Source of the DNA: an uncultured delta proteobacterium
GTDB lineage: Bacteria; Desulfobacterota; Desulfobacteria; Desulfobacterales; B30-G6
Length of the DNA: 64,000 nt
Assembly (NCBI GenBank): GCA_963823335.1
Contig: CAWGLD010000001.1
Location: 736,001 to 800,000 of the forward strand
Reading direction: 5' to 3'
Part shown: positions 1 to 64,000 of the stretch, piece by piece
How positions within the stretch are numbered: position 1 is the first letter of the stretch
How the letters are laid out: each line of letters starts with the position of its first letter
Notes under the pieces: model-generated
What the model was told of the DNA's origin: nothing
What the model saw: only the letters and a program-made list of their open reading frames with translations
Databases searched by the model: none
Program-made: the position numbers and the translations under genes

Positions 1-658
1 CATCGATGTTGACCTTGGCATCCAGGGCCACCAGGCGTTCGTCCCGGGTAATGACCAGTGGATTGATTTCCACCAGGGAGCAGTCGTAGGCAATGAACAG
101 CTTGTAGAGGTTGCTCACCAATTGCTGAAAGGGCTTGATGACCGATGCAGGCAGGTTCAGGCCAAAAGCCGCTTCCCGGCAGTGATAGGGATGAATACCC
201 ACCAGGGGATCGATACTGACCTTGATGATTTTCTCCGGGGTCTCCTCCGCAACCTTCTCGATATCCATTCCCCCGGCCTCACTGGCCATGATCACGATTT
301 TTGCAGTGGCCCGATCCGGAACCATACCCAGGTAGAGTTCTTTTTCAATGTCGAGGCCCTGTTCCACCAGTACGTTTTGAACCCGTTGCCCCCCGGGACC
401 TGTCTGGTGGGTCACCAGGTTCATGCCGATCATATCGCCCGCCAGAGATGCAACCGCTTCTTTGGAAGGCGCCAGCTTGACGCCGCCACCCTTACCCCTT
501 CCGCCGGCATGAATCTGGGCCTTGACGACCACCGGATATGCTCCCAGGGTCTCCGCCACCTGGACAGCATCTGCCGCATCTGCCGCAATACCGCCTTCCG
601 GAACCGGAATACCCGCCTGACTGAAAAGTGCTTTTGCCTGATATTCATGAATTTTCAT
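1..658 (-). CDS. sucC: Succinyl-CoA synthetase beta subunit (5' part; runs off window start)
   Basis: Manual translation from ATG at 658: MKIHEYQAKALF...VVKAQIHAGGRGKGGGVKLA, the SucC N-terminal signature; absent from the ORF track because it is truncated. Confidence 0.95.
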   Translation of the reverse strand, partial: MKIHEYQAKALFSQAGIPVPEGGIAADAADAVQVAETLGAYPVVVKAQIHAGGRGKGGGVKLAPSKEAVASLAGDMIGMNLVTHQTGPGGQRVQNVLVEQGLDIEKELYLGMVPDRATAKIVIMASEAGGMDIEKVAEETPEKIIKVSIDPLVGIHPYHCREAAFGLNLPASVIKPFQQLVSNLYKLFIAYDCSLVEINPLVITRDERLVALDAKVNID

Positions 659-663
659 GGTGC

Positions 664-2676
664 TTATCCAATCACCAGCAGAACATCGTTTTTGGCTACC
701 GAATCACCGCTGGCATAATTAATGGCCTTGATGGCGCCGCTCACAGGTGCCGGAAGTGCATTTTCCATCTTCATCGCCTCAAGAACCACCACTGTTTCAC
801 CCTCATTGACGCTGTCACCGACCTTCTTCAGATAGTTCACGATCATGCCGGGCATCGGCGATTTCAGCGCTGTACCCTCTACTGCCACGGGTGCCGGCTC
901 AGGAGCCTTTTCCACTGCCGCTGCCGGCGCTGCCGGTTTGGGTGCGGCCGGTTTTGCCGCACCCGGCGCCATGGACTGCATATACGCGCCTGGCATCTGC
1001 GCCGGCATCTGCTGGATATAATTGATAACCGGAGATTCGCCTAACGCGTCAACACCCACCTCAAAATACTCGTCATCCACGAAAACATTGAATTTCCGCA
1101 GGTCATCGCTTTTTTCAGGTGCCGGTTTGGATGGTTTCTCGAATAGCAGGCCCTGCTTGGCTTTTTTAACCAGTTCTTCTTCGGCCTTGGCCTGCGCGAG
1201 GGTCCTGGGTTTGACATCCTCGGGCGGCTCTTCCTTGCCATATTTCCATTTCAGGAATTTTTTCCCGGTCACCGGATAGAGCGCATAAATGATCTCATCA
1301 TCAAGATCAACGGCCAGACCTTTGACATCTTCTTTTGCCTGGGGAAGTTCCGGTGGCAGCACCTCGGCCGGCCGGCAGGTAATGGGTGATTCGCCCCTTG
1401 AATACCCTTTCAACGCCTTTTTCTGGACTTCGGCATTGATGGGCACGGCTGTTTTTCCATAGAGCCCGTAGCAGAGGTCTTTGACCTGGTCGGTAATCAT
1501 TTTGTATCGTTCGTTTTTATCATCGAATAGAACATTGTTCACCGTCTGGATACCGACAATCTGGCTGGTGGGAGTCACGAGGGGTATCTGCCCCAGGTCT
1601 TTGCGGACGCGTGGCAGTTCCTTGTACACCTCATCGATTCGATCCAGGGCATCCATCTGTCGCAACTGATTGACCAGATTGGACAGCATCCCGCCCGGAG
1701 TCTGGTGCAGCAGGACATTGATGTCGGTGATCGCCACCTTGGAATCGTCCAGGAGGTGCTTGTATTTGGGCAGAATCTCTTTTTCCAGGATTTCGTTTAT
1801 ACCGGCCAGCTGTTTGATGTCAAATCCCGTGTCCCGGCTCGTACCTATCAGGGTCATGACCAGTGGCTCGATGGCGGCATGCGATGTGCGGTAGGCGTAT
1901 GGGGCCATACAGGTGTCGATGATGTCTACACCGGCTTCGATGGCCTTCAAGTGACTCATGGAGGACATGCCGGATGTAAAATGGCTGTGCAGATGAATGG
2001 GGGGCTTGACCGATGCTTTGAGAGCCTTGACGATCTCATAGGCGTCATAGGGGGCGATCAGGCCGGCCATGTCTTTGATACAGATGCTGTCGGCTCCCAT
2101 TGCCTCCAGGTCTTTGGCCTTTTGAACATAGTAGTCGAGGTTGTATACGTCACCACCCATACGGGGCTCCGTCATGGTGTAGCAGATACACCCTTGAAAA
2201 TGCTTACCGCATTCCTTTATTACGGGAACGACGGTTTCAAAATTGCGGTAATCGTTCAGGGCATCGAAGGTCCTGAAGATATCCATACCGTTTGCAGCGC
2301 TCCTCTCCACAAAAGCCCGGGCCAGATCATCCGCATAATTCCGGTATCCCACCAGATTCTGAGCACGCAGCAGCATGGAAAACGGTGTTTTCTTCATGTA
2401 GCGTTTCAGGGTGCGGATTCTTTCCCAGGGGTCCTCATTCAAAAACCGATGCATGGTGTCAAAGGTTGCCCCGCCCCAGGTTTCAACAGCCCAGAATCCT
2501 ACTTCGTCCATCATCTCGGCCACCGGGATCATGTCTTCGGTCCTTCCGCGGGTGGCAAAAAGGGATTGATGACCGTCGCGTAGCGTCAGGTCCTCTATCT
2601 TGACAGGATTTTCTGCCGCCGGCCTGTCTTTGTTGTAATCCATCGTTGTCATCTTGACTTGATTGTGATCGGTCAT
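664..2676 (-). CDS. Pyruvate carboxylase subunit B / transcarboxylase 5S subunit fused to a biotin carrier
   Basis: LRDGHQSL, WGGATFD and IKDMAG motifs; Ala/Pro linker; C-terminal EAMKM biotinylation motif. Confidence 0.92.
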   Translation of the reverse strand: MTDHNQVKMTTMDYNKDRPAAENPVKIEDLTLRDGHQSLFATRGRTEDMIPVAEMMDEVGFWAVETWGGATFDTMHRFLNEDPWERIRTLKRYMKKTPFSMLLRAQNLVGYRNYADDLARAFVERSAANGMDIFRTFDALNDYRNFETVVPVIKECGKHFQGCICYTMTEPRMGGDVYNLDYYVQKAKDLEAMGADSICIKDMAGLIAPYDAYEIVKALKASVKPPIHLHSHFTSGMSSMSHLKAIEAGVDIIDTCMAPYAYRTSHAAIEPLVMTLIGTSRDTGFDIKQLAGINEILEKEILPKYKHLLDDSKVAITDINVLLHQTPGGMLSNLVNQLRQMDALDRIDEVYKELPRVRKDLGQIPLVTPTSQIVGIQTVNNVLFDDKNERYKMITDQVKDLCYGLYGKTAVPINAEVQKKALKGYSRGESPITCRPAEVLPPELPQAKEDVKGLAVDLDDEIIYALYPVTGKKFLKWKYGKEEPPEDVKPRTLAQAKAEEELVKKAKQGLLFEKPSKPAPEKSDDLRKFNVFVDDEYFEVGVDALGESPVINYIQQMPAQMPGAYMQSMAPGAAKPAAPKPAAPAAAVEKAPEPAPVAVEGTALKSPMPGMIVNYLKKVGDSVNEGETVVVLEAMKMENALPAPVSGAIKAINYASGDSVAKNDVLLVIG

Positions 2677-2747
2677 TTTACACGTTCTCCTCTCAAGAGA
2701 AAATCACCTGAAGTGATTTTATGTGATGCGGCTCGGCCGCTTTTGTA

Positions 2748-2975
2748 TTATCGAATCTTGACACCATGAAACGCTTTGAGCTGCATCATGCTACGCAGTT
2801 GCATCTGTGTCTGGCGCCCGCTCAATCCCCACATACTCACCTGTGGATACGCCGCAGCCTGAGGCCCCCGGGCACCTGCCTGGGCCTGCATGACCATGGC
2901 GCCGGCAATCTCTTCTTCCTCTTTGATATAGGCAAGCACAGCCGATGCCGCCGCGATTTTCTTTTTATTCTTCAT
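2748..2975 (-). CDS. Small protein, possible accessory subunit of the carboxyltransferase complex
   Basis: 75 aa with IAAASAVLAYI...W..SGR pattern reminiscent of acyl-CoA carboxylase epsilon-type subunits; RBS GAGGAA; lies between two carboxyltransferase genes. Confidence 0.6.
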   Translation of the reverse strand: MKNKKKIAAASAVLAYIKEEEEIAGAMVMQAQAGARGPQAAAYPQVSMWGLSGRQTQMQLRSMMQLKAFHGVKIR

Positions 2976-3036
2976 TGTTCCTCATCTTTCTTGAGCGGCA
3001 ACGCCGCGACACATAAATTTGTCCGCTAGGTCAAAC

Positions 3037-4590
3037 TTATACGGGTATGTTCCCGTGTTTCTTGGGCGGTCTGAGTTCTCGCTTGTTGCACATGATTTCG
3101 AGTGCTTCGATCAAGCGGGGTCTTGTTTCACTGGGAACGATAACTGCATCGATAAAGCCCCTGTTGGCGGCGCGATATGGATTTGAAAAAAGCGCTTCAT
3201 AGGCCGCGATCTTCTCTTCACGCTTTGCTTTTGGATTGTCAGATTGCTGGATCTCCTTGCGATGAATGATATTGGCCGCACCGGCAGCCCCCATCACCGC
3301 AATTTCCGCCGTCGGCCAGGCAAAGGCCATGTCGGCACCTAAATCTTTGGAACACATGGCCAGGTATGACCCGCCGTAATCTTTGCGTGTCACCAGCAGC
3401 AGTTTGGGCACCGTCGCCTCTGAGTAACACCAGAGAAGCTTGGCACCGTGACGGATAATCCCTCCCCACTCCTGATGACTGCCGGGCAGGTAGCCCGGTA
3501 CATCGGCGATGGTCAGCATGGGGATATTGAAAGCATCACAGAACCGAATAAACCGCGTGGCCTTGTCCGAAGCATTGATGTCCAGGCAACCTGCCAGTTC
3601 GCGTGGCTGATTGGCGATGATCCCGATGCTTCTGTTGTTGAGCCGGGCAAAACCCACGATAATATTCTTTGCAAAATACTGGTGGGGTTCAAAAAACTCG
3701 CCCTTGTCGACGATGGAGCGGATAACCGCTTTCATGTCGTAGGACTTGCTGGGGCTGTCCGGAATAATGGTATCAAGCTCCCGGTCTTTCCGGGAAGGAT
3801 CGTCACCCATATTTACCTGAGGCGCATCCTCCATGTTGTTGGAAGGCAGATAAGACAGAAGTTTCTTGATTTCACCAATGGCATCTTCATCGCTGTCACA
3901 GGCAAACTGGGCCACGCCACTTTTTGCGTTATGGGTCATGGCACCACCCAGATCCTCGAAGGTGATTTCTTCTCCGGTCACCGACTTGATCACTTCCGGA
4001 CCGGTGATGAACATATACCCGCTGTTTTTGACCATGAAAATCCAATCCGTCATGGCAGGAGAATAGACGGCTCCGCCGGCGGTGGGCCCCATAATGGCTG
4101 AAATCTGGGGGATGACACCGGAGGCCAGGGAGTTTCGGTAAAAGATCTGGCCGTAGCCGGAAAGGGCATCCACACCCTCCTGAATCCTGGCACCGCCAGA
4201 GTCATTGAGCCCCACAAAGGGTACACCGGCTTTGAGCGCCAGGTCCATGACCTTGCAGATTTTTTTGGCGTGCATCTCTCCGAGGCTGCCGGCCCGGGCA
4301 GTAAAGTCCTGTGAAAACGCAAAAACAGGGCGCCCATCCACCAGGCCATGTCCTGTGATAACACCGTCGGAAGGTATCTCCACCTCCGGCATACCGAAAT
4401 TGACACATCGATGGGTGACGAACATGTCGATTTCACGGAATGTTCCCGGGTCAAACAACAGGTCAAGCCGTTTCCTTGCCGTCAACTTGCCCTTTTCCTG
4501 TTGCTTGGCCACAGCTTTCTGGCCGCCCATTTCCAGGATCCTTGTTTCCCGCGCCTTGAGATCCTTTATTTTATCTTCAACGGTACCCAT
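3037..4590 (-). CDS. pccB: Methylmalonyl-CoA/propionyl-CoA carboxyltransferase subunit (12S/PccB/MmdA family)
   Basis: DSGGARIQEG, GGIIRHGAK and KKHGNIP motifs; 517 aa. Confidence 0.92.
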   Translation of the reverse strand: MGTVEDKIKDLKARETRILEMGGQKAVAKQQEKGKLTARKRLDLLFDPGTFREIDMFVTHRCVNFGMPEVEIPSDGVITGHGLVDGRPVFAFSQDFTARAGSLGEMHAKKICKVMDLALKAGVPFVGLNDSGGARIQEGVDALSGYGQIFYRNSLASGVIPQISAIMGPTAGGAVYSPAMTDWIFMVKNSGYMFITGPEVIKSVTGEEITFEDLGGAMTHNAKSGVAQFACDSDEDAIGEIKKLLSYLPSNNMEDAPQVNMGDDPSRKDRELDTIIPDSPSKSYDMKAVIRSIVDKGEFFEPHQYFAKNIIVGFARLNNRSIGIIANQPRELAGCLDINASDKATRFIRFCDAFNIPMLTIADVPGYLPGSHQEWGGIIRHGAKLLWCYSEATVPKLLLVTRKDYGGSYLAMCSKDLGADMAFAWPTAEIAVMGAAGAANIIHRKEIQQSDNPKAKREEKIAAYEALFSNPYRAANRGFIDAVIVPSETRPRLIEALEIMCNKRELRPPKKHGNIPV

Positions 4591-4785
4591 ATCTTGTTCC
4601 TTTCCTTAATAAATTCGTTGCACGAATTTATATGTCGCGACCTTGTCGCTTTAATAATAGAATTTTTAAGCCCTTGAGGCGAGTTCGCAAAGCGCCAGGG
4701 GATTATTCATTTCGCGTTTGCTGATCCCAGAAAGTTGCGTAATTAAGCTCAAATACTAAATACTCTCCTGGAAAAAGTTATCATT

Positions 4786-5838
4786 CTAAACCGTTTCTTT
4801 ATTGTCAAGCGAAAAAAGCAGTTCATCCGCCGCCGCCTTGGGGGCCATTTCGCCGGCCGCCACATGACGGGTAATTTCCCCAAGACGTGATGCGATTTCA
4901 GGATGTTTATAAAATCGCGACTTGAGACCTTCTTCCACCAGGGACCACATCCAGTCCACATCCTGCCTGCGCCGTTTACGATCCAGCTCACCGCTGTTGA
5001 CAACTATTTCCCGGTGCTCCAGAACAGCGGACCAGATTGCCTTTATACCTTCATCCTCCGGGTTCAGTGAACTGCAGGTCAATGCTCTGGGTGTCCAGGC
5101 AGGTGAGGCCGGCATCAGATAATGTAAGGCGGCTTCAATCTGTTTCCTGGCCATGTTCGCTTTTTCGACATTGTCACCGTCTGCTTTGTTGATGGCAATG
5201 GCATCGGCAACTTCCAGGACGCCTTTCTTGATACCCTGAAGTTCGTCCCCGGCACCGGCTATCATCAGCAGGAGAAAAAAATCGACCATAGATGCAACGG
5301 TGGTTTCAGACTGGCCCACACCCACGGTTTCGACGATCATGACATCGTAGCCGGCAGCCTCGCAAACCAGCATGGTCTCTCTGGTTTTTCTGGCCACGCC
5401 TCCTAGGGTACCCCCTGAAGGGGAAGGACGGATAAAAGCATTTTCGGTCGTGGACAATTTTTCCATACGTGTCTTGTCTGCCAGGACACTGCCACCGCTG
5501 CGCTGACTGCTTGGATCGACAGCCAGGACCGCCACCAGATGCCCCTGGTTGACCAGACAGGTCCCCAGGGTTTCGATAAACGTGCTCTTTCCGGCACCCG
5601 GGACACCGCTGATACCAAGCCGGACGGCATTTCCTGTATATGGCAGCAAGGCATTGACCACCGCCCGGGCAAGCTGCTGATGTTCATAACGGGCACTTTC
5701 GATAAGCGTAATGGTTTTGGCCAGAATCCGCTTGTCCCTCTGTCGCACGCCCCGGGTGTAATAGGATGGGTCCTTGAGACCGCTATTATCATTGCTTTTT
5801 AGCATACTGCCGTGCTTTATCTTTCTATAAAATAACAT
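4786..5838 (-). CDS. meaB: Methylmalonyl-CoA mutase-associated GTPase MeaB (true start may be 5805)
   Basis: GVPGAGKST P-loop, VDPSS, ETVGVGQSE, NKAD; adjacent to the mutase. Confidence 0.95.
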   Translation of the reverse strand: MLFYRKIKHGSMLKSNDNSGLKDPSYYTRGVRQRDKRILAKTITLIESARYEHQQLARAVVNALLPYTGNAVRLGISGVPGAGKSTFIETLGTCLVNQGHLVAVLAVDPSSQRSGGSVLADKTRMEKLSTTENAFIRPSPSGGTLGGVARKTRETMLVCEAAGYDVMIVETVGVGQSETTVASMVDFFLLLMIAGAGDELQGIKKGVLEVADAIAINKADGDNVEKANMARKQIEAALHYLMPASPAWTPRALTCSSLNPEDEGIKAIWSAVLEHREIVVNSGELDRKRRRQDVDWMWSLVEEGLKSRFYKHPEIASRLGEITRHVAAGEMAPKAAADELLFSLDNKETV

Positions 5839-5956
5839 CCATCACGAAAACACGAAACCTTGAAAACACGAAAAATTTATAGTCTTTTTCGTGTTTTCGT
5901 CCTTTCGTGTTTTCGTGATAAAAAAATTTACTTTTTCCCTATGAATTCGGGTGATG

Positions 5957-8080
5957 TCATTTTTCAAGTACATTCAATATCTTGTTGGCCGACTCCGTTA
6001 CCACCGTTCCAGGGCCGAAAATCCCTACGGCACCGGCATCATAGAGGAAATCGTAATCACCCGGGGGTATCACACCCCCCACCACCACGCGGATGTCCTG
6101 GCCCCCTTTTTTCTTGAGCTCTGATATGAGCTGGGGCACCAGGGTCTTGTGCCCGGCCGCCAGACTGGAAACACCCACCACATGGACATCGTTTTCCACG
6201 GCCATCTTTGCCGCCTCTTGGGGTGTTTGAAACATGGGACTGATGTCCACGTCGAACCCCAGGTCGGCAAAGGCCGTGGCGATGACCTTGATACCCCTGT
6301 CATGACCATCCTGTCCCATTTTTGTCACCAGAATTCTGGGACGTCGGCCTTCCCGTTCCATGAAATCATCGGTCCGTTTCCTGACGGATGCAAAGATTTC
6401 ACTGTCACCGTACTCCGATGCATAGACCCCGGAGATACACTGGGTGGTTGCAACAAACCGGCCGAAAACAGATTCCATGGCATCGGATATTTCACCCACC
6501 GTTGCACGCGCCCGAACAGCGGAAATACAGGCTTCCAGAAGATTCCCATCTGCTTCGGCCGCACCCTTGATATGGGCAAGCGCCTGCTGGACGGCTTTGT
6601 TGTCTCTGGCGTTCTTGATCTGTTTCAGTCTTTGAATCTGCTCGTCACGAACCGACTCCGAAACCGCCAGAACTTCGTCAAGGGGCTCTTCCTCGATCCG
6701 ATGTTTGTTTACCCCCACGATAACATCCAGACCCTGATCGATGCGCGCCTGCTTGCGCGCGGCGGATTCTTCGATACGCATTTTCGGCATACCGGTCTCG
6801 ATGGCTTTGGCCATCCCTCCCAGCGCCTCCACCTCCTGGATGATTTTGCGCGCCTCTTCGATGATACCACCCGTGAGGGCTTCGATATAATAGGAACCGC
6901 CAAGGGGGTCCACCACATGACAGACCTGGGATTCTTCCTGGATGATAATCTGGGTGTTTCTTGATATTCTGGCCGAAAAATCGGTGGGTAAGCCAACCGC
7001 CTCATCAAATGAGTTGGTATGCAGGGACTGGGTGCCACCCAGCACTGCGGCCAGGGCTTCCAGTGTGGTCCGGATAATATTGTTGTAAGGGTCCTGTTCG
7101 GTCAGACTCCATCCGGATGTCTGCACGTGGGTGCGCAGCATGGATGATTTCGGGTTTTTGGGATTGAAGGTGCTGATAAGTTCGTGCCACAGAAACCGGG
7201 CCGCCCGCAGCATGGCGATCTCCATAAAAAAGTTCATACCCACCCCAAAGAAAAAGGAGAGCCGCGGTGCAAAGGTATCGATATCGAGACCGGCAGCCAG
7301 GGCGGCTTTGACATATTCCAGGCCGTCCGCCAGGGTAAAAGCCGTCTGGAGAACCGAATTGGCACCGGCTTCCATCATGTGGTAACCGCTGATACTGACC
7401 GTGTTGTACTTGGGCATGTGCTGGGAGCAATAGCCGATGATATCGGATACGATCCGCATGGAGGGCTTGGGCGGATAGATGTAGGTGTTGCGGGTCAGGT
7501 ATTCCTTTAAAATATCATTCTGGATCGTACCGGCCAGCTGTTCCTGCTTTATGCCCTGTTCTTCCGCCGCAACGATGTATCCCGCCAGGATGGGCAGGAC
7601 AGCACCGTTCATGGTCATGGACACCGTCATCTGATCCAGGGGTATCTGGTCGAAGAGGACCTTCATATCCTCGACCGAATCGATGGCCACGCCGGCCTTC
7701 CCCACATCACCCACAACCCTCGGGTGATCGGAATCGTAGCCCCGGTGGGTTGCCAGGTCAAAGGCAACGGAAAGTCCTTTTTGACCGGCAGCGATGTTCC
7801 GCCGGTAAAACGCATTGGAGTCCTTGGCCGTCGAAAACCCCGCGTATTGTCGTATGGTCCATGGCCGCCCCGCATACATGGTTGCCATGGGGCCCCGGAC
7901 ATAGGGTGCAAACCCGGGCAGGTTGTTGACATGCGCCAGGTCTTCCAGGTCCTCGGCCGTATACAGGGGCTTGACCCGAATGCCCTCCGGCGTATCCCAG
8001 TTGAGATCGTCGACTGATTTGCCCCTCAGCTGCTTGGCTGCCAGTTCTTCCCATTGTTTCATATTCGGTTTTTCCGACAT
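5957..8080 (-). CDS. scpA: Methylmalonyl-CoA mutase
   Basis: [26 protein letters not shown] and GQDGHDRG B12-binding motif. Confidence 0.97.
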
Positions 8081-8216
8081 TCTGTCTCCCTCCAGTAATA
8101 AAATCGTTACACGATTTTATGAAACGCGACATGATCGCTATTGAAAAGGCGTAAAACCGCAAGCCGCTCAAAGCTTACAGCCCACCCTCCAAACCTGCTC
8201 TACCACCCCTCCAACC

Positions 8217-8621
8217 CTATGATCTTTCACATAACTCCACCAGCACACCATGGGTGGCTTTGGGATGCAGAAAAGCAATTTTGGCACCGCCTGCCCCTAT
8301 CCGGGGTGTTTCATCGATGAGGCGAACCCCCTTTTCCTTCAGCTCCGCCAGGGCTTCTTCGATATTGTCCACCCGAAATGCAACGTGCTGGATCCCTTCA
8401 CCCCTTTTTTCAATGTATTTGGCCACCGGTCCGTCCGGCGCCGTGGATTCCAGAAGCTCCACCTCGCTTTCGCTGACAGGGAAAAAGGCTGTGGTCACTT
8501 TCTGCTCGGTCACGGTTTCAGACCCCTCAAACGGCAGGCCTAAAATGTCCTTCCAGAATTTTTTACCCTGTTCGATACTGTTTACAGCGATGCCGAGATG
8601 GTCGATCTTTAAAATTTTCAT
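8217..8621 (-). CDS. mce: Methylmalonyl-CoA epimerase
   Basis: [20 protein letters not shown]...GVLVELCE; operon context. Confidence 0.95.
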
Positions 8622-8706
8622 TACGCATGCTCCTATCTTCTATTATCTATCATACATTCTTTGTTCGATGCCCTTATTGTCTCCATCAATCTTTTATGAA
8701 AATTTT

Positions 8707-9412
8707 GTCATTTGCTCCTGTGGAGCGATATTAGCTCCTGGCGGAGCGTCATTAGACTTCGTCGTCATTCATTCCTTCGGAATGTCATTAGCTTCTTCGA
8801 AGCGATATTTCGCTGCGCTGTAATTTGCTCCTTCGGAGCGTTATTTATTGTTTTTTGACAACCGATTGATTGAGCTAATGTAATTATTCAGTTTTACACC
8901 AAGCATGTCTATATCTCTCAACAGACTTTGGAAATCGGTGTCGTTGATTAATTTTCGTTTGTTACCCTTTTGTCAACCAGGTTCTTGGTCTCGAACAAAG
9001 ATCCTCTGGCAAAGTAGCTGAATTGTCTTGTTTCCTTGAAATGAAATCTGCCGAATCCTTCACTGATATTGGCTGCAATACGGAATCAGCAGCTCTTATT
9101 AACTGCTTGCCGATCGTACGCTTTTGAAAAATAATCCCATTCTTCAACAAGCCCCCATATATTTTCGCCCAATTTCCATGGACAGTTGATATATTTCCAG
9201 ATCCTCAAGTTTCAAAAAATCTCCCGTTACCGATTTAACCCACAATGAATGATCGACGAAGTCAAATATCGCTCCGCAGGAGCTAATTACTATCAATTAC
9301 AGCGAAGTTAAATATCGCTCCGCAGGAGCTAATTACCACAAATTACAGCGAAGCTAAATGACACGCCGTTAGGCGTTAATGTCGCTCCGAAGGAGCTAAT
9401 GACAATGAATGA
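8707..9412. mobile_element. Four-helix-bundle cassette with inverted flanks of short repeats and GCTCCGNAGGAGC hairpins
   Basis: Left flank ~8707-8840 and right flank ~9245-9412 carry the same motifs in opposite orientation. Confidence 0.55.
8841..9230 (-). pseudogene. Four helix bundle (23S rRNA IVP-like) protein, several frameshifts
   Basis: Fragments in different frames: KLEDLEIYQLSM, TIGKQLIRAADS, ANISEGFGRF, ARGSLFETK, LGVKLNNYI. Confidence 0.8.
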
Positions 9413-9477
9413 CCTTGATTTTCAATGTCCCTTCGTTGGGCCTAAGTATCATCAATTTCAATGAGGCTGTTGATATC

Positions 9478-10653
9478 CTATCGATATCCGTCCATCACCC
9501 GCTTAAAGCCCGGCATGGCCTTGACGATGGTGTCATCCGCCACGCAGAAGGCGATTCGGAAATGACCAGGCCCCATAAAGCCGCTACCTGGGACAACCAG
9601 GATCAGCTCCTCCTGCAGAGCTCTCACGAAGGCCACATCATCGGGGATGGGTGCTTTGGGAAAAAGATAAAATGCGCCGGGAGGTGTGATAAAATCATAG
9701 CCGCATTCCCGCAGGCCATCACACAACAGGTCCCGTTTACGCTTGTACAGGGACACATCCACACTCATCCCCTGCATTTCCGCCACCACCCGCTGCATCA
9801 GTGCCGGAGCGTTGACAAACCCGATAATGCGATTGGTCAGGGCCATGGCATTCATCAGGTCAGCTCTGTAGTCAGCCTGGGGATTGATTATGGTAAAGCC
9901 GATCCGTTCGCCGGGGATGGAGATGTCTTTTGAATAGGATGTTGCCATAATGCTGTTGCTGTAGCTGTCAAATATACAGGGTACGTGGGCATCATCGTAG
10001 ATTATTTTTCGATACGGCTCGTCCGCCACCAGGTAAATCGTTCTCTTAAACTGTGCGCTCTTTTCCTTCAAGAGCAGACCCAGGGCATCCAGACTGTCCT
10101 TGGAATAGACCTGCCCGGTGGGGTTGTTGGGTGAATTGATCAGAACAACTTTGGTCTTTTCGGTGACAGCGGTTGTCATGGCCTCCAGGTCCAGTGAAAA
10201 ATCGTCGCGGGTGGGCACGGTTTTAAAGACACCACCGTGGTTGTCGGTATAAAAATGGTATTCCACGAAACAGGGCTTTGGAGAAAGAACTTCATCACCC
10301 GGATCCAGTACTGCCTTGAGGATGATGTTCAAGGCACCGGCAGCACCGCAGGTCATGACCACATCATTTGCCGTAACGGAAACTCCCTGATCCCGCGAGA
10401 TATATTCAGCGATCTTTTCTCTGACATGGGGATAGCCTGCCTGGGGCATGTACCCATGCCCGCCGGTTTCCTTTACAATGTTTCTGAGGATCTGATCGAA
10501 TTTTTCCGGGGGTTCCAGGTTTGGATTTCCCAGACTGAAATCAAACACTTTTTCAGCTCCGTGTTCCGCTTTGAGGCGGGCGCCCTCCTCAAACATTTTT
10601 CGAATCCAGGATGACCTGGTCATAAACGCTTCGATTTTTTTGGAAATGGTCAT
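9478..10653 (-). CDS. PLP-dependent aminotransferase class I/II (aspartate aminotransferase-like)
   Basis: INSPNNPTG, DEPY and SYSKDISIPGERIG motifs. Confidence 0.93.
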   Translation of the reverse strand: MTISKKIEAFMTRSSWIRKMFEEGARLKAEHGAEKVFDFSLGNPNLEPPEKFDQILRNIVKETGGHGYMPQAGYPHVREKIAEYISRDQGVSVTANDVVMTCGAAGALNIILKAVLDPGDEVLSPKPCFVEYHFYTDNHGGVFKTVPTRDDFSLDLEAMTTAVTEKTKVVLINSPNNPTGQVYSKDSLDALGLLLKEKSAQFKRTIYLVADEPYRKIIYDDAHVPCIFDSYSNSIMATSYSKDISIPGERIGFTIINPQADYRADLMNAMALTNRIIGFVNAPALMQRVVAEMQGMSVDVSLYKRKRDLLCDGLRECGYDFITPPGAFYLFPKAPIPDDVAFVRALQEELILVVPGSGFMGPGHFRIAFCVADDTIVKAMPGFKRVMDGYR

Positions 10654-10765
10654 TTACTTTACCTCCATAAATTCGCTGCGCGACTTTATTTGACGCGACG
10701 GTGTCGCTTATTTATTATAAATTCCGGGCCCATAAACCAAGTCAAGGTAAGACGCTAAGACTGAT

Positions 10766-10949
10766 GGATGATCCCTGAACGCCTGTGAAACTGTTTGAGT
10801 TCTTTAGTGCCTGTTATGCAGAACAGCATGATACTTATCGTATGGATTGAAATATAGCTGCTCAAACCGAAACTGTCTTTAAATTTTGGCTTTGTTCGGC
10901 ATTACAGACACTTTAGAACGAGTTTTTCACAGTCGAGCAGGGATTATCC
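10766..10949. repeat. 184-bp element with long imperfect inverted ends (MITE or structured RNA); diverged partial copy at ~16742-16880
   Basis: GGATGATCCCTGAACGCCTGTGAAA pairs with TTTCACAGTCGAGCAGGGATTATCC; reverse complement aligns with 16742-16880. Confidence 0.7.
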
Positions 10950-11005
10950 AAGCGGTCGCAATATTCCCCTTCTTTTCGTTTATAGTTCCGTAAATATTTG
11001 GACTA

Positions 11006-11239
11006 TTATGCTGGTACCACTGCCGTCACTTCCGGAATCTTATCTTTCAAAACCTTCTCGATGCCGTTTCGCAGGGTCATCTGCGACATGGGACACCCGG
11101 CACATGCACCCTGAAGCCTCACTTTGACAACCCCCCCGTCGATGCTCACCAGTTCTACATTCCCCCCATCCCTCATGAGCATGGGTCTGATCTCGTCCAG
11201 TACTTTTTCGACTTTTTCCTTCATGACAACCCCCTTCAA
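11006..11239 (-). CDS. NifU family protein (likely start 11224)
   Basis: [12 protein letters not shown]...LQGACAGCP (CxxC). Confidence 0.92.
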
Positions 11240-11465
11240 TAGCTAAAGACACAAATCACAATACACAAACTCCAAATTAATGCCGCCCCTCAGTTGTGTC
11301 TCGCTCAAAATCAAAGAACAAGACCTTTTATCACGAAAACACGAAATCTCGAAATAGATCAAAAATATTTTCGTGCTTTCTAAATTTCGTGTTTTCGTGA
11401 TTGGGTATATTTTTTTCTTTTCAAAACAGAGAGACTATCTATCCAATACGATAGAATGTTATGTG

Positions 11466-12614
11466 TTATCCAGATTCTCTTTTGTCATAAAAATCTTTTT
11501 TAAAGGCTTCATACCTGTCCCCCTGGATTGCCACACGGATCTGCTTCACCAGGTCCAGATAATAATGAAGATTGTGGAGCGTGTTCAATCGGTATGCCAA
11601 CAGTTCCCGGGCCTGATATAAGTGCCGCAGGTATGCTCTGGAATAATGCGTACAGGTGTAACACGCGCATCCATCGTCAACAGGATTTGTATCGTACTTA
11701 AACCGGGAATTGCAAATGTTAATTGTGCCCGAATGGGTGAAAAGCTGCCCGTTCCTGGCATTTCTGGTGGGTATGACACAGTCGAACATATCCGCTCCCA
11801 TGCCCACCAGCTCCACGATATCCTCAGGTGTCCCCACCCCCATGATATACCTCGGCAGGTGGTCCGGGAGACGCGGAATCGTCCAGGCGGACATCTCGCG
11901 CATAAGATCCTTGGGTTCCCCGACACTCAATCCACCCACGGCATAACCTGGAAATCCGATTTCCATCAGGTCCGCCAGTGATTTTTGGCGCAGATCTTTG
12001 TACATGCCGCCCTGAACGATACCGAACAATGCACCTCCGGTTTTGTTTTCGTTCCAGGCGGTCTTACAGCGCCTGGCCCAGCGGGTCGTAAGCTCAAGGG
12101 CCTCTAAGGTCTCGCCCCTGTCTGCAGGATAGCGGGTGCACTGATCCAGGCACATGATAATATCCGAATCAAGGCAGAACTGAACCTGCATGGATTTTTC
12201 AGGGGAAAGCAGGTGGCGGGAACCATCGAGATGCGACTGAAACGCGTAGCCCTCCTCTGTTATCTTGGCCAGCTTGGCCAGGGAAAAAAGCTGAAAGCCA
12301 CCGCTGTCGGTCAAAATAGGTCCTTGCCAATGCATGAAGCGGTGGAGCCCTGAAAAAAGATCGATAATGTCACAACCCGGTCTGAGATAGAGGTGGTAGG
12401 TATTGCCCAGAATGATTTGTGCGCCACAGGCAGACAACTCCTCCGGTGTTACCGACTTGACCGACCCCAGGGTACCCACCGGCATGAAGATGGGTGTTTC
12501 GATGTTACCATGGGACGTTTGGATGATGCCTGTTCTGGCGCTGGTTTCTGATGAGCTATGTATGCGTTTAAAAGAAAACATAAGCCGGTTTGCTTCCCAT
12601 CTGTTTTTACTCAT
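11466..12614 (-). CDS. tgt: tRNA-guanine transglycosylase
   Basis: FMPVGT, GNTYHLYLRPG, TDSGGFQ and zinc-binding CxCxxC. Confidence 0.97.
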   Translation of the reverse strand: MSKNRWEANRLMFSFKRIHSSSETSARTGIIQTSHGNIETPIFMPVGTLGSVKSVTPEELSACGAQIILGNTYHLYLRPGCDIIDLFSGLHRFMHWQGPILTDSGGFQLFSLAKLAKITEEGYAFQSHLDGSRHLLSPEKSMQVQFCLDSDIIMCLDQCTRYPADRGETLEALELTTRWARRCKTAWNENKTGGALFGIVQGGMYKDLRQKSLADLMEIGFPGYAVGGLSVGEPKDLMREMSAWTIPRLPDHLPRYIMGVGTPEDIVELVGMGADMFDCVIPTRNARNGQLFTHSGTINICNSRFKYDTNPVDDGCACYTCTHYSRAYLRHLYQARELLAYRLNTLHNLHYYLDLVKQIRVAIQGDRYEAFKKDFYDKRESG

Positions 12615-12840
12615 TGTTATTACTTAAGAATTTTGTTCAAAACGAACCGCAGAATGTCGAACAAGGAATATCGAATTTCGAAGTGTTTTCTATTACTTCT
12701 GCAGTTCAAAATTTCTTGTTCGATATTCGATATTTCCTTTAAATTGATAAGATCATTAACGTTAATGCAATTGGGCAAAAGCCAGATCTAAGGGCTTACC
12801 CCTCGAACCCTTGTATCACCCTTCAACCCTCAAACCCTTT

Positions 12841-13896
12841 CTATTGAATCAACATCGCATCCCCATAGCTGTAAAATCGATACTTCTCCTGGATGGCGGT
12901 TTGATAGGCGGCAAGGATATTGTTTCTTCCCGCAAAGGCCGATACCAGCATGAGCAGGGTCGATTTTGGCAGATGGAAATTGGTTATCATGGCATCGATG
13001 GCCCTAAACCGGTAGCCAGGATAAATAAACAGATCACATGGCCCGGTCATGGATCTCATGTTGCCGTCATCATCACTGGCAAACTCCAGGGTTCGAACAG
13101 AGGTCGTCCCCACAGCCACCACCCGCCGACCCTCTTGCCTGGCACGGGAAATTGTTTCTGCGGTCTTTTTTGGAATCGAGAACCATTCTGAATGCATACG
13201 ATGGGCCCGGATATCTGCCACCCGGACAGGCAAAAAAGTCCCATGTCCCACATGCAAGGTAATCGGCGCCAGAGTAACGCCTTTGTCCCTGAGCCGGTTC
13301 ATGAGCGTTTCCGTAAAATGAAACCCGGCCGTAGGTGCGGCGACAGCACCTTTTTGAGACGCATAGACCGTCTGGTACGTTGTGCTGTCATCCCTTTCGC
13401 ATTGCGCCCCCTCCCGTTTGATATACGGCGGCAGGGGTGTCTGACCGATCCTGTCCAGTACCGACTCAAAATCACCCTCACACGAAAAAGACAGCGTGTA
13501 AATGTCGTCCCTCCTGTCCACTACCTGCGCCGTCACCCCTTGCGAAAAATACAACCGGGTGCCGATTCGGGTCCGTTTGGATGATTTCAACAGGCAGTCA
13601 AACTGATTCCCATCGGCGGAAGACCGCATGCCTGAAGCATAGTTCACTATCAGCGCTTCTACACGCCCGCCACTTTCTTTTTTGCCCACGATTCGACCGG
13701 GGATCACCCGGGTATTGTTTACCACCAGCACGTCAGACGGTTCCAGAAACGTTTCCAGTTCATGAAATTCCCGATGGGAAAGACTTCCGGTGCTGCGATC
13801 CATCACCAGGAGTCTGGAATGATCTCTTTGCTGCAGGGGTTGCTGTGCAATCAAGTGTTCAGGCAGGTGATAGTGATAATCTTCTATGGAAAACAT
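12841..13896 (-). CDS. queA: S-adenosylmethionine:tRNA ribosyltransferase-isomerase
   Basis: PLPPYIKR, GAVAAPTAG, TNFHLPKSTL, RFYSYGDAM. Confidence 0.97.
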   Translation of the reverse strand: MFSIEDYHYHLPEHLIAQQPLQQRDHSRLLVMDRSTGSLSHREFHELETFLEPSDVLVVNNTRVIPGRIVGKKESGGRVEALIVNYASGMRSSADGNQFDCLLKSSKRTRIGTRLYFSQGVTAQVVDRRDDIYTLSFSCEGDFESVLDRIGQTPLPPYIKREGAQCERDDSTTYQTVYASQKGAVAAPTAGFHFTETLMNRLRDKGVTLAPITLHVGHGTFLPVRVADIRAHRMHSEWFSIPKKTAETISRARQEGRRVVAVGTTSVRTLEFASDDDGNMRSMTGPCDLFIYPGYRFRAIDAMITNFHLPKSTLLMLVSAFAGRNNILAAYQTAIQEKYRFYSYGDAMLIQ

Positions 13897-14085
13897 GGGT
13901 CGTTTATCGTGTTTAGTGTTTCGTGTTTGGTCCGCTGTATGTCAAGCCTGGTTGTTTTCTGATAATAGTAACTCATCACGAAAGCACGCACGAAGTATCC
14001 GTAAAGGATAAATCTGGAAAACACGAACTTTGATTTAGTTTTTCGTGCTTTCGTCCTTTCGTGTTTTCGTGATGAACGTTCTTAT

Positions 14086-14228
14086 TTGAAGAACCTCGCA
14101 GCAAGCTACGAGGAATGTTCTGCCGTACGGCAGTGCTGCGCATCGACCGTAAGGAATTCTGTCTAATTTAGATTCGCTCGCTAACCCCGCAGCAAGCTAC
14201 GGGGAATGCGCTCGCTGTTGCGGTTCAA
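14086..14228. repeat. Dispersed repeat (TTGAA...TTCAA) with CGCAGCAAGCTACG(A/G)GGAATG core; other copies at 53064-53115, 53962-54015, 57207-57315
   Basis: Direct sequence similarity among four loci. Confidence 0.8.
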
Positions 14229-14230
14229 TG

Positions 14231-14434
14231 TTAGCGCTTTCCGATATATACCAAAAAGAGACCCAGACCCATAAGAATCAGGCCGGTACGTCGCAACTGC
14301 AGGTCCGGCATTTCAATTACCTTTCGAACCCAGACCTTCATCTTGTCCGGAAATGCAAAATAGGGGATTCCTTCAACAATCATGACCATGCCCAGAACGC
14401 ACAGGAAAAATTCCATTCTCCTCCTCTTTGACAC
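14231..14434 (-). CDS. DUF2065 family small membrane protein
   Basis: LGMVMIVEGIPYFAFP...LRRTGLILM pattern. Confidence 0.85.
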   Translation of the reverse strand: MSKRRRMEFFLCVLGMVMIVEGIPYFAFPDKMKVWVRKVIEMPDLQLRRTGLILMGLGLFLVYIGKR

Positions 14435-14674
14435 CTTGATTGATCTGTCTCGTGGGCTCTATAGAGCGTTAAACAGGACACTGTCAAACAACCGCTCGAA
14501 CTTGTAAACTTTTTTTATATCGTCTATGCATTGTTATTGTCAAAATAAAATCGTGGTACGATTTTATCTGGCGCGGCTACGCCGCTATGACTCTAATTAC
14601 ATGATTTACATAAATTGCTTAGAGTGTCTATTCTTTACAATACTGGGTATTGATGATAAATTAGTTGGATTCTC

Positions 14675-14887
14675 ATGGAGCGATTGATGAAATCAGACAG
14701 ACTGGATAAAATAGCCGTTCAGATTTTCAAAATGGACGAAGCGCCAACGGATTTTACATACTGGCAAGCGCGGCCCTATGAAGAGCGCCTGGCTGCGTTG
14801 GAATCCATCCGAAACGATTACATAAAGTGGGCATATGATATTCAACCAGGATTTCAGAGAGTTTATCGAATCGTTAAACAAGCATAA
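14675..14887 (+). CDS. Small hypothetical protein, putative partner of the downstream nucleotidyltransferase
   Basis: YWQARPYEERLAALE motif; overlaps the start of the nucleotidyltransferase remnant. Confidence 0.6.
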   Translation: MERLMKSDRLDKIAVQIFKMDEAPTDFTYWQARPYEERLAALESIRNDYIKWAYDIQPGFQRVYRIVKQA

Positions 14888-15024
14888 CGTCCGATTATGC
14901 TTCACGAGAAGAGATTGATATAGAGGGATTAAAAGTCAACCTAATCGATCTTAACCACTTGAAAATAAATAAAATAGCAACCGGCCGGCACCAGGACCTG
15001 GCTGACCTGGAAAACCTAACATAG
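14835..15024 (+). pseudogene. Internally deleted nucleotidyltransferase-like gene
   Basis: N-terminus MIFNQDFREFIESLNKHNV joined out of frame to C-terminus LKINKIATGRHQDLADLENL. Confidence 0.65.
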
Positions 15025-15124
15025 AAGTTCTTCTCATCACGAAAACATGAATCAATTTTTAATCCTTTTTCGTGTTTTCGTCCTTTTGTGTTTTCGTGAT
15101 AAAAATTATAAAACAGGATAAGAT

Positions 15125-16561
15125 ATGCATTTTGAACCCGTTATCGGGCTGGAAGTCCACGCCCAGCTGAAAACCAACACCAAGATATTCTGCAGTTGCT
15201 CCACCGAATTCGGTGCCCTCCCCAACACCCACATCTGCCCTGTATGTCTCGGCATGCCGGGCGTTCTGCCGGTTCTCAACAAAAAGGTCGTGGACTTTAC
15301 CCTGCGCATGGCAGTGGCCACCCATTGCGCCATCGACCGGGTCAGCCGCTTTGCCAGGAAAAACTATTTTTACCCGGACCTTCCCAAAGGATACCAGATT
15401 TCCCAGTACGAGCTTCCCATTGCCCAGCACGGGTTTGTCCACATCCAGATGGACGACATCCGCAAACGGATCGGCATCACACGCATTCACATGGAGGAAG
15501 ATGCCGGAAAACTGATTCACGACCCCCACAGACCCGTCAGCAAAGTCGATTTCAACCGCACCGGTGTGCCCCTGATGGAAATCGTCAGCGAACCGGATCT
15601 TCGATCCCCCCGGGAAGCCGGCGCCTACCTGAGACAACTGCGCTCCATTGTCCGCTATCTCGAAGTCAGCGACGGGAATCTGGAAGAGGGCAGTTTCCGC
15701 TGTGATGCCAATGTCTCCATCATGCCGCAGGGCTCTGCGGAATTTGGAACGCGTGCTGAAATCAAGAATCTAAACTCTTTCAAGCACGTGGAAAAAGCGC
15801 TTCAATACGAAATCGAGCGTCAGAAAGAACTTCTGCTGGACAATGGCAAGGTCGTCCAGGAGACCCGGCTCTGGGATGCCGACAAGGGCAGGACCTTTTC
15901 CATGCGCGGCAAGGAAGATGCCCACGATTACCGTTATTTTCCAGACCCTGACCTGCTGCCCCTGGTCATCGATGAAGACTGGATCGAGACCGTCAGGCGC
16001 GCCCTTCCCGAGCTTCCCGATGAAAAGCAGGATCGCTTCAGGACGACCTATGGGCTCTCGGACTACGATGCAGACCTGTTGACCACCAGCCGCGAGATGG
16101 CCGACTATTTTGAAGCCTGCCTGGCACTTTTCGATCAGCCCAAGCAGGTCAGCAACTGGGTCACAGGCCCCCTGCTGGGGCTTTTGAATGCGCAGGCAAC
16201 AGATATTTCCAGCACCCCCATATCCCCACCGATGCTGGCAGAGCTGCTGCAGCTCATCGATGAAGGCACCATCAGCACCACCATTGCCAGAACTGTTTTC
16301 GAAGAGATGGCGACCTCGGGAAAACCCGCCCGGCAGATCGTGGCGGACAAAGGCCTGGTGCAGGTCACGGATACCGGGGCCATCGAAACGGTGGTCCGGA
16401 ACGTGCTGTCCCGGTCTGAAAAGGAAGTGGCGGCCTACAGGAACGGCAAGACCAAGCTCATGGGATTCTTTGTGGGCCAGGTCATGCGGGAAACCAAAGG
16501 CAAGGCCAACCCCAAGATCGTGAACGAGATATTACGGGAAAAGCTGGGGGGTAAGAAGTAA
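15125..16561 (+). CDS. gatB: Asp/Glu-tRNA amidotransferase subunit B
   Basis: [33 protein letters not shown]. Confidence 0.98.
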
Positions 16562-16896
16562 AAGCGATTGAATCACGAAAACACGAAAAAAAACCTTAAA
16601 AAATCGGAGAGATTCCTCTCTGTTGTTTGAAATACTCCGAAGAAAGTTCTTCGATATCATTTGAAATCTTTATATTATTTTTCAATTATGATAATGATTT
16701 TCGGAACTATCTACAAAAAGAAGCGCCCTCTCGCGACGGCTGGACAATCCCTGTTCGACGGTGAAAAACGCGTTCTAAAGTGCTTGTAATACCGAACAGA
16801 GCCTCAATTTAAAGACAATTAGTGCGTTAAGCAGGCATATTTCAATTCATGCGATACTTATCATGCGGTTAGACAATACCAACGGAAAGATGCCAA

Positions 16897-16983
16897 ATGA
16901 AACATGATTATAAAAGAGTACTAGTGACGGGAGGCGCCGGGTTTCTTGGATCACATCTTTGTGAAAGGTAGCTGAAAGACGGG
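16897..16983 (+). pseudogene. N-terminal remnant of an NAD-dependent epimerase/UDP-glucuronate decarboxylase
   Basis: [28 protein letters not shown]; in-frame stop, rest of gene absent. Confidence 0.75.
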
Positions 16984-17091
16984 ATGTTTGCACTCTTCAG
17001 TATTGTCTGGTTTCGTTTTTTTGACTAAAACCTGAACCGAGCGATTTTTCCCGAAGAGATGGGCCGAGATCTTGATGGAGGAGGGTTCGTA

Positions 17092-17127
17092 AAATAAAGA
17101 GCCCGCCAAAAGGCGGGCTCTTTATTT
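17092..17127. terminator. Intrinsic terminator downstream of the porin gene, probably bidirectional
   Basis: AAATAAAGAGCCCGCC-AAAA-GGCGGGCTCTTTATTT perfect hairpin. Confidence 0.85.
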
Positions 17128-17161
17128 GTTTTACAACACTTCCGAGTCGAAATAAAAAGGA

Positions 17162-18436
17162 CTAGAAGTCGATCTGGATCTTGTGATAGGCTCTGCTAAA
17201 GGCATCCGGGTCATCATATGTGCCACCATTGCCATCGTCCCATTCACCATCTTTATACTTTCCGTATGCAGCGCCAATCGAGTATTTTACATTGTCAGCC
17301 AGCTTGTAGGTCACGCCTAAATTGCCTATCATACCTTCCGCACCGTCCCATTCGCCGTCGTCTGCATTGGACGACATGTACTCGAGGGCACCGTACAACG
17401 ACAGGGCATCGTTAACAGAGTAGTCGGCATAAATCGCAACCAGTGTGGTAGCATAGTATTCAGCGTTTCCGCCGCCAAATCCATCCCAGTCCATGACCCA
17501 GAAACCCGGACCAAAGTCCTCGCCAGAACCGTAACCGACCCCAGCATCCTTATCCCAGCTGGTGTAAGCCACCATGCCGCCGATCTTTACTGCATCCATG
17601 GTCACCCAAACATTAGCATATAAGCCGTAAAGGTCGGCCGAATCCTCGCCACCTGGGGTGTCAGGAATTCCTGCACCTGCATCTTCATTCCATTCAAAAT
17701 CAATGCGCTGATAGACGCCCTCAGCTTCAAAACCGACTGAGCCAAAAGTACCCATGGCCGCCACAATGCCGCCCATGACCTTGTTATCCGGGTCTTCAAA
17801 TTCGAAACCACCATCTATAGCACCGCCGCTCACGTCACCGTTATACCCATAAATCCCCAGAAACTGCAGGGTGACATCCCCTGCCTTGGTGACCAGATAG
17901 GCATAATAGAAATCGGAGTCGTCTTTTTCAGCATCCCAATCACCACTGGCATTGGGTCCAAGCTCCCCTCTTTTCTCGAGAATAACACCCCATTTGCCAA
18001 AACCTGCCGTACCGTCGAGACGCACCCGGTACAACCCATTGGCATTATCGCCAAAGGCGGTTCCAAAGGCACCACCGGTCATGAGACCGAATGCCGTGCT
18101 CATTCCGTTGTCGAACGTGTATTGTCCCCAGGCCCTTTTGAAAGCGATATTATCGTCACCGGTTTTGGTATCTGAATCCGTGGGGGATTGATTAAAGTTT
18201 TCATCATGGATTTCCCAGTTCAGACGGATCAGGGTTTTATCGGAAGGATTAATGTTCAAGGTGCTGTCAAACTCCATGTCGTAGTACATGTAGTTTTCGG
18301 AGTCATCTGATATGCTGCCGCTGTTGTCAATCCAGGAACCTCTTGTGTTGATCATACCGGAATAGTCGTATTCAACGGCATAGGCTGCGCCGGCAAAAAA
18401 CAGCACGGCTAGTGTAACTATAAAAAGTTTTTTCAT
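17162..18436 (-). CDS. Outer-membrane porin / beta-barrel protein
   Basis: Signal peptide, amphipathic aromatic beta-strands, terminal Phe (KIQIDF), strong RBS AGGAGGA. Confidence 0.8.
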   Translation of the reverse strand: MKKLFIVTLAVLFFAGAAYAVEYDYSGMINTRGSWIDNSGSISDDSENYMYYDMEFDSTLNINPSDKTLIRLNWEIHDENFNQSPTDSDTKTGDDNIAFKRAWGQYTFDNGMSTAFGLMTGGAFGTAFGDNANGLYRVRLDGTAGFGKWGVILEKRGELGPNASGDWDAEKDDSDFYYAYLVTKAGDVTLQFLGIYGYNGDVSGGAIDGGFEFEDPDNKVMGGIVAAMGTFGSVGFEAEGVYQRIDFEWNEDAGAGIPDTPGGEDSADLYGLYANVWVTMDAVKIGGMVAYTSWDKDAGVGYGSGEDFGPGFWVMDWDGFGGGNAEYYATTLVAIYADYSVNDALSLYGALEYMSSNADDGEWDGAEGMIGNLGVTYKLADNVKYSIGAAYGKYKDGEWDDGNGGTYDDPDAFSRAYHKIQIDF

Positions 18437-19048
18437 CTTAAAATCTCCTCCTAAAGAGTTTTAATAAAGTGATAGTCATTTTTTTCATACAACATTTGTT
18501 GCACAAACTACTTCATGGAACACTTACGATTGCCTTTCATTACCTCCTTTCCGTTTGCAAGTTAAACATAATTAAACATAACAATGAAACAAATTGCGAC
18601 ATTTATAACAATTAATAAACTAAAAGTCAAGATATTAGGCATCTTAGCAGGCTTTTGCCCCAAAAGTGCCAGATGTGGTATATGTTTTATGGGCACTCAT
18701 ACCAAAGAAAGTGTTTTGGCAAAATCTGAATACACCTGTATTACCCGATTTTCAGCATATGTATCCGTTCTTCTCTTTAATGTCCAGAAAAAAATATGGG
18801 AATCTCCCGGGGTGATAATATAGTTAAAACCAGCCTGGATATGCAGGCAGTAAAAAAACCTCTTATCACGAAATCACGAAAGGTCGAAACCACGAAAAAA
18901 CCACTGAACCGTAATGTCAAAATGGAGATGTCAAACCAAATGAAGAAATGATCCGGTTAGTGCTTTCAAAGACCGCCCCGGCGTGCTAAAAAGGTATCAC
19001 CATCGGAAAAGTTATAGAAAAAACATATGACAAGGGAGTAACATAACG

Positions 19049-20857
19049 GTGAAAAAACAGATTCTGATTTCAATCGTGTTCATGGGTCTTCTGACAATGG
19101 GTTCGGCCCTGGTTGCCACGGGCCCTGCATCGGCAGAGACCCGGTCCGGCATCCTCATTATTCCGTTCAACATTCATGCCCAAGAAGTGCAGTCCTTTCT
19201 CATACCGGCCATCACGGACATGCTCTACACGCGCCTGTCCGCTGAAAACCGGACCGTATCCGTGGAAAAGATGCCTGCGGGGACGGAACCGGTCTCGGTC
19301 GAGGACGCCATCGCCATGGGGCAGCAGCAAAACGTGGATTATGTGCTCTTCGGCAGCGTCACCATGCTGGGGTCCATGATCAGCACGGATGCGCAACTTG
19401 TCGGTGTTGCCCAGGAAAAGCCCCTGCTGACATTCAACGAGGTGGGGCAGGACCAGGGTGACATCATTGCCCACATGGAACATTTGACAACCCGCATCAA
19501 TGAAACCGTTTTTGGTGTGGCCAAAGGCGTGGTATTATCACCCGCATCCGATCCGGCTGCAGACGATATTCACACCCACCCGGAAAAACTGGTGATACCC
19601 GGCATAACGCCTGAGACACCACCGGCTCTTGCACCATCGACTGCCCCTGCAAAATCGACTGCACCCACAACATCGACCGCACCAGCAACGATGACCGCTC
19701 CAACAGCATCAGCTGCGCCCACAACAACGGCTCCCGCTGCTCCCATCGTGCTTGTGGCACCCCAAACAGACGAGGATGAAAGTTCCCTGTCATACTGGAA
19801 AAGCGAAAGTTTTCCGGCGACTATCGAGGGCCTCTCCATCGCAGATGTCGACGGGGATGGTTCCAACGAGGTCGTTTTTGTCAGCTACGACCAGATCTTT
19901 ATCTACAGGTATCAGAACGAAAGCCTTAATGAAATCAAGATCTTAAGTAATAAATCCTTTCACCGTCTCATGTTTGTGGACACGGCCGACATCAACCAGA
20001 ACGGCACGCCTGAAATTTTTGTGACGGATTATATCTCCAGCAATCAGCGCCTGAAATCCATCGTACTGGAGTGGAATGGCAGGGATTTTGCTGTCCTCGA
20101 TGAACTCACTAACTGGTATCTGCGCGTCCTTAAGACACCCGCATCCGGGACTCTTTTGCTGGGCCAGAAGCGCGGCACGGGTTCAAGTTCTACCTTTACT
20201 AACCGCCCTCAGGAAGCATTGTTTGATCTGGATATCCATGAAATGAAATGGCAGGACGGGCGATATGAAGCCGCAGGCAAATTTGCTGGGCCAAAAGAGA
20301 TGACGCTGTTTGACTTTACCCAGGGCGATGCGTCCAACAATGGTCAAACCGAAACCGTGGCTTTTTTAAGAAACGACTTTTTCAGAATATATGACCAGGC
20401 CGGGGAATCCACCTGGGAGAGCGGTCAAATCTATGGTGGAAGTCGTCTCTTTTTCGAAGCACCGAATATGGATCGCACCGGCTCCGTCGCTCAGGGCGTC
20501 TCCCGCTCCGCCAAGAGTGTCAAATACTACCTTCCCCAGCGGATCCACGTAAGCGATATCGACGGGGACGGTTTGAACGAAATTATCGTCGTTAAAAACT
20601 ATGATGGCGAGGGGGGTATTTTTTCACGTATGAAGGCGTTCAAGGAGGGACGTATCGACTGCTTTTCCTATGACGATGTCGGCGTCCAACGCAAGTGGCA
20701 GACACGTAACATCGCCGGGTATATCAGTGATTATGTCATCGGCGACCTGGACAACGACGGCATAAACGAAATCGTACTTTCCACGGTGGCAAAAAATAAG
20801 TCGGTCTTTAATAAGGGTAAGAGTTATATAATGTCCTGTAAAGCGGTTAAGGAATGA
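19049..20857 (+). CDS. Secreted FG-GAP/VCBS repeat protein with Pro/Thr/Ala linker
   Basis: Signal peptide; DVDGDG, DINQNG, DIDGDG, DLDNDG repeats; (S/T)TAP repeats at ~19635-19745. Confidence 0.85.
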   Translation: MKKQILISIVFMGLLTMGSALVATGPASAETRSGILIIPFNIHAQEVQSFLIPAITDMLYTRLSAENRTVSVEKMPAGTEPVSVEDAIAMGQQQNVDYVLFGSVTMLGSMISTDAQLVGVAQEKPLLTFNEVGQDQGDIIAHMEHLTTRINETVFGVAKGVVLSPASDPAADDIHTHPEKLVIPGITPETPPALAPSTAPAKSTAPTTSTAPATMTAPTASAAPTTTAPAAPIVLVAPQTDEDESSLSYWKSESFPATIEGLSIADVDGDGSNEVVFVSYDQIFIYRYQNESLNEIKILSNKSFHRLMFVDTADINQNGTPEIFVTDYISSNQRLKSIVLEWNGRDFAVLDELTNWYLRVLKTPASGTLLLGQKRGTGSSSTFTNRPQEALFDLDIHEMKWQDGRYEAAGKFAGPKEMTLFDFTQGDASNNGQTETVAFLRNDFFRIYDQAGESTWESGQIYGGSRLFFEAPNMDRTGSVAQGVSRSAKSVKYYLPQRIHVSDIDGDGLNEIIVVKNYDGEGGIFSRMKAFKEGRIDCFSYDDVGVQRKWQTRNIAGYISDYVIGDLDNDGINEIVLSTVAKNKSVFNKGKSYIMSCKAVKE

Positions 20858-20918
20858 TTTTGGTGGTTGGTGTTTAGTATTTAGTGGTTAGGTGGGTTTG
20901 TTTGTGTGGGGAATATAG

Positions 20919-21284
20919 ATGGCATTCATTTGCTTTGAAGATCTTCGGGTTTTCCAACTGGCTGAAAAGCTTTGTGACGATATATGGGAAATCGTTCGAG
21001 AATGGAATTATTTTGAAAAGAACACTGTCGGCAGACAACCTGTGAAGGCGGCAGACAGTATCGGAGCCAATATCGCTGAAGGCCCTGGAAGGGGATACCC
21101 TAACGATAATAAACGGTTTATTAAAATTGCTCGCGGTTCCTTGAATGAGACAAAGTTCTGGCTTCGCAGAGCATCCAAAAGAGGTTTATTGGACGAAACC
21201 CAAAGTGATTGCCTGGCAAAAACCCTTGATGAATTAGCACCGACATTGAACGCATTTTTAAGTTCTATCGGTCGGAACGCCTGA
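20919..21284 (+). CDS. Four helix bundle (23S rRNA IVP-like) protein
   Basis: FEDLRVFQ, AADSIGANIAEG.GR, IARGSLNETK. Confidence 0.9.
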   Translation: MAFICFEDLRVFQLAEKLCDDIWEIVREWNYFEKNTVGRQPVKAADSIGANIAEGPGRGYPNDNKRFIKIARGSLNETKFWLRRASKRGLLDETQSDCLAKTLDELAPTLNAFLSSIGRNA

Positions 21285-21373
21285 AAACGCTTTAACCAGC
21301 TACAAAACACTAAATACAAAACACCAAACACATATATTATTTTTTGTGTTTTCGTGATGAAAGATCTTTTCTT

Positions 21374-23224
21374 TTACACTATTCTCTTAAAGGCTTTTTC
21401 AAAAAACACCTTATCCAATTTGATCCAGGTAGGTCTTCCGTGGGGACAGTTGGAAGGGTTTTCGCAGGCATCCAGCTGTTCCAGCATGACCTTGATTTCC
21501 GTATCCGTCAGACGCTGATTGGCTCGGATAGCGCCATGGCAGGCCATGAGTTTGATGCCGTCGTCGATCGCTTTTTCAGCGGTGTCTGCAGAGCCGTCTT
21601 CGATCCACGTCTCCACCATCTCCACCACCAGGGTCTTGACTTCGTGATCTCCCAGAACAGCCGGCACGGACTTGATGGCAAAGGTGTCGCCCCCGAAGGG
21701 CTCGATCTCGAAACCCAGGGTTGCAAGTTCGGGGAGAAATTTTGACAGAACGTTTGCCTCCCGGTAGTTGAGATCGACAATTTCGGGTATCAGCAACCCT
21801 TGTGACTCGGTTTTCACCTTTCGGGATTGTTTCAACTTTTCGTAGAGAATCCGTTCATGCGCGGCATGCTGGTCGAGCAGAATGAGGTCCTGGTTGGACT
21901 CACACACAATGTAGATATCCTGATATTGACCGATGACCTTCAAGTCACTGAACCGTGTCTGGTCCCAGAGGTGTGTCTGGGCCGGCAACTGCTTTGAGAA
22001 CCCGTTACCGCCGGCAGGCTTTATGGCGGTAGTGTGTGGTCCCCGCCTATCTGAAAGTGTTCGTATGGGCGCTGAACTTGATGGAAACAACGCTGTTTTC
22101 ACCGACGGCGCCAAGGTCTCTGTTGCTTCGTGCTGCAAAGAAGCGGCCCAGGCGCTTTTCCCATGATATTCCCTTGGCTTTTCCTTGATGAAGAGCATCT
22201 TTTCCTGGGGAAATCGCCGGCCCCATCTTTGGGCGTCGACCTGCTGCAATGCCTGGGCGACGGCAGACCGGACTGTGTCGTGAACCTGTTTCTGGTCACT
22301 GAATCTCACTTCATTTTTTGCCGGATGAACATTGACGTCCACTTTGTCGAACGGCACCCGGATAAACAGCACCGCCAGGGGAAACTGGCCCTTGACAAGC
22401 CGGCCGGTATACCCCTCAAACAGCGCATGCTGGACCACGCGGTCCCTGGCAGCCCTGCCATTGACATAGATGTGCATACTGCGGGATGTTTTGCGTGTGA
22501 TGGACGGAGAAGAAAGCCACCCTTCCAGCTGCAGATACCCGTCGTCATGCTGAACGGCGATGAGCCCCTCTTTCAGCTCCGCCCCCAGCACATGAATCAC
22601 CCGATCCGCTGGATTGGGTACAGCCACCCAGTTTTTCAGCAATTTATTGTTGTGAACCAGTTTGAATTGAACCTCGGGTCTCCCCAGGGCCATGGCAGCA
22701 ACCACGTCGGCGATGTGACCCATTTCGGTCTGGATACCTTTTAAGAACTTTCTTCTGGCAGGCGTGTTGAAAAAAAGCTGCCCCACGCTTACCTGGGTAC
22801 CCACCGGCGCACCGACTTCCGTCACCTTTTGAATTTTGCCGCCCGCCATAAGAAGTTCGAGGCCGGTGTCTGCGTCTCTATGCCGGGTAACCAGAGAAAA
22901 TCGGGAAACGGAAGCAATACTGGGCAGGGCTTCCCCCCTGAAGCCCAGGGTCCGGATGGAAAACAGATCTTCGTTTTTATAAATCTTGCTGGTGGCATAG
23001 CGCTCAATCGAGAGCAGGGCGTCGTCCGGGGGCATGCCCGTCCCGTTGTCCGACACCCGGATCAGGGAGCGCCCCCCTTTTTCGATCTCCACAAGAATCT
23101 GACTGCTCTCCGCATCCAGGGAGTTCTCCAGAAGTTCCTTGACCACGGAGGCGGGTCGTTCCACCACCTCACCGGCGGCAATCTTGTTGGATAATATTTC
23201 GGGTAGAATTCTTATGGCAGACAT
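21374..23224 (-). CDS. mutL: DNA mismatch repair protein MutL
   Basis: IAAGEVVERP, GFRGEAL, DQHAAHERILYE, CPHGRP. Confidence 0.98.
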   Translation of the reverse strand: MSAIRILPEILSNKIAAGEVVERPASVVKELLENSLDAESSQILVEIEKGGRSLIRVSDNGTGMPPDDALLSIERYATSKIYKNEDLFSIRTLGFRGEALPSIASVSRFSLVTRHRDADTGLELLMAGGKIQKVTEVGAPVGTQVSVGQLFFNTPARRKFLKGIQTEMGHIADVVAAMALGRPEVQFKLVHNNKLLKNWVAVPNPADRVIHVLGAELKEGLIAVQHDDGYLQLEGWLSSPSITRKTSRSMHIYVNGRAARDRVVQHALFEGYTGRLVKGQFPLAVLFIRVPFDKVDVNVHPAKNEVRFSDQKQVHDTVRSAVAQALQQVDAQRWGRRFPQEKMLFIKEKPREYHGKSAWAASLQHEATETLAPSVKTALFPSSSAPIRTLSDRRGPHTTAIKPAGGNGFSKQLPAQTHLWDQTRFSDLKVIGQYQDIYIVCESNQDLILLDQHAAHERILYEKLKQSRKVKTESQGLLIPEIVDLNYREANVLSKFLPELATLGFEIEPFGGDTFAIKSVPAVLGDHEVKTLVVEMVETWIEDGSADTAEKAIDDGIKLMACHGAIRANQRLTDTEIKVMLEQLDACENPSNCPHGRPTWIKLDKVFFEKAFKRIV

Positions 23225-23225
23225 T

Positions 23226-23428
23226 GGGTGTTTTGTGTTTCGTGTTTGTATTTGTGTTTCGTGTTTGGTGTTTCGTGTTTCGTGATTGGTGTTTTGTTTC
23301 GTGTTTCGTGATTGGATAATGGAGATTCAGGTGTTAGGGGCAATACCATTATAATTAACCTGAACACAAATAGCCAACGCCATCATGCCCTACCCAACAA
23401 AACACAAAATACCAAACACAAAACACTA
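23226..23428. repeat. Inverted ~7-nt-period repeat pair with no gene between
   Basis: GTGTTTC/GTGTTTG tandem at 23228-23314; complementary AAACACA/AAATACC tandem at ~23395-23428. Confidence 0.75.
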
Positions 23429-23608
23429 ATTTTTTTCTGTCTTAAAAAAATTATTCAAATATTCGACTTCCACGGGAGACAGATTAAATCTGAGGGCTGC
23501 AGCTTCGATCATTTGTGGATGCTTTTTCGATGGATCGGTCTGTCGCTCTCCCGAAATCCATTTCACGGCTTTGCGGATCATTTCGCCATCCGGCTGAATA
23601 GTGGTCAT
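23426..23608 (-). CDS. Small hypothetical protein
   Basis: 60 aa, RBS GAGG, IRKAVKWIS...IEAAALRFNLSP. Confidence 0.7.
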   Translation of the reverse strand: MTTIQPDGEMIRKAVKWISGERQTDPSKKHPQMIEAAALRFNLSPVEVEYLNNFFKTEKN

Positions 23609-23773
23609 GGGGGTACCTCATTTGTTTTGCAATATGATATGAATGTATTCTTTTGTATCGTGATGAAATTCGAAGCACGAATATCGAAATCCTAAACAAA
23701 TTCAAATATCAAATGAACCAATGTCCAAAACCGTAGACAATTGTAGTTCAGGGCTTCAGCCCTGCATAAACAA

Positions 23774-24352
23774 TTATGCCAACTTTCCATCCAGCTCAAA
23801 AGATCCTGACAATTGATAATCCAGATAGTGCATCACAATCTTTTTCCTGACTGGATTGTTGAAAATGTATTTCACCGTTTCCAACAAATCTTCATCTTTT
23901 CGCAATACATGGTCATAAAAGCTTGGTTGCCAGAGTTTTGCTTTATCTGCAGGGCTGAAGCCCTGCACTACATCACCCGGATCACCCTTTTTCTCGTAGC
24001 CCAGGGCTTCAGCCCTGCTATCCAGATGCGTGACTTTTACCTTGTTAGAACGGCTATAATGATAGCCGGCACTTTGTTTGAAAGATGATACGAATTTCTT
24101 TAAGTCGGCATCCTGCTCCATCCCTTCTGCAAGAAAGTGAACATGATCCGGCATAAAACAGTACGCCCAAACCTTAAAATGAAATGCTATAGCTTTTTCA
24201 GCAAGCAACTCAATGTATTGTTTAGCAATCTCTCTATTATGAAATACTGGATTCTTATTTTGGGTGCAAATGGTAATAAAATAACGGTAATGTCCTGTAT
24301 AATCAAATCCCTTTAATCTTGGTCGCCGTTTGAATTTCCTCTTGATAACCAT
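23774..24352 (-). CDS. REP-associated tyrosine transposase (RAYT, Y1/HUH)
   Basis: YFITICT, MPDHVH (HUH), LWQPSFYDHVLR, YIFNNPVR; GTAG REPs at 23743-23765, 23949-23971, 23996-24018. Confidence 0.9.
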   Translation of the reverse strand: MVIKRKFKRRPRLKGFDYTGHYRYFITICTQNKNPVFHNREIAKQYIELLAEKAIAFHFKVWAYCFMPDHVHFLAEGMEQDADLKKFVSSFKQSAGYHYSRSNKVKVTHLDSRAEALGYEKKGDPGDVVQGFSPADKAKLWQPSFYDHVLRKDEDLLETVKYIFNNPVRKKIVMHYLDYQLSGSFELDGKLA

Positions 24353-24421
24353 ATCATGCTGTGGATGTTGAGACTTTCATAAAGAACCGCTAAACATCTC
24401 CTCTATAAAAATCAGATCTCA

Positions 24422-25882
24422 TTATAACAACGGTTTTTTTAAATGAAAATCCGTTGCCTGCTCAAAACTGTAGCCCACCTTCAGCAGCATGCCCTCGTTA
24501 AAATGCTTGCCCAGTATCTGAAGACCGATGGGCAATCCATCGCTGGAAAAACCACATGGAACCGCCATGCCCGGAATGCCGGCCAGATTCGCTGAAAGCG
24601 TAAATATATCAGACAGGTACATCTTCAAAGGATCTTCGACATTCTCGCCGATCTTGAATGCAGGTGTCGGTGCCACCGGGGAGAGGATGACATCGCATTG
24701 TTCAAATGCCCGTTTGTAGTCTTGGATAATCAACGTGCGAACCTGGGAAGCTTTCCCGTAGTAGGCATCATAGTATCCGGCAGACAGGCAGTAGGTGCCG
24801 ATGATAATACGCCTCTGAACCTCCGACCCAAACCCGGTTGTCCGTGTCGCCCGGTACATTTCCATCAGGGTGTCCTGTTCCCTGTTCCGGTATCCGTATT
24901 TGACACCGTCATATCTGGCCAGGTTCGAACTGGCCTCACAGGGTGCAATCACGTAGTAGACGGCCACCACATGTTCGGTGTTGGGTAATGAAACCTCTAT
25001 ACACTGCGCCCCGCGGCTCTCAACGACACCAACTGCCTCTTTTACAACGGTTGCGACATCTGATCCGAGCCCTTTCAACGCCGTTACCTCTTTGGGGATC
25101 CCGACAGTTACACCCGTGAGATCCTCCGTGAGAAAGGAAGTAAAATCAGGTACATTCTCGGGAACCGAGGTGGAATCCGCGACATCATGTCCAGAAATCG
25201 TATTCAGCATCATGGCGCAGTCCGTTACGCTTTTCGTCAGAGGACCGATCTGGTCGAGAGACGACGCAAAGGCCACGAGCCCGAACCGGGACACCCGGCC
25301 ATAGGTGGGTTTCATTCCCACAATACCGCAGTGAGAAGCCGGCTGTCTGATGGAACCGCCCGTGTCGGACCCCAGGGCACCCAGGCACATGTCGGCCGCA
25401 ACCGCAGCCGCGGAACCGCCGCTGGACCCACCTGGAATACGGCTTAGATCCCATGGGTTCCGGGTAATCTTGATGCTGGAGTGTTCGGTGGACGACCCCA
25501 TGGCAAATTCATCCATGTTCATTTTGCCGATGATGACGGCATGCTCGGACGTGAGCTTTTTTATTACAGTCGCGTCATAGGGCGGGATAAAATTCTCCAG
25601 AATCCGTGACCCGCAGGTGGTTTTGATACCTTTGGTGCAGATAAGATCCTTGATTCCGATGGGAATGCCTGTCAAGGGACCCATTTCTCCTTTCCCTATC
25701 TGTCGGTCAGCCAAATCGGCCGCCTGGATCGCATCTGTTTCCGTCACCGTAATAAACGCATCCACCCGGCTCTCTACCGCTTCGATCCGCTCTAAAACCG
25801 CCTGTGTCAATTCCCGGGATGAAATTTCCCCTGCTTTGAGCAGTTTGTGGGCCGCTTGAATGGTCAGTTCGTGCAATTTCAT
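24422..25882 (-). CDS. gatA: Asp/Glu-tRNA amidotransferase subunit A
   Basis: [31 protein letters not shown]. Confidence 0.98.
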
Positions 25883-25932
25883 ATCGTACCTGTAAATGAT
25901 CTTTGCAATTTAACTTAGAAGAAATTAAATTA

Positions 25933-26275
25933 GGATCTTTTCCCAACTAGTTGGGAGAAAGGGTTCAAGGGGTCCAGGATTCATGGATTCAAGTGTTTGT
26001 TTTCAAGGGATTTGATCATCGCTTTTAGCATTCTCTCTACATCCCCGAGCTCCTCTCTCAATTCCTGAAGCTTTTCCTTCTTCATATAATCCAAATCACC
26101 GGATATCATCGTCTGCGTTTCCAATTCATAGACTGATCCATATGCAATATCAAGAAACCTCACATACTCTGAGGTTGTTTTTCTCCTAGCTGATGCCTCA
26201 CTTCATCTCGCTCGAACCCTTGACCCCTGGAATCCTGGAATCCTTAATTTGGATCAACTCTGTTGGCGATGATCC
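25933..26275 (-). mobile_element. Non-autonomous TIR element carrying a four-helix-bundle remnant, between gatC and gatA
   Basis: Imperfect TIRs GGATCTTTTCCCAACTAGTTG / CAACTCTGTTGGCGATGATCC; flanks TTAAATTA/TTAAATGA; C-terminal IVP fragment RFLDIAYGSVYELETQ. Confidence 0.8.
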
Positions 26276-26560
26276 TTAAATGATTTTCGGCACCACAAAA
26301 CTGCCATCCTCGGATTCAGGGGCATTGGACATGCAGAGATCTCGGTCCGCCTGCTCAGACAAGTGGTCCTCACGAAAAGCATTGGTCAGGGAAATAGCAT
26401 GGGTTGTAGCGCTAACACCCTGGGTGTCGACACGCTTGAGGGAATCCACATGATCTAAAATCTCACCGATCTGACCGGCAAATTTTTCAATGGCCTCTTC
26501 GGACAATTGCAGACGCGCAAGATTGGCAACGTGTACGACGTCCTCCTTGGTAATTTTCAT
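26276..26560 (-). CDS. gatC: Asp/Glu-tRNA amidotransferase subunit C
   Basis: ITKEDVVHVANLARL...FVVPKII. Confidence 0.96.
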   Translation of the reverse strand: MKITKEDVVHVANLARLQLSEEAIEKFAGQIGEILDHVDSLKRVDTQGVSATTHAISLTNAFREDHLSEQADRDLCMSNAPESEDGSFVVPKII

Positions 26561-26593
26561 ATAGCACCGTATTAATGGTTATAGGATATCCCA

Positions 26594-26712
26594 TCACGAA
26601 AACACGAAAGTTTGAAAACACGAAAAAGACCGGAAATAATTTGATTGTGTAATACCGGATCCATCGGATAATTATCGATTTTCAACCATTCGTGTTTTCG
26701 TGCTTTCGTGAT
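26594..26712. repeat. Palindromic CACGAAAACACGAAA...TTTCGTGTTTTCGTG dispersed repeat (also ~5842-5919, 11330-11401, 13975-14073, 15037-15100; half copies near 16573, 18865, 21345)
   Basis: Same 8-nt-period inverted arms at multiple intergenic loci. Confidence 0.8.
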
Positions 26713-26742
26713 AAATTTTTCCGCTTTTGGTTATTAATAGGC

Positions 26743-27462
26743 TTAGTGCCGTACGATAATCCCCTCGAATTGATCCTTAATCAGTTCCTGGCGCACCTGT
26801 TCAGCCTCGGCTTTTGTGCGGTACGGACCTACCCTGACACGATACCAGGTTCCCTTATCGGGTATCTCGGCTTTTGTAATGAATCCGGCATATCCCAATT
26901 GAGTCAATTTTTTCACCAGCTCTTCTGCGGAGACGTCATCCTTGGCGGAGGCCACCTGAACAGCCAAAGAACCCGGCGGTAAGGGATCGGCTTCTGGCAA
27001 GCCCGGTGAATCCTTCTTTTCTTCCTGGATGCCCTTTGATTTGGAGACACGTTTTTGCGATGTCAATGAAGACTGAGGTGGGGTCTCGGGTGGCGTTTTG
27101 GGGGCCGCTTCGGGAAGCGTCTTTTTCTCGATGAGTTGGATCTGTTCATCTTTTCCTTTTTCCTTCAAGGCCTCGTAGAATTCAAGGGAACCCTTGGCGC
27201 CGGTCTTGGCAGAATCGGTTTCCATGGCTCTTTTTTCCTGTTTGAGCATCGATTCTTTCAGTGCCAGAAGCTCTTTCTGAAGTGCTTGAATATCAAAATT
27301 CACCGGAGCCGTGCCACGACCAACCAAGACCCCCAGCACAAACATCCATCCGGAAATCAGGACCAGCAGGCAGAGACCCAGGAAGAATCCTTTTCCTGTC
27401 AACTGCAGCAAGTATTTCTTTCTGCTTTTCGCAGTAGCGTTTTTTTCTGTCATTTTTTTCAT
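26743..27462 (-). CDS. SPOR domain protein (FtsN/DedD-like)
   Basis: N-terminal TM helix (FVLGVLVGRG), C-terminal VQVAS...WYRVRVGPY; follows argS. Confidence 0.9.
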   Translation of the reverse strand: MKKMTEKNATAKSRKKYLLQLTGKGFFLGLCLLVLISGWMFVLGVLVGRGTAPVNFDIQALQKELLALKESMLKQEKRAMETDSAKTGAKGSLEFYEALKEKGKDEQIQLIEKKTLPEAAPKTPPETPPQSSLTSQKRVSKSKGIQEEKKDSPGLPEADPLPPGSLAVQVASAKDDVSAEELVKKLTQLGYAGFITKAEIPDKGTWYRVRVGPYRTKAEAEQVRQELIKDQFEGIIVRH

Positions 27463-29127
27463 CTACATCTTTTCCGGTGCGGATACACCCAGAAGGTTTA
27501 ATCCGTTTCGAATAATTCTTTGAACTTCCAGTACAAGGGAAAGTCGCGCCTGGGTCACCACGGAGTCTTCGGCCAGAACACGGTGCTTATTGTAATAGGA
27601 ATGGAAGGTGGATGCAAGACCCATCAAATAGTAAGTGATCCGGTGAGGTTCTCTGAAAACAGCGCTTTTTTCAACCACCGCCGGATATTGATCCATGACC
27701 TTTATCAGGTTGATTTCTTCAGGTTCCACAATCTGTTTCATGGTAAGATCATCCCATGTGTCACTGTCGATCCCCTGTTCTCTGCCCTTTCTCAAAATAC
27801 TCGAAATTCGTGCATGTACATACTGAACATAGTAGACCGGGTTGTCATTGGTTTTCTTTTTTGCCAGCTCCAGGTCAAAATCCAGCGGGCTTTCATAGTG
27901 TCTTGTGAGAAAAATGAATCTTGCCGCATCTCTCCCGACTTCGTCCACAACATCTTTCAGGGTAATGAATTCGCCTGCCCGTGTCGACATGGCTACCGGC
28001 TCGCCATCCCGCAGCAGGTTGACCAGCTGAACAAGAATGACCTCGAACTGATCCCGCCGATACCCCAGTGCCTCGATGGAAGCCGTCATTCGAGGAATGT
28101 ATCCATGGTGGTCCGCTCCCCAGACATCGATAACCCTTTCAAAACCGCGCCGGTACTTGTCCAGGTGGTAGGCCACGTCCGATGCAAAATAAGTTTTCTG
28201 GCCATTTTTCCGAACCACCACACGGTCTTTTTCATCTTGATACTGAGACGTTTTGAACCAGACAGCACCATCTTTTTTATAAACAATGTCTCGCGCTTCC
28301 AGTTCTTGTATCACCGTATCGACACAGCCCGAGTCATACAGGCTCTGTTCGCTGAACCATTCATCAAATGTCACCCCGAAGGTTTCAAGGTCCTGACGAA
28401 TACCCTTGATGATAATACCGGCAGCTGTCCTGGCACAAAATGCAATCATTTCCTGATCCGGTTTGTCGTTCAGTTTTTCGCCATGCTCTTCTTTAAGAAG
28501 CTCTGCAATGTCCTTGATATACTCCCCCTGGTAACATTCATCGGGAAACAGGACCTCTTTTCCTACAAGCGCCTGGTATCGTAACAAAACAGAGCGCCCA
28601 AGGGTTTCAATCTGTCTTCCGGCGTCATTGATATAATATTCCTTCTGAACATCGTACCCGCAGAAAGACAGAATATTTCCGACACTGTCACCCACTGCCG
28701 CACCCCTGCCATGACCGACGTGCAGAGGACCTGTGGGGTTCGAACTCACAAACTCAATCTGAATCTTCTCGCCTTTTCCGATATCCGAAGCCCCATAACG
28801 ATCTTTCTGGTCATGGATATGACGGAGCACCCCGTGCCAGGCATTGATATTGACAAAAAAGTTGATAAACCCCGGCCCGGCGATTTCGGTCCTCTCGACC
28901 ATGTTTTCAGGGTCTTCCATATGGTCGAGAATCTGCTCGGCTATCTTTCTGGGTGACCTCTTCTGGGCCGAGGCCATAACCATGGCGATATTTGCCGAGA
29001 AATCACCATGCCTTTCATTTTTTGGGATTTCGATCTCCACTTCCGGCAGCTCCTGGGCCGAAAAAACGCCTCCCGCAACAGCCCGATTTACGGCTTCGGT
29101 GATAAGTGTGTTAATCTTCTGTTTCAT
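27463..29127 (-). CDS. argS: Arginine--tRNA ligase
   Basis: [41 protein letters not shown]. Confidence 0.98.
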
Positions 29128-29274
29128 AATCCATAGCCTTATGCGTTAATAAATCGTTGCCGATTTTATTTTCGTGGATTGATTTTATGCGATCCTAAAC
29201 AAATAACAATGAAAATGTCGACGTGAAGGGAATAATGGCTTTTCTTTAACAAGTCAAGGGGCTTTGATTCGGTC

Positions 29275-29307
29275 TTGACTCGATACCGGGAATATCCTAT
29301 ATAGGAT
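29275..29307 (+). promoter_or_regulatory. Putative sigma70 promoter with a palindromic operator over the -10 box
   Basis: TTGACT-N17-TATATA; perfect palindrome ATCCTATATAGGAT at 29294-29307. Confidence 0.55.
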
Positions 29308-29427
29308 TCACTAATAATTACAGGTTGAAGCCTGTTCATAAAAAGACTGTTCACAAATACAAGGCCACGGACACAACGGCATTTGGAAGATGCCAAAGCA
29401 TTCGTGGCTTTTTTATTGGAGGTACCG

Positions 29428-30210
29428 ATGAAACAAAGAGCCATAATCCTGCTGCTGATACTGACAGGCTTGATATCATTGCCAATTCCCGGCCAGGCCC
29501 ATTTCGGCATGATCATCCCATCCGACACCATGATCATGCAGGAGGACAACCGGACCGTCCGGATACAGATTTCCTTCTCCCACCCGTTTGACGGCATCGG
29601 TATGGAAATGGCCAAACCCAGACAGTGCAGTGTGATAGCCAATGGAAACAGGGTGGACCTGCTGGGTTCGTTGAAACATGAACCGGTCATGGGCCACACC
29701 GCCTGGTCTTTCGACTATAAAATAACCAGACCCGGTGTCTATGTATTCCTGGTGGAACCGGAGCCCTACTGGGAACCCGCTGAAGACGCCTTTATCGTCC
29801 ACTACACCAAGGCGGTGGTAACGGCCTTTGGAGACGACGAAGGCTGGGATCGGGAGATCGGATTGAAAACAGAAATTCTTCCTTTGTCCAAGCCCTATGG
29901 TCTGTATGCCGGCAATCTCTTCCAGGGAATCGTCAAGTTGAACGGCAAGCCCGTGCCCTTTGCGGAAGTGGAAGTTGAATATTACAACAAAGACCTGCGG
30001 CTGACAGCCCCAACCGATTATATGATTGCCCAGACCATCAAAGCCGATAAAAACGGTGTTTTTTCCTATGCCGCACCCGTTGCCGGCTGGTGGGGTTTCG
30101 CTGCCTTGAACAAGGCTGATTTTCAATTAAAACACGAGGGGCAAGGCAAGGATGTTGAATTGGGCGCCGTGATATGGGTGAAATTTCATGATCTGAAATT
30201 TAAATATTGA
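29428..30210 (+). CDS. DUF4198 family periplasmic protein (Ni/Co uptake-associated)
   Basis: RBS GGAGG before ATG 29428; signal peptide then [30 protein letters not shown]. Confidence 0.85.
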
Positions 30211-30333
30211 CGCTTTCGTAAAAAGCCCAACTTCTGCGTTGTGCTGCATTTCGTAATCATTCAACGTACGATACGTACGCCTCATGATTACAAAACTTGC
30301 ACGCCTTGAATTTGAACTTTTTACGAAACCGTC
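30209..30333. mobile_element. MITE, 125 bp
   Basis: TIRs GACGCTTTCGTAAAAAG / CTTTTTACGAAACCGTC; internal CGTACG-ATA-CGTACG hairpin. Confidence 0.8.
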
Positions 30334-30357
30334 TAATTCTGATTTTTTTCGCGTTCA

Positions 30358-31014
30358 TCAACACCAGGAACTCAATTTCTTCAATTCATCAATCTCTTTT
30401 TGGGGCAGGAGAGAGACCTTGCCCAGGGATCGGGCGATGGCGGTGACCCTGGCCACATGCTCGACAGTTTCCAGGCGGCAGAAAGCTTCTTGCATGTTTT
30501 TTCCCAATGTCACACTACCGTGCCGCGCCAGGATAAGAACATTGTGTCCTTCCTGAACCGGTTGTTTCATGGCCTGCACGACATCTTCTGAGGTGGGTGT
30601 GGCATACCCGCAATCTGCGATAGCGCCCAGCGTCAGAACTACTTCGGGCAGGATCACCTCCGCGAGAGATACCCCGGCCACGGAGAGAGCCACGGCATAA
30701 GGCGGGTGGGCATGAATCACGGCCTGAATATCCGGCCTATTCTGATACACAAAGGTGTGCATACGGATTTCACTCGATGGTTTGATCCTTGTTTCACCTA
30801 CTGTTTGACCGGTTTTCATATTGTAAAGCAACAAATCCGCTGCATCGAGCATACCCTTGTGGCAGCCACTCGGAGTTACCAGAATGTGATCTTGATCTAC
30901 CCGCGCCGAAAGGTTACCGCTGGCTCCCGATACCAAGCCCTGTGCATACACCAATCCGCCATATACAGCGACTTCTTCCCGAATTTCTTTTTCCGTTTTC
31001 ACTTGAACTTCCAT
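30358..31014 (-). CDS. Class II aldolase/adducin family protein
   Basis: GNLSAR, TPSG, PSSE..MH, HAHP, HG motifs. Confidence 0.92.
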   Translation of the reverse strand: MEVQVKTEKEIREEVAVYGGLVYAQGLVSGASGNLSARVDQDHILVTPSGCHKGMLDAADLLLYNMKTGQTVGETRIKPSSEIRMHTFVYQNRPDIQAVIHAHPPYAVALSVAGVSLAEVILPEVVLTLGAIADCGYATPTSEDVVQAMKQPVQEGHNVLILARHGSVTLGKNMQEAFCRLETVEHVARVTAIARSLGKVSLLPQKEIDELKKLSSWC

Positions 31015-31041
31015 TGGGGACGGGTATTCATTATCGTCCCA

Positions 31042-31476
31042 TTAAAACGGAATACTGGCGCCAAACACCACAAAGGCCACCTGATCGCCAGAAGCCGTCA
31101 GTACCACCTGGCCTGTTTCCTCTGAAATAGCCATGGTCCACCCCAGACCGTCGTGAAACTTTTCATAACCGTCTTCGGCGCCCTGCAAAATAAGTTTGCC
31201 GTCAACGATCTCCTGGCGCTCGATGATCGTTGGCGGCATCGTATCGTCAGCAGCAGCTGGGCGGATTGTTTTTTTAGTGAAATCGATTTTCAAAAACTGG
31301 TGAAATTCAACACTTTCAAGGGTCACCTCACGGCAGGTGCCGTCGGGCACACATTCGACCATCCGGATGACCGATATCAATAAAGGCCGCGTACCGTCGA
31401 AATCTCCGGCCCCGGCAAATGACACTGAAATTATTGAGCATACTATTGTGCAGACGATCAAGATATATCTTTTCAT
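31042..31476 (-). CDS. Secreted hypothetical protein
   Basis: Signal peptide, RBS GGAGG, GKLILQG motif. Confidence 0.75.
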   Translation of the reverse strand: MKRYILIVCTIVCSIISVSFAGAGDFDGTRPLLISVIRMVECVPDGTCREVTLESVEFHQFLKIDFTKKTIRPAAADDTMPPTIIERQEIVDGKLILQGAEDGYEKFHDGLGWTMAISEETGQVVLTASGDQVAFVVFGASIPF

Positions 31477-31505
31477 CGTAACCTCCGGTCAAAGAAACCC
31501 ACTCT

Positions 31506-32012
31506 TTATTTAACAGTGTAGCCCTTGCCCTCAAGGCAGGCGGCATAAGCTCGGTTGTAAGTATTGCGCTGCTGCATATACTGGTTGGCCTGCTGCTGTT
31601 CCCACTGCTTGCGCTGCTGGTCGGCTTGACTGTTCTGCTTTGAGCTGCGCATGCCACCTATGGCACCACCGCTAATTCCGCCGATGGCCAACCCTCTCTT
31701 GGCGCCTTTACGGCCCCCGGTAATCCCGCCGAGCAAAGCCCCGCCCACACCACCGACCACGCCTCCCCCGACAACACCACCGGCTACGCTCTCTTCACCC
31801 TTGGCCGGAGGTGGGGAAGAAGCCGTAGGTACTTGCATGGGATCAAAGCCCGTCTGGGTCTTGGCCCAGCTGTAACACTCGAATTTGTCCTTTTCCACCT
31901 GCTCGCTACTCTGCCCTTTGGCCGGATAGACAATGATTTCCTGAGCCTGGACATGTGAAACTAAAAAAGCCGCAAAGATCAGGACAGCAAATGCCCATTT
32001 AATCACTTTCAT
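31506..32012 (-). CDS. Glycine-zipper secreted protein (YMGG-like)
   Basis: VYPAKGQS.EQ..KDKFECY.WA, glycine zipper, RAYAACLEGKGYTVK. Confidence 0.85.
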   Translation of the reverse strand: MKVIKWAFAVLIFAAFLVSHVQAQEIIVYPAKGQSSEQVEKDKFECYSWAKTQTGFDPMQVPTASSPPPAKGEESVAGGVVGGGVVGGVGGALLGGITGGRKGAKRGLAIGGISGGAIGGMRSSKQNSQADQQRKQWEQQQANQYMQQRNTYNRAYAACLEGKGYTVK

Positions 32013-32224
32013 TTGTATACCCCCTTTTTCACGTCATTATAGAAATATCAAACAAATAGTGTACCTTATATTTTGGCATTTAAGACAATACTGCCGATAG
32101 CATCTTGTCGTGCCCAACGTAGCATAATAATCCCTATCAATGCAAGAAATGGTCGGTTGTGATTAACATTGTACACCGGTTAGAAGTCTCTTCATCACAG
32201 TCGGAATAGGTCTCCCTTTATTAT

Positions 32225-33979
32225 CTATCTGGTGATAGATACCGTTTTCGATATAGAATTGCTTACCCCTTCATTGTCGGTAACTGTTAGCGTGACGGTG
32301 TAATTTCCAGACGTGCCATATCTATGCCAGGGATTTTGCCTGGTGCTGTACTTACCATCGCCAAAGTTCCAAAGCCATGACACAACGCTTCCATCACTAT
32401 CAGTACTGCGATCTCTAAAAATAGCTATTGTTCTCCATTTGGTATAGCTGAAGTCAACGGCAGGTGAATGGTTTTGAGGAACGTCAGCGATCGTTATACG
32501 ATGTGTGTCGGACCGGCCCCCATAACTCGCTGTTATCGTACACGACTGATCCGATCCCACCAGACTGGCAGTTAAATACCCGTTGCTGTTGATACTCGCA
32601 TAACTGGAATTATCGTTCCAGCCGGCAAAGCCGGTCACCTCGCTGCTGTTCCCGTCACTGTAGATAGCCGTAAGAATATACTGTGCGCCAGTCTCCTCAT
32701 TGACCTGGGCTGGGCCGGATATTGCAACAGAATTCAATGTTGGGGTCTCGTTATGCGTGACATAAATAAAACTATCTGTCGTGTCTTTTAGACCTCCATG
32801 GTCTGTCACCGTTAATTTCAATTCGATGTTTTTATCAAAAGACTCTGCTTTTGGCGTTGTAAACGTCGTTACGGCTGATGTGGGATTTGAAAAAAAGACA
32901 GGGTCTCCTTCAACCTGGGTCCAAAGATATGAGGCAATACCATCATCAGAATCCGTTGAGGCTGAGGCATCCAATGTGACCAAGGTCTCCCCTGTAGTCT
33001 CCAGATAATCTGGAATGGCAACTGCAGTTGGTGGTTCATTTTGCCAGCTGACATTGACAATACATGAGTCAGTGCCCTGCAGCCCGCCAGTATCCGCTAC
33101 GGTAAGAATAAAGGTAAGAGAAACGCCACCAGATCCAACGTTCGGTGCTATAAATGTCGGCTTTGATGATGCAGGATCTGAAAGCGTAACCGCTGGAGCG
33201 CCGCTTTGGGTCCAAAGATAAGAGGAAATCCCATCATCAATATCCAACGACAACGATCCATCCAACGTAACAACCATGCCTTCAGCCACTGTTTGATCGG
33301 TCCCGGCGATGGCACGTGGTGGTTCGTTCTGAGATGTTACATTCACAACACACGCATCTTTTCCCTCGTTTCCATTGTGATCTGTAACAGTTAGTTCAAA
33401 GGTTAGGGCAGCACCTCCAAAATCTACATCAGGTGCTGTAAAAGTCGGTTGCTCTGCATGAGGATCAGATAGATTTACCACAGGCTCACCAGTTTGAACC
33501 CAGTGATACATTGCAATACCATCATCTGGGTCGGTCGAGTTCGAGCCGTTTAACAACACAGCCTGCCCTTTATTCACGGTCTGATCCGGGCCGGCATCTG
33601 CTGTTGGTGGTTTATTAATTATACTTCCTGGTTCAAGGCTAGCCTCTATGGAGTTTTCACTCTCATAGCCTTCGTTGTCGAATGCTCTTGCCACGAAAAA
33701 ATACGTCTTGCTTTCATCCAGATCGTAAATTGTACAATATGTGTCTGTTCCTTCCCAGGATGGATTTGCGTAATTGTAGGATTGGCTTTGTTCACGGTGG
33801 AAAATTCTGTAACCGGCCAAGTCCGGTTCAGTGTTCGGTTCCCATCTAAACGAGGCCTGGGTTGCGGCTGAAACATCGGGTATGAAGAAAAATGGGAAGT
33901 TTAGTGTTAAGAGAATAAACCAAAAAGAAAAAGAATAGTTGAATCGATATTTACTTAAATTTATAAACATATACCTCAC
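32225..33979 (-). CDS. Secreted Fn3 + Ig-like/K319L-type repeats + PKD domain protein
   Basis: WEPNTEPDLAGY Fn3; three A.AG.DQTV...S.D.DDGI repeats; WNFGDG PKD domain. Confidence 0.85.
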   Translation of the reverse strand: MRYMFINLSKYRFNYSFSFWFILLTLNFPFFFIPDVSAATQASFRWEPNTEPDLAGYRIFHREQSQSYNYANPSWEGTDTYCTIYDLDESKTYFFVARAFDNEGYESENSIEASLEPGSIINKPPTADAGPDQTVNKGQAVLLNGSNSTDPDDGIAMYHWVQTGEPVVNLSDPHAEQPTFTAPDVDFGGAALTFELTVTDHNGNEGKDACVVNVTSQNEPPRAIAGTDQTVAEGMVVTLDGSLSLDIDDGISSYLWTQSGAPAVTLSDPASSKPTFIAPNVGSGGVSLTFILTVADTGGLQGTDSCIVNVSWQNEPPTAVAIPDYLETTGETLVTLDASASTDSDDGIASYLWTQVEGDPVFFSNPTSAVTTFTTPKAESFDKNIELKLTVTDHGGLKDTTDSFIYVTHNETPTLNSVAISGPAQVNEETGAQYILTAIYSDGNSSEVTGFAGWNDNSSYASINSNGYLTASLVGSDQSCTITASYGGRSDTHRITIADVPQNHSPAVDFSYTKWRTIAIFRDRSTDSDGSVVSWLWNFGDGKYSTRQNPWHRYGTSGNYTVTLTVTDNEGVSNSISKTVSITR

Positions 33980-34412
33980 TTGCCTTCTTGCGTTATCGTT
34001 TCTGCGATCGTGGATGCTTCTTCTTTCAGACCGTGATAACCCCCACCGTCAACACCATATCGCCCCTGGTCTACAATTCTGAGATCTATACTAAGGCGCT
34101 TATCTTGCCCCATTCGCTACTTCCAACTTGTTAGTTACTGTTTCTCAGGATTGAGCCGGGCACTCTTATAGGGCCGATTCAGTGTTTGCAAGGAAATAAA
34201 ACAATACTGAGGAAAATTAGGCATTGATGCTGGGGTTGAAGTAAATAGAAAGTATTTATTAATTAACTTATTAATTAACTAGTTAACCACAAGAAATGGG
34301 CTGTGGGCCCCGAAGAGGAATAACTCTGATTATTTTCTATTGATTAATCGAGAAGACACTTAGGGGCGCTTAAGTAGAATTGGTTGTAGGAATTGCTATT
34401 CTGAAAATCACA

Positions 34413-34452
34413 TTAAAAAAGGGCTTACAAGCCTTATGCTCGTAAACCCTTG
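34413..34452 (-). terminator. Intrinsic terminator downstream of tRNA-Val
   Basis: AAGGGTTTACGAGC...GCTTGTAAGCCCTTTTTT on the minus strand. Confidence 0.75.
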
Positions 34453-34459
34453 TTATTGA

Positions 34460-34534
34460 TGGTAGGCACGGTTGGATTTGAACCAACGACTTCTACCGTG
34501 TCAGGGTAGCGCTCTCCCCCTGAGCTACGTGCCT
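34460..34534 (-). tRNA. tRNA-Val(GAC)
   Basis: AGGCACG acceptor stem, TAGCTCAG D-arm, CTGACAC anticodon loop, GTTCAAATC T-loop, encoded CCA; 75 nt. Confidence 0.97.
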
Positions 34535-34604
34535 TTAAATCAAGCATTCTGGATATCACTGCCCCGGGATGCTGTCAAGAAAAATGAAAACAGGCAGAAA
34601 CTCC

Positions 34605-35159
34605 CTAGGTTTCTTCATTTTTGGAACCATTCTGAAGAATGTTCATGCCAAAATAGATATAATGCAGCCCTGATACAGTCGTGAGACCGGCCGTAACCCA
34701 GAACAGAATTCTCATGAGCACGGAATATCCAGCCAGCCCGACGTGCACCAGGGCCAGAATGATCGTCGTAATCTGGGCCACTGTCGTAATTTTACTGATG
34801 ATGCTGGGTTTAATTTTATAGGATTTTTCCGTCAGCGTAAAAATGGCAATGCCCATGACGATAAGCACATCCCGGCTGATAACGATGACCGTGACCCAGC
34901 TGGGCACGATTTTCAGTATGGCCAGGCTGACAAAAGCAGACACCAGCAACAGCTTGTCCGCTATCGGATCAAGATAGGCCCCCAGCGTTGTGCGCTGATT
35001 AAAATATCTGGCAATAAATCCGTCCAGACCATCGCTGATGCCTGCAACGGTAAAAATCAGCAACGCCGGACCAAAGAGGTCCCTCAGGAGTACGATCACA
35101 AAGAGCGGCGTGAGCAAAATCCTGATAATCGTCAGTAGGTTGGGCACATTGATAGGCAT
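34605..35159 (-). CDS. pgsA: CDP-alcohol phosphatidyltransferase (PgsA-like)
   Basis: PNLLT..R; D.LDGFIAR...G.YLDP.ADK. Confidence 0.88.
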   Translation of the reverse strand: MPINVPNLLTIIRILLTPLFVIVLLRDLFGPALLIFTVAGISDGLDGFIARYFNQRTTLGAYLDPIADKLLLVSAFVSLAILKIVPSWVTVIVISRDVLIVMGIAIFTLTEKSYKIKPSIISKITTVAQITTIILALVHVGLAGYSVLMRILFWVTAGLTTVSGLHYIYFGMNILQNGSKNEET

Positions 35160-35205
35160 ATTAAAAACGTTCCACGGTTCTTGAACCTAAAGTGAGTGTT
35201 TCGGG

Positions 35206-36396
35206 TTAACCGACCACAAGCTCTATACCCAATCGCCCCGGAGACACCTCATAAATATCGATACCAAAAGATTCAAAGGTCTTTAATAACAATTCATCGG
35301 CAAGAGACTGGGCCGTGCCCTCGTAATCCACGGAAATAATCGACTCATCCGCCTTCATGACCTTGATGTGTATCGCTTTTACCCCGGGAATTTTCCCCAG
35401 TGCTTTGCGAAACTTGATAAAATTTGCCAGCTCCCGGGTACCGTGAACACTGATTTCCACCAGAGATTGCTGATCGGACTCGCTTTCCCAGGCAGATGTC
35501 AGTTGCAGAATCATTTCCTGGCCAACGAGCGTGCCGGCATTGAACAACGCCTCGCGTCCACCCATTTCATCGTTTTCACTTGCAAAAACCGCCGTTCTTG
35601 CAGCAAAGGCAATTTCCTTTCCGGTCTCCGTGCGATATGCTTTTGCGCTTACAGAGCCTTTAAAGGTTTTCACGGTACCATCCATCACATTGCTTGTTTT
35701 TTCTGCTGTGGCCGTTCCGATAATCACGACATCCGCTGTCATGTGCTTGCTGAGGTCGATGGCATCCTGCAGGGAAATGTCGGTCCGATAGTTCAAGGGT
35801 TCCACGATAACGCCATGGTTGATCACCGTCATGCCTTTATCTCGCATGGTTTGCGCCATGGCCTCTTCTGATAAAGGAACCACGAATACGAGGTCTTTGC
35901 CCCACCAGTAAACCGGCTTATTGTCCCCTATTTTTTTCTCTGCCAGAAGAAAAAGGATCTTCGGCATTACATGTTCCTGCACAATCAGGTCGGCACGCAG
36001 GAGGGTTTCCTTGATTCTGTCTTTCATTACCGTGGCCTGCACAATAGCCCGATAGTTGTTTCCGGACAGGTACTCCGTCAACACCTTGTAACCCTGGATG
36101 AAACGATCGGTCTTATTATAAAGAAGCTCATTAAAAAGCTTGAATTCACCTACCTGCTGCTGGAAAGACTGAATTTCAGCGGCTACGGTAGCTACCGCGG
36201 ACACAAGGGCATTCGAGATAGCCTGTTCCTTGGCCGATGCCATATCATTACCATGAATGGCTCCGGACCCAACAACATCCACAACGCGTACGTTATCCTT
36301 TTCCTGCGCCAGAACAGGGCAACACAATGTCCATAAGAGGACCATATTGACCAGCAGAAAACCCGTTCTTTTAATTGATTTTAAAGCAAAATACAT
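35206..36396 (-). CDS. Exported hypothetical protein (FlgT N-terminal-like)
   Basis: Signal peptide; G.G.I...AKEQAISNAL pattern. Confidence 0.7.
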   Translation of the reverse strand: MYFALKSIKRTGFLLVNMVLLWTLCCPVLAQEKDNVRVVDVVGSGAIHGNDMASAKEQAISNALVSAVATVAAEIQSFQQQVGEFKLFNELLYNKTDRFIQGYKVLTEYLSGNNYRAIVQATVMKDRIKETLLRADLIVQEHVMPKILFLLAEKKIGDNKPVYWWGKDLVFVVPLSEEAMAQTMRDKGMTVINHGVIVEPLNYRTDISLQDAIDLSKHMTADVVIIGTATAEKTSNVMDGTVKTFKGSVSAKAYRTETGKEIAFAARTAVFASENDEMGGREALFNAGTLVGQEMILQLTSAWESESDQQSLVEISVHGTRELANFIKFRKALGKIPGVKAIHIKVMKADESIISVDYEGTAQSLADELLLKTFESFGIDIYEVSPGRLGIELVVG

Positions 36397-36508
36397 GCGC
36401 CTTCACCTTTTCTTAAAAACGGTTTTTGTCATTTGGAAAACTTCCCAACCCTGATATGCCGGGATCCCCCACAGGCCATAGAGAATGGAATGCGCTCACT
36501 GCTGCGGC

Positions 36509-37489
36509 TCAGTGCGTTCTTTCAAGAGCATACCCGGCTATATCGAACAGAATATCCCTGGTGGGCGACACCGGAAACAGCTCAAGCGCCTGGCGGGATT
36601 TGGCGGTGTGCTCAAACGCCAATGTCCTGGTATAGTCAAAGCCGCCATATTCTGATATCTTTTCTGCCAGCCATCTGAAATCATTATCGCTAAATTTTTC
36701 GTCTCGGATGATTTTCTCCATCAAAACACGGTCCCCGGGCGCGGCCTGGTTTAACGCAACAATGACAGGCAGCGTCAGTTTCCCCTCCCTGAGATCTGCC
36801 CCGACTGTTTTACCGAGAATCTGCGTGTCAAAGGTGTAGTCGAGCAGGTCATCCACCATCTGAAAGGCCATGCCAAGATTGTAGCCATATTGTGCAAGGG
36901 CCAGTTCTTTTTCTTCAGATGCCTCTGCAAGGATAGCACTGATACGGCATGCGCCTTGAAACAACACGGCTGTTTTACACTTGATGATATCCATGTACTC
37001 TCTTTCGGTCAGGTCTAGTTTGCCTTTGCGGTGGATCTGGTGAATTTCGCCCTGTGACATGTTTTCAGTGATTTCGGAAATAATCTTAATGATTCTGGGT
37101 TCCTCTGTCTCTGCGGCAATCGCCAGGCCGCGTGCCAGAAGAAAATCTCCCACCAGCACCGCAATCTCGTTGCCCCATACAGCATGAGAGGCGGGTTTTC
37201 CTCTACGCAGGTCGGCACCGTCCACCAGGTCGTCGTGCAACAGGGTCGCGGCATGGAGATATTCAAAAATGACCGAAAAGGTTTTGTCATAATCACCACG
37301 GTAATCACACAGTCTTGCCGACAGTACCATCAACAAGGGCCGCAGGCGTTTCCCGCCGCTGAAGAGTATGTGATGGGCCACCTTGGAAACCAGGTCCAGA
37401 TTGGGGTGCAGATTTTCGAGCAGCGCCACCTCGATACCGGCTAGATCGTCTTCGACCAGCGACAGGATTTTATTTTTCAGATCGTTCAC
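36509..37489 (-). CDS. Polyprenyl diphosphate synthase
   Basis: GGKRLRP, LHDDLVD, FQMVDDLLD. Confidence 0.95.
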   Translation of the reverse strand: MNDLKNKILSLVEDDLAGIEVALLENLHPNLDLVSKVAHHILFSGGKRLRPLLMVLSARLCDYRGDYDKTFSVIFEYLHAATLLHDDLVDGADLRRGKPASHAVWGNEIAVLVGDFLLARGLAIAAETEEPRIIKIISEITENMSQGEIHQIHRKGKLDLTEREYMDIIKCKTAVLFQGACRISAILAEASEEKELALAQYGYNLGMAFQMVDDLLDYTFDTQILGKTVGADLREGKLTLPVIVALNQAAPGDRVLMEKIIRDEKFSDNDFRWLAEKISEYGGFDYTRTLAFEHTAKSRQALELFPVSPTRDILFDIAGYALERTH

Positions 37490-38802
37490 AATGCCTCTCC
37501 GGTCAAGTCATACTCCAGTGTGTCGGTAATCCGAACATCTGCAAATCCACCAATTGTCAATCGGTCCTTGTGAACATAGGTAATACCATCAACTTCAGGT
37601 GCCTGGAAAACGGTCCTGCCGATGTATAGTCCTTTTTCGGGCATTTCTTCGATGAGCACAGGCAGGGTCTGGTGCAGATATTTTTCATTGTTTCCGGCAG
37701 ACAGCTCCATCTGTCGTGACATGATCGCGTCGTAGCGTTTCATGGCAATCTCCTCCGGCACATGGCGACCCAGACCGTGTGATGCTAAATCCTCTGAATC
37801 AGAATAATTAAAAACACCCAGGTGGTCAAATTGAATTTTCTCGATACAACTGAACAGTTCATCAAAATCCGATTCGCTTTCCCCCGGGAATCCCGTGATG
37901 ACGGTTGTTCTGAGGCATGCGTCACCGGCAATGGAACGGATTCGGTCAAACAGCCTGAAAAGATCCTCTTTTTGATACTGCCTTCCCATTTTTTTCAATA
38001 TCCGGTCGCTTGCATGCTGGATGGGAATGTCAAAATAAGAGCAGATATTGTCTGCCTGGTGCATGGTTCGAATCAGGGTGTCGTCCATGCTCTCCGGGTG
38101 CCCGTAAAGTATCCGGATCCATATGTCCGATGATATGGCCGATAGTTCCCGCAACAGACGGGAAAGACCATTGGACAAACCAATGTCGCTACCATAGGCG
38201 GTTGTTTCCTGCGCCACCAGCACCAGTTCTTTGACACCCGATTGAACCAGGGTGTCGGCTTCCTGAACAATTTTGTTAATTGGACGGCTTTTTTGTCTGC
38301 CGCGCAGTTTAGGGATGATGCAGTAAGTGCAGTGCCGGTCGCACCCTTCGGCAATTTTGAGATAGGACATGGGCAGGGATTGCCCGACTCTCGGCAATAC
38401 TTCGCTGTAGCTCTGCAATGCGTCCGGGTCCGGCAAAATACACCTGGGGCGGTTCTCCTGCTCCATGACGGCTTCGACAATTCGGTCGTAAGCACCGGTA
38501 CCCAGAAACATGTCGACTTCGGGGAGACTGCTGACAATCTCTTCCCGAAAACGTTCCGGGAGGCAACCCGCGACGATCAATCGGCGGCAGGTACCATGGG
38601 TCTTATGCCTGGCCAGTGCGAGAATGGTATCGATGGATTCGTTGATAGCCGATTCGATAAAGCTGCAGGTGTTGATGACAATCACTTCCGCCTCGGCCGG
38701 GGTTTCCGTGGTTTCGTGTCCGGCAGCCAGCAATCGACCTGTCATGGATTCGCTGTCAACAAGATTGCGGGCGCAACCGAGACTGGCAACATGAAATATC
38801 AT
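37486..38802 (-). CDS. rimO: Ribosomal protein S12 methylthiotransferase
   Basis: SLGCARNLVDSE, KIAEGCDRHCTYC, APEVDG. Confidence 0.96.
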   Translation of the reverse strand: MIFHVASLGCARNLVDSESMTGRLLAAGHETTETPAEAEVIVINTCSFIESAINESIDTILALARHKTHGTCRRLIVAGCLPERFREEIVSSLPEVDMFLGTGAYDRIVEAVMEQENRPRCILPDPDALQSYSEVLPRVGQSLPMSYLKIAEGCDRHCTYCIIPKLRGRQKSRPINKIVQEADTLVQSGVKELVLVAQETTAYGSDIGLSNGLSRLLRELSAISSDIWIRILYGHPESMDDTLIRTMHQADNICSYFDIPIQHASDRILKKMGRQYQKEDLFRLFDRIRSIAGDACLRTTVITGFPGESESDFDELFSCIEKIQFDHLGVFNYSDSEDLASHGLGRHVPEEIAMKRYDAIMSRQMELSAGNNEKYLHQTLPVLIEEMPEKGLYIGRTVFQAPEVDGITYVHKDRLTIGGFADVRITDTLEYDLTGEAL

Positions 38803-39764
38803 CCTGAAATCTTTTTAATTTCTTCGGTGATATAGGGTGCAATTTCAAACAGGTCTGCCACAACAGCATAATCGGCCTTGGCAAATATGGGCGCTTCCGA
38901 ATCATTGTTGATGGCCACGATAACCTTGGAGGACGACATGCCGGCCAGATGCTGAATAGCGCCGGAGATACCAAAAGCCATGTAGAGCCCGGGTGATACG
39001 ACCTTGCCGGTCTGGCCCACCTGGTCTGAGTGGGCTCGCCAGCCCTCGTCCACAGCCGCCCGGGATGCCCCCACGGCCGCACCAAGAACATCTGCCAGGG
39101 CTTCAACCACGGAATAGTCGTCTCCGCCCATACCCCGGCCCCCTGAAACGACGATATTTGCCTCGGTCAGGTCGATTTTACCGGTTTCCATTCTTTTTTC
39201 AACAAAAGTCATGCTCACCTTGCCGATCTCTGCCGATATTTTTTCCACGACGGCCTCACCACCGGTTTTATTGATCTTGGCTGTATTGGGTCGCACTGAG
39301 AACATCTGGCGCTCTCCCTCTAAAACGACATTCGCCAGCAGCTTGCCACCGTAGATGGGCCGTGTGGCAGTCAGGCCCTCACCATCACATGTGATGGTCA
39401 CACAATCCGCTGCCAGGGGTGCACCAAACCGCGCCGCGACACGCGCGGAAAGGTCTTTCCCCTGGACCGAAGCGCCAAAGAGGAGTATGCCCGGGTCTTC
39501 CTGTTGAATGACCACTGACAAGGCATTGGCATAGGCGTCTGTCAGGTACTCGGCAAGCTGTGAATCCTCAACTGCCAGGATCCTGTCCGGGCCATACGCC
39601 TGGAGCTCCTGCGCTGATGCCTCAATACCAGCCCCCAAAACAACGGCCGTCAATTGACAGCCCAGTTTATCCGCGATCCGCTTTCCTTCGCTCAAAACTT
39701 CAAAAGTGACCTTTCTAAAGATACCGTCACTCTGCTCTGCAACGACCATGATTCCCTTTGTCAT
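38799..39764 (-). CDS. etfA: Electron transfer flavoprotein alpha subunit
   Basis: VVSGGRG, GASRAAVD, QVGQTGK, GISGAIQHLAGM. Confidence 0.96.
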   Translation of the reverse strand: MTKGIMVVAEQSDGIFRKVTFEVLSEGKRIADKLGCQLTAVVLGAGIEASAQELQAYGPDRILAVEDSQLAEYLTDAYANALSVVIQQEDPGILLFGASVQGKDLSARVAARFGAPLAADCVTITCDGEGLTATRPIYGGKLLANVVLEGERQMFSVRPNTAKINKTGGEAVVEKISAEIGKVSMTFVEKRMETGKIDLTEANIVVSGGRGMGGDDYSVVEALADVLGAAVGASRAAVDEGWRAHSDQVGQTGKVVSPGLYMAFGISGAIQHLAGMSSSKVIVAINNDSEAPIFAKADYAVVADLFEIAPYITEEIKKISG

Positions 39765-39887
39765 GTTTCACCTCTTATTTTAACCGGGCCAGAAGCCTTG
39801 ATATGATTAAATTCTAGGGTAATTAAATTTTAGAAATATTATGCAGATGAAATTCTAAATCCGAATATCGAAATTCGTGCTTCGGAT

Positions 39888-40670
39888 TTAAATAACCTTC
39901 GCCTCTTCGTGTAATATTCTCACCAGTTCCCGGGCCTTTTCCTGGGGGGTCTCCCCCTCGACAACCTGGCCCCCTTTTCTTTCCGGCGGCGGTTTCAAGG
40001 CCTTGATTTTCATTTTGACTGCCGGGAAGGTCTGGGGATCAAAACCCAGATCGGTCAGCGTTTTGCTGTCCAGGGGTTTCTTTTTGGCTTTCATAATACC
40101 CGGCAGCGACGCGTACCTGGGATCGTTCAAGCCCCTCTGGGTCGTAATGAGCGCCGGCAGCGGCGCTTCCACCACGGCGACACCCCCATCGATGGTCTTG
40201 TGGCATTTGATCCTGTTTTCAGCGATCTCCTCTTTTATCACCATGGTGATGCTCGGGATGCCCAGGATCTCGGCCACGGCCGAACCAACCATGTAGGCAT
40301 CGTCGTCCACGGCCCGCTGCCCTGCAATGATCAGGTCAAAGGGTTCCTCCTTGGCCACCGCGGCCAACACCGTTGCCGTACTAAAAGGGTCACAGTCCAC
40401 CAGAACAGGGTCTGAAACCAGTACCCCCCTGTCGGCGCCCATGGCCAAAGCCGTTCGAATCGCCTCGGCCGCTTTTTCACGCCCCACACTCAGAATCGTT
40501 ACAGTCCCGCCGTGGGCCTCCCGTAAACGGAGCGCCTCTTCCACGGCCAGTTCATCGTACGGGTTGATGACCCATTTGAGGTCATCGGTCTTGATGGAGA
40601 CCCCATCTCCTGCTATTTCAATTATCGACTCAGTCGAAGGAACCTGTTTTAACAGTACCAAAACGTCCAC
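39888..40670 (-). CDS. etfB: Electron transfer flavoprotein beta subunit
   Basis: KQVP, INPYDELAVEEALRL, ALAMGAD, PRYASLPGIMKAKKK. Confidence 0.96.
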   Translation of the reverse strand: MDVLVLLKQVPSTESIIEIAGDGVSIKTDDLKWVINPYDELAVEEALRLREAHGGTVTILSVGREKAAEAIRTALAMGADRGVLVSDPVLVDCDPFSTATVLAAVAKEEPFDLIIAGQRAVDDDAYMVGSAVAEILGIPSITMVIKEEIAENRIKCHKTIDGGVAVVEAPLPALITTQRGLNDPRYASLPGIMKAKKKPLDSKTLTDLGFDPQTFPAVKMKIKALKPPPERKGGQVVEGETPQEKARELVRILHEEAKVI

Positions 40671-40980
40671 GCGGATGCCTCCTTTATTTTTACCGTTTAT
40701 AACAACCAGATATATTTGCGCTTTCCAAATGATAATTCCTACAGAACTGCCATTTCATTGTCAAATAAAATCGTTACACGATTTTATCAGACGCGGCGGT
40801 GCCGCTCTTAAGGGTCCACATTTGGCGACAGATAAATTTATCCTGGGCGGTGCGGGGACGTATAGGTCGTGATGCCGACAATTAGCCGGGCAAGGGATAT
40901 TTAGATGATAACAAAGGGTTAATATCTCTCACAGAGACCACAGAGTCGCAGGGAAATATTTTTTTCTTTTCTTTTTAGGA

Positions 40981-41042
40981 TGTAGCGCAGAGCTTCAGCT
41001 CTGCCTGTACATGTTTTTGCAGGTCTAAAGACCTGCGCTACA
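40981..41042. repeat. GTAG-family REP doublet (REPIN); other copies at 46352-46414 and 62648-62710
   Basis: TGTAGCGCAGAGCTTCAGCTCTGC...GCAGGTCTAAAGACCTGCGCTACA. Confidence 0.85.
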
Positions 41043-42548
41043 TTACATGGAACCACCTACAACCTTTAAGTGTCGGCAGGAAAAATGAGCTTGAAAATCG
41101 TTTCGACCGGAGCTGTGGCAATCCTCTGTTTTCTTGCAGAACGCACACGCTGTAATTTCTCCTGGACAGATGTCAGTGGAATTCGGGATATATGGGCATC
41201 TTGACGATGTCATATCCATGTTGAAATGATACCGTTCGGAAAATATCTTGATGCGCATGAGATCTGTCCCTTTTCCACCGGCATTGAAATCAAAGGGCTT
41301 TTTTGTGGAATATCCATCCGTGTCCTGGGTTGGATAAAAGCCTTCAAACATGTACTTGCGATGCCTGGCCACGATACCGGTCCCAAAATCATGAACTGTC
41401 AAGTTTACACTTTTTTCCGTATCCTTTACCGAAATATCGATTCTGCCCTCATCCGGTGTGTTTTCGATGGCATTTTTTATGAGTCCAAACACGATCGAAA
41501 AGAGAATTCTTTTGGGGATGGTAATCCTTTTGGATGCCTCGGCATGGATGCGCATATCGAGCTTTCTGTGACCGATCTCCGATTCCACCCGCTGCAGGGT
41601 TTCTCTTAAAAAACGTCCCAGATCGAGGGATTCCGGAACCTGTTCTACCGGGCGGTACAGTTCATCGATTCGTTTCTTCATCTTTTCAACAACCATGCCT
41701 TCGCCCGCCTGTTCTGCGGTCAAGGCCTCTATCATATCGCTGCATTCTTTAAAAAGCGCCGAAAGGATACGATGATGTGGAAACGCCCTGTCCTGCATAA
41801 TATCTTCTACACCCCGCTGAATGCTCGACAGTCGTGCCAGACTCCTCTCCGCCCTGTCAAATGTTCGGATCCACCGGGTCTCCGGTATTTCCGACAGGGG
41901 TCTCCGCAAAATCGACAGCGCCGTTTTCAGAAGTGAAATAGGTGTTTTCAACTCATGAGAAAGATGGTTGATGACCTTGCTTTTTGCCCGGTTAAGGCTG
42001 TTGACCTCTCGAAATGCCGATTTCAATGCCAGGGTAGAGCGAACATTTTTCAACGTAACCGCCAGATTGATTAACAGTGTTTCCAGCAGTTCCGTATCAT
42101 CAGCGGTGTAGGGGTCGCCGACAATCTTGGCGCCCAATCCCATAATACCGTTGCAGTTATATGCGATATTAAAAATCAAGACATCGGCAAAAAAGGGAGG
42201 GAAAAGTGACACGCGTTGCTTTTCGTCTACATGGTCCATGGCTGGGATGTACTCATAAGTGGCGAGCAGTTTCTGGCACCCCTTTTCGATAAGCGGGCGG
42301 GTCTCTTCATCGATTCCAACGCTAATCAATTTATTGGGAATCAAGGCTTTCTCTTCGTCGATGAATGCAAATCCTTCGATAACACCAAAACTGCCCAGGG
42401 TCATCAAGAGAAAATTTCGCAAGGTGCCGTCAATATTTCCCTGATCCAGGAGCACGTGGCTGACATCGCACAGGGTTTTTAGATGAAACAGTCTTTTACT
42501 GAGCTCAGATTCCGCGGCTTCGTTTTCCTTATGATAATCTTCCTTCAC
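41043..42548 (-). CDS. Cytoplasmic histidine kinase with N-terminal GAF-like domain (probable frameshift near 41103)
   Basis: HLSHELKTP H-box, IKNAIE, DFGTGI, GKGTDL; the expected terminal strand TIFKLIFP is in another frame. Confidence 0.85.
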   Translation of the reverse strand: MKEDYHKENEAAESELSKRLFHLKTLCDVSHVLLDQGNIDGTLRNFLLMTLGSFGVIEGFAFIDEEKALIPNKLISVGIDEETRPLIEKGCQKLLATYEYIPAMDHVDEKQRVSLFPPFFADVLIFNIAYNCNGIMGLGAKIVGDPYTADDTELLETLLINLAVTLKNVRSTLALKSAFREVNSLNRAKSKVINHLSHELKTPISLLKTALSILRRPLSEIPETRWIRTFDRAERSLARLSSIQRGVEDIMQDRAFPHHRILSALFKECSDMIEALTAEQAGEGMVVEKMKKRIDELYRPVEQVPESLDLGRFLRETLQRVESEIGHRKLDMRIHAEASKRITIPKRILFSIVFGLIKNAIENTPDEGRIDISVKDTEKSVNLTVHDFGTGIVARHRKYMFEGFYPTQDTDGYSTKKPFDFNAGGKGTDLMRIKIFSERYHFNMDMTSSRCPYIPNSTDICPGEITACAFCKKTEDCHSSGRNDFQAHFSCRHLKVVGGSM

Positions 42549-42654
42549 ATCTAAATCTCCCCTAAGGATGGATGGAATTGCTTTAAAATCGTATTTCTAG
42601 TATAGTGTCCCATCTTTTATTGTGGGTTTTTTCTGCGTGCTAACTAGTCAAACC

Positions 42655-42746
42655 CCGTCATGCTGGGCGTGACAAGCCTGCCCCGGCAAGTAGTTAGCCG
42701 GGGGCATCCAGAGTCTTTCTGGACTCCCGCCGCCGCGGGAGTGACA
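42655..42746. repeat. GTCAT...CATCCAG/CTGGACTCCCGC...GCGGGAGTGAC palindromic repeat; degenerate relative at ~43815-43895
   Basis: Nested hairpins visible in the sequence. Confidence 0.6.
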
Positions 42747-42802
42747 GTATTTTTTATGGAATCTTGTAAATATCGATTCTAAAGATGATGCCTAGGACAT
42801 AA

Positions 42803-43711
42803 ATGCACACAAAACATAAAAAAGAAAACCCTTCTTCTTTACAGCTATCCCTGCTTGTGGACACCACCGACCCCTATAAGGTCCTGGAAGAAGTTAAAAT
42901 CATTTTTCTGAAGATGTTCAACACTGAAGATGTTACACTTCTGTCCGCTGTCTTTGAAGATGTTGTTGCCTTGTTTTCCGGAACATTTCAAGGGTTTAAA
43001 CCCTCTGACACACCCTATCACAACCTCAGGCATACCACGGATGTCTTTCTTGCCATGGCACGGCTCATTCACGGCGCCCATATTGAGGGCGTGGTTTTAA
43101 GTGCGATGGATGCCAGTATGGGACTGGCCGCCGCACTCATGCACGACGTCGGTTATATTCAAAAATATTCGGAGAATTACGACAGCAGTGCCAAACTGGC
43201 ACCGGCGCATGTAGACCGCAGCATCGAATTCATGGCTCACCTCCTGACACACAAAGGTTATCCACAAGACAGCATCCTGCAGTGTGAACAAGCCATTTTG
43301 TGCACCGATTTAGAGAGACCCCTTACCACCATACCCTTTACGTCACCATCCGGTGAACTGATCGGGAAAATGCTGGCATCTGCCGACCTGCTGGCACAAA
43401 CATCCGACAGGACATATCTTGAAAAACTGCCGCTTTTGTATCGTGAATTCAAAGAAGCCGGTACTGGAAATTATGACTGCGAACTCGATCTCATCGAAGA
43501 CGCGACCCAGTTTAATCGCCGGATGAACGAGCGTCTAACCACTCAGTTGGACCGTGTAAACCGTTTTTATCAGAATCATTTCAGGATTCGCTGGAATATC
43601 GATGCGGATCTTTACCAGGTTGCCATCGAGCGGGCCATGACCTACCTTGCCCACATGTTGGAATCCGATGCCGAAAGTTATAAGTCCCATCTCAGACGAG
43701 CCCTAACCTGA
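42803..43711 (+). CDS. HD-domain phosphohydrolase with class I phosphodiesterase-like motif
   Basis: PYHNLRHT...ALMHDVG...H...ADLL. Confidence 0.85.
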   Translation: MHTKHKKENPSSLQLSLLVDTTDPYKVLEEVKIIFLKMFNTEDVTLLSAVFEDVVALFSGTFQGFKPSDTPYHNLRHTTDVFLAMARLIHGAHIEGVVLSAMDASMGLAAALMHDVGYIQKYSENYDSSAKLAPAHVDRSIEFMAHLLTHKGYPQDSILQCEQAILCTDLERPLTTIPFTSPSGELIGKMLASADLLAQTSDRTYLEKLPLLYREFKEAGTGNYDCELDLIEDATQFNRRMNERLTTQLDRVNRFYQNHFRIRWNIDADLYQVAIERAMTYLAHMLESDAESYKSHLRRALT

Positions 43712-43948
43712 ACATTTATGTTCGTGATATATTCGGGGTTAGAGATACCGGGTTAATATTTTCCGCTGAGCTTTTATTTTTTCGGACAATTTATATGAAA
43801 ATAGTTTAAAATCTTTCATCCCTGCGCCGGCGGGGTCACGGAATCAAGCTTTGGCTTTCCAGAAAATCACCGGATTCGGATCACTCCGGAATGGACTGGT
43901 TTGATTATTGGTCAACCGGCTAACAAGTGTGGGGATTTATTTACTAAA

Positions 43949-44095
43949 TAGTGTCCGTCCAGAAATGAGGATTTTTGCGTGAGATCAAGGCGGACGACAG
44001 ATTTAACCCGGAGTAATAGCGTGCTATTTTGAGGAGTTAAATCCTGGCGCCCAACGCCGATATCGCGGAAAAAGACCATTTGTGGATGGGCACTA
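43949..44095. mobile_element. MITE, ~146 bp, overlapping the SpoIIE stop codon
   Basis: TIRs TAGTGTCCGTCCAGAAAT / ATTTGTGGATGGGCACTA. Confidence 0.8.
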
Positions 44096-46238
44096 AGTGG
44101 ATACACCCAGCACAATGATGGTCAAGTCATCATGCTGGGCCACGTTGCCTGCGAAGGCGTTGACGCTATCGACGATTTGATTGAGAAGCGATTCCGGATC
44201 CATATCGCCTGCATGCTGCATGATCTCCATCAACCGCTCGAACCCGAACATCTCTTCTTTGGCATTCATGGCCTCAACAATGCCGTCCGTGTAAAATATA
44301 ATTTTGTCCCCCGGCTGGAATTGAATATTTGTTTCCTGATAATCCGCATCGTCCAGAATTCCCAGGGGAAAGCTGTCACCTTCCGTCTCCACCAGGATGG
44401 CTTCACCGGTTTCTGCCACGTAATGGACCGGCTGGGTCTGCCCGGCACTGCACAGCGTCAGGATCTTCTTTTTGATATCCAAACTGGCAAACAGGAGGGC
44501 CACAAACATACCGCTTCGGATGTCCTTTTTCAAGCGCTTGTTGGCCTGGATCATGATGTTGCTCACTGACAGATCCTGTTCCGAGAGCATGCGGAATACA
44601 CTTCTCGAAGCCGACATCACCAGGGCGCCGGTCACGCTTTTTCCGGTGACGTCGCCGATGACCAGCCCCAGCTTGTCCTCGCCGGCTCTCGATGAAATCA
44701 AAGAAGTCGCCGCCCACTTCCCGGGCCTGCGTCGATTTGGCCGCAATCTGATATCCCTCGATTTCAGGGCACTCGCCCGGCATCATGCTCTCCTGAAGGC
44801 CGCCGGCGCTGGTGAGGTCCTCCTCCATGCGCTGCTTGACCAGAAACTCCTTGAAGAGCCAGGCGTACTTGATGCCCGTCGAACCCAGAAAGGCCAGGGG
44901 CGCCTGCAGCACCAGGGGAATGATGATGGGATACCACAGGTGAAAAAATTTGAACTGCAAAACGGAACTGATGAAATACAGAACACTCAACCCGACAACC
45001 CAGGAAGCGCTGACCAACACCGGGTACAGGCGGCAGACAATCCCCAGACCGGTTCCCCACAGGAGAATAAACACAACATAAACCCACGTGTTGATGGGCC
45101 GGACAGGTTTGTTTTCGATGATATTTGCAAATGCTGTGGCTGCGATCTCCACCCCGCTGATAAAAACACCGTTGGCCTGGGAATAGACGGTGTAGAAGCT
45201 GTCTTTTCTCTCCGCCAGCAGCACCTCGGAAAGACCCACGAACACGGCTTTGCCTGTCAGGTCGATATCGGGAGCACCCTGGCTGTCCTGGCCCAGTTGA
45301 AGGGCCCGGTGGTAGGGGATGGTGGTGATGGTGCGCGGGGGACCGTAATAGTTGATATATTGGCGGTTGTCGCCGCCGTACATTTGAATCAGCGATTGGA
45401 TCATGCCACTCTTTTTTTCATCGGACGCAAGAATGGTGGATTGCGCCAGGGCTGTCATCATTCGTTTTTCGACCTGGGGCTCGGTTTGGAAAATTCCCCT
45501 GATATTGCTGATCAGCCGCTTCACCCCATTGTTTTTCATAACGGCCCCGATATCCCCAGGCAGTTTGGGAGCCCACTCCGGGCTTGCCTTTTTAAGCAGG
45601 TCAAGAAAGGATTCATAGGCTGAAGCGGTATAAAGCTGAAACACCACCACCGGCAGGGTGGGCGAATCGCCGGCGCCGGTCTTGAAAGCCCAGTACTGGT
45701 TGACCTTGAAGGGGATTCTGGGCAGGGCAAAGGGGGCGGTTTCAACACAGGCATCGGCAAAAAGCGCCAGGGGTTTGACCCGTTTTTCAATACTGTGAAC
45801 CGCTGAAGGTTTGCCACTCTTATCGGAGAGGGGGATCTCTTTGGCGATCATGGGCTCGCAGAGGACCACGTTGCCGGCTGTGGCCAGTGCATCGGCAAAC
45901 AGGTTGTCATCCTCGGGGACCCGTGGCTCGATAAAGTGAACGTCAAAGGCCACTACCTCCGCACCGGCATCGGCCAATATCGGTGCCAAACGAGCGTGAA
46001 TGGAGCGGGGCCACTTGTCGGGGTTGTTTGGCAAGCCCAGTTCGTCCGAAGACTCCTTGTCAATGCTGACCACCACCACGTCGGGCGGGGCTTTCCGCTG
46101 ACCCCGCAGCTTGAACAGCAAGCCAAGCCCCGAATTTTCGTCGAGCCTGGAAATTGTCTGGGAAAACCCGCCCAGCAGTCCCAATATTCCGATGAGCAGA
46201 CCAAAGAGAATCGCTTTCACCAGACGGCGGGATGGCAT
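44093..46238 (-). pseudogene. CHASE2 sensor + TM helices + SpoIIE/PP2C phosphatase, frameshifted near 44688
   Basis: CHASE2 WPRS.HA, INYYGP, GVEI.A; GGDFFDF in one frame continues as IGDVTGK, YTDGIVEA, HDDLT in another. Confidence 0.85.
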
Positions 46239-46438
46239 CTACTTCCTCCGGAGCAGTCGTCGTTATCAACATCAAGTTTTATTTGCGTATGAATTAAGTA
46301 TAGAATGAAGGGTCTTTAGGTGTCAACATCCCAATGCCATTAACTTAATGATGTAGCGCAGAGCTTTAGCTCTGCTCATGCCAAGTCTTGGCATGTCTAA
46401 AGACCTGCGCTACAATATATAAACCAGTTTACTAATAC

Positions 46439-47516
46439 GGGACGTTCGTGCAGAACATTCACAACTCTAAATCGATGTCATCGATATCCGGCATTGGTCC
46501 TGCCGATATCAAGCGTGTCACACAAGAGTTGCCAACACCAAGATATCTCGCAACATCAGCACCGGAATAGCCGAGTTCTCTGACACCAATCCATGACATG
46601 GCACGCCTGGCTTGCACAACTGCCCTTCTTCGGCCTCCTGACCGAAGTTCACCAATAGAAACATTGTACTTTTCAGCCACTTTTTCGGCAAGCGCTTTCA
46701 TATCTATGCGCTGCCCGGAAAGCCTTAAGTTCTTTTTTACAAGATCATCGAGACCCGATATGACCTGTTTGACAAAATCTCCATCACCCAGTATGCGCTG
46801 GTCAGCCACCTCTTTTGCACCACGCCTGCGCATAGCGAGAACCGCAGACCAGCCGCCCATGCTCCGTATTAACCCTCCGCCCACCAATTCCGGCCTGCGG
46901 CCTTGATCAACACCTTCTTTTACGTATTGCAGATAATTCTTTCTCGAATTGCCGGATCTATTGAAAAAAGACAGCACATACTCCGTGTTCTGCCACTTCC
47001 TCTTAATTTTACCCGTAAGTGCTGAGTGACCCGACCAGGGATTTCGATTCAGCGCCTTCATATCTTTCACAAGACCCGCCCGCAAAAGATTCAGGTGAAT
47101 ATATCGAACCAGCTCCTTGAGATAAACATCCTCCTGGCAAACAATGGATTTGTAGCGGTTTTGAAATAAATGCCCGTATCTCTTATGACGCCTGTTAAAA
47201 TTTACGACATAGCCGGTAAGCAATCTGCGCATGCTATCGGCCAACGGTAAATTTTTTGTCTTACAAAGCAGATGAAAATGATTCGGCATCAACACCCAGG
47301 CATAGATTTCCATCGCTCCATCTATCGCCAGTGATGCCAGGCGGTCTATGAAATCATTGCGATCCATATCGCTATAAAATATTTTTTTTCGCTCGATGCC
47401 CCGGCCCATTACATGGTGCAACACGCCTGGCGCATCCAATCTTGCTAATCTCGGCATATTATGATATGTCCCATATTGAACATCATTCTTCAAGCACTTT
47501 CTGCACGAACGTCCCC
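46439..47516 (-). mobile_element. Element with 17-bp terminal inverted repeats encoding a Y1/HUH transposase
   Basis: GGGACGTTCGTGCAGAA at 46439-46455, inverted copy at 47499-47515. Confidence 0.85.
46459..47457 (-). CDS. Y1 (IS200/RAYT-like) HUH transposase with C-terminal HTH
   Basis: MPRLARLD, HHVMGRG, MPNHFHLL, GHLFQNRYKS, VRYIHLN; C-terminal DnaA_C-like HTH. Confidence 0.9.
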   Translation of the reverse strand: MPRLARLDAPGVLHHVMGRGIERKKIFYSDMDRNDFIDRLASLAIDGAMEIYAWVLMPNHFHLLCKTKNLPLADSMRRLLTGYVVNFNRRHKRYGHLFQNRYKSIVCQEDVYLKELVRYIHLNLLRAGLVKDMKALNRNPWSGHSALTGKIKRKWQNTEYVLSFFNRSGNSRKNYLQYVKEGVDQGRRPELVGGGLIRSMGGWSAVLAMRRRGAKEVADQRILGDGDFVKQVISGLDDLVKKNLRLSGQRIDMKALAEKVAEKYNVSIGELRSGGRRRAVVQARRAMSWIGVRELGYSGADVARYLGVGNSCVTRLISAGPMPDIDDIDLEL

Positions 47517-48611
47517 TTTTGAATCTTTGACTCTGGAAAGCAGGTGAATGTTCGGCATCAACACCCAGGCATAGATTTCCATCGCTCCATCTATAGCCAG
47601 TGATGCCAAGCGGTCTATGAAATCATTGCGATCCATATCGTTATAAAATATTTTTTTTCGCTCGATGCCCCGGCCCATTACATGGTGCAATACGCCAGGC
47701 ACATCCAATCTTGCTAATCTCGGCATAGTATGTATGTCCCATATTGAACATCATTCTTCAAGCACTTTCTGCACGAACGTCCCCTTATACTTCAATCTTG
47801 CTAATCTCGGCATATTAGGTATGTCTCATATCAAACATCATTCTTAAAGCACTTTCTGCACGAACGTCCCCTTTTACGGTGAGCAATCTGCGCATGATAG
47901 CGGCCAAAGGTAACATTTTTGTCTTGCAAAGCAGATGAAAATGATTCGGCATCAACACCCAGGCATAGATTTCCATCGCGCCTTCTATAGCCAATGATGA
48001 CAGACGGTCTATAAAATCATTGCGATCGTTATCGCTATAGAATATTTTTTTTCGCTCGATGCCCCGACCCATTACATGGTGCAACACGCCCGGCGCATCC
48101 AATCTCGCTAATCTCGGCATATTATGAGTGTCCCATATTGAGCATCAACCGTCAAGCACGTTCTGCACGAACGTCCCCTTAAACCTGACGCCAGGCGCAT
48201 CCAATCTCGCTAATCTCGGCATATCATGTAGTTCTCATTCTAAATATCGACCGTCAAGCACGTTTTGCACGAACGTCCCCTTCTTTTCCCATTACATGGT
48301 GCAACACGCCAGGCGCATCCAATCTTGCTAATCTCGGCATAGTATGGTTGTTTCATTTTGAATATCATTCGTCAAGCACGTTCTGCACGAACGTCCCCTT
48401 TTTTTCACACCGCGCCTTCTATGGCCAGTGATGCCAGGCGATCTATGAAATCACTGCGATCCATATCGCTGTAAAATATTTTTTTTGCTCGATGCCCCGG
48501 CCCATTACATGGTGCAAAACGCCTGGCGCATCCAATCTGGCTAATCTCGGCATATCATGTAGGTCTCATTCTAAATATCAACCGTCAAGCACGTTCTGCA
48601 CGAACGTCCCC
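47517..48611 (-). repeat. Tandem array of six 3'-truncated copies of the transposase element's 5' end
   Basis: Units 47517-47784, 47785-47871, 47872-48178, 48179-48280, 48281-48398, 48399-48611; each starts GGGGACGTTCGTGCA on the minus strand and includes ATGCCGAGATTAGC. Confidence 0.92.
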
Positions 48612-48702
48612 TTCTACACGTCCTCTTTTAATTATAGAATGTCCCCTTTAGTGGCATAAGGAGGTAGTAATCTCCTCTTTTATTTCGCCTCCTTTAATTT
48701 CT

Positions 48703-48744
48703 AAAAAAATACACAGGTAGGACCGGGAACGAGCCCTACCTGTG
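48703..48744 (-). terminator. Intrinsic terminator
   Basis: CACAGGTAGG...CCTACCTGTG followed by TATTTTTTT on the minus strand. Confidence 0.8.
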
Positions 48745-48754
48745 CGGCCTCCCA

Positions 48755-49378
48755 TTAATACGGCGCTGTAATTTCGCAGAATGTGTCGGGAGTTTTTTTA
48801 TACCATCCACATTCTTGTTCAGTTTCGCAATCGTATGCGGTCCCATAGTTATCAAGTGTACAAGGTCCACCTATAACGGCCGTTCTATCATTTACCTCAT
48901 TGTCATCATCCATCTCAGAGAATCCTTCTATCAGTACATACATCTCAACAACGGTAATATCTAACATCGTCCACCCTGGATTTGGAGGGTCACCAATATC
49001 AGGTCCTATGAAACTTTTAAGGTATTCTTCATCAAAACAAATTTCCATCATGTATTTCCCATTTTTTGTAATAGGATCACTTAGCGGCTCTCCCTCCAAT
49101 GTAGCTGTAACATCGACATAAAAGGGTACTCCTATTCCTCCGGGTTGACCACCAGGATTTTGATAATGTACCAGCACTTTATCAATATAAAGTGTAACGG
49201 TCACATCTGTAGGCGTTACGTCATAGTTTGCAACCTGTTTCCATTCTGTCCAAACGCATACCGAACCTGGCCAAGCACCCCATCCTCCTATTATAGCGGG
49301 GTATGCATTTGCGTTTGTCCCAAGTAGTGTTAAAAGGCTAATGCACAGTATAACCATCATCAAAAATTTTTTAAACAT
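48755..49378 (-). CDS. AT-rich secreted hypothetical protein, Cys-containing
   Basis: RBS AAGGAGG before ATG 49378; signal peptide MFKKFLMMVILC...ANA. Confidence 0.75.
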   Translation of the reverse strand: MFKKFLMMVILCISLLTLLGTNANAYPAIIGGWGAWPGSVCVWTEWKQVANYDVTPTDVTVTLYIDKVLVHYQNPGGQPGGIGVPFYVDVTATLEGEPLSDPITKNGKYMMEICFDEEYLKSFIGPDIGDPPNPGWTMLDITVVEMYVLIEGFSEMDDDNEVNDRTAVIGGPCTLDNYGTAYDCETEQECGWYKKTPDTFCEITAPY

Positions 49379-49535
49379 GGCTTCCTCCTTTTTTGTTTGA
49401 ATATTTATTACCCACATTTTAATCCACCGTAGCTTGTGGCAGGTAGCTTCAATCCTTCAATTTTTTCCTCCGGCAACTCAATCTTTACCGCTATTTGCTA
49501 TATACCTTGTATGACACTATTTGAATTTATGAGTT

Positions 49536-52500
49536 TCAGGGAAGCGCCAACGTAATCTTACCAAAAATGGTCCTTTCAGGCTGGATTCTGGGATTGTCAA
49601 CATCTGTTTCAGCATAGTTGAATCCTTTGTCAAACAAATTGGTAACCCCTATTTTCAGGAAACCATAGCGCTTCGGTAAGCGGTAACTGACGGCGGCATC
49701 CGTCACCCAAAAAGTATCATTGCCCTTTTCAAACTCAAGTGTCTCTTTTCTTACAAACTCACCATCTTGATCATAATAGGTTGTTGTCAGCCCAACACTC
49801 AATCCGGATGGGTGGAAAAAGTTAACCCCTAACGGGACAGAATGCGTTTCCACATCCCTTATACCTTGGCTGTATTTATCCGTCCTATCAAATTTCTCAT
49901 ACATATATTCCGCATGGAGTGCCAACCACTGGTGAGGGGTCCAGTAAGCATAAGCACGGCCCACATATTCTTCCCAGTCAGTCTCCAAGAACTTAAAAGG
50001 ATCATCCGGTGACTTTTGTCCAAAATAAGGCGTTTCCAGGTCCCTGTAGAAAAATTCCACTCCCCCGTATATACTTTTAGAGAATTTCTGATCCGCAGCT
50101 GCGCCATAGACCCATGCCTTCGTTGCATTGATATCATCAAAAAATTGATTGAAACCAGCTACTTGTGTTGGTTCAAGTGTTTGGTCTGTAATCAGTGTTC
50201 TTTTCAGAACTCTGAATACAGCACCACGGATTGTTGTCTTTGACAGGATTCCAGATGACCCCAAATTTGGGGTTGAATTGATCTTCATCTAATCCGTTGT
50301 TATATCGCTTTCACTGTCGAAGAAGTCACCACTTGCTCCAATGGTAAGAGTCAAATTTTCTATGGGCTTGTAATTGGAATAAAGATAGACGTTGGTGTGA
50401 TCCACATTCTCGTCAATTTTTTCAGGAAAAGAACCAATAAAAACAGGTGGTTCTACAATAGGAAAAGAAAGATCCTCTCTAAGTATCAAGATCCTACGAT
50501 CTATAGCGAAATATCCACCACCGATAATGATATTTACGTATTTCGAGCGGAAAAGGTACTGCAACTCGCCACTGTACGTCCTCATCATCACTATAGGAAA
50601 AATCTTTCAAAAGCGGAGGCGGCGGTGGGCCTCTATGATTTGTGGGTCAAAAAGAAACAGGTTTATGAGTCCCATCCTTCATTGTACATAAAATTTCCAA
50701 TGAAATTAGACTCCGGTGAAAAGGAATGACGAAATCCAATTCGAAATGATTTATTCTATCCTCGTTGTAATAATCTTGTGAGGCAATATTGTCATCAGAA
50801 AAGAAGCTCAAGATCACCTCTTTCGGTATCTCTGTACCTGTATTCACCCTGAATGCTGGTTTTGTAGGTAAGTTCTACTGCGCAAATACATTGCGCAATC
50901 TTGTCTTCCTGGTCAGTGTTTTTTCGCCACCCGTCTGTTTCAAAATGGGTGTAACCGGCACTCATAGACAATTTACCATAGATGCCGGAAACAATGCCCT
51001 CGCCGCCCCATGTGTCGTCTTCACCGACCATGCCGCTGGCCTGCAGGGCAATCCGGTCCCGGTTGAACATCGGGTTGAACTCGTTAAAGGATGAGGCCGC
51101 CCTCTGGAGCTGATGAGAAATAGGTTGCTTTCCGCCAAGCTCGGCTGGATCGGCGTCATGTTGCTGGGCTGCAGCAGTTGGGATTGCAGCAGTTCGCTGA
51201 CCCGGGCGATCTCGTGACGGGGCAGGGCCGAATAGGAGTCGGACAGAAACCGGTGGGCAGAATGGTTGCTGGGATCGGTGTTGACCGAGTTGTAGCCTTC
51301 CACCAGGCCACGCTGCTGAAACCCCAGGTCGCTGTAAATTCTGGCCAGACTGGCACTGCGTGCGGCCAGGTCTGAATCGAGCAGCAGTTTTGATCGGTAG
51401 ACCGCCCGGTTGTCGTTGAGCTCAATGGCTTTCTGCAGGTCCTGCAGGGCCTCCACCGGCCGGTTGAGGGTCTGCTTGCGAATGGCATCGTAAAACCAGG
51501 GCGTGGGGTCGTTGGGGTCCAGTTCCTTGGCGGCGGCATATTCGCGCCCGTCCAGCTTGTCGTTCTTTTCTTCAAAGTAGGCCTTGCCCAGATAACTGCG
51601 GATCATGGAATTGTTGGGGTCGAGACCGGCGGCGATTTCCAGGTCTCTGCGGCCTTCCGCCAGATCACCATCCCGGATCTTTGCCAGGCCCTGCCCCATG
51701 CGCGGGAGCGGATCCGCCTGGTCGAGCTCTATGGCCTTTTCAAAGGCTTTTTTGGCCTCTGTTGTCTTGACCTGGGTCAGGTAGGCATAACCCAGCACGG
51801 TTTGCGTTCTGGACAAATTCGGGTCCAGGGCCGCCGCTTTTTCGGCCGCATCCAGGGCTTTGTCCAGCGCACCGAAGGACATGTGGATTTCCGCCAGTCT
51901 GGCCCAGGCCAGGGCATTGTCCGGCGTCTGCTTCACCGCTTCCTCGAGGGTGGTCCTGGCGCCTTCGAGATCGAACTCCGCCTGCTGGGCATAGGAGAGG
52001 GCCACCTGGGCGGTGGCGGATTCCGGGTCGGCCTCTACGGCCTTCTGGGCCAGGGTGAGTCCTTTGGCCTTGTCGTTGTGCACCAGGGCGATGATGGACT
52101 GCAGGGCCATGGCATCACTGTTGTTCGGATCTATACGCAGGATTCGGTCTATATCGCTGCTGGCTTCATCCACACGGCCCACCGCGAGTCGGGAGGAAGC
52201 CCGGGCTGCCAGATAGCCCGTGTCGAATGAATCGCTGGCCGTTATTTTTTCCGGCGACACACCTAAAACCGGTGGATAATACAAGGCCCACCGGACCGCA
52301 TCCCTTGGACTGGCAACAACACGCGCCACAGGCGCCTGCCCGGCTTTGGCGGCGGCCGAATGCCCGCTGCCTATGCCCAGGCTTCCGGCGTCGTTGAATG
52401 CGAGAACCCTTCCCTCAAACACGGAAATAAAGGTTTCATCGCTTCCCACCCTGACGAAGAACTCCGTCCCTTCAACACCTGCGTTTACAAAGGCCGTGTT

Positions 52501-52887
52501 CACCAAAATACTTCGCGGGGCCCGGCTGAAAAAATGGGCTGCGCCTTGGATCAGCTCGACGAGAAAGGTTCGCTCTTCTTGGACGCCACCGAGGGTGATC
52601 GTGCTGTTCTGGTCTAGACGGAGGATGGGCTGATTAACGAGGGACAGCTCTGCCCTGCTGTTTTCCAGCACCCGGATGGTGTCACCCGCACAAAAGGTGC
52701 TGTTTAAAGTGACCGGCATCCACAGCGGTTCATCCGACCTTTTGGATTCGACATCTCCTTCCACCGAAACCGCTTTTGCCACCCACTGCTCACAGGTTTC
52801 TGCAAAGGAAACACTGGCCATTAGGAATACGACCAAAAAGCCAATGCACATTTCATTAAACCCAATAAATTGCCATGGTCTCTTCAT
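49536..52887 (-). pseudogene. FecR-domain + TPR + TonB-dependent-receptor-like beta-barrel protein, broken by several frameshifts
   Basis: FecR LRLDQNS, AGVEGTEF; TPRs; RHEIARVSELLQSQLLQP; further fragments in other frames ending GVTNLFD...GKITLALP. Confidence 0.8.
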
Positions 52888-53280
52888 CGCCTACCTCCGA
52901 CTTCGTTTTATTGTAATGAACAGACAATACACCAGCCACAGGTATTCATGATGAACTACCCGGGACAGGTATCCTGAACACTACCCATTCAATATGTAAA
53001 ATCAGTTAGGTCTTTGATCAGAAACTAAAGGAACAAATTATATAAACTCTTTTGCTTCAGCGTTTGAAGATCCTCGCAGCTAGCTACGGGGAATGTGCTC
53101 GCTTTTTCGGTTCAAAAGAGAATATTAGTCGGTACCATCTTGAGACGTGTTGCCATATATAGCGGATCTTTAATTCGTTTTAAAATTAACTTAAAACGGG
53201 ACGCAAAATTCATACACAGCTTGACTTTTTCAGCAATTCATTTCTTGTGCATTATCAGCAAGCACGTTATTTCATAAAGG

Positions 53281-53802
53281 TTATAATATTTTCTCCAGCT
53301 CTTCCCTTGAATGAACCAGGGTTTTGTCAAATTCCTGCCAGAATGGACGGTCTTTTTCCCGCCATCCTTTTCCAAATGTTTGGTCGAAATCCGGTTTCAA
53401 TCGCGAGAACCAGTTTTCTTTTTTCTTTTTTTCAATCGCCGGTGCATCGATCAACTCCACAAGAAAGGATTCGATATCGATCATGCGGTCTTTGGGGAGA
53501 TAGGCCCGGGCCCCTTTGTTGATGGACACGATCAGGTTTTCCGGTGAGAGGGCGTGGGCGGTGAGCATCAGGGCAGGGATGTTTTTCCGGTTGGCGATCT
53601 CCAGGAGCTTGTACCCGTCGACACCCATGATGTCGAACACGGCGGCATCATAACTGTTTTTTGACAGGTGTTTTTCAGCGGATTCAAAGGTAGTGGCTGT
53701 GTCGATGCGGCACATGTCCAGAATGTCTGCCAGGGTTTCCAGGACATCCGTTTCATCATCCACGACCAGGAGCCTTTTTCCGTCCAATACGTTTTTGCTC
53801 AT
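53281..53802 (-). CDS. Single-domain response regulator with C-terminal extension
   Basis: LVVDDE, FDIMGVDG, LTAHA, YLPK. Confidence 0.9.
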   Translation of the reverse strand: MSKNVLDGKRLLVVDDETDVLETLADILDMCRIDTATTFESAEKHLSKNSYDAAVFDIMGVDGYKLLEIANRKNIPALMLTAHALSPENLIVSINKGARAYLPKDRMIDIESFLVELIDAPAIEKKKKENWFSRLKPDFDQTFGKGWREKDRPFWQEFDKTLVHSREELEKIL

Positions 53803-54047
53803 GCTACTCTCCTGTTTAACGCCACTATAAACCTATTGCCATATCGACAAAGTGACAAGCCCCAATTTTTACCCATAAATACCGTATGGTATCTGGGTGT
53901 TTTACAGATTAAAGGAATGTTGTCTTTTTTGGTGGGACACTATCTGATGGAACGCCAGTGATTGAAGACCCTCGCACCAAGCTACGGTGAATGCGCTCGC
54001 TTTTTTTCGGTTCAGCACGTGAAAACAGCAGCAGATTTCTGGATGGA

Positions 54048-54398
54048 TCATTTGGACATAGCAGCGATGGCGCTTTCAACATCATTGTGAATATTGGCAA
54101 ATTTGGTGATGCCCACCATGTTGAATATTTTTTTAAAATGCTCGGACAGACCCGTAATGCTGATCTGTTGATTGTTCTTTTTGGTTTGAGCTAGAATCTG
54201 GATCAGGACGGCAATGCCGCCGCTGTTGATATAGGCGCCTTCTTCAAGATTGAGTAATATTTTTTCGGTTCCCTGGTCATTGGCATCTTTGTAGGCTTGA
54301 TTGAGAAACGGCTCGGAAAAGGAAGTGACATCTCCCTGTATCTTCAAAATGACAACCGACCCGTATTTTTCGAGTACTATTTCATTCTTGTTTTGCAT
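54048..54398 (-). CDS. STAS-domain anti-sigma factor antagonist (RsbV/SpoIIAA-like)
   Basis: YINSGGIAVL phospho-Ser motif; KIFNMVG. Confidence 0.92.
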   Translation of the reverse strand: MQNKNEIVLEKYGSVVILKIQGDVTSFSEPFLNQAYKDANDQGTEKILLNLEEGAYINSGGIAVLIQILAQTKKNNQQISITGLSEHFKKIFNMVGITKFANIHNDVESAIAAMSK

Positions 54399-54405
54399 AT
54401 TCAGC

Positions 54406-54855
54406 CTACGCTTTCATTTTAAGGACCATTTCAACCACATGGCCTCTACCTGCGCCCTCTTTGAATTCCACCTGATCTGCCAATTGCTCGATCAAAAATA
54501 AGCCGAAACCGCTCAAAACCTCATCTGCCTCGATTATTTTTTCGATGTCAGGACTCGGTGGTCTTTCCTTGATACCATCTCCTTCATCCGTTACCCACAC
54601 CCGAATGGTGTCGTTTTGGCAGAGCATGGAAACAATGACTTTTGCATCCACGCGCCCCTTGTTCCCGTGCTGCATGGCGTTAATGGATGCTTCCGCCACG
54701 ATGGTCTTTAAATCTTCGATACGGTCTTTGGGAAAGCCGAACATTTCTGCAAAGGATGCAGAGCATGCCATTGCGATGCGTTCATAGCCTATCTGGCTGG
54801 TCAATATGATCTCTACGGTTCTTTCAGCTTGATTTTCCGACATATTTATCGTCAT
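54406..54855 (-). CDS. Anti-sigma factor Ser/Thr kinase (RsbW-like)
   Basis: EASINAMQHGN, VTDEGDG, GFGLFLIEQLADQV. Confidence 0.92.
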   Translation of the reverse strand: MTINMSENQAERTVEIILTSQIGYERIAMACSASFAEMFGFPKDRIEDLKTIVAEASINAMQHGNKGRVDAKVIVSMLCQNDTIRVWVTDEGDGIKERPPSPDIEKIIEADEVLSGFGLFLIEQLADQVEFKEGAGRGHVVEMVLKMKA

Positions 54856-55106
54856 CCGCTAGACTAAGACCTGTACTGAGTGATTTTTATCTCGATCTGC
54901 ACCAATCTCTTCGGGAAAAATCGCTCAGCTTAGCTCAGGTAAGACTTTGATTCATTTTTAGATCCTAACTTTAATAATTCATTTTAAGGAAAGAGAAATC
55001 ACAAGTCAACATAAATAAAACCGTGTGCCGATTTTATGAAACACACCCTTGTCACTCCGCCCACCAAAGGTAAAAACAATGGTTCTAAAGTTAAGAATCG
55101 ATGAGA

Positions 55107-56888
55107 TCAAACCGTTAGGGAAAATATTTCCACGTCTTCGGCCAAATTTTTAAGAGCGAATTTCCCCAGCGATGAGAATTGAAACACGCCTTTGGCCCGC
55201 TGAACCGTTTCTCCGGCCAGCAGAATTTCTCCGCCCTTGGCCTTTCCGCAAAGCCTGGCGGCGACATTGACAATGGTTCCATGGGTCGTGTACGTCCATC
55301 TCGAACCGATGATGCTTTCGAATTTTGCCGCCCCCACAAAGGCTTTTCCCGAAGCCACCCCGACATTCACGAGACACTGCTGAGACGCCATGGTGCAGTC
55401 ATCGTTTATGGAGCAGGCCTTTTCCATAATTGTCTTTGCCGCGCGCACCGCCTGAAGGGCGTTCTCTTTTTCGTCCATTGATATAAAAAGAACCATCAGC
55501 CCATCCCCTGCCGTCTCGACGACATCCCCGTCATTGGCATAAATGGCATCCATGAAAACAGAAAAATATTTTTCAATCAACGTATTCACATTGGTGGCGC
55601 CGATCTTGTCCGTAATTTTCGTGTACCCCTCGATATCGAGAAACAGGACAGATATGTCCTGCTCCTGGGCTTCATGAATTTCTGACGAAGACGCATTTTC
55701 CACCAATCTGGTTACCGCCGTGGGCACAAATTTGCTCAGGTTCGATTTAATGCTCTCCAGAAGCTCTACTTTTCTCAGGGCGGCCTTCAGCTCCTTGAGC
55801 GCTTTTTCGAGCTGGGTATTCTTTTCCAGAAGATCCTGGTTGAGCTGTTTGATGTTTTTGAAAGAGAGGGCATTTTTTAAGGAAACCACCAGGCTGTTGG
55901 CCAGGGTCCCCATGAGCTCTTTATCGTCTTCATTAAAGGGCCCGCCGATAATTTTGGCACCCAGCCCCATGAATCCGCAACAGTCATCCGTCACCTGGAA
56001 TGGCAGGGCACACATATCCAGCGGCTCCAGTTCCTCAGGATTCACCAGCACAGAATGACCGTTTACTTCATGATCGCGTGTGTGGTTTCGAACGAGGCGT
56101 TTTGCGTCACGCTCCAACAGAGCTGATTCTTCTTCATCGTATCCCATGACCTTGAAAAAAGTAACCGCGTCCGTTTCTCTGGACATCAGCATCACAACGC
56201 CCTGCATCACACCGAAATTGCCCATGATCATCAGTAAAAAATGATTGATGATGGTGTCAAATTCCACCGTACTGAAGATGTCCCGGCTGATGTCGTTCAG
56301 TGTTTTTAGATGATATACCCGCCGGTCCAGCTCCTCGAAGGCATTTTCAAGGTCCAGATTTTTTCTTTTCAGATCCTGGTTGAGGTGGTCCATCTGCTGC
56401 AGAAACTTGGCATTTCTCAATGCAACAATGAGATGGTTTGTGAGTGTCAGCAGCAGATCGATGTCTCTTTTTGCAAAATGCCTGGTATTTATCCTTTCTC
56501 CCAGGAGCAGAACACCCTTGGTTTCTTTATCCAGGCCAAAAGGAATCACGGTTTTAATGGTTTCGGGGAACGTGCCTGTGTTTTTTTCAAAAAAAGGGTG
56601 GTGGATGTTCTGGGAACCATTGGTGTTAAAAAATTGGGTGCAGGCCAGAGTCAACACAAGCAGTGCATCTTCGTCAAATCCCCTGTCGATGACAGGTGTG
56701 ATGCGGCCCGAATGGTTATCGTACAAAGCGATGAGCCCCTCAAGAATACCCATGGACCCGATAATGGTGAGCAGAAAATTATGAAGAACCGTTTCCGTGT
56801 CTTTTGCTTCAAACAGTTCCTTGCTGACGTCGTACAGGGTTTTCAGCTGAAACATGTTGTCAGGTGCATCCGCTGTCGATTCGGCCAT
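55107..56888 (-). CDS. Class III adenylate/guanylate cyclase with two GAF-like domains
   Basis: LFLDIEGYT, ETAGDGLM, VNVAARL. Confidence 0.9.
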   Translation of the reverse strand: MAESTADAPDNMFQLKTLYDVSKELFEAKDTETVLHNFLLTIIGSMGILEGLIALYDNHSGRITPVIDRGFDEDALLVLTLACTQFFNTNGSQNIHHPFFEKNTGTFPETIKTVIPFGLDKETKGVLLLGERINTRHFAKRDIDLLLTLTNHLIVALRNAKFLQQMDHLNQDLKRKNLDLENAFEELDRRVYHLKTLNDISRDIFSTVEFDTIINHFLLMIMGNFGVMQGVVMLMSRETDAVTFFKVMGYDEEESALLERDAKRLVRNHTRDHEVNGHSVLVNPEELEPLDMCALPFQVTDDCCGFMGLGAKIIGGPFNEDDKELMGTLANSLVVSLKNALSFKNIKQLNQDLLEKNTQLEKALKELKAALRKVELLESIKSNLSKFVPTAVTRLVENASSSEIHEAQEQDISVLFLDIEGYTKITDKIGATNVNTLIEKYFSVFMDAIYANDGDVVETAGDGLMVLFISMDEKENALQAVRAAKTIMEKACSINDDCTMASQQCLVNVGVASGKAFVGAAKFESIIGSRWTYTTHGTIVNVAARLCGKAKGGEILLAGETVQRAKGVFQFSSLGKFALKNLAEDVEIFSLTV

Positions 56889-56965
56889 AGATGGAGCTTC
56901 CTTTAACAGTGCTGTATTCGGTTCAATGTATCCCGCCCCGCAAGCAGCTAAAAATTAGCAAATTA

Positions 56966-57401
56966 GGATCTTCTCCCAATTAGCTGGGAGAAAGGGTTCA
57001 AGGAGTCCAGGATTCAAGGATTCAAGTGTTTGTTTTCCAGGGATTTGATCACCGCTTTTAGCATTCTCTCTACATCCCCAAGCTCCTCTTTTAATTCCTG
57101 AAGCTTTTCCTTCTTCATATAATCCAAATCACCGGATATCCTCGTTTATCAAAACAAAGTTTATACGCTTTTTTCCAGATCTTTAACTCTTTATAGTTCT
57201 TAAGCATTGAAGAACCTCGCAGCAAGCTACGAGGAATGTTCTGCCGTACGGCAGTGCTTCGCATCGACCGTAAGGAATTCTGTCTAATTTAGATTTGCTC
57301 GCTATTGCGGTTCAACTGGTGCCTCACGTCATCTCACTCGAACCCTAGACCCCTGGAATCCTTGAATCCTTAATTTGGATCAACTCTTTGGGAGATGATC
57401 C
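56966..57401 (-). mobile_element. Second copy of the TIR/four-helix-bundle element with 8-bp target duplication and a nested repeat (57207-57315)
   Basis: TIRs GGATCTTCTCCCAA.../...TTGGGAGATGATCC; GCAAATTA at 56958-56965 and 57402-57409; MLKNYKELKIWK N-terminus plus C-terminal fragment. Confidence 0.85.
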
Positions 57402-57414
57402 GCAAATTATACAT

Positions 57415-58704
57415 CTAGGTCAACTGAAATATCTCTATTTCCCTGGAGATATTTTTCAGCTCGAACATCCCCAAACTGTTCGTGTGACAACGGCCTGCCA
57501 GCCGTTCCGATGTCTGTTTCGAAACCAGGATACGGCCGCCGGTTGCCAGTTTGCCGATGCGGGCGGCTAAATTGACAGCGCCACCCCTGGCCGTGTAGGT
57601 CCATCGGGAACCGGTATAGCTGTCGAACTTGGCCGCACCCACCAGGGCCGGCCCCGAGTTGATACCCATGTTTATTTCGAGCGGCTTGTAAAGGCTGCCG
57701 ATGGTGCTGAAAATATGTTTGGTCTCCTTTTGAACCGTCAGGGCCGTCCGGGCGGCATCCAGTGCATTTTTCTTTTGATCCTCATCCAGAAACAGCACCA
57801 TCAACCCGTCACCGGCAGTTTCGTTGACATCACCTCTGTTGGCATGAATGGCGTCCATAAATACAGAGAAATGTTTTTCTATGACGGAATTCACCTCGTC
57901 ACTGCCGAGCTTCTCGCACAACCGCGTATATCCTTCGATATCCAAAAATAGAATCGAAAGATCCTGTTTTTTTTGCTCCAGGTTGTTTCCGGTGGGCGAT
58001 TGTTCTATCATCCGAGAAACCGTAACCGGCACAAATTTACTCAAATTTTCCTTAACGCTCTCAAGAATCTCAACCTTTCTCATGGCGTTTTTCAGCTTAT
58101 CAAGTGTCTTTTCGAGTTCGATGTTTTTGTCACGGAGATCCAGGTTGATCGTCCAGATTTCTTCAAATAACTTTGCATTTTTTAGGGCAACAATCAAATT
58201 GTTGATCAGGGTATCCAGCAGCTCCTGATCGTTTTCATCATACCCGTCTCCCACAAGTTTGTCGCCCAGGCCTAAAAAACCCTGCCATTGCTCCTCGATA
58301 AGGAAAACAGAAAAGTAACTTGCTTTTGGAGGAATGAGACCTTGTTTTCTTAAACGTGATGTATGTTCAATTCCCTGCACTTGTTTTTGTCTTGAAACGA
58401 TCTCTTCGATCGTCTGGGCTACAGCGGTCTTTTCGGCCTGCAAATATCCAAGCGATTCAAACCTGTCTATTTTTTTTGCCTTTTGCAACGAAAGTGCCAC
58501 AAACCCTCGCTTGCTGCCAAACGTTCCCATCGCCATCAGTAGAAAATTTCGGATGATTTTTTCCGATGCGACACAACTATAAATATCACGACTCACATCA
58601 TATAGGGTCTTCAGATGAAACACTTTCCGGTCCAGGTTTGCCTGGACAGCTTCCGACTCTTCTAAGGCGGCTTTAAGCCGCTGGATTTCTTCTCTCAGTT
58701 TCAT
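57415..58704 (-). CDS. Class III adenylate/guanylate cyclase with one GAF-like domain
   Basis: LFLDIEGYT, ETAGDGLM, VNLAARI. Confidence 0.9.
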   Translation of the reverse strand: MKLREEIQRLKAALEESEAVQANLDRKVFHLKTLYDVSRDIYSCVASEKIIRNFLLMAMGTFGSKRGFVALSLQKAKKIDRFESLGYLQAEKTAVAQTIEEIVSRQKQVQGIEHTSRLRKQGLIPPKASYFSVFLIEEQWQGFLGLGDKLVGDGYDENDQELLDTLINNLIVALKNAKLFEEIWTINLDLRDKNIELEKTLDKLKNAMRKVEILESVKENLSKFVPVTVSRMIEQSPTGNNLEQKKQDLSILFLDIEGYTRLCEKLGSDEVNSVIEKHFSVFMDAIHANRGDVNETAGDGLMVLFLDEDQKKNALDAARTALTVQKETKHIFSTIGSLYKPLEINMGINSGPALVGAAKFDSYTGSRWTYTARGGAVNLAARIGKLATGGRILVSKQTSERLAGRCHTNSLGMFELKNISREIEIFQLT

Positions 58705-58734
58705 CAGACACCGGTATGGCTTTTCGTGCTCATT

Positions 58735-59199
58735 TTAAAACTGCATCACCTTGAAAAGCGTTTTAAAATGAATTTTGACTTCCTGACGGGTCTCTTTAAG
58801 ACGGTCCAGAAATGTTTTTGCGAGGTTCGACATGATGACAAAGCCCACTTCAGGATCATGTTTTGCCTGCTCCATCAATCGGCTTCGTTTGATGACCATC
58901 AGGATGCTGTCTTCATAGCTTCTGGCGGAAAGGCTGTAGATGTATGGGGGAACCAGAGATGAGGTGCCGAAATGGCTGCCTGCCGATCTCATTATCGTGA
59001 TGGGCAACTCGACATGATCGTCAATCGATGTCAACATCTCTACAGCGCCTTGCTTGATGCAGTAAAGTTGTTCTGCCGCCTGCCCTTCACGAAAAATCTG
59101 TGCGTTTTTTTTAACGCTAATTTCCTCTATCAACGTATTCAGATGCTCAAGCTGAATTTCTGAAAGGCCCTCAAACAGGTGACAAAATGGTCGGTTCAT
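58735..59199 (-). CDS. Stand-alone cyclic nucleotide-binding domain protein with atypical pocket
   Basis: LFEGLS, IFREGQ, IKQGAVE, FGTSSLV. Confidence 0.85.
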   Translation of the reverse strand: MNRPFCHLFEGLSEIQLEHLNTLIEEISVKKNAQIFREGQAAEQLYCIKQGAVEMLTSIDDHVELPITIMRSAGSHFGTSSLVPPYIYSLSARSYEDSILMVIKRSRLMEQAKHDPEVGFVIMSNLAKTFLDRLKETRQEVKIHFKTLFKVMQF

Positions 59200-59350
59200 G
59201 GCAATTCCCCCTCACAAAATCGTTTTTTTTACGAGGACAGGTGCGGGTGCTGTTCTATGCTGTGGAAAAAGCTTCGGATGCGAGAATCAGGCTCAGATAA
59301 ACGGATGTGTCCGTATTAAAACCTTAGGAACGATATACTCTGGGACTATA

Positions 59351-62300
59351 TTATTGTGGAATGTCCGCTGTCAAGGATATAGCATTTCTGGACCGCGCCA
59401 GCATTTGCAGGGCTGTCTCTTTAGACTGATGCTCAAATCCGACAATGCTGAGGACAACCTCCAGGCGGATACCGTCGGTATCCAGATTTTTCTCCAGCAG
59501 CAGGTTGCGCAGCCGATTGCAAACCGGCTCCGCTTTTGAAGCGGACGTTTGCGGCATGAGAAGCGCAAACGTTTCAGCGTCAAGCCGCCCGAGATAATCA
59601 CTTTTACGAATCAGGGTGGAAAGGGTCTGGCCGATCAATCGAAAATTCCTGTCTTTGATTTCAAAGCTCATTCGTTTGTCCGACACCTCGAGATCGATCC
59701 CCATCAGGCACAGGGCAAGGTGCTCCTGATAACGTCTGGATCGATGGATTTCCGTTTCAAGTATGTTGATAAACCCACGCCGGTTGTACCAGCCGGTAAG
59801 GTCATCGACGATACTTTCACACGCAAAGTTGTTGGTTACGGCTTCGATACGGTCACACAGTATCGTCATAAGGTTCATAAAAAACCTGTTTGCCGTCGGT
59901 GGATAAAGCCACTGCAGCCGTTTAATCATTTTCAGGTTGATTTCCAGATAATCACAGGGTTCGGTTGCGATGACCGTTGCAGAACGGGGAACACCTCTCA
60001 AAAGACCCATCTCGCCCAGCACATCGCCCTCTCCGGCCTGGTTTATCTGTTTGTATATCCCGTGTTCCATTATTTTCTCATCATCGTTTTCAGGTTCCAC
60101 CACATCCATGGCCCCGGATATAATGGCGCACATGGAATCGCTCTTTTCCCCTTTGTGAAACAAAACCTTCCCGGCCTCGATTTTCTTCAAGGTCCCGGCC
60201 AGAATAATATAATGAATCTGGGTTCGGGAAAGACCGTTGAACAAGGGGATGCCGAATCCCGGATCTTTCCCCAGCTTCAATCGTATCAGATCCCACAAGG
60301 TCACCAGTTCTACGTGCAACAGCAGAGACGGCAGAAGGATGAGATCCCCCACAAGAGCCGAGAACATGGTAATGGCCATCATGGTTCCAAAAATTGCCGT
60401 GGGCTTGAAACCCGACATGGCCAGAATCGAAAAGCCGATACTGATGGTCAAGGTTGTATATATGATGGGGCGCCCAATATGACGCAGGGTCTCTTTGAGG
60501 GCTCTCTTGTCATTCAGATCCTTTCTGAACTCCCGGTTGTACCGAACCAGATAGTGGATCGTATCGTCTACCGCCAGACCGATGGCGATACTGGCAATCA
60601 GGCTGGTAAACATGGAAAGCTCGACACCGAACCATCCCATGATACCGAAATTGATAACGATGGGAAATATATTGGGAACAATGGCAATCAGTCCGACCTT
60701 GCTCGATAAAAAGAGCAGAAACATGATACCGAAGATAATGACCATGGTAATGGACAGGCTTTTCACCTGCCCGCTGGTAATCTGGTGACTGCTTTCGGAA
60801 ATCACCATCCCGAAGCCGGTGACATTCCAGCGGGCGTCTTTGGAAAACATATTTTCCGCGTGCAGAAGAATCTGTTTCTTGGCCTTGAGAAACATCCGTG
60901 AACTGGAGATATGCGTCAGAAGAAGAATATTGGCTTGTGAAAAATCCGGTGTCATGAACCGATTCAGCATATCTTCGCCCAGCATCATTTTATAACTGTT
61001 GATGAGCATCCTCAGTTCCCAGGTCTCTTCGGGCAAGCGGTAATATTCCGGACTGAACTGGTTGGTGGCATAGTTGACGAGTTTCAGGTAGTCGGCAAAT
61101 GAAATGGTCTTGTCGATACCCGGTAAGGTGTCGATATATTTTTGCATGGTATCTATTTTGACGATATTCTCTACCGTTTGAAAATACTCCTCGGTGTCGC
61201 CCTGCATGGTGACATTGATGGGGAAACTGCCGGAAAGGTGCTGATAGATATCGTGAAAATTGCGGCTCACTTCCGTGTCTTCCTTGAAATACCCCACCGG
61301 ATTGCTCTCTACCGGTATTTTGAAGATGCCCACAATACAGAACAGAACCAGGATACCGATCACAGGAAACGTTATCTTCTGATAGTTTAAATCAATGGTC
61401 ACGATACCGTCTATAATCCGATCCAAGATATTGAAGCCGTGAGAATCCGGGCGGCTTTTCTTTTTTGGCATGGGGAGCAGCGACATGACCGCCGGCATCA
61501 GGGTCAAAAGAATGACCAGAAAACTGATGATACCCAGACAAGCCGATATGGCAAAAGCCTGGATGGCTGTTATGCGGCTGATGAGCAGAGAACCCAGCCC
61601 GACAACCGTGGTCAGTACCGCCAGAATCGTCGGGAATGTAATGGTATCATAGGTGGCAATTGCAGCAGCAGGACTGTTTTCAGCAGTGCGCACCTGGTCG
61701 CGGTACTCCGTGACAATGTGCAGGCAATAGGCCGTTCCCACAGCAAGCAGAAACACGGGTACAATCATGGTCAGGATGGAGAGCGGTATGCCTGCCATGG
61801 ACATGAGTCCAAAGTTCCAGACCAGTGCCAGGGTCACACACAGCAACGGAAGCATGACATAAAAAAACTTGCGGTACAGACATAACAGCACCAAGGCAAC
61901 CAGGATGAACGTGATGGGCGGCAGTCTGATAAAATCTTCTTGAGTCAACTGCGCCAGGGCCTGGGAAACCAGCGGCATCCCTATCTGGTAGAGACTGAGC
62001 GTTTTAGGGGAGGATTCGATCAATTGATTGACCGCGGCGATGACACTTTCCGGATCGGCGTCATTGCCGAGAACGAGGGTTAAAACGGTTGTTTTGCCAT
62101 CGTCTGAGAAAAGGTTTTCTTTGAACAGATCCACATGCTGCATGACATCGGAAAATTTTGTCAGATCCCATTTCCCGCTAAAATCCACCGCTTTTTTGAC
62201 TTCCGGCAGGCTGATCACCCTTCGAACACCTGCAATCTTTGTCGCTTCATCTGACAACGCCGTTATTTTTTTAAAGGTGTTCTCTTCGTATATGCCGTCA

Positions 62301-62545
62301 CTTTTGATGACGACCCGGATAATTTCATCCGACCCAAAAAGGGACTTGAATTCTTCATAGCGTGTTGTGGCCGGGAGATCTTCAATGATCAGATCGTAGA
62401 CGGAGGTTTTGAATGTCAGTGTCGGGATGCGCCAGGCAAACGCGGCGGTTGCGATCAAAATAATCAAAATAGCGATTACTGGATGCTTTATGACCCGTTC
62501 AATAAGCTGCTGCGGTGAGAACCTGCTCAACAGTTGCTTGTGCAT
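59351..62545 (-). CDS. MMPL/RND transporter fused to cNMP-binding and degenerate GGDEF domains
   Basis: Two TM bundles, GLAVDDTIH; GEMGLL...PRSATV; DDLTGWYNRRG...GRLDAETF. Confidence 0.88.
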   Translation of the reverse strand: MHKQLLSRFSPQQLIERVIKHPVIAILIILIATAAFAWRIPTLTFKTSVYDLIIEDLPATTRYEEFKSLFGSDEIIRVVIKSDGIYEENTFKKITALSDEATKIAGVRRVISLPEVKKAVDFSGKWDLTKFSDVMQHVDLFKENLFSDDGKTTVLTLVLGNDADPESVIAAVNQLIESSPKTLSLYQIGMPLVSQALAQLTQEDFIRLPPITFILVALVLLCLYRKFFYVMLPLLCVTLALVWNFGLMSMAGIPLSILTMIVPVFLLAVGTAYCLHIVTEYRDQVRTAENSPAAAIATYDTITFPTILAVLTTVVGLGSLLISRITAIQAFAISACLGIISFLVILLTLMPAVMSLLPMPKKKSRPDSHGFNILDRIIDGIVTIDLNYQKITFPVIGILVLFCIVGIFKIPVESNPVGYFKEDTEVSRNFHDIYQHLSGSFPINVTMQGDTEEYFQTVENIVKIDTMQKYIDTLPGIDKTISFADYLKLVNYATNQFSPEYYRLPEETWELRMLINSYKMMLGEDMLNRFMTPDFSQANILLLTHISSSRMFLKAKKQILLHAENMFSKDARWNVTGFGMVISESSHQITSGQVKSLSITMVIIFGIMFLLFLSSKVGLIAIVPNIFPIVINFGIMGWFGVELSMFTSLIASIAIGLAVDDTIHYLVRYNREFRKDLNDKRALKETLRHIGRPIIYTTLTISIGFSILAMSGFKPTAIFGTMMAITMFSALVGDLILLPSLLLHVELVTLWDLIRLKLGKDPGFGIPLFNGLSRTQIHYIILAGTLKKIEAGKVLFHKGEKSDSMCAIISGAMDVVEPENDDEKIMEHGIYKQINQAGEGDVLGEMGLLRGVPRSATVIATEPCDYLEINLKMIKRLQWLYPPTANRFFMNLMTILCDRIEAVTNNFACESIVDDLTGWYNRRGFINILETEIHRSRRYQEHLALCLMGIDLEVSDKRMSFEIKDRNFRLIGQTLSTLIRKSDYLGRLDAETFALLMPQTSASKAEPVCNRLRNLLLEKNLDTDGIRLEVVLSIVGFEHQSKETALQMLARSRNAISLTADIPQ

Positions 62546-62608
62546 GATCAGAGGTCTTTCATGGATTTTATTTTAATCGGATTAAAGACGTGACTGTCAG
62601 TACCTGAC

Positions 62609-62730
62609 CAATGTCATTGACTTAAGGAGATCCGCAGGTCCATGTAATGTAGCGCAGGTCTTTAGACCTGCAAGAAAGCTATCCGAGCAGAGCTGAAGCT
62701 CTGCGCTACATCATTAAGTCAACGGCATTG
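62609..62730. mobile_element. MITE-like element enclosing a REPIN
   Basis: TIRs CAATGTCATTGACTTAA / TTAAGTCAACGGCATTG; the same end occurs at 46332-46348. Confidence 0.65.
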
Positions 62731-62902
62731 AGTATTTATATGTAACACTGAAAAGGCTGTCAATAGTGCAATGGGCCAAGGTTGAAACCCGTTGGGATTG
62801 CCGATCTTACCGCATCTACGGCGTCAGATGCCATCCCGCGTAGTTCACTATAGCGGAACAGCCTCTTCCTTGTAGCTACGACAACCTCGACAATCGCACA
62901 TC

Positions 62903-63922
62903 TTACAGGATCCTGAAAGCATCCGTCATATAAGGGACAATCTCATCGTCGGTTTTCCGAACGATGACAAACCCCTCCACATCTTTCAGGGAACGGATCA
63001 ATGCCATTCCCTGCTCGAGCCCCATCACCATGATTGCCGTTGCCAGACCGTCCGCAAACATACAGCTATCCGCTACGATGGAAACACTTACGACAGCATT
63101 GTTTACGGGATAGCCGGTTCTTGGGTCTATGATGTGAGAAAAGCGCTTGCCGCCGGTTTCGAAATAATTTCGATAGTCTCCACTGGTGGCCATGGCACGA
63201 TTGTGAAGGGGTACCACCTGGTAAACGTCGGTGGTTGAGGCGGTTGTGGATGGCCGGTTGATCCCCACGCGCCACGGTTGTCCATCTTTTCGGTATCCCG
63301 CGGCAAACACTTCCCCACCGATTTCCACCAGAAAGTGTTTTATTCCTGATGCTTGTAGCAGGTCAGAAATCTGGTCAACGGCGTATCCTTTGGCGATACT
63401 TGCCAGGTCAAGCGTGATGGTGCTTCTCTTTTTTTGAAGATATCCTTCCGGAAAGATGTCGATGTGCTGAAATCCAATCCAGCGCATCTGTTTTTCGATT
63501 TCGGATTCATCCGGCACCTGGTGCGCCTGCCGGGTATTGCCAAAACCCCAGAGATTGACCAGCGGCTTGATTGTGCCATCCCAGGCACCACCGGTTTTCT
63601 CGTATATGTCTCTGGCCGCCAGCATGACCTGAAGAAAGTCATCCGACACGGCCAGTCTTTCCCGCGTGTCCTGGATGGCATTGAACCGGCTGATTTCACT
63701 GTCCGGAAGATACGTGGACATGCTCTGGTTGATGGCCTGCAGCCGCTTGTCGATCTTGTCTTTTAATCCGGACATGCTTTTGAAATATCCGGTGATGAGT
63801 TTGACCTGATAGGTCGTGCCCATGGTGGTGCCGTCAAAAACCACTTCCTTCTGTCCGCCACAGGCGGACAAAAAGAGCAGCGATAGGATGCATGGGATGA
63901 TTTTTCTCACTATTGGATTCAT
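62903..63922 (-). CDS. apbE: FAD:protein FMN transferase lipoprotein
   Basis: Lipobox LSAC, GTTMGT, DLASIAKGYAVD, ATSGDYRN, HIIDPRTG, ADGLATA. Confidence 0.95.
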   Translation of the reverse strand: MNPIVRKIIPCILSLLFLSACGGQKEVVFDGTTMGTTYQVKLITGYFKSMSGLKDKIDKRLQAINQSMSTYLPDSEISRFNAIQDTRERLAVSDDFLQVMLAARDIYEKTGGAWDGTIKPLVNLWGFGNTRQAHQVPDESEIEKQMRWIGFQHIDIFPEGYLQKKRSTITLDLASIAKGYAVDQISDLLQASGIKHFLVEIGGEVFAAGYRKDGQPWRVGINRPSTTASTTDVYQVVPLHNRAMATSGDYRNYFETGGKRFSHIIDPRTGYPVNNAVVSVSIVADSCMFADGLATAIMVMGLEQGMALIRSLKDVEGFVIVRKTDDEIVPYMTDAFRIL

Positions 63923-64000
63923 AATTGTTCTATGGAGCTGTAAGCGATAAGCTGTAAGCCTTAAGCAGCTAACTGCTTAGAGCTTACAGCTTAATGCTTA

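Follow-up and report, generated by a model that had tools for sequence, protein, structure and literature searches.

A REP-like two-hairpin repeat dispersed among the genes of an uncultured Desulfobacterales bacterium

The 64,000 bp stretch of DNA analysed here (the window) contains a dispersed repeat of approximately 48 bases that comprises two small hairpins, H1 and H2, and copies of it lie beside core genes, which raises the question of what kind of element it is. A preliminary description offered three readings: a structured 5′-UTR element, a protein-binding site or an unrecognised REP class. The last of these fitted best: the repeat is short, forms hairpins, lies outside genes in hundreds of copies, is restricted to a lineage and has no match in Rfam. 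In our view the motif is very probably a REP-like dispersed repeat of uncultured Desulfobacterales that is structured and carries no gene.

Copies in the window and their neighbouring genes

A search of the window for ATAAAWTCG-N5-CGAWTTTAT, allowing up to two mismatches, revealed six matches (4609, 8098, 10667, 14545, 40765 and 55015) where 0.01 would be expected by chance, and none of 100 shuffled sequences reached six. A profile was built from the genome-wide copies and then applied to the window. The six full copies described previously (2700, 4609, 8098, 10667, 14545 and 40765) were all present at the positions claimed, read as described and lay on the plus strand. The first (2701 bp–2744 bp, 19.9 bits) had a variant H1 stem, AAATCAC/GTGATTT, and its H2 (GCGGC-TCG-GCCGC) was at 2728 bp–2740 bp; the H1 edge was approximately 24 nt from the start of a transcarboxylase 5S-type gene (664 bp–2676 bp, minus strand). 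In the second (4608 bp–4654 bp, 49.4 bits; H1 4609 bp–4631 bp, H2, GCGAC-CTT-GTCGC, 4637 bp–4649 bp) the RBS of a carboxyltransferase gene (3037 bp–4590 bp, minus strand) came directly after H1, as did that of a methylmalonyl-CoA mutase gene (5957 bp–8080 bp) in the third (8097 bp–8142 bp, 41.1 bits; H1 8098 bp–8120 bp, imperfect H2 8126 bp–8138 bp). H1 of the fourth (10,666 bp–10,713 bp, 47.5 bits; H1 10,667 bp–10,689 bp with one mismatch, H2 10,695 bp–10,707 bp) adjoined the RBS of an aminotransferase gene (9478 bp–10,653 bp). The remaining two, at 14,543 bp–14,588 bp (45.8 bits; H1 14,545 bp–14,567 bp, H2 14,573 bp–14,585 bp) and 40,763 bp–40,810 bp (55.9 bits; H1 40,765 bp–40,787 bp, H2 40,793 bp–40,805 bp), adjoined a TTGACA box, unlike the copies that face start codons: on the minus strand the H1 edge was followed by TTGACA-18 nt-TATAAA in the former and by TTGACA, upstream of an ETF-domain gene (39,888 bp–40,670 bp), in the latter.

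An inverted, degenerate copy, previously placed at 2995 bp–3040 bp, was also borne out (2992 bp–3040 bp, minus strand). The profile matched 2992 bp–3022 bp with 26 bits over H2 (GCGGC-AAC-GCCGC, 2995 bp–3007 bp) and the spacer, and the degenerate H1 (3013 bp–3040 bp) overlapped the stop codon of the carboxyltransferase gene. Of two reported copies with the first hairpin only, both on the plus strand, the profile recovered the one at 55,013 bp–55,056 bp (H1 ATAAAACCG...CGATTTTAT with one mismatch, and a decayed H2), matching H1 alone between 55,013 bp and 55,042 bp with 12.9 bits. The other, a short H1 at 29,149 bp–29,169 bp (ATAAATCG-TTGC-CGATTTTAT) approximately 22 nt from the start codon of the ArgRS gene (27,463 bp–29,127 bp), was seen by eye only and fell below the profile listing. 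Pfam analysis agreed with the names given to the transcarboxylase 5S-type, carboxyltransferase, methylmalonyl-CoA mutase, aminotransferase and ArgRS genes. Five copies (2700, 4609, 8098, 10667 and 29149) did lie near start codons in one orientation, the H1 edge being approximately 14–24 nt upstream in each, as would suit a cis-regulatory RNA motif controlling translation of the downstream core genes.

Structure and covariation of the repeat

The profile gave 310 non-overlapping matches across the genome, 182 of which were near-full (a score of at least 20 bits); the midpoints of 180 of these 182 lay outside called genes. Strict two-hairpin copies numbered 118, and in this group of bacteria, of the sulfate-reducer type, there were approximately 180–200 copies per genome. 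Copies were mostly single, head-to-head dimers not being the rule, and the adjoining genes had unrelated functions by Pfam. The genome-wide consensus was A-ATAAAATCGT-TNC-ACGATTTTAT-yTGAC-GCGAC-NTT-GTCGC-T(t-rich), in which H1 is a 10 bp A/T-rich hairpin (ATAAAATCGT / ACGATTTTAT) with a 3 nt loop, separated by a 5 nt spacer (yTGAC) from H2, a 5 bp G/C hairpin (GCGRC/GYCGC) that also has a 3 nt loop and is followed by T and a T-rich tail. Of the 118 strict copies, 62 contained GACG and 43 contained AACG, so that CGTC or CGTT precedes H1 on the minus strand. Both hairpins were predicted to fold on either strand (−11.9 to −19.1 kcal/mol, z −2.65 to −4.36), as in the window copy at 4608 bp–4654 bp.

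The compensatory substitutions noted previously proved real in both stems, with variable loops. Among 130 aligned copies from this genome, four pairs alternated between two Watson-Crick states (AT84/TA36, CG103/TA16, TA76/CG35 and AT90/GC36) and were paired in 111–126 copies, compared to 69–94 expected if the columns were independent. As the four switches combine freely, two subfamilies cannot account for this covariation. In a set of 49 sequences, 95.4% of cells were paired (89.1% in shuffles) and 58 cells were changed on both sides (21.3 in shuffles), values that none of 500 shuffles equalled. Compensatory change maintained both stems among paralogues and among orthologues alike.

This covariation bears on whether H1 could be a double-stranded operator of a dimeric DNA-binding protein, either a global regulator or a nucleoid protein, with H2 as a second site. 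H1 is a perfect 9–10 bp inverted repeat whose arm sequence is itself conserved beyond pairing (ATAAA/TTTAT is nearly invariant), and nine of the 182 near-full copies were directly upstream of TTGAC, both of which would suit an operator. However, the H1 arms covaried at three positions (111–120 of 130 Watson-Crick, against 69–94 expected), between orthologues too, whereas a dimer with independently read half-sites needs no joint change of the arms; additionally, the loop flips and ranges in length from 3 to 6 nt, and stop codons or the gaps between co-transcribed genes, rather than promoters, are where most copies lie. Because both arms change together, a plain double-stranded operator is improbable, and what stands of the protein-binding site suggested previously is that a hairpin-binding protein may be involved. 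As to which strand folds, A-C wobbles on the plus strand (37) were more frequent than G-T (20), and the ratio was 20:11 in copies that face stop codons, although the plus strand is the transcribed strand there; weak as this test is, the wobble pattern does not fit a simple RNA reading.

Placement, polarity and persistence of the copies

The H1 edge of the near-full copies was placed flush against functional sequence. Of 182 copies, 74 had a stop codon at this edge (an overlap or a gap of at most 3 nt), 50 had an RBS with its start codon immediately beyond it (no more than 25 nt), nine had TTGAC no more than 14 nt away and 49 had none of these. The corresponding counts for the H2 edge of the same 182 copies were 2, 11, 2 and 167, and those for 2000 random intergenic positions were 49, 230, 29 and 1692. 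The unit is therefore polar, with the H2 edge facing a variable spacer. H1-only copies likewise abutted functional sequence, and so did copies at tRNA genes: H1 ended at L260:219 where tRNA-Gln began at 220, and in G015, a genome of another family, the 3′-end of tRNA-Ser was at L236:1542 and H1 began at 1541. Thirty copies examined in G015 comprised 12 facing stop codons, eight facing start codons and 10 facing neither. Copies facing stop codons and those facing start codons had opposite orientations relative to transcription. Approximately 19 copies occupied short gaps between the genes of an operon: 10 of the start-facing class were at most 40 nt from the end of the upstream gene and nine of the stop-facing class at most 40 nt from the next start. 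Metatranscriptome contigs covered the operon and some included copies of the element, one of them (X11 record 7) spanning 10,208 bp–10,711 bp and the window copy there. Neither a known insertion mechanism nor simple selection accounts for copies being flush on their H1 side alone.

The 5′-UTR reading holds for the 50 copies that precede an RBS, and the conservation of positions in orthologues agrees with it. As an account of the whole it fails, because gene ends are faced by as many copies as gene starts: the 3′-ends have more (74), in the opposite orientation, and other copies sit at −35 boxes or tRNA ends. With functionally unrelated neighbour genes, a loop polarity independent of transcription (see below) and no Rfam match, whether by gathering score or with E relaxed to 1, we regard it as very improbable.

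The abundance of copies behind genes suggests instead that H2 and its T-rich tail, together with H1, could form a family of intrinsic transcription terminators. The 74 copies that begin at or on a stop codon read H1, H2 and T downstream, T follows GTCGC in 113 of the 118 strict copies, and a simple scan flagged H2 as terminator-like in two of the five full window copies within 1 bp–16,000 bp. However, the tails of stop-facing copies (n = 53; 5.15 T of 9) were no richer in T than those of start-facing copies (n = 28; 5.36), and in the latter copies the tail lies upstream of the hairpin in the mRNA. The H2 stem has just 5 bp, 50 of 182 copies are oriented against transcription, the operon-internal copies do not suit a terminator, and terminator-like matches in the region were about as numerous as in shuffles (19 and 18.2). 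A terminator family is thus an unlikely explanation.

Polarity was also apparent in the loop: on the plus strand of the element, 86 copies had Y-N-Y there and 23 had R-N-R, and both the stop-facing (34:10) and the start-facing (23:4) class leaned the same way. The plus strand was on the C-rich strand in 102 copies and on the other in 44 (p about 2e-6; strands assigned by GC skew in an 11-contig assembly), and this persisted within each class (p about 0.003 each). Loop polarity and GC-skew orientation go with the element, not with transcription, which points to a strand-specific DNA identity.

Comparison of orthologous sites revealed the element to be present in 43 of 63 genome-by-site comparisons and absent in 20. 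Relative to the G000 copy, identity was 91.2% in H1 stems, 95.0% in H2 stems and 59–67% in loops; the distal 30 nt were 34.6% identical and the flanking coding sequence 88.4%. The 2701 bp–2744 bp site had an orthologous copy, with compensatory stem changes, in all six alignable genus genomes, and upstream of the same transcarboxylase gene a copy was present in a sister genus (G012) and an H2 remnant in G010. The 2992 bp–3040 bp copy was conserved in 4/4 alignable genus genomes, the 4608 bp–4654 bp copy in 4/4 aligned (loop flipped in some) and the 10,666 bp–10,713 bp copy in 6/6 aligned. The 8097 bp–8142 bp site was polymorphic: inspection by eye showed degenerate copies in G001 and G008, and six genus genomes had different sequence there. 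Copies thus persist at the same sites across the genus and partly across the family; across the order the distribution is patchy.

The sites without the element would be expected if it were a miniature transposon (a MITE, or a PATE derived from IS200/IS605) that is still active, is moved by a transposase encoded elsewhere and has its placement set by target choice. One clean empty site was found, in G002, which lacks exactly the element (junctions TA / CA), and G015 had 63 strict copies, none of them beside the three orthologous gene starts examined. The patchiness and the GC-skew orientation bias, the latter of the kind reported for IS200/IS605 (PMC6006769), agree with such mobility. Pairwise differences among the 130 copies were near the column-shuffled null, with 17 pairs at two differences or fewer where approximately 1.8 were expected. 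Given few near-identical pairs and many orthologous copies, the copies are old, and recent movement is weakly supported. The ends of IS200/IS605 elements carry hairpins similar to each other, whereas H1 and H2 are unlike. No common flanking tetranucleotide was found at the copies, and no DNA motif usable as a target is common to stop codons, RBSs, −35 boxes and tRNA ends. A search for an HUH nuclease gene flanked by the motif had been suggested; none of the eight Y1_Tnp matches in the genome had a copy of at least 20 bits within 4 kb, and no RAYT gene adjoined the element. We therefore hold an active transposon to be unlikely, about as much so as a terminator family. The genome does carry a GTAG-type REP-like system alongside the element: a 192-aa RAYT-like Y1 protein is encoded at 23,774 bp–24,352 bp of the window; a palindrome headed by GTAG follows downstream, and the ORF itself contains two more copies of it. 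No match to this protein was found in G015 or in seven of nine genus genomes, and PF01797 does not discriminate, as 40 of the order's 41 genomes carry it.

Proposed explanation and comparison with known systems

The best overall explanation, which we think reasonably likely, combines a REP-like repeat with a strand-specific DNA step and an RNA function at cistron borders. We infer the spread and function of the element as follows. The unit would have arisen, and would be recognised, as a strand-specific DNA hairpin structure, a step to which we give even chances, with the minus strand (A-run, H2, CGTC/CGTT, H1) presumably on the lagging-strand template. It may spread by a trans-acting enzyme encoded away from the element, as is assumed for CGTC-type REPs. 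Surviving copies may have been retained because the symmetrical H1, once in mRNA, could serve in either orientation as a cistron-border hairpin; this RNA function of H1 is the more tentative part, its candidate roles are to protect ends from RNases, to exert control coupled to translation at stop codons or to form a 5′ shield beside the RBS.

E. coli REP/BIME sequences stabilise mRNA 3′-ends and modulate translation when near a stop codon. The element similarly places a hairpin directly behind stop codons inside operons; the E. coli elements are not known to lie flush before RBSs or to form a fixed two-hairpin unit. Like GTAG-type REPs and REPINs with their RAYT (TnpA-REP), the element is structured, extragenic, lineage-specific and vertically persistent. 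Unlike them, it lacks both a GTAG head and the doublet (REPIN) organisation and flanks no RAYT, and the one RAYT-like gene of the genome does not co-occur with it across genomes. IS200/IS605 elements and PATEs have subterminal hairpins, act on single-stranded DNA and are oriented with respect to the lagging-strand template (PMC6006769). The element shares an orientation bias (102:44) but has dissimilar hairpins and neither a linked transposase gene nor a conserved target tetranucleotide.

The CGTC-tagged REPs (Di Nocera, De Gregorio & Rocco 2013, PMC3733652), in the portions of that work considered here, are short, high-copy extragenic hairpin repeats for which no dedicated transposase is known, with an 8–9 bp stem beginning with A/T pairs, a 4–5 nt loop and an unpaired CGTC-like motif to one side; many lie near ORF ends and their termini can supply stop codons. 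Neither 'delta' nor 'Desulf' occurs in the text. The tag of the present element differs in being 2 nt from the H1 stem and overlapping a second, G/C-rich hairpin (H2), of which those portions make no mention, and the element lacks a CCA tail and occurs mostly as single copies, not head-to-head dimers. Copies lying flush before RBSs, −35 boxes and tRNA ends have no counterpart among the CGTC REPs as described in those portions (PMC3733652). The element shares with them a short, high-copy extragenic hairpin, a stem starting with A/T pairs, a CGTC-like tag on one side and the lack of a known dedicated transposase, and it behaves like an apparently undescribed variant of bacterial REP elements.

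Consensus and secondary structure of the repeat

A strict two-hairpin expression matched 118 copies in the 4.37-Mb, 11-contig assembly from which the window was taken. In their alignment the consensus was A-ATAAAATCGT-TNC-ACGATTTTAT-yTGAC-GCGAC-NTT-GTCGC-T with a T-rich tail behind it, and beyond either end conservation was lost. The whole unit was ~48 nt and consisted of an A/T-rich hairpin (H1), a spacer, a G/C hairpin (H2) and the tail; the base beyond H1 was A in 85 of the 118 copies and was followed by variable flank. A profile search of the same genome returned 310 non-overlapping matches, which comprised 150 with both hairpins, 62 that were nearly complete, 79 with H1 only (31 of them scoring ≥16 bits) and 19 with H2 only. 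The 182 near-full copies (≥20 bits) were dispersed over the contigs and the midpoint of 180 lay outside the genes called by a rough gene finder. H1, at 23–25 nt with a 10-bp stem, falls within the 20–40 bp hairpin of the generic REP palindrome, and the element shares with REPs a high copy number, dispersal and an extragenic location. Copies were mostly single and not arranged as dimers.

Within the window, the H1 pattern ATAAAWTCG-N5-CGAWTTTAT (≤2 mismatches) was found 6 times against 0.01 expected, and none of 100 shuffles reached 6. Reading the sequence at the nine reported places showed the hairpins as the preliminary description had them. The profile built from the genome recovered all six full copies (H1 at 2700, 4609, 8098, 10667, 14545 and 40765), the inverted degenerate copy at 2992–3040 and, at 55013, the copy with H1 alone. 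The short 29149 copy was visible by eye but not to the profile. The neighbouring genes had been named correctly, as Pfam identified a 5S-type transcarboxylase, a carboxyltransferase, MeaB, methylmalonyl-CoA mutase, an epimerase-like glyoxalase-fold protein, an aminotransferase and ArgRS.

Three window copies were folded, and each strand gave the two hairpins (−11.9 to −19.1 kcal/mol, z −2.65 to −4.36). The proposed stem covariation was borne out in two alignments. Across 130 aligned copies, four pairs alternated between two Watson-Crick states (AT84/TA36, CG103/TA16, TA76/CG35 and AT90/GC36, the last of these in H2), and these positions were paired in 111–126 of the 130 copies against 69–94 predicted by independence. 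As nearly all combinations of the four switches occurred, two subfamilies cannot account for them. In a 49-sequence alignment of the 6 window copies with 43 distinct profile-found copies from loci of related genomes, 95.4% of cells paired, and pairing fell to 33–48% when the partner was shifted by 1–3 columns. Changes on both sides of a pair were seen in 58 cells compared to 21.3 in shuffles, and 0 of 500 shuffles reached this number.

Rfam, which the preliminary description had suggested as a check, placed no curated family on the element, whether at the gathering score or with E relaxed to 1. At the gathering score the sole match in the whole window was a tRNA, and the relaxed search of window positions 1–16000 gave no match over the element. 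The same relaxed search of eight loci from other genomes gave one sub-threshold match, over the element of locus L041 (27.8 bits vs a gathering score of 51.4, E 0.18), which looks like chance.

Placement and polarity at gene borders

Each edge of the 182 near-full copies was scored for the feature that it abutted, with open frames of ≥80 codons required. The H1 edge overlapped or lay ≤3 nt from a stop codon in 74 copies (stop-facing), lay ≤25 nt from an RBS and start in 50 (start-facing) and ≤14 nt from TTGAC in 9; 49 copies had none of these. At the same cut-offs the H2 edge gave 2, 11 and 2 copies respectively, with 167 having none, and 2000 random intergenic positions gave 49, 230, 29 and 1692. 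The element shows polarity towards its neighbouring features. Its own TAA, within AATAAA, served as the stop codon in many stop-facing copies, and in start-facing copies TTTAT(T) was followed immediately by an AAGGAGG-type sequence and ATG. H1-only copies had the same border placement as full copies, and a lone H1 in some cases formed the entire junction between two cistrons. Two copies had zero gap to a mature tRNA end: at a tRNA-Gln, H1 ended at position 219 of locus L260 and the tRNA started at 220, and in G015, a genome of another family, a copy lay directly behind the CCA end of a tRNA-Ser.

By gene-caller distance, 37 copies were adjacent to an RBS; the upstream gene was co-directional in 32 of these and ≤40 nt away in 10 of the 32. 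The next start was ≤40 nt away in nine stop-facing copies. Copies in both orientations are therefore found inside operons. Thirty copies from the 63 strict matches in G015 were inspected, of which 12 were stop-facing, 8 start-facing and 10 neither, so border placement is not peculiar to the window's own genome.

H1 might be a border module, a strand-polar hairpin that is put, or kept, gapless against any functional RNA boundary, be it a stop codon, a Shine-Dalgarno sequence, a −35 box or a mature tRNA 5′ or 3′ end; we regard this reading as tentative and rather doubtful. If it were true, it would imply either that a mechanism of insertion or trimming can sense where functional sequence ends, or that there is an RNA function at cistron borders. 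Such a function would act genome-wide, by protecting mRNA ends from RNases or by linking termination to initiation downstream, and would have been under selection at ~200 sites from the time the family diverged.

Of the H1 loops read on the element's plus strand, 86 were Y-N-Y and 23 R-N-R, and the same bias held in stop-facing (34:10), start-facing (23:4) and other (29:9) copies. After 33 ambiguous copies were left out, 102 had the plus strand on the locally C-rich strand and 44 had it on the G-rich one (p ~2e-6), a bias that held within both facing classes. The stop-facing class was on the leading strand in 24 of 58 cases vs 61.5% expected from gene orientation (p 0.003), and the start-facing class showed the skew bias in 27 of 31 (p 0.003). 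From the loop bias and the GC-skew bias together, the identity of the element is tied to its own polarity and not to transcription. Elements of the IS200/IS605 type act on the template of the lagging strand and are documented, in the part of the source consulted (PMC6006769), to have an orientation pattern of this kind; the GC-skew bias suggests by analogy that the element may pass through a strand-specific DNA stage.

The asymmetry between G-U and A-C mismatches was set aside as a marker of the folding or transcribed strand, being weak (plus-strand A-C 37 vs G-T 20) and inconsistent, since the ratio of 20:11 in stop-facing copies is contrary to a simple RNA expectation. H2 has a 5-bp stem and the tail averaged 5.2 T of 9. 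The T content was alike in all classes, including copies that point against transcription, which speaks against a class-specific terminator signal and for a tail that belongs to the element and is not a locally selected terminator tract. A terminator scan of window positions 1–16000 flagged 2 of the 5 full copies, with a total not above shuffles. No consistent −35/−10 pair was seen by eye within the element, and a promoter scan placed one promoter-like site over a copy (10690–10718), its total of 24 sites being close to the 17.2 (sd 4.2) of shuffles; a promoter inside the element was discounted.

Logan contigs of four metatranscriptome runs spanned the operon and some contained copies of the element; such contigs cannot reveal starts or ends, and uncovered stretches prove nothing. 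Summed contig depth was 118–355 in two runs and 7.6–14.5 in the other two in the bin of a separate 143-bp dispersed repeat (14086–14228, variable internally at 14133–14197), and ~0–40 elsewhere. Many copies of this repeat, 90–99% identical, were present in the own genome and in the genus genomes listed, with partial copies in the sister-genus genome G010; candidates for its identity are a small RNA gene and a mobile repeat with high transcription. A ~270-bp repeat (10717–10995) lies directly past H2 of the 10667 copy, with copies elsewhere in the genome (e.g. C1:1838208–1838440) and in relatives; one RNA contig had 271 different letters in its place.

Distribution, orthologous copies and age

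The strict two-hairpin pattern was found in at least 111 stretches of database records. Among the 80 matches listed, nearly every record title named uncultured Desulfobacterales, Desulfobacteraceae, 'delta proteobacterium' or Thermodesulfobacteriota MAGs, an Olavius symbiont and Ca. Desulfatibia being among them; 3 carried other labels. The exact H1 pattern was counted in 41 genomes of the order. It occurred 19–132 times per genome in the 10 genus genomes (own included), 1–7 times in five genomes of two sister genera, 102 times in G015 and 1–2 times in two further genomes; the remaining 23 had none, and a reversed-pattern control gave zero in all 41. The element thus has the lineage restriction that is typical of REPs.

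Fifteen sites in three regions were compared with nine other genus genomes. At least one alignable orthologous spacer was available at 12 of the 15, and 43 of the 63 genome-by-site comparisons showed a copy. In 26 ungapped comparisons with the copy in the window's own genome, identity was 91.2% in H1 stems, 95.0% in H2 stems, 59–67% in loops, 71.5% in the spacer, 71.2% in the tail and 34.6% in the next 30 nt; flanking coding sequence was 88.4% identical. Compensatory changes separated orthologues at the 2700 site (AATCAC/GTGATT, AATCGC/GCGATT and AATTGC/GCAATT), and at the 4609 site the loop was flipped (GCGAAGC vs GCTTCGC). At the 2700 site of the sister-genus genomes, G012 had a copy with H2 split by an insertion and G010 an H2 remnant, and in G015 no element lay beside the three orthologous gene starts inspected. 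The 8098 site had a different sequence in six genus genomes. Exact absence of the element at one site in the genus genome G002 provided one clean empty site; a search of eight further sites found none. Pairwise differences among 130 copies of the own genome were close to a column-shuffled null, near-identical pairs being slightly in excess (17 with ≤2 differences vs ~1.8 expected), which indicates that most copies are old and few are recent.

Other repeats were also seen. The H2-distal parts of spacers (window 4650–4786 and orthologous spacers) were hypervariable between species and carried short word repeats (AAACACC/AAATACC runs, 400 nt in the genus genome G007) as well as other inserted repeats. 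A ~95-bp palindromic repeat was present at 5826–5935 and 11313–11430, between the MeaB and mutase genes, and dozens of copies (76–92% identity, both strands) were found in G010 and G012; its matches in Rfam were sub-threshold, microRNA-type only, and look like chance. A ~132-bp repeat at L157:4708–4839 (C1:1878342–1878473 of the own genome) was listed at 12 other places there with 97–100% identity. Five of these matched at 100%, suggestive of a small element with recent activity. Repeats of ~146 bp at L154:4320–4468 and L154:52–197 (contig C5 of the own genome) were 93–98% identical to many places in the own and other genus genomes.

Mobility and comparison with known REPs

The preliminary description had raised the prospect of a HUH nuclease gene flanked by the motif, and none was found in the own genome. 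PF01797 (Y1_Tnp) gave 8 matches there, including three in the window; a copy of ≥20 bits lay within 4 kb of none of the 8, and the only element match nearby scored 12.5 bits (E 0.43). The genome showed neither a repeat-flanked cognate Y1 gene as in REPIN-RAYT systems nor, as copies were mostly singletons, inverted REP doublets as the unit. H1 is unlike H2 and the flanks have no constant tetranucleotide, so the features of IS200/IS605-derived PATEs were also lacking. Cassettes with a gene between two inward-facing copies were discounted, as 2 were observed against ~2 by chance. PF01797 was present in 40 of the 41 genomes and so does not discriminate between element-bearing and other genomes; neither it nor a 192-aa RAYT-like protein of the window showed a co-occurrence correlation with the element across the 41 genomes.

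At 23742–24352, the gene for the 192-aa protein had a GTAG-headed palindrome, TGTAGTTCAGGGCTTCAGCCCTGCA, immediately downstream and two more copies of it within its reading frame (23948–24018); no such protein was detected in 7 of the 9 genus genomes or in G015. The Y1+HTH genes (325–347 aa) had their own GGGGAC-type inverted repeats, and 'TIRYT' genes of subclass 2.1 are described with such repeats in the portion of PMC6006769 that was available. In the region 46433–48402, a 344-aa Y1_Tnp gene that also matched Bac_DnaA_C weakly (46459–47493) lay between inverted GGGACGTTCGTGCAGAA repeats. Upstream of it were a run of more repeat units and 5′ gene fragments, among them a 101-aa truncated paralogue (47815–48120). 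This layout is of the TIRYT type.

REP-type repeats are abundant and have been studied chiefly in alpha- and gamma-proteobacteria. Our literature search on REPs in Desulfobacterales found no relevant paper. Three features make the question of REP function and spread testable in the present element: its fixed two-hairpin polarity allows every copy to be oriented, one end is placed flush, to a single base, against four kinds of boundary in two bacterial families, and its orthologous copies are old enough for compensatory substitutions to show. Its mode of spread and function are what we infer from these data. Border placement, if functional, would be a common way for these anaerobes to organise operon junctions; if mechanistic, it would indicate a process of targeting or trimming that is so far undescribed. 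In annotation work, the repeat flags true gene ends and starts and accounts for conserved 'motifs' upstream of unrelated core genes.

The closest comparison was with the GTAG- and CGTC-tagged REPs, which, in the sections of Di Nocera et al. 2013 consulted (PMC3733652), have stems of 8–9 bp starting with A/T pairs and loops of 4–5 nt. The same text, in which neither 'delta' nor 'Desulf' occurs, describes CGTC-type REPs as having no dedicated transposase, and REPs as lying near ORF 3′ ends with termini able to supply stop codons. The CGTC superfamily is characterised there by an unpaired CGTC (TGTC/CCTC) at one palindrome end, a short unpaired tail that is mostly CCA, and mainly head-to-head dimers. 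The element resembles these REPs as described in having a 9–10 bp stem that starts A-T, T-A, no linked transposase found, and the ORF-end and stop-supplying traits; its loop is 3 nt, or 5 nt counting a variable closing pair. Its minus strand carries CGTC (62/118) or CGTT (43/118) near H1. Unlike the tag in that description, this sequence is offset, standing 2 nt before H1 and overlapping the last H2 base. The element also differs from the CGTC REPs of that text in its fixed second G/C hairpin, in having no CCA tail, in the predominance of single copies over head-to-head dimers, and in sitting flush in front of RBSs, −35 boxes and tRNA ends. Given the shared traits, these differences and the absence of Desulfobacterales from the literature found, we class the element as a REP variant.

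Follow-up and report, generated by a model that had tools for sequence, protein, structure and literature searches.

Described relatives and the class of the element

IS91, ISCR elements and Helitrons transpose in one-ended or end-bypass fashion: their origin end is constant, the far end varies, and downstream DNA is captured by read-through. The activity of IS200/IS605 elements is tied to the single-stranded lagging-strand template. Cleavage by these takes place at a distance from a subterminal hairpin, according to the portion of PMC8266576 covered here. The same portion reports that TnpA_REP, the Y1 enzyme of REPtrons (RAYTs), cleaves ssDNA and that any added 3'-OH oligonucleotide resolves its 5'-phosphotyrosine link in the CST assay (Corneloup et al. 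2021, PMC8266576), and a nick-extend-rejoin model has been put forward for tandem BIME amplification in Fig. 7B of Ton-Hoang et al. 2012 (PMC3333891, likewise covered in part). Finally, TIRYTs, or TIRtrons, carry terminal inverted repeats (TIRs) by definition; in the parts of PMC3733652 and PMC6006769 considered here these are described as singles, dimers or clusters, with a GGGGWSAS motif in the majority of TIRYTs (PMC3733652). A search of the open-access and bioRxiv literature found no TIRYT biochemistry or demonstrated activity.

The element analysed here lies in a window of 64,000 nt (the whole stretch of DNA that was analysed, 736-800 kb of its contig). Its gene (46459-47457, minus strand; 332 aa plus stop, with the initiator methionine chosen at 47457) encodes a protein with a Y1 HUH domain (Pfam Y1_Tnp, E=1.2e-11; 45.3 bits, cut-off 23), in which H60, F61 and H62 are invariant across 16 homologues and Y102, the putative catalytic tyrosine, is near-invariant (at least 90%). 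The C-terminus carries a helix-turn-helix (HTH) resembling domain IV of DnaA: Bac_DnaA_C is matched at E=3.3e-5 with 24.3 bits, which is under its cut-off of 31.5, and a profile of the 16 homologues matches the DnaA structures 2hcb, 1l8q and 2z4r at E of about 1e-3 over positions 244-320, DnaA domain IV being all that this profile matched among solved structures. A phmmer search of the protein against solved structures gave no match. The gene is preceded on the same strand by the left end (LE) with its 58-nt leader (47458-47516, TIR core at 47499-47516) and is closed by the right-end terminal inverted repeat (RE; 46439-46456, minus strand), 18 nt long and a perfect inverse of the LE core.

Since a Y1_Tnp gene with a DnaA-like HTH is bounded by an 18-nt TIR, the element, judged by these features, is of the known TIRYT/TIRtron type (TnpA-Y1 subclass 2.1.2). 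The original prediction had contrasted it with classical IS200/IS605 elements, which lack TIRs; it is not an odd member of that family but belongs to a described class of which, in the covered parts of PMC3733652 and PMC6006769, TIRs are a defining property. The core GGGGACGT agrees with the GGGGWSAS motif at six of its eight positions, and the GGGG start is common to all five TIRYT copies in the genome, that is, this element and four paralogues, each with a TIR of its own of 27-36 nt. The element itself is single copy, and its TIR 17-mer (up to 2 mismatches) occurs 11 times in the 4.37 Mb genome, 8 of them at this locus. TIRYTs are widespread, with more than 570 relatives matched in each of two collections. 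As in the TIRYT/TIRtron accounts considered here (PMC3733652; PMC6006769), a single Y1 HUH gene with a Bac_DnaA_C-like HTH tail is flanked by GGGG-initiated TIRs, in a genome without a REP family and with a low copy number and several unrelated paralogues, each with its own TIR.

The comparison with the other families is one of partial likeness. With IS200/IS605 (IS608, ISDra2) the element shares the Y1 HUH fold, but members of that family, which process both ends on one strand, lack TIRs, are usually multicopy and encode a transposase of about 150 aa without an HTH tail. REPtrons likewise have a related Y1 enzyme and a resident, vertically inherited gene; however, the GTAG hairpin of a REP is absent from the ends of our element, its TIR is not dispersed over the genome, and the NCBIfam model REP_Tyr_transpos scores 61.9 bits, under the equivalog cut-off of 80. 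What REPtrons amplify is a short REP/BIME that lies outside genes and has its second cleavage site defined, whereas the second end is variable here and the DNA amplified is the start of the element's own gene, or host DNA. To rolling-circle HUH elements the likeness is one of behavior (fixed origin, variable far end, flank read-through) and not of membership: IS91, ISCR and Helitrons rely on a Y2 or Rep-helicase protein and spread to new sites, whereas ours is a Y1 protein without a helicase domain and the products stay at its own LE.

Anatomy of the array

Upstream of the intact copy, the locus departs from the covered parts of the TIRYT papers (PMC3733652, PMC6006769), which describe the class but give no account of stacked LE-anchored 5' gene fragments or of read-through units; the word "truncated" is absent from PMC3733652. 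No report of such arrays was found in the open-access and bioRxiv literature, although the supplements of both papers (Additional file 5 and Figure S9 among them) may contain examples. Reading of the sequence, a repeat search and a 17-mer count all bear out the prediction of six head-to-tail units upstream of an intact TIR-bounded Y1 gene: seven copies of the LE (GGGGACGTTCGTGCAGAA) lie on the minus strand, each with the same end, at LE-to-LE spacings along the array of 213, 118, 102, 307, 87 and 268 nt (269 for the last in the repeat search, which returned a seven-copy family). The 17-mer GGGACGTTCGTGCAGAA has eight occurrences at 0-1 mismatch between 46439 and 48610, seven of them on the minus strand and one inverted at 46439-46455, and a pattern search, with a chance expectation of 0.20 over the whole window, gave a further match with 3 mismatches at 57455. 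The RE pairs with the LE copies at 100% complementarity (repeat search), and its tip holds only three G/C.

Six of the seven LEs head units made of a leader and between 7 and 81 codons, and the seventh heads the intact 332-aa gene that is closed by the inverted repeat. If a unit is taken, in a MAFFT alignment, to start at GGGG and to end one base short of the following GGGG, the outermost, unit A (48399-48611, minus strand as all the others, 213 nt), comprises LE, leader and 48 codons, with a 1-nt gap within an A-run that may be a sequencing error. It is followed by unit B (48281-48398, 118 nt, 18-19 codons), unit C (48179-48280, 102 nt, 11-12 codons, one mismatch in its LE), unit D (47872-48178, 307 nt, 81 codons), which stops short of Y102 but retains the HUH motif, unit E (47785-47871, 87 nt, 7 codons) and unit F (47517-47784, 268 nt, about 59 codons), each with LE and leader. 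The homology of unit F to the gene ends at about codon 59-70 and gives way to a divergent tail. The peptide ends read off originally coincide with these homology ends, at codons 7 (E), 11-12 (C), 18-19 (B), 48 (A), about 59-70 (F) and 81 (D). Directly before each next GGGG stands an A-rich, heteropolymeric, non-matching stretch of 5-12 nt, and the remnants proper measure 79-302 nt, as compared with 1087 nt for the element.

Farther upstream, at 48612-48648 on the minus strand, two very short, degenerate GGGGAC-type ends (GAGGACGTG..., GGGGACATTCTATAAT) had been noted. Both are present. The second represents, at this locus, a short motif in its own right, GGGGACATCCTATAAyCCCC, which occupies the same place in two congeners (G007 and G004). 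The GGGGACATCCTATAA motif gave no repeat family and was not found elsewhere in this genome. The regulatory RNAs, truncated peptides or decoy binding sites that the array might yield according to the original prediction are hypothetical; an Rfam scan returned no match at E up to 0.1, and the 8 promoter-like sites found in a scan are not above chance (5.7 expected).

Related loci and the source of the units

A search of other genomes for comparable arrays, as originally proposed, yielded LE-anchored units both in congeners and in unrelated lineages. Three congeneric genomes have the element at the same site with arrays that differ but share some units: F', a 27-nt LE stub and a full copy in G007; u1, u2 and a full copy in G004; and alpha, beta, a 12-nt stub and gamma in G001. 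Unit F has a positional counterpart in G007 (91.5% over 306 nt, both junctions spanned), unit B has one in u1 of G004 (89.1% over 129 nt, junctions spanned; bootstrap 83 for B with u1), and G001 beta and G004 u2 agree with each other in position and in junctions, again between assemblies made independently. In G001 one unit reads through: beyond LE, gene and RE, all complete, it continues for 150 nt and then 41 nt into the start of a CHASE2 gene, with 7 nt between that point and the next LE. The duplicate spans 1275 nt at 89%, two full copies stand in one array, and behind the last of them the CHASE2 gene remains intact.

The same junction, in which sequence truncated at a point x is followed by 5-12 nt and then by an LE, recurs in unrelated lineages. 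Full copies are preceded by codons 1-102 at locus L014, and by codons 1-113 at 100% identity at L018, an exact 407-nt tandem repeat of 99.75% identity; L027 holds codons 1-54, in a fragment 63% identical in protein to the adjacent copy, L110 codons 1-143 and then LE (blastn), and L012 mini-units, and in another family of the order (G031) a 29-codon fragment is followed by a copy running to the contig end. Elsewhere it is the downstream flank whose segments end just before an LE (L025, 188 nt at 99.5%; L008, 348 nt; L140, 103 nt), among them a 290-nt segment at L062 that starts 2 nt after the RE. LEs also abut unrelated upstream DNA, as with the 260-nt foreign segment before the resident copy of G007 and the truncated host fragments that precede the LEs of G004 u1 and G001 alpha. 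At L047, an upstream gene that stops after about 157 aa was set aside as an array example, as it looks like a complete short Y1 gene and not a truncated one.

These recurrences are specific to the LE. Among 73 TIRYT loci with a full ORF, flanks and TIR, six hold direct-repeat copies, seven altogether, whose ends lie no more than 25 nt upstream of the LE, as against two in total (0-1 each) in eight shifted control windows, and no repeat copy starts at the RE. Gene-internal breakpoints all fall in codons 3-143 of about 332, in this array, in the congeners and in the other lineages, and short extra C-terminal pieces occur only in L043, L083, L136, L140 and L151 among 105 loci with a full-length ORF. 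With congeners, other lineages and the 73-locus count in agreement, the LE stands as the recurrent junction point, of fixed start and variable end, that it had been proposed to be. A tblastn search of 80 metagenome-contig loci gave no 5' fragment beside a full copy, a negative of little weight given that contigs of only 1-3 kb are frequent in this set.

Identity of the units to the intact copy is 96.5% for F, 92.5% for E, 90.8% for D, 81.9% for C, 90.2% for B and 89.2% for A, unit C being closest to unit A (94.6%). The tree of the units is poorly resolved, with many nodes under 50% support, and the order of events is not recoverable from it. The differences between units are mainly synonymous, which indicates that the units come from distinct functional alleles: pN/pS between them is about 0.1-0.3, where old neutral fossils should give at least 0.5, and A and D, for instance, are separated by 11 synonymous changes but by 4 non-synonymous ones, a departure from neutrality at P=3e-5. 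The earlier contention that the units are not copies of the neighboring gene that later decayed is thereby upheld, and a purely cis model, in which the units would be snapshots of one evolving resident gene, is contradicted by the pN/pS values. On these grounds the units appear to have been copied from at least three or four functional alleles, and so many donors would imply either that the resident allele was replaced over time by recombination or that units arrived in trans from other copies or cells. As for the dispersed related copies that were originally held to be the donors, there are none in this genome; a search of 401 genomes of the order turned up no full-length copy of the A-D lineage, the best outside matches being resident copies at 90-92%, and a search with unit D found nothing nearer than these. 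The A-D lineage is marked by GAACGT in the hairpin, shared with u1 and u2 of G004, where all resident copies and the outgroups have GAAAGT or GAAATT.

How the units may have been added

We favor, with about an even chance of its being right, a model in which the units piled up as by-products of the HUH chemistry that the element, a resident and vertically inherited TIRYT, carries out at its LE. Cumulative GC skew along the contig has its minimum near 980 kb and the plus-strand skew of the window is -0.053, which makes the sense strand of the element the lagging-strand template and its gene co-directional with the fork. As lagging-strand template, the LE sense strand would be transiently single-stranded behind the fork; the Y1 enzyme would then nick it, at a site, strand and polarity suggested by the junctions, a few nt 5' of GGGG and stay tyrosine-bound to the 5' phosphate. 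A DNA 3'-OH of the same polarity at a variable distance x downstream, be it that of the nascent leading strand or of synthesis primed at the nick, could attack the phosphotyrosine and be sealed onto the LE. The product would be a head-to-tail copy with the LE as its invariable start and with a far end set by the position of the 3' end; most such copies would be short and leave 5' gene fragments, some would run through the RE into host DNA, and the innermost intact copy and the downstream gene would be left untouched. These steps match the nick-extend-rejoin model proposed for REP/BIME amplification (PMC3333891, in the part covered), a parallel that would extend to a 5'-phosphotyrosine intermediate open to any 3'-OH and to the proposed head-to-tail amplification from the cleavage site (PMC8266576, PMC3333891, within the same portions).

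The confinement of breakpoints to codons 3-143 fits extension from the LE. Several observations speak against the favored model or burden it. First, the absence of the A-D GAACGT from resident copies, together with the lack of a full-length A-D copy in the 401 genomes, necessitates extra assumptions, either allele replacement or trans donors. Second, L025, L008 and L140 duplicate only a distal flank segment and neither the element nor the DNA between, which would require extra deletion steps or a different route; a long target-site duplication was rejected as an account of these flank repeats, given that the second copy lies 0.9-2 kb from the RE in all three. Third, the L027 fragment has only 63% protein identity to the adjacent copy. 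Fourth, the LE hairpin is weak, and the tree of the units gives little resolution. If the model holds, the stacked junctions would constitute a natural readout of a TIRYT enzyme, reporting the strand and end acted on, the rough position of the cut a few nt 5' of GGGG, a covalent intermediate that would accept arbitrary 3' ends, and a capacity for duplicating downstream host DNA. It would also turn the nick-extend-rejoin model of 2012 for REP/BIME into a testable prediction on a simpler substrate, and show that tandem duplications and rearrangements beside host genes can originate locally, from the ends of TIRYTs.

Two alternatives are perceivable, both of which we consider unlikely. Serial nested insertion would place full-length newcomers into the 5' part of the resident, with the displaced 3' remainder lost by homologous recombination between the two copies or an RE-RE reaction, so that 5' stumps pile up and the latest arrival stays intact. 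This would agree with distinct functional alleles, with the innermost position of the intact copy and with an identity to it that falls roughly with distance, from F to A. It would also, however, require a second copy as donor in a genome that has a single one, and leave 3' remainders, of which there is none at this locus and for which only those five loci in 105 offer short C-terminal pieces; nor does it sit with the lack of repeat copies starting at the RE or with breakpoints confined to the first 143 codons. L027 lacks the remainder as well, at a protein identity (63%) too low for the copies to have recombined homologously, and a downstream flank duplicated with the host gene intact (G001 alpha, L062, L025) cannot be produced in this way at all.

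The other alternative, to which we would assign an equally small likelihood, is the trimming of tandem full copies, in which the downstream LE would be nicked, the DNA upstream of it resected 3'-to-5' and the gap resealed, with deletions of variable length beside the LE as the outcome. Trimming accounts for LEs that adjoin unrelated DNA (the 260-nt segment in G007 and the host fragments at G004 u1 and G001 alpha), is compatible with distinct functional donors, and its presumed precursor is seen in the coexistence of two full copies in the G001 array. Yet short resections ought to be the more frequent ones and most remnants accordingly long, whereas those observed retain at most 302 nt of the 1087; it does not itself create duplications; and the exact tandem repeat at L018 shows no sign of a former full upstream copy.

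A more doubtful reading takes the array as a chronological record of strands begun at TIRYT LEs in other cells or alleles and sealed onto the resident LE. TIRYTs would then be relaxase-like, nicking at the LE and leading a variable-length strand out of the donor, as in Hfr transfer, and the units would be kept, by conservation or gene conversion, as extra putative LE binding sites modulating the resident enzyme. This would be compatible with contemporaneous functional alleles that are found neither in this genome nor in the 401 genomes of the order, as well as with the pattern of conservation: over its first 200 nt the resident copy shows 99.5% identity in a pair of species with flanks at 76-95%, and orthologous units are 94% identical as compared with about 75% for the 200-nt bin that holds the RE and adjoining intergenic DNA.

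Transposase-independent tandem duplication, by replication slippage or unequal crossing-over at a hairpin-prone site, is the usual origin of tandem repeats in general, and the LE core of the outer units can form a 6-bp hairpin. That hairpin is weak (-6.4 kcal/mol in the outer units), folding being significant only for the outer-unit LE (z=-2.3) and no better than shuffles in the resident copy. We regard this origin as very improbable, given that the seven units here and those in more than eight unrelated lineages start at the same TIR base, that the RE has the same potential hairpin and no events, that seven events at the LE stand against 0-1 per control window, and that the first duplication would have had no repeat to slip on.

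Still less credit is due to an assembly artefact, in which strain variants of one element would have been joined into a chimera. The assembly is of metagenome type (11 contigs, 93.9% complete, 4.6% contamination), frames of neighboring genes are broken in a manner typical of indel errors, and no public sequencing run contains more than 0.22 of the sampled words. Nevertheless, every junction of x, linker and LE would need supporting reads, where strain variants would simply continue along the gene; independent assemblies contain counterparts of B, F and beta/u2 that span the junctions, with 89-92% identity; the units, being 80-96% alike, are not collapsed identical repeats; and the genome has no other copies from which a chimera could be built. 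The contigs from runs X1-X4 are short pieces of relatives that do not span the array. In X4, a few low-depth joints with a short side of 27-30 nt resemble an LE stub, 3-4 nt and an LE, and are too weak to count.

An RNA-mediated origin, in which cDNAs of truncated transcripts with A-rich tails were inserted at the LE, would suit the A-rich, heteropolymeric linkers and the fixed 5' and variable 3' ends of the units, but is barely credible, as each unit begins where the TIR terminates as DNA and not at a plausible transcription start, the neighborhood has no reverse transcriptase, and the linker in the youngest cases repeats the bases preceding the first LE (CAATA at L018; AAAGAT at L014), which implies a templated linker. 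The A-rich linkers of the original prediction are real, as described above; rather than being filler, they probably belong to the next unit as its opening 5-9 nt.

The array and its element

Sequence reading of 45800-49400 revealed seven copies of one end, GGGGACGTTCGTGCAGAA, all on the minus strand and with their 5' bases at 48611, 48398, 48280, 48178, 47871, 47784 and 47516. A repeat search placed these left-end (LE) copies in one repeat family, with spacings of 213, 118, 102, 307, 87 and about 268-269 nt, and located an 18-nt perfect inverse of the LE core at 46439-46456; a 17-mer of the end occurs 8 times at 0-1 mismatch within 2.2 kb, against 0.2 occurrences expected for the entire window. 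After each LE copy come a leader of ~58 nt and the start of one ORF, which is complete only in the innermost, resident copy (332 aa, 47457-46459). In the six truncated units, lettered A (outermost) to F (beside the resident copy), alignment loses homology to the gene after codon 7 (E), codons 11-12 (C), codons 18-19 (B), codon 48 (A), codons ~59-70 (F, with a divergent tail) and codon 81 (D), and none of the six reaches Y102. At each junction, 5-12 nt of A-rich, non-matching sequence separate the breakpoint from the next GGGG. Sequence, repeats and alignment thus bear out the original prediction of seven ends with a fixed start, variable breakpoints and A-rich linkers. Unit A carries a single-base frameshift in an A-run; such frameshifts may be sequencing errors, since neighbouring gene frames are broken both in the window assembly and in L001, the G001 locus. 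Rfam and promoter searches of the array returned, respectively, no match and nothing informative.

Pfam finds a Y1_Tnp domain in the 332-aa protein (E=1.2e-11), which also has a Bac_DnaA_C match of 24.3 bits, under the 31.5-bit threshold, and a score of 61.9 against the NCBIfam RAYT model, under its cut-off of 80. Among 16 homologues H60-F61-H62 is invariant and Y102 at least 90% conserved, and their profile finds DnaA domain IV among solved structures, with three hits at E ~1e-3. A Y1 domain joined to a DnaA-like HTH is the architecture of TnpA-Y1 subclass 2.1.2 (Quentin et al. 2018, PMC6006769), which the same paper treats as equal to TIRYT, the gene class of Di Nocera et al. 2013 (PMC3733652). 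A TIRYT is a Y1 gene between terminal inverted repeats (TIRs; the element is called a TIRtron), in most cases without dispersed repeats and in many with a GGGGWSAS motif. An HUH element with TIRs, which had been taken as unusual, is therefore covered by a described class. A full-text search found no description of LE-anchored arrays in the available text of the TIRYT/TIRtron or RAYT/REPtron literature and, relative to that text, what is new here is the stacked array. In short, the array is a real, unusual structure on a known, biochemically unexplored element class.

The element is single-copy in its genome (G000; 4.37 Mb in 11 contigs). That genome also has four distant, single-copy paralogues (35-49% protein identity) at C2:73924-74871, C4:394780-395733, C4:263372-264334 and C7:406459-406998, all without arrays and each with its own 27-36-nt TIR, in which GGGG comes after an initial 3-4 A/T bases.

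A short motif, GGGGACATCCTATAAyCCCC, borders the array on its outer side (48626-48648) and is common to three congeners: it occurs three times at L191 of G007 (4750-4835) and on the reverse strand at L192 of G004 (~4465-4490). It is not repeated elsewhere in G000, and could represent either the scar of an excision or a solo end that has decayed.

Residence and congeneric arrays

A full copy occupies the matching site in the congeneric genomes G001, G004 and G007, with its right end (RE) towards a CHASE2/SpoIIE gene, and synteny in G007 extends to the FecR/TPR gene upstream. The element is thus a long-term resident. Between species it is 91-99.5% identical per 200-nt bin, except for one bin of 75.5% in G007 that comprises the RE and adjoining intergenic DNA; for the CHASE2 gene region the range of identity is 76-99.5%.

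The arrays differ between species yet share pieces. A 269-nt unit in G007 aligns with F through both F junctions (91.5% over 306 nt), and after it come a 27-nt LE stub, 260 nt of unrelated sequence and then the full copy. In G004, unit u1 (15 codons) aligns with B through B's junctions (89.1% over 129 nt; bootstrap 83 for the pair in the unit tree), and u2 runs for 29 codons before foreign DNA; G001 has a u2-type unit, beta, again followed by foreign DNA, including a Fic gene. Orthologous units are 94% identical between species, against ~75% for the 200-nt bin of RE and adjoining intergenic DNA, a difference for which either constraint or gene conversion by the resident copy could be responsible.

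The foreign stretch within the array, ~1.4-1.5 kb after codon 25-29 of beta or u2, lies at L001 2520-3990 (with the Fic/DOC-family gene) and on the reverse strand of L192 at ~4925-6360. Downstream of the element, the CHASE2/SpoIIE gene (44093-46238, minus strand) reads as two overlapping ORFs in different frames, CHASE2-domain (44403-46238) and SpoIIE phosphatase (44093-44746), and its L001 counterpart is likewise broken into several frames; it is either a frameshifted sensor-phosphatase gene or the product of assembly indel errors. Between the RE and this gene, 46352-46414 forms an inverted repeat whose 18-nt arms are 89% complementary and separated by 27 nt, with an internal palindrome; beside it one contig of run X3 skips 46395-46433.

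Left-end junctions across the TIRYT family

The junction of a gene fragment followed by an LE recurs across the TIRYT family. A tblastn scan of 80 genome loci for 5' fragments upstream of full copies found codons 1-102 directly upstream of the full copy in L014, codons 1-54 in L027, and in L018 codons 1-116 with the window protein as query or 1-113 at 100% identity with its own protein. In L001 a fragment of 25 codons lies between the two copies, and G031, from another family of the order, has a 29-codon fragment followed by a copy that extends to the contig end. Searching with each locus's own LE (blastn) added L012, with an 84-nt unit and several mini-units starting GGGA or GGGG, and L110, where a copy cut off at codon 143 precedes an LE. 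L047 was dropped as an example because its upstream gene appears complete.

Some units read through the whole element. G001 alpha starts at an LE, spans the entire gene and the RE, and continues through 150 nt of flank to end 41 nt into the CHASE2 gene, 7 nt short of the next LE; the last copy, gamma, has the same flank with the full-length CHASE2 gene downstream, and the two segments are 89% identical over 1275 nt. Elsewhere, flank is repeated just before the LE: 188 nt of downstream host DNA in L025 (1513-1700 and 3644-3830; 99.5%), including a host gene start and ending 11 codons into that gene; 290 nt in L062 (2747-3036 and 3814-4103), again including a host gene start; 348 nt of downstream host DNA in L008 (3602-3934 and 5901-6248); and 103 nt of it in L140 (1-103 and 3366-3468). 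L062 is the only one of these four whose second copy abuts the RE, beginning 2 nt past it. In a systematic count over 73 loci with a full ORF, flanks and a detectable TIR, seven direct-repeat copies (at six loci) end at most 25 nt upstream of the LE, against 2 events in total for eight shifted control windows, and none starts at the RE. The process thus has its anchor at the LE and proceeds in the gene direction over a variable distance.

Just outside the RE, mini-repeats of its outermost 7-11 nt plus 4-6 nt mirror the very short LE stubs (L191 6475-6525, L001 2156-2190, L025 2755-2790). Dense 20-80-nt direct repeats also lie upstream of distant TIRYT genes (L146 60-290, L076 3520-3830, L072 3485-3591).

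Proposed copying from the left end

The best fit for the array is the known chemistry of a sister family, TnpA_REP. According to PMC8266576, this enzyme cleaves single-stranded DNA and keeps the 5' end on its tyrosine, a link that any added 3'-OH oligonucleotide resolves in the CST assay; Ton-Hoang et al. (PMC3333891, Fig. 7B) proposed that a nick and 3'-OH extension, followed by attack of a new 3'-OH on the first phosphotyrosine, yield an extra tandem BIME unit. By analogy, the LE would be nicked and a same-polarity 3' end standing x nt downstream would be sealed onto it, giving a head-to-tail copy from LE to x, as observed, while the inner copy and the downstream gene would stay intact. Such LE-anchored, one-ended copying is moderately supported. 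It does not, however, supply a route to L025, L008 and L140, where only distal segments of the flank stand before the LE.

Two rivals appear about equally improbable. First, nested insertion in which the 3' remainder was later lost would account for distinct alleles, but not for units that read through, for breakpoints lying only in codons 3-143, for the absence of the remainders themselves or for L027. Second, resection from a nicked LE, an unlikely origin too, would account for LE junctions whose upstream DNA is unrelated, but the remnants it predicts are long. Enzyme-independent slippage, an RNA-mediated route and an assembly artefact are contradicted, a chimera in particular being argued against by junctions common to independent assemblies and by the lack of a dispersed copy in the genome.

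Strand use may bear on one-ended copying. Along the 2.0-Mb contig C1, cumulative GC skew drops to one sharp minimum near 980 kb, where replication probably starts, and on the window's side of it the minus strand carries the leading-strand sequence; the element's sense strand is thus the lagging-strand template. IS200/IS605 enzymes act on the lagging-strand template, the same replication strand. At the RE, the corresponding strand is the leading-strand template, which would explain why events occur at the LE only, and strand use would also explain unit lengths (12 to ~1280 nt) within lagging-strand gap size.

The linkers are best read, from a few cases, as the first 5-9 nt of the next unit, since the same bases recur before different LEs. 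In L018, the youngest case (an exact 407-nt tandem repeat at 99.75% identity), CAATA occupies the 5 nt before both the first and the second LE; AAAGAT precedes both LEs of L014; and GTAAAA precedes the GGGG of one unit each in G000 (E), G007, G004 and G001. Copying would then start a few nt 5' of GGGG, with no need for untemplated filler.

As to the source of the units, the longer ones differ pairwise by pS 0.19-0.35 and pN 0.02-0.09 (Nei-Gojobori), with 11 synonymous and 4 non-synonymous changes for the A-D pair and 12 and 8 for D-G, and the non-synonymous deficits are significant (P 3e-5 to 1e-2). Neutral decay after copying from one evolving resident gene would give pN of at least half of pS; most divergence therefore dates from the time when the sources were still functional genes. 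This agrees with the earlier claim that the units are not simple duplications of the adjacent copy followed by decay. A GAACGT that completes a 6-bp hairpin is common to units A-D and G004 u1 and u2; at this position every resident copy and outgroup carries GAAAGT or GAAATT. A search of 401 genomes of the order found no full-length copy of the GAACGT lineage. The resident allele must then have undergone repeated replacement, unless some units arrived in trans. The F unit is a mosaic, its leader differing from the resident one at 1/58 sites while its coding part has a pS of 0.185; together with the 99.5% identity of the element's first 200 nt between G000 and G007, this points to replacement of the resident allele.
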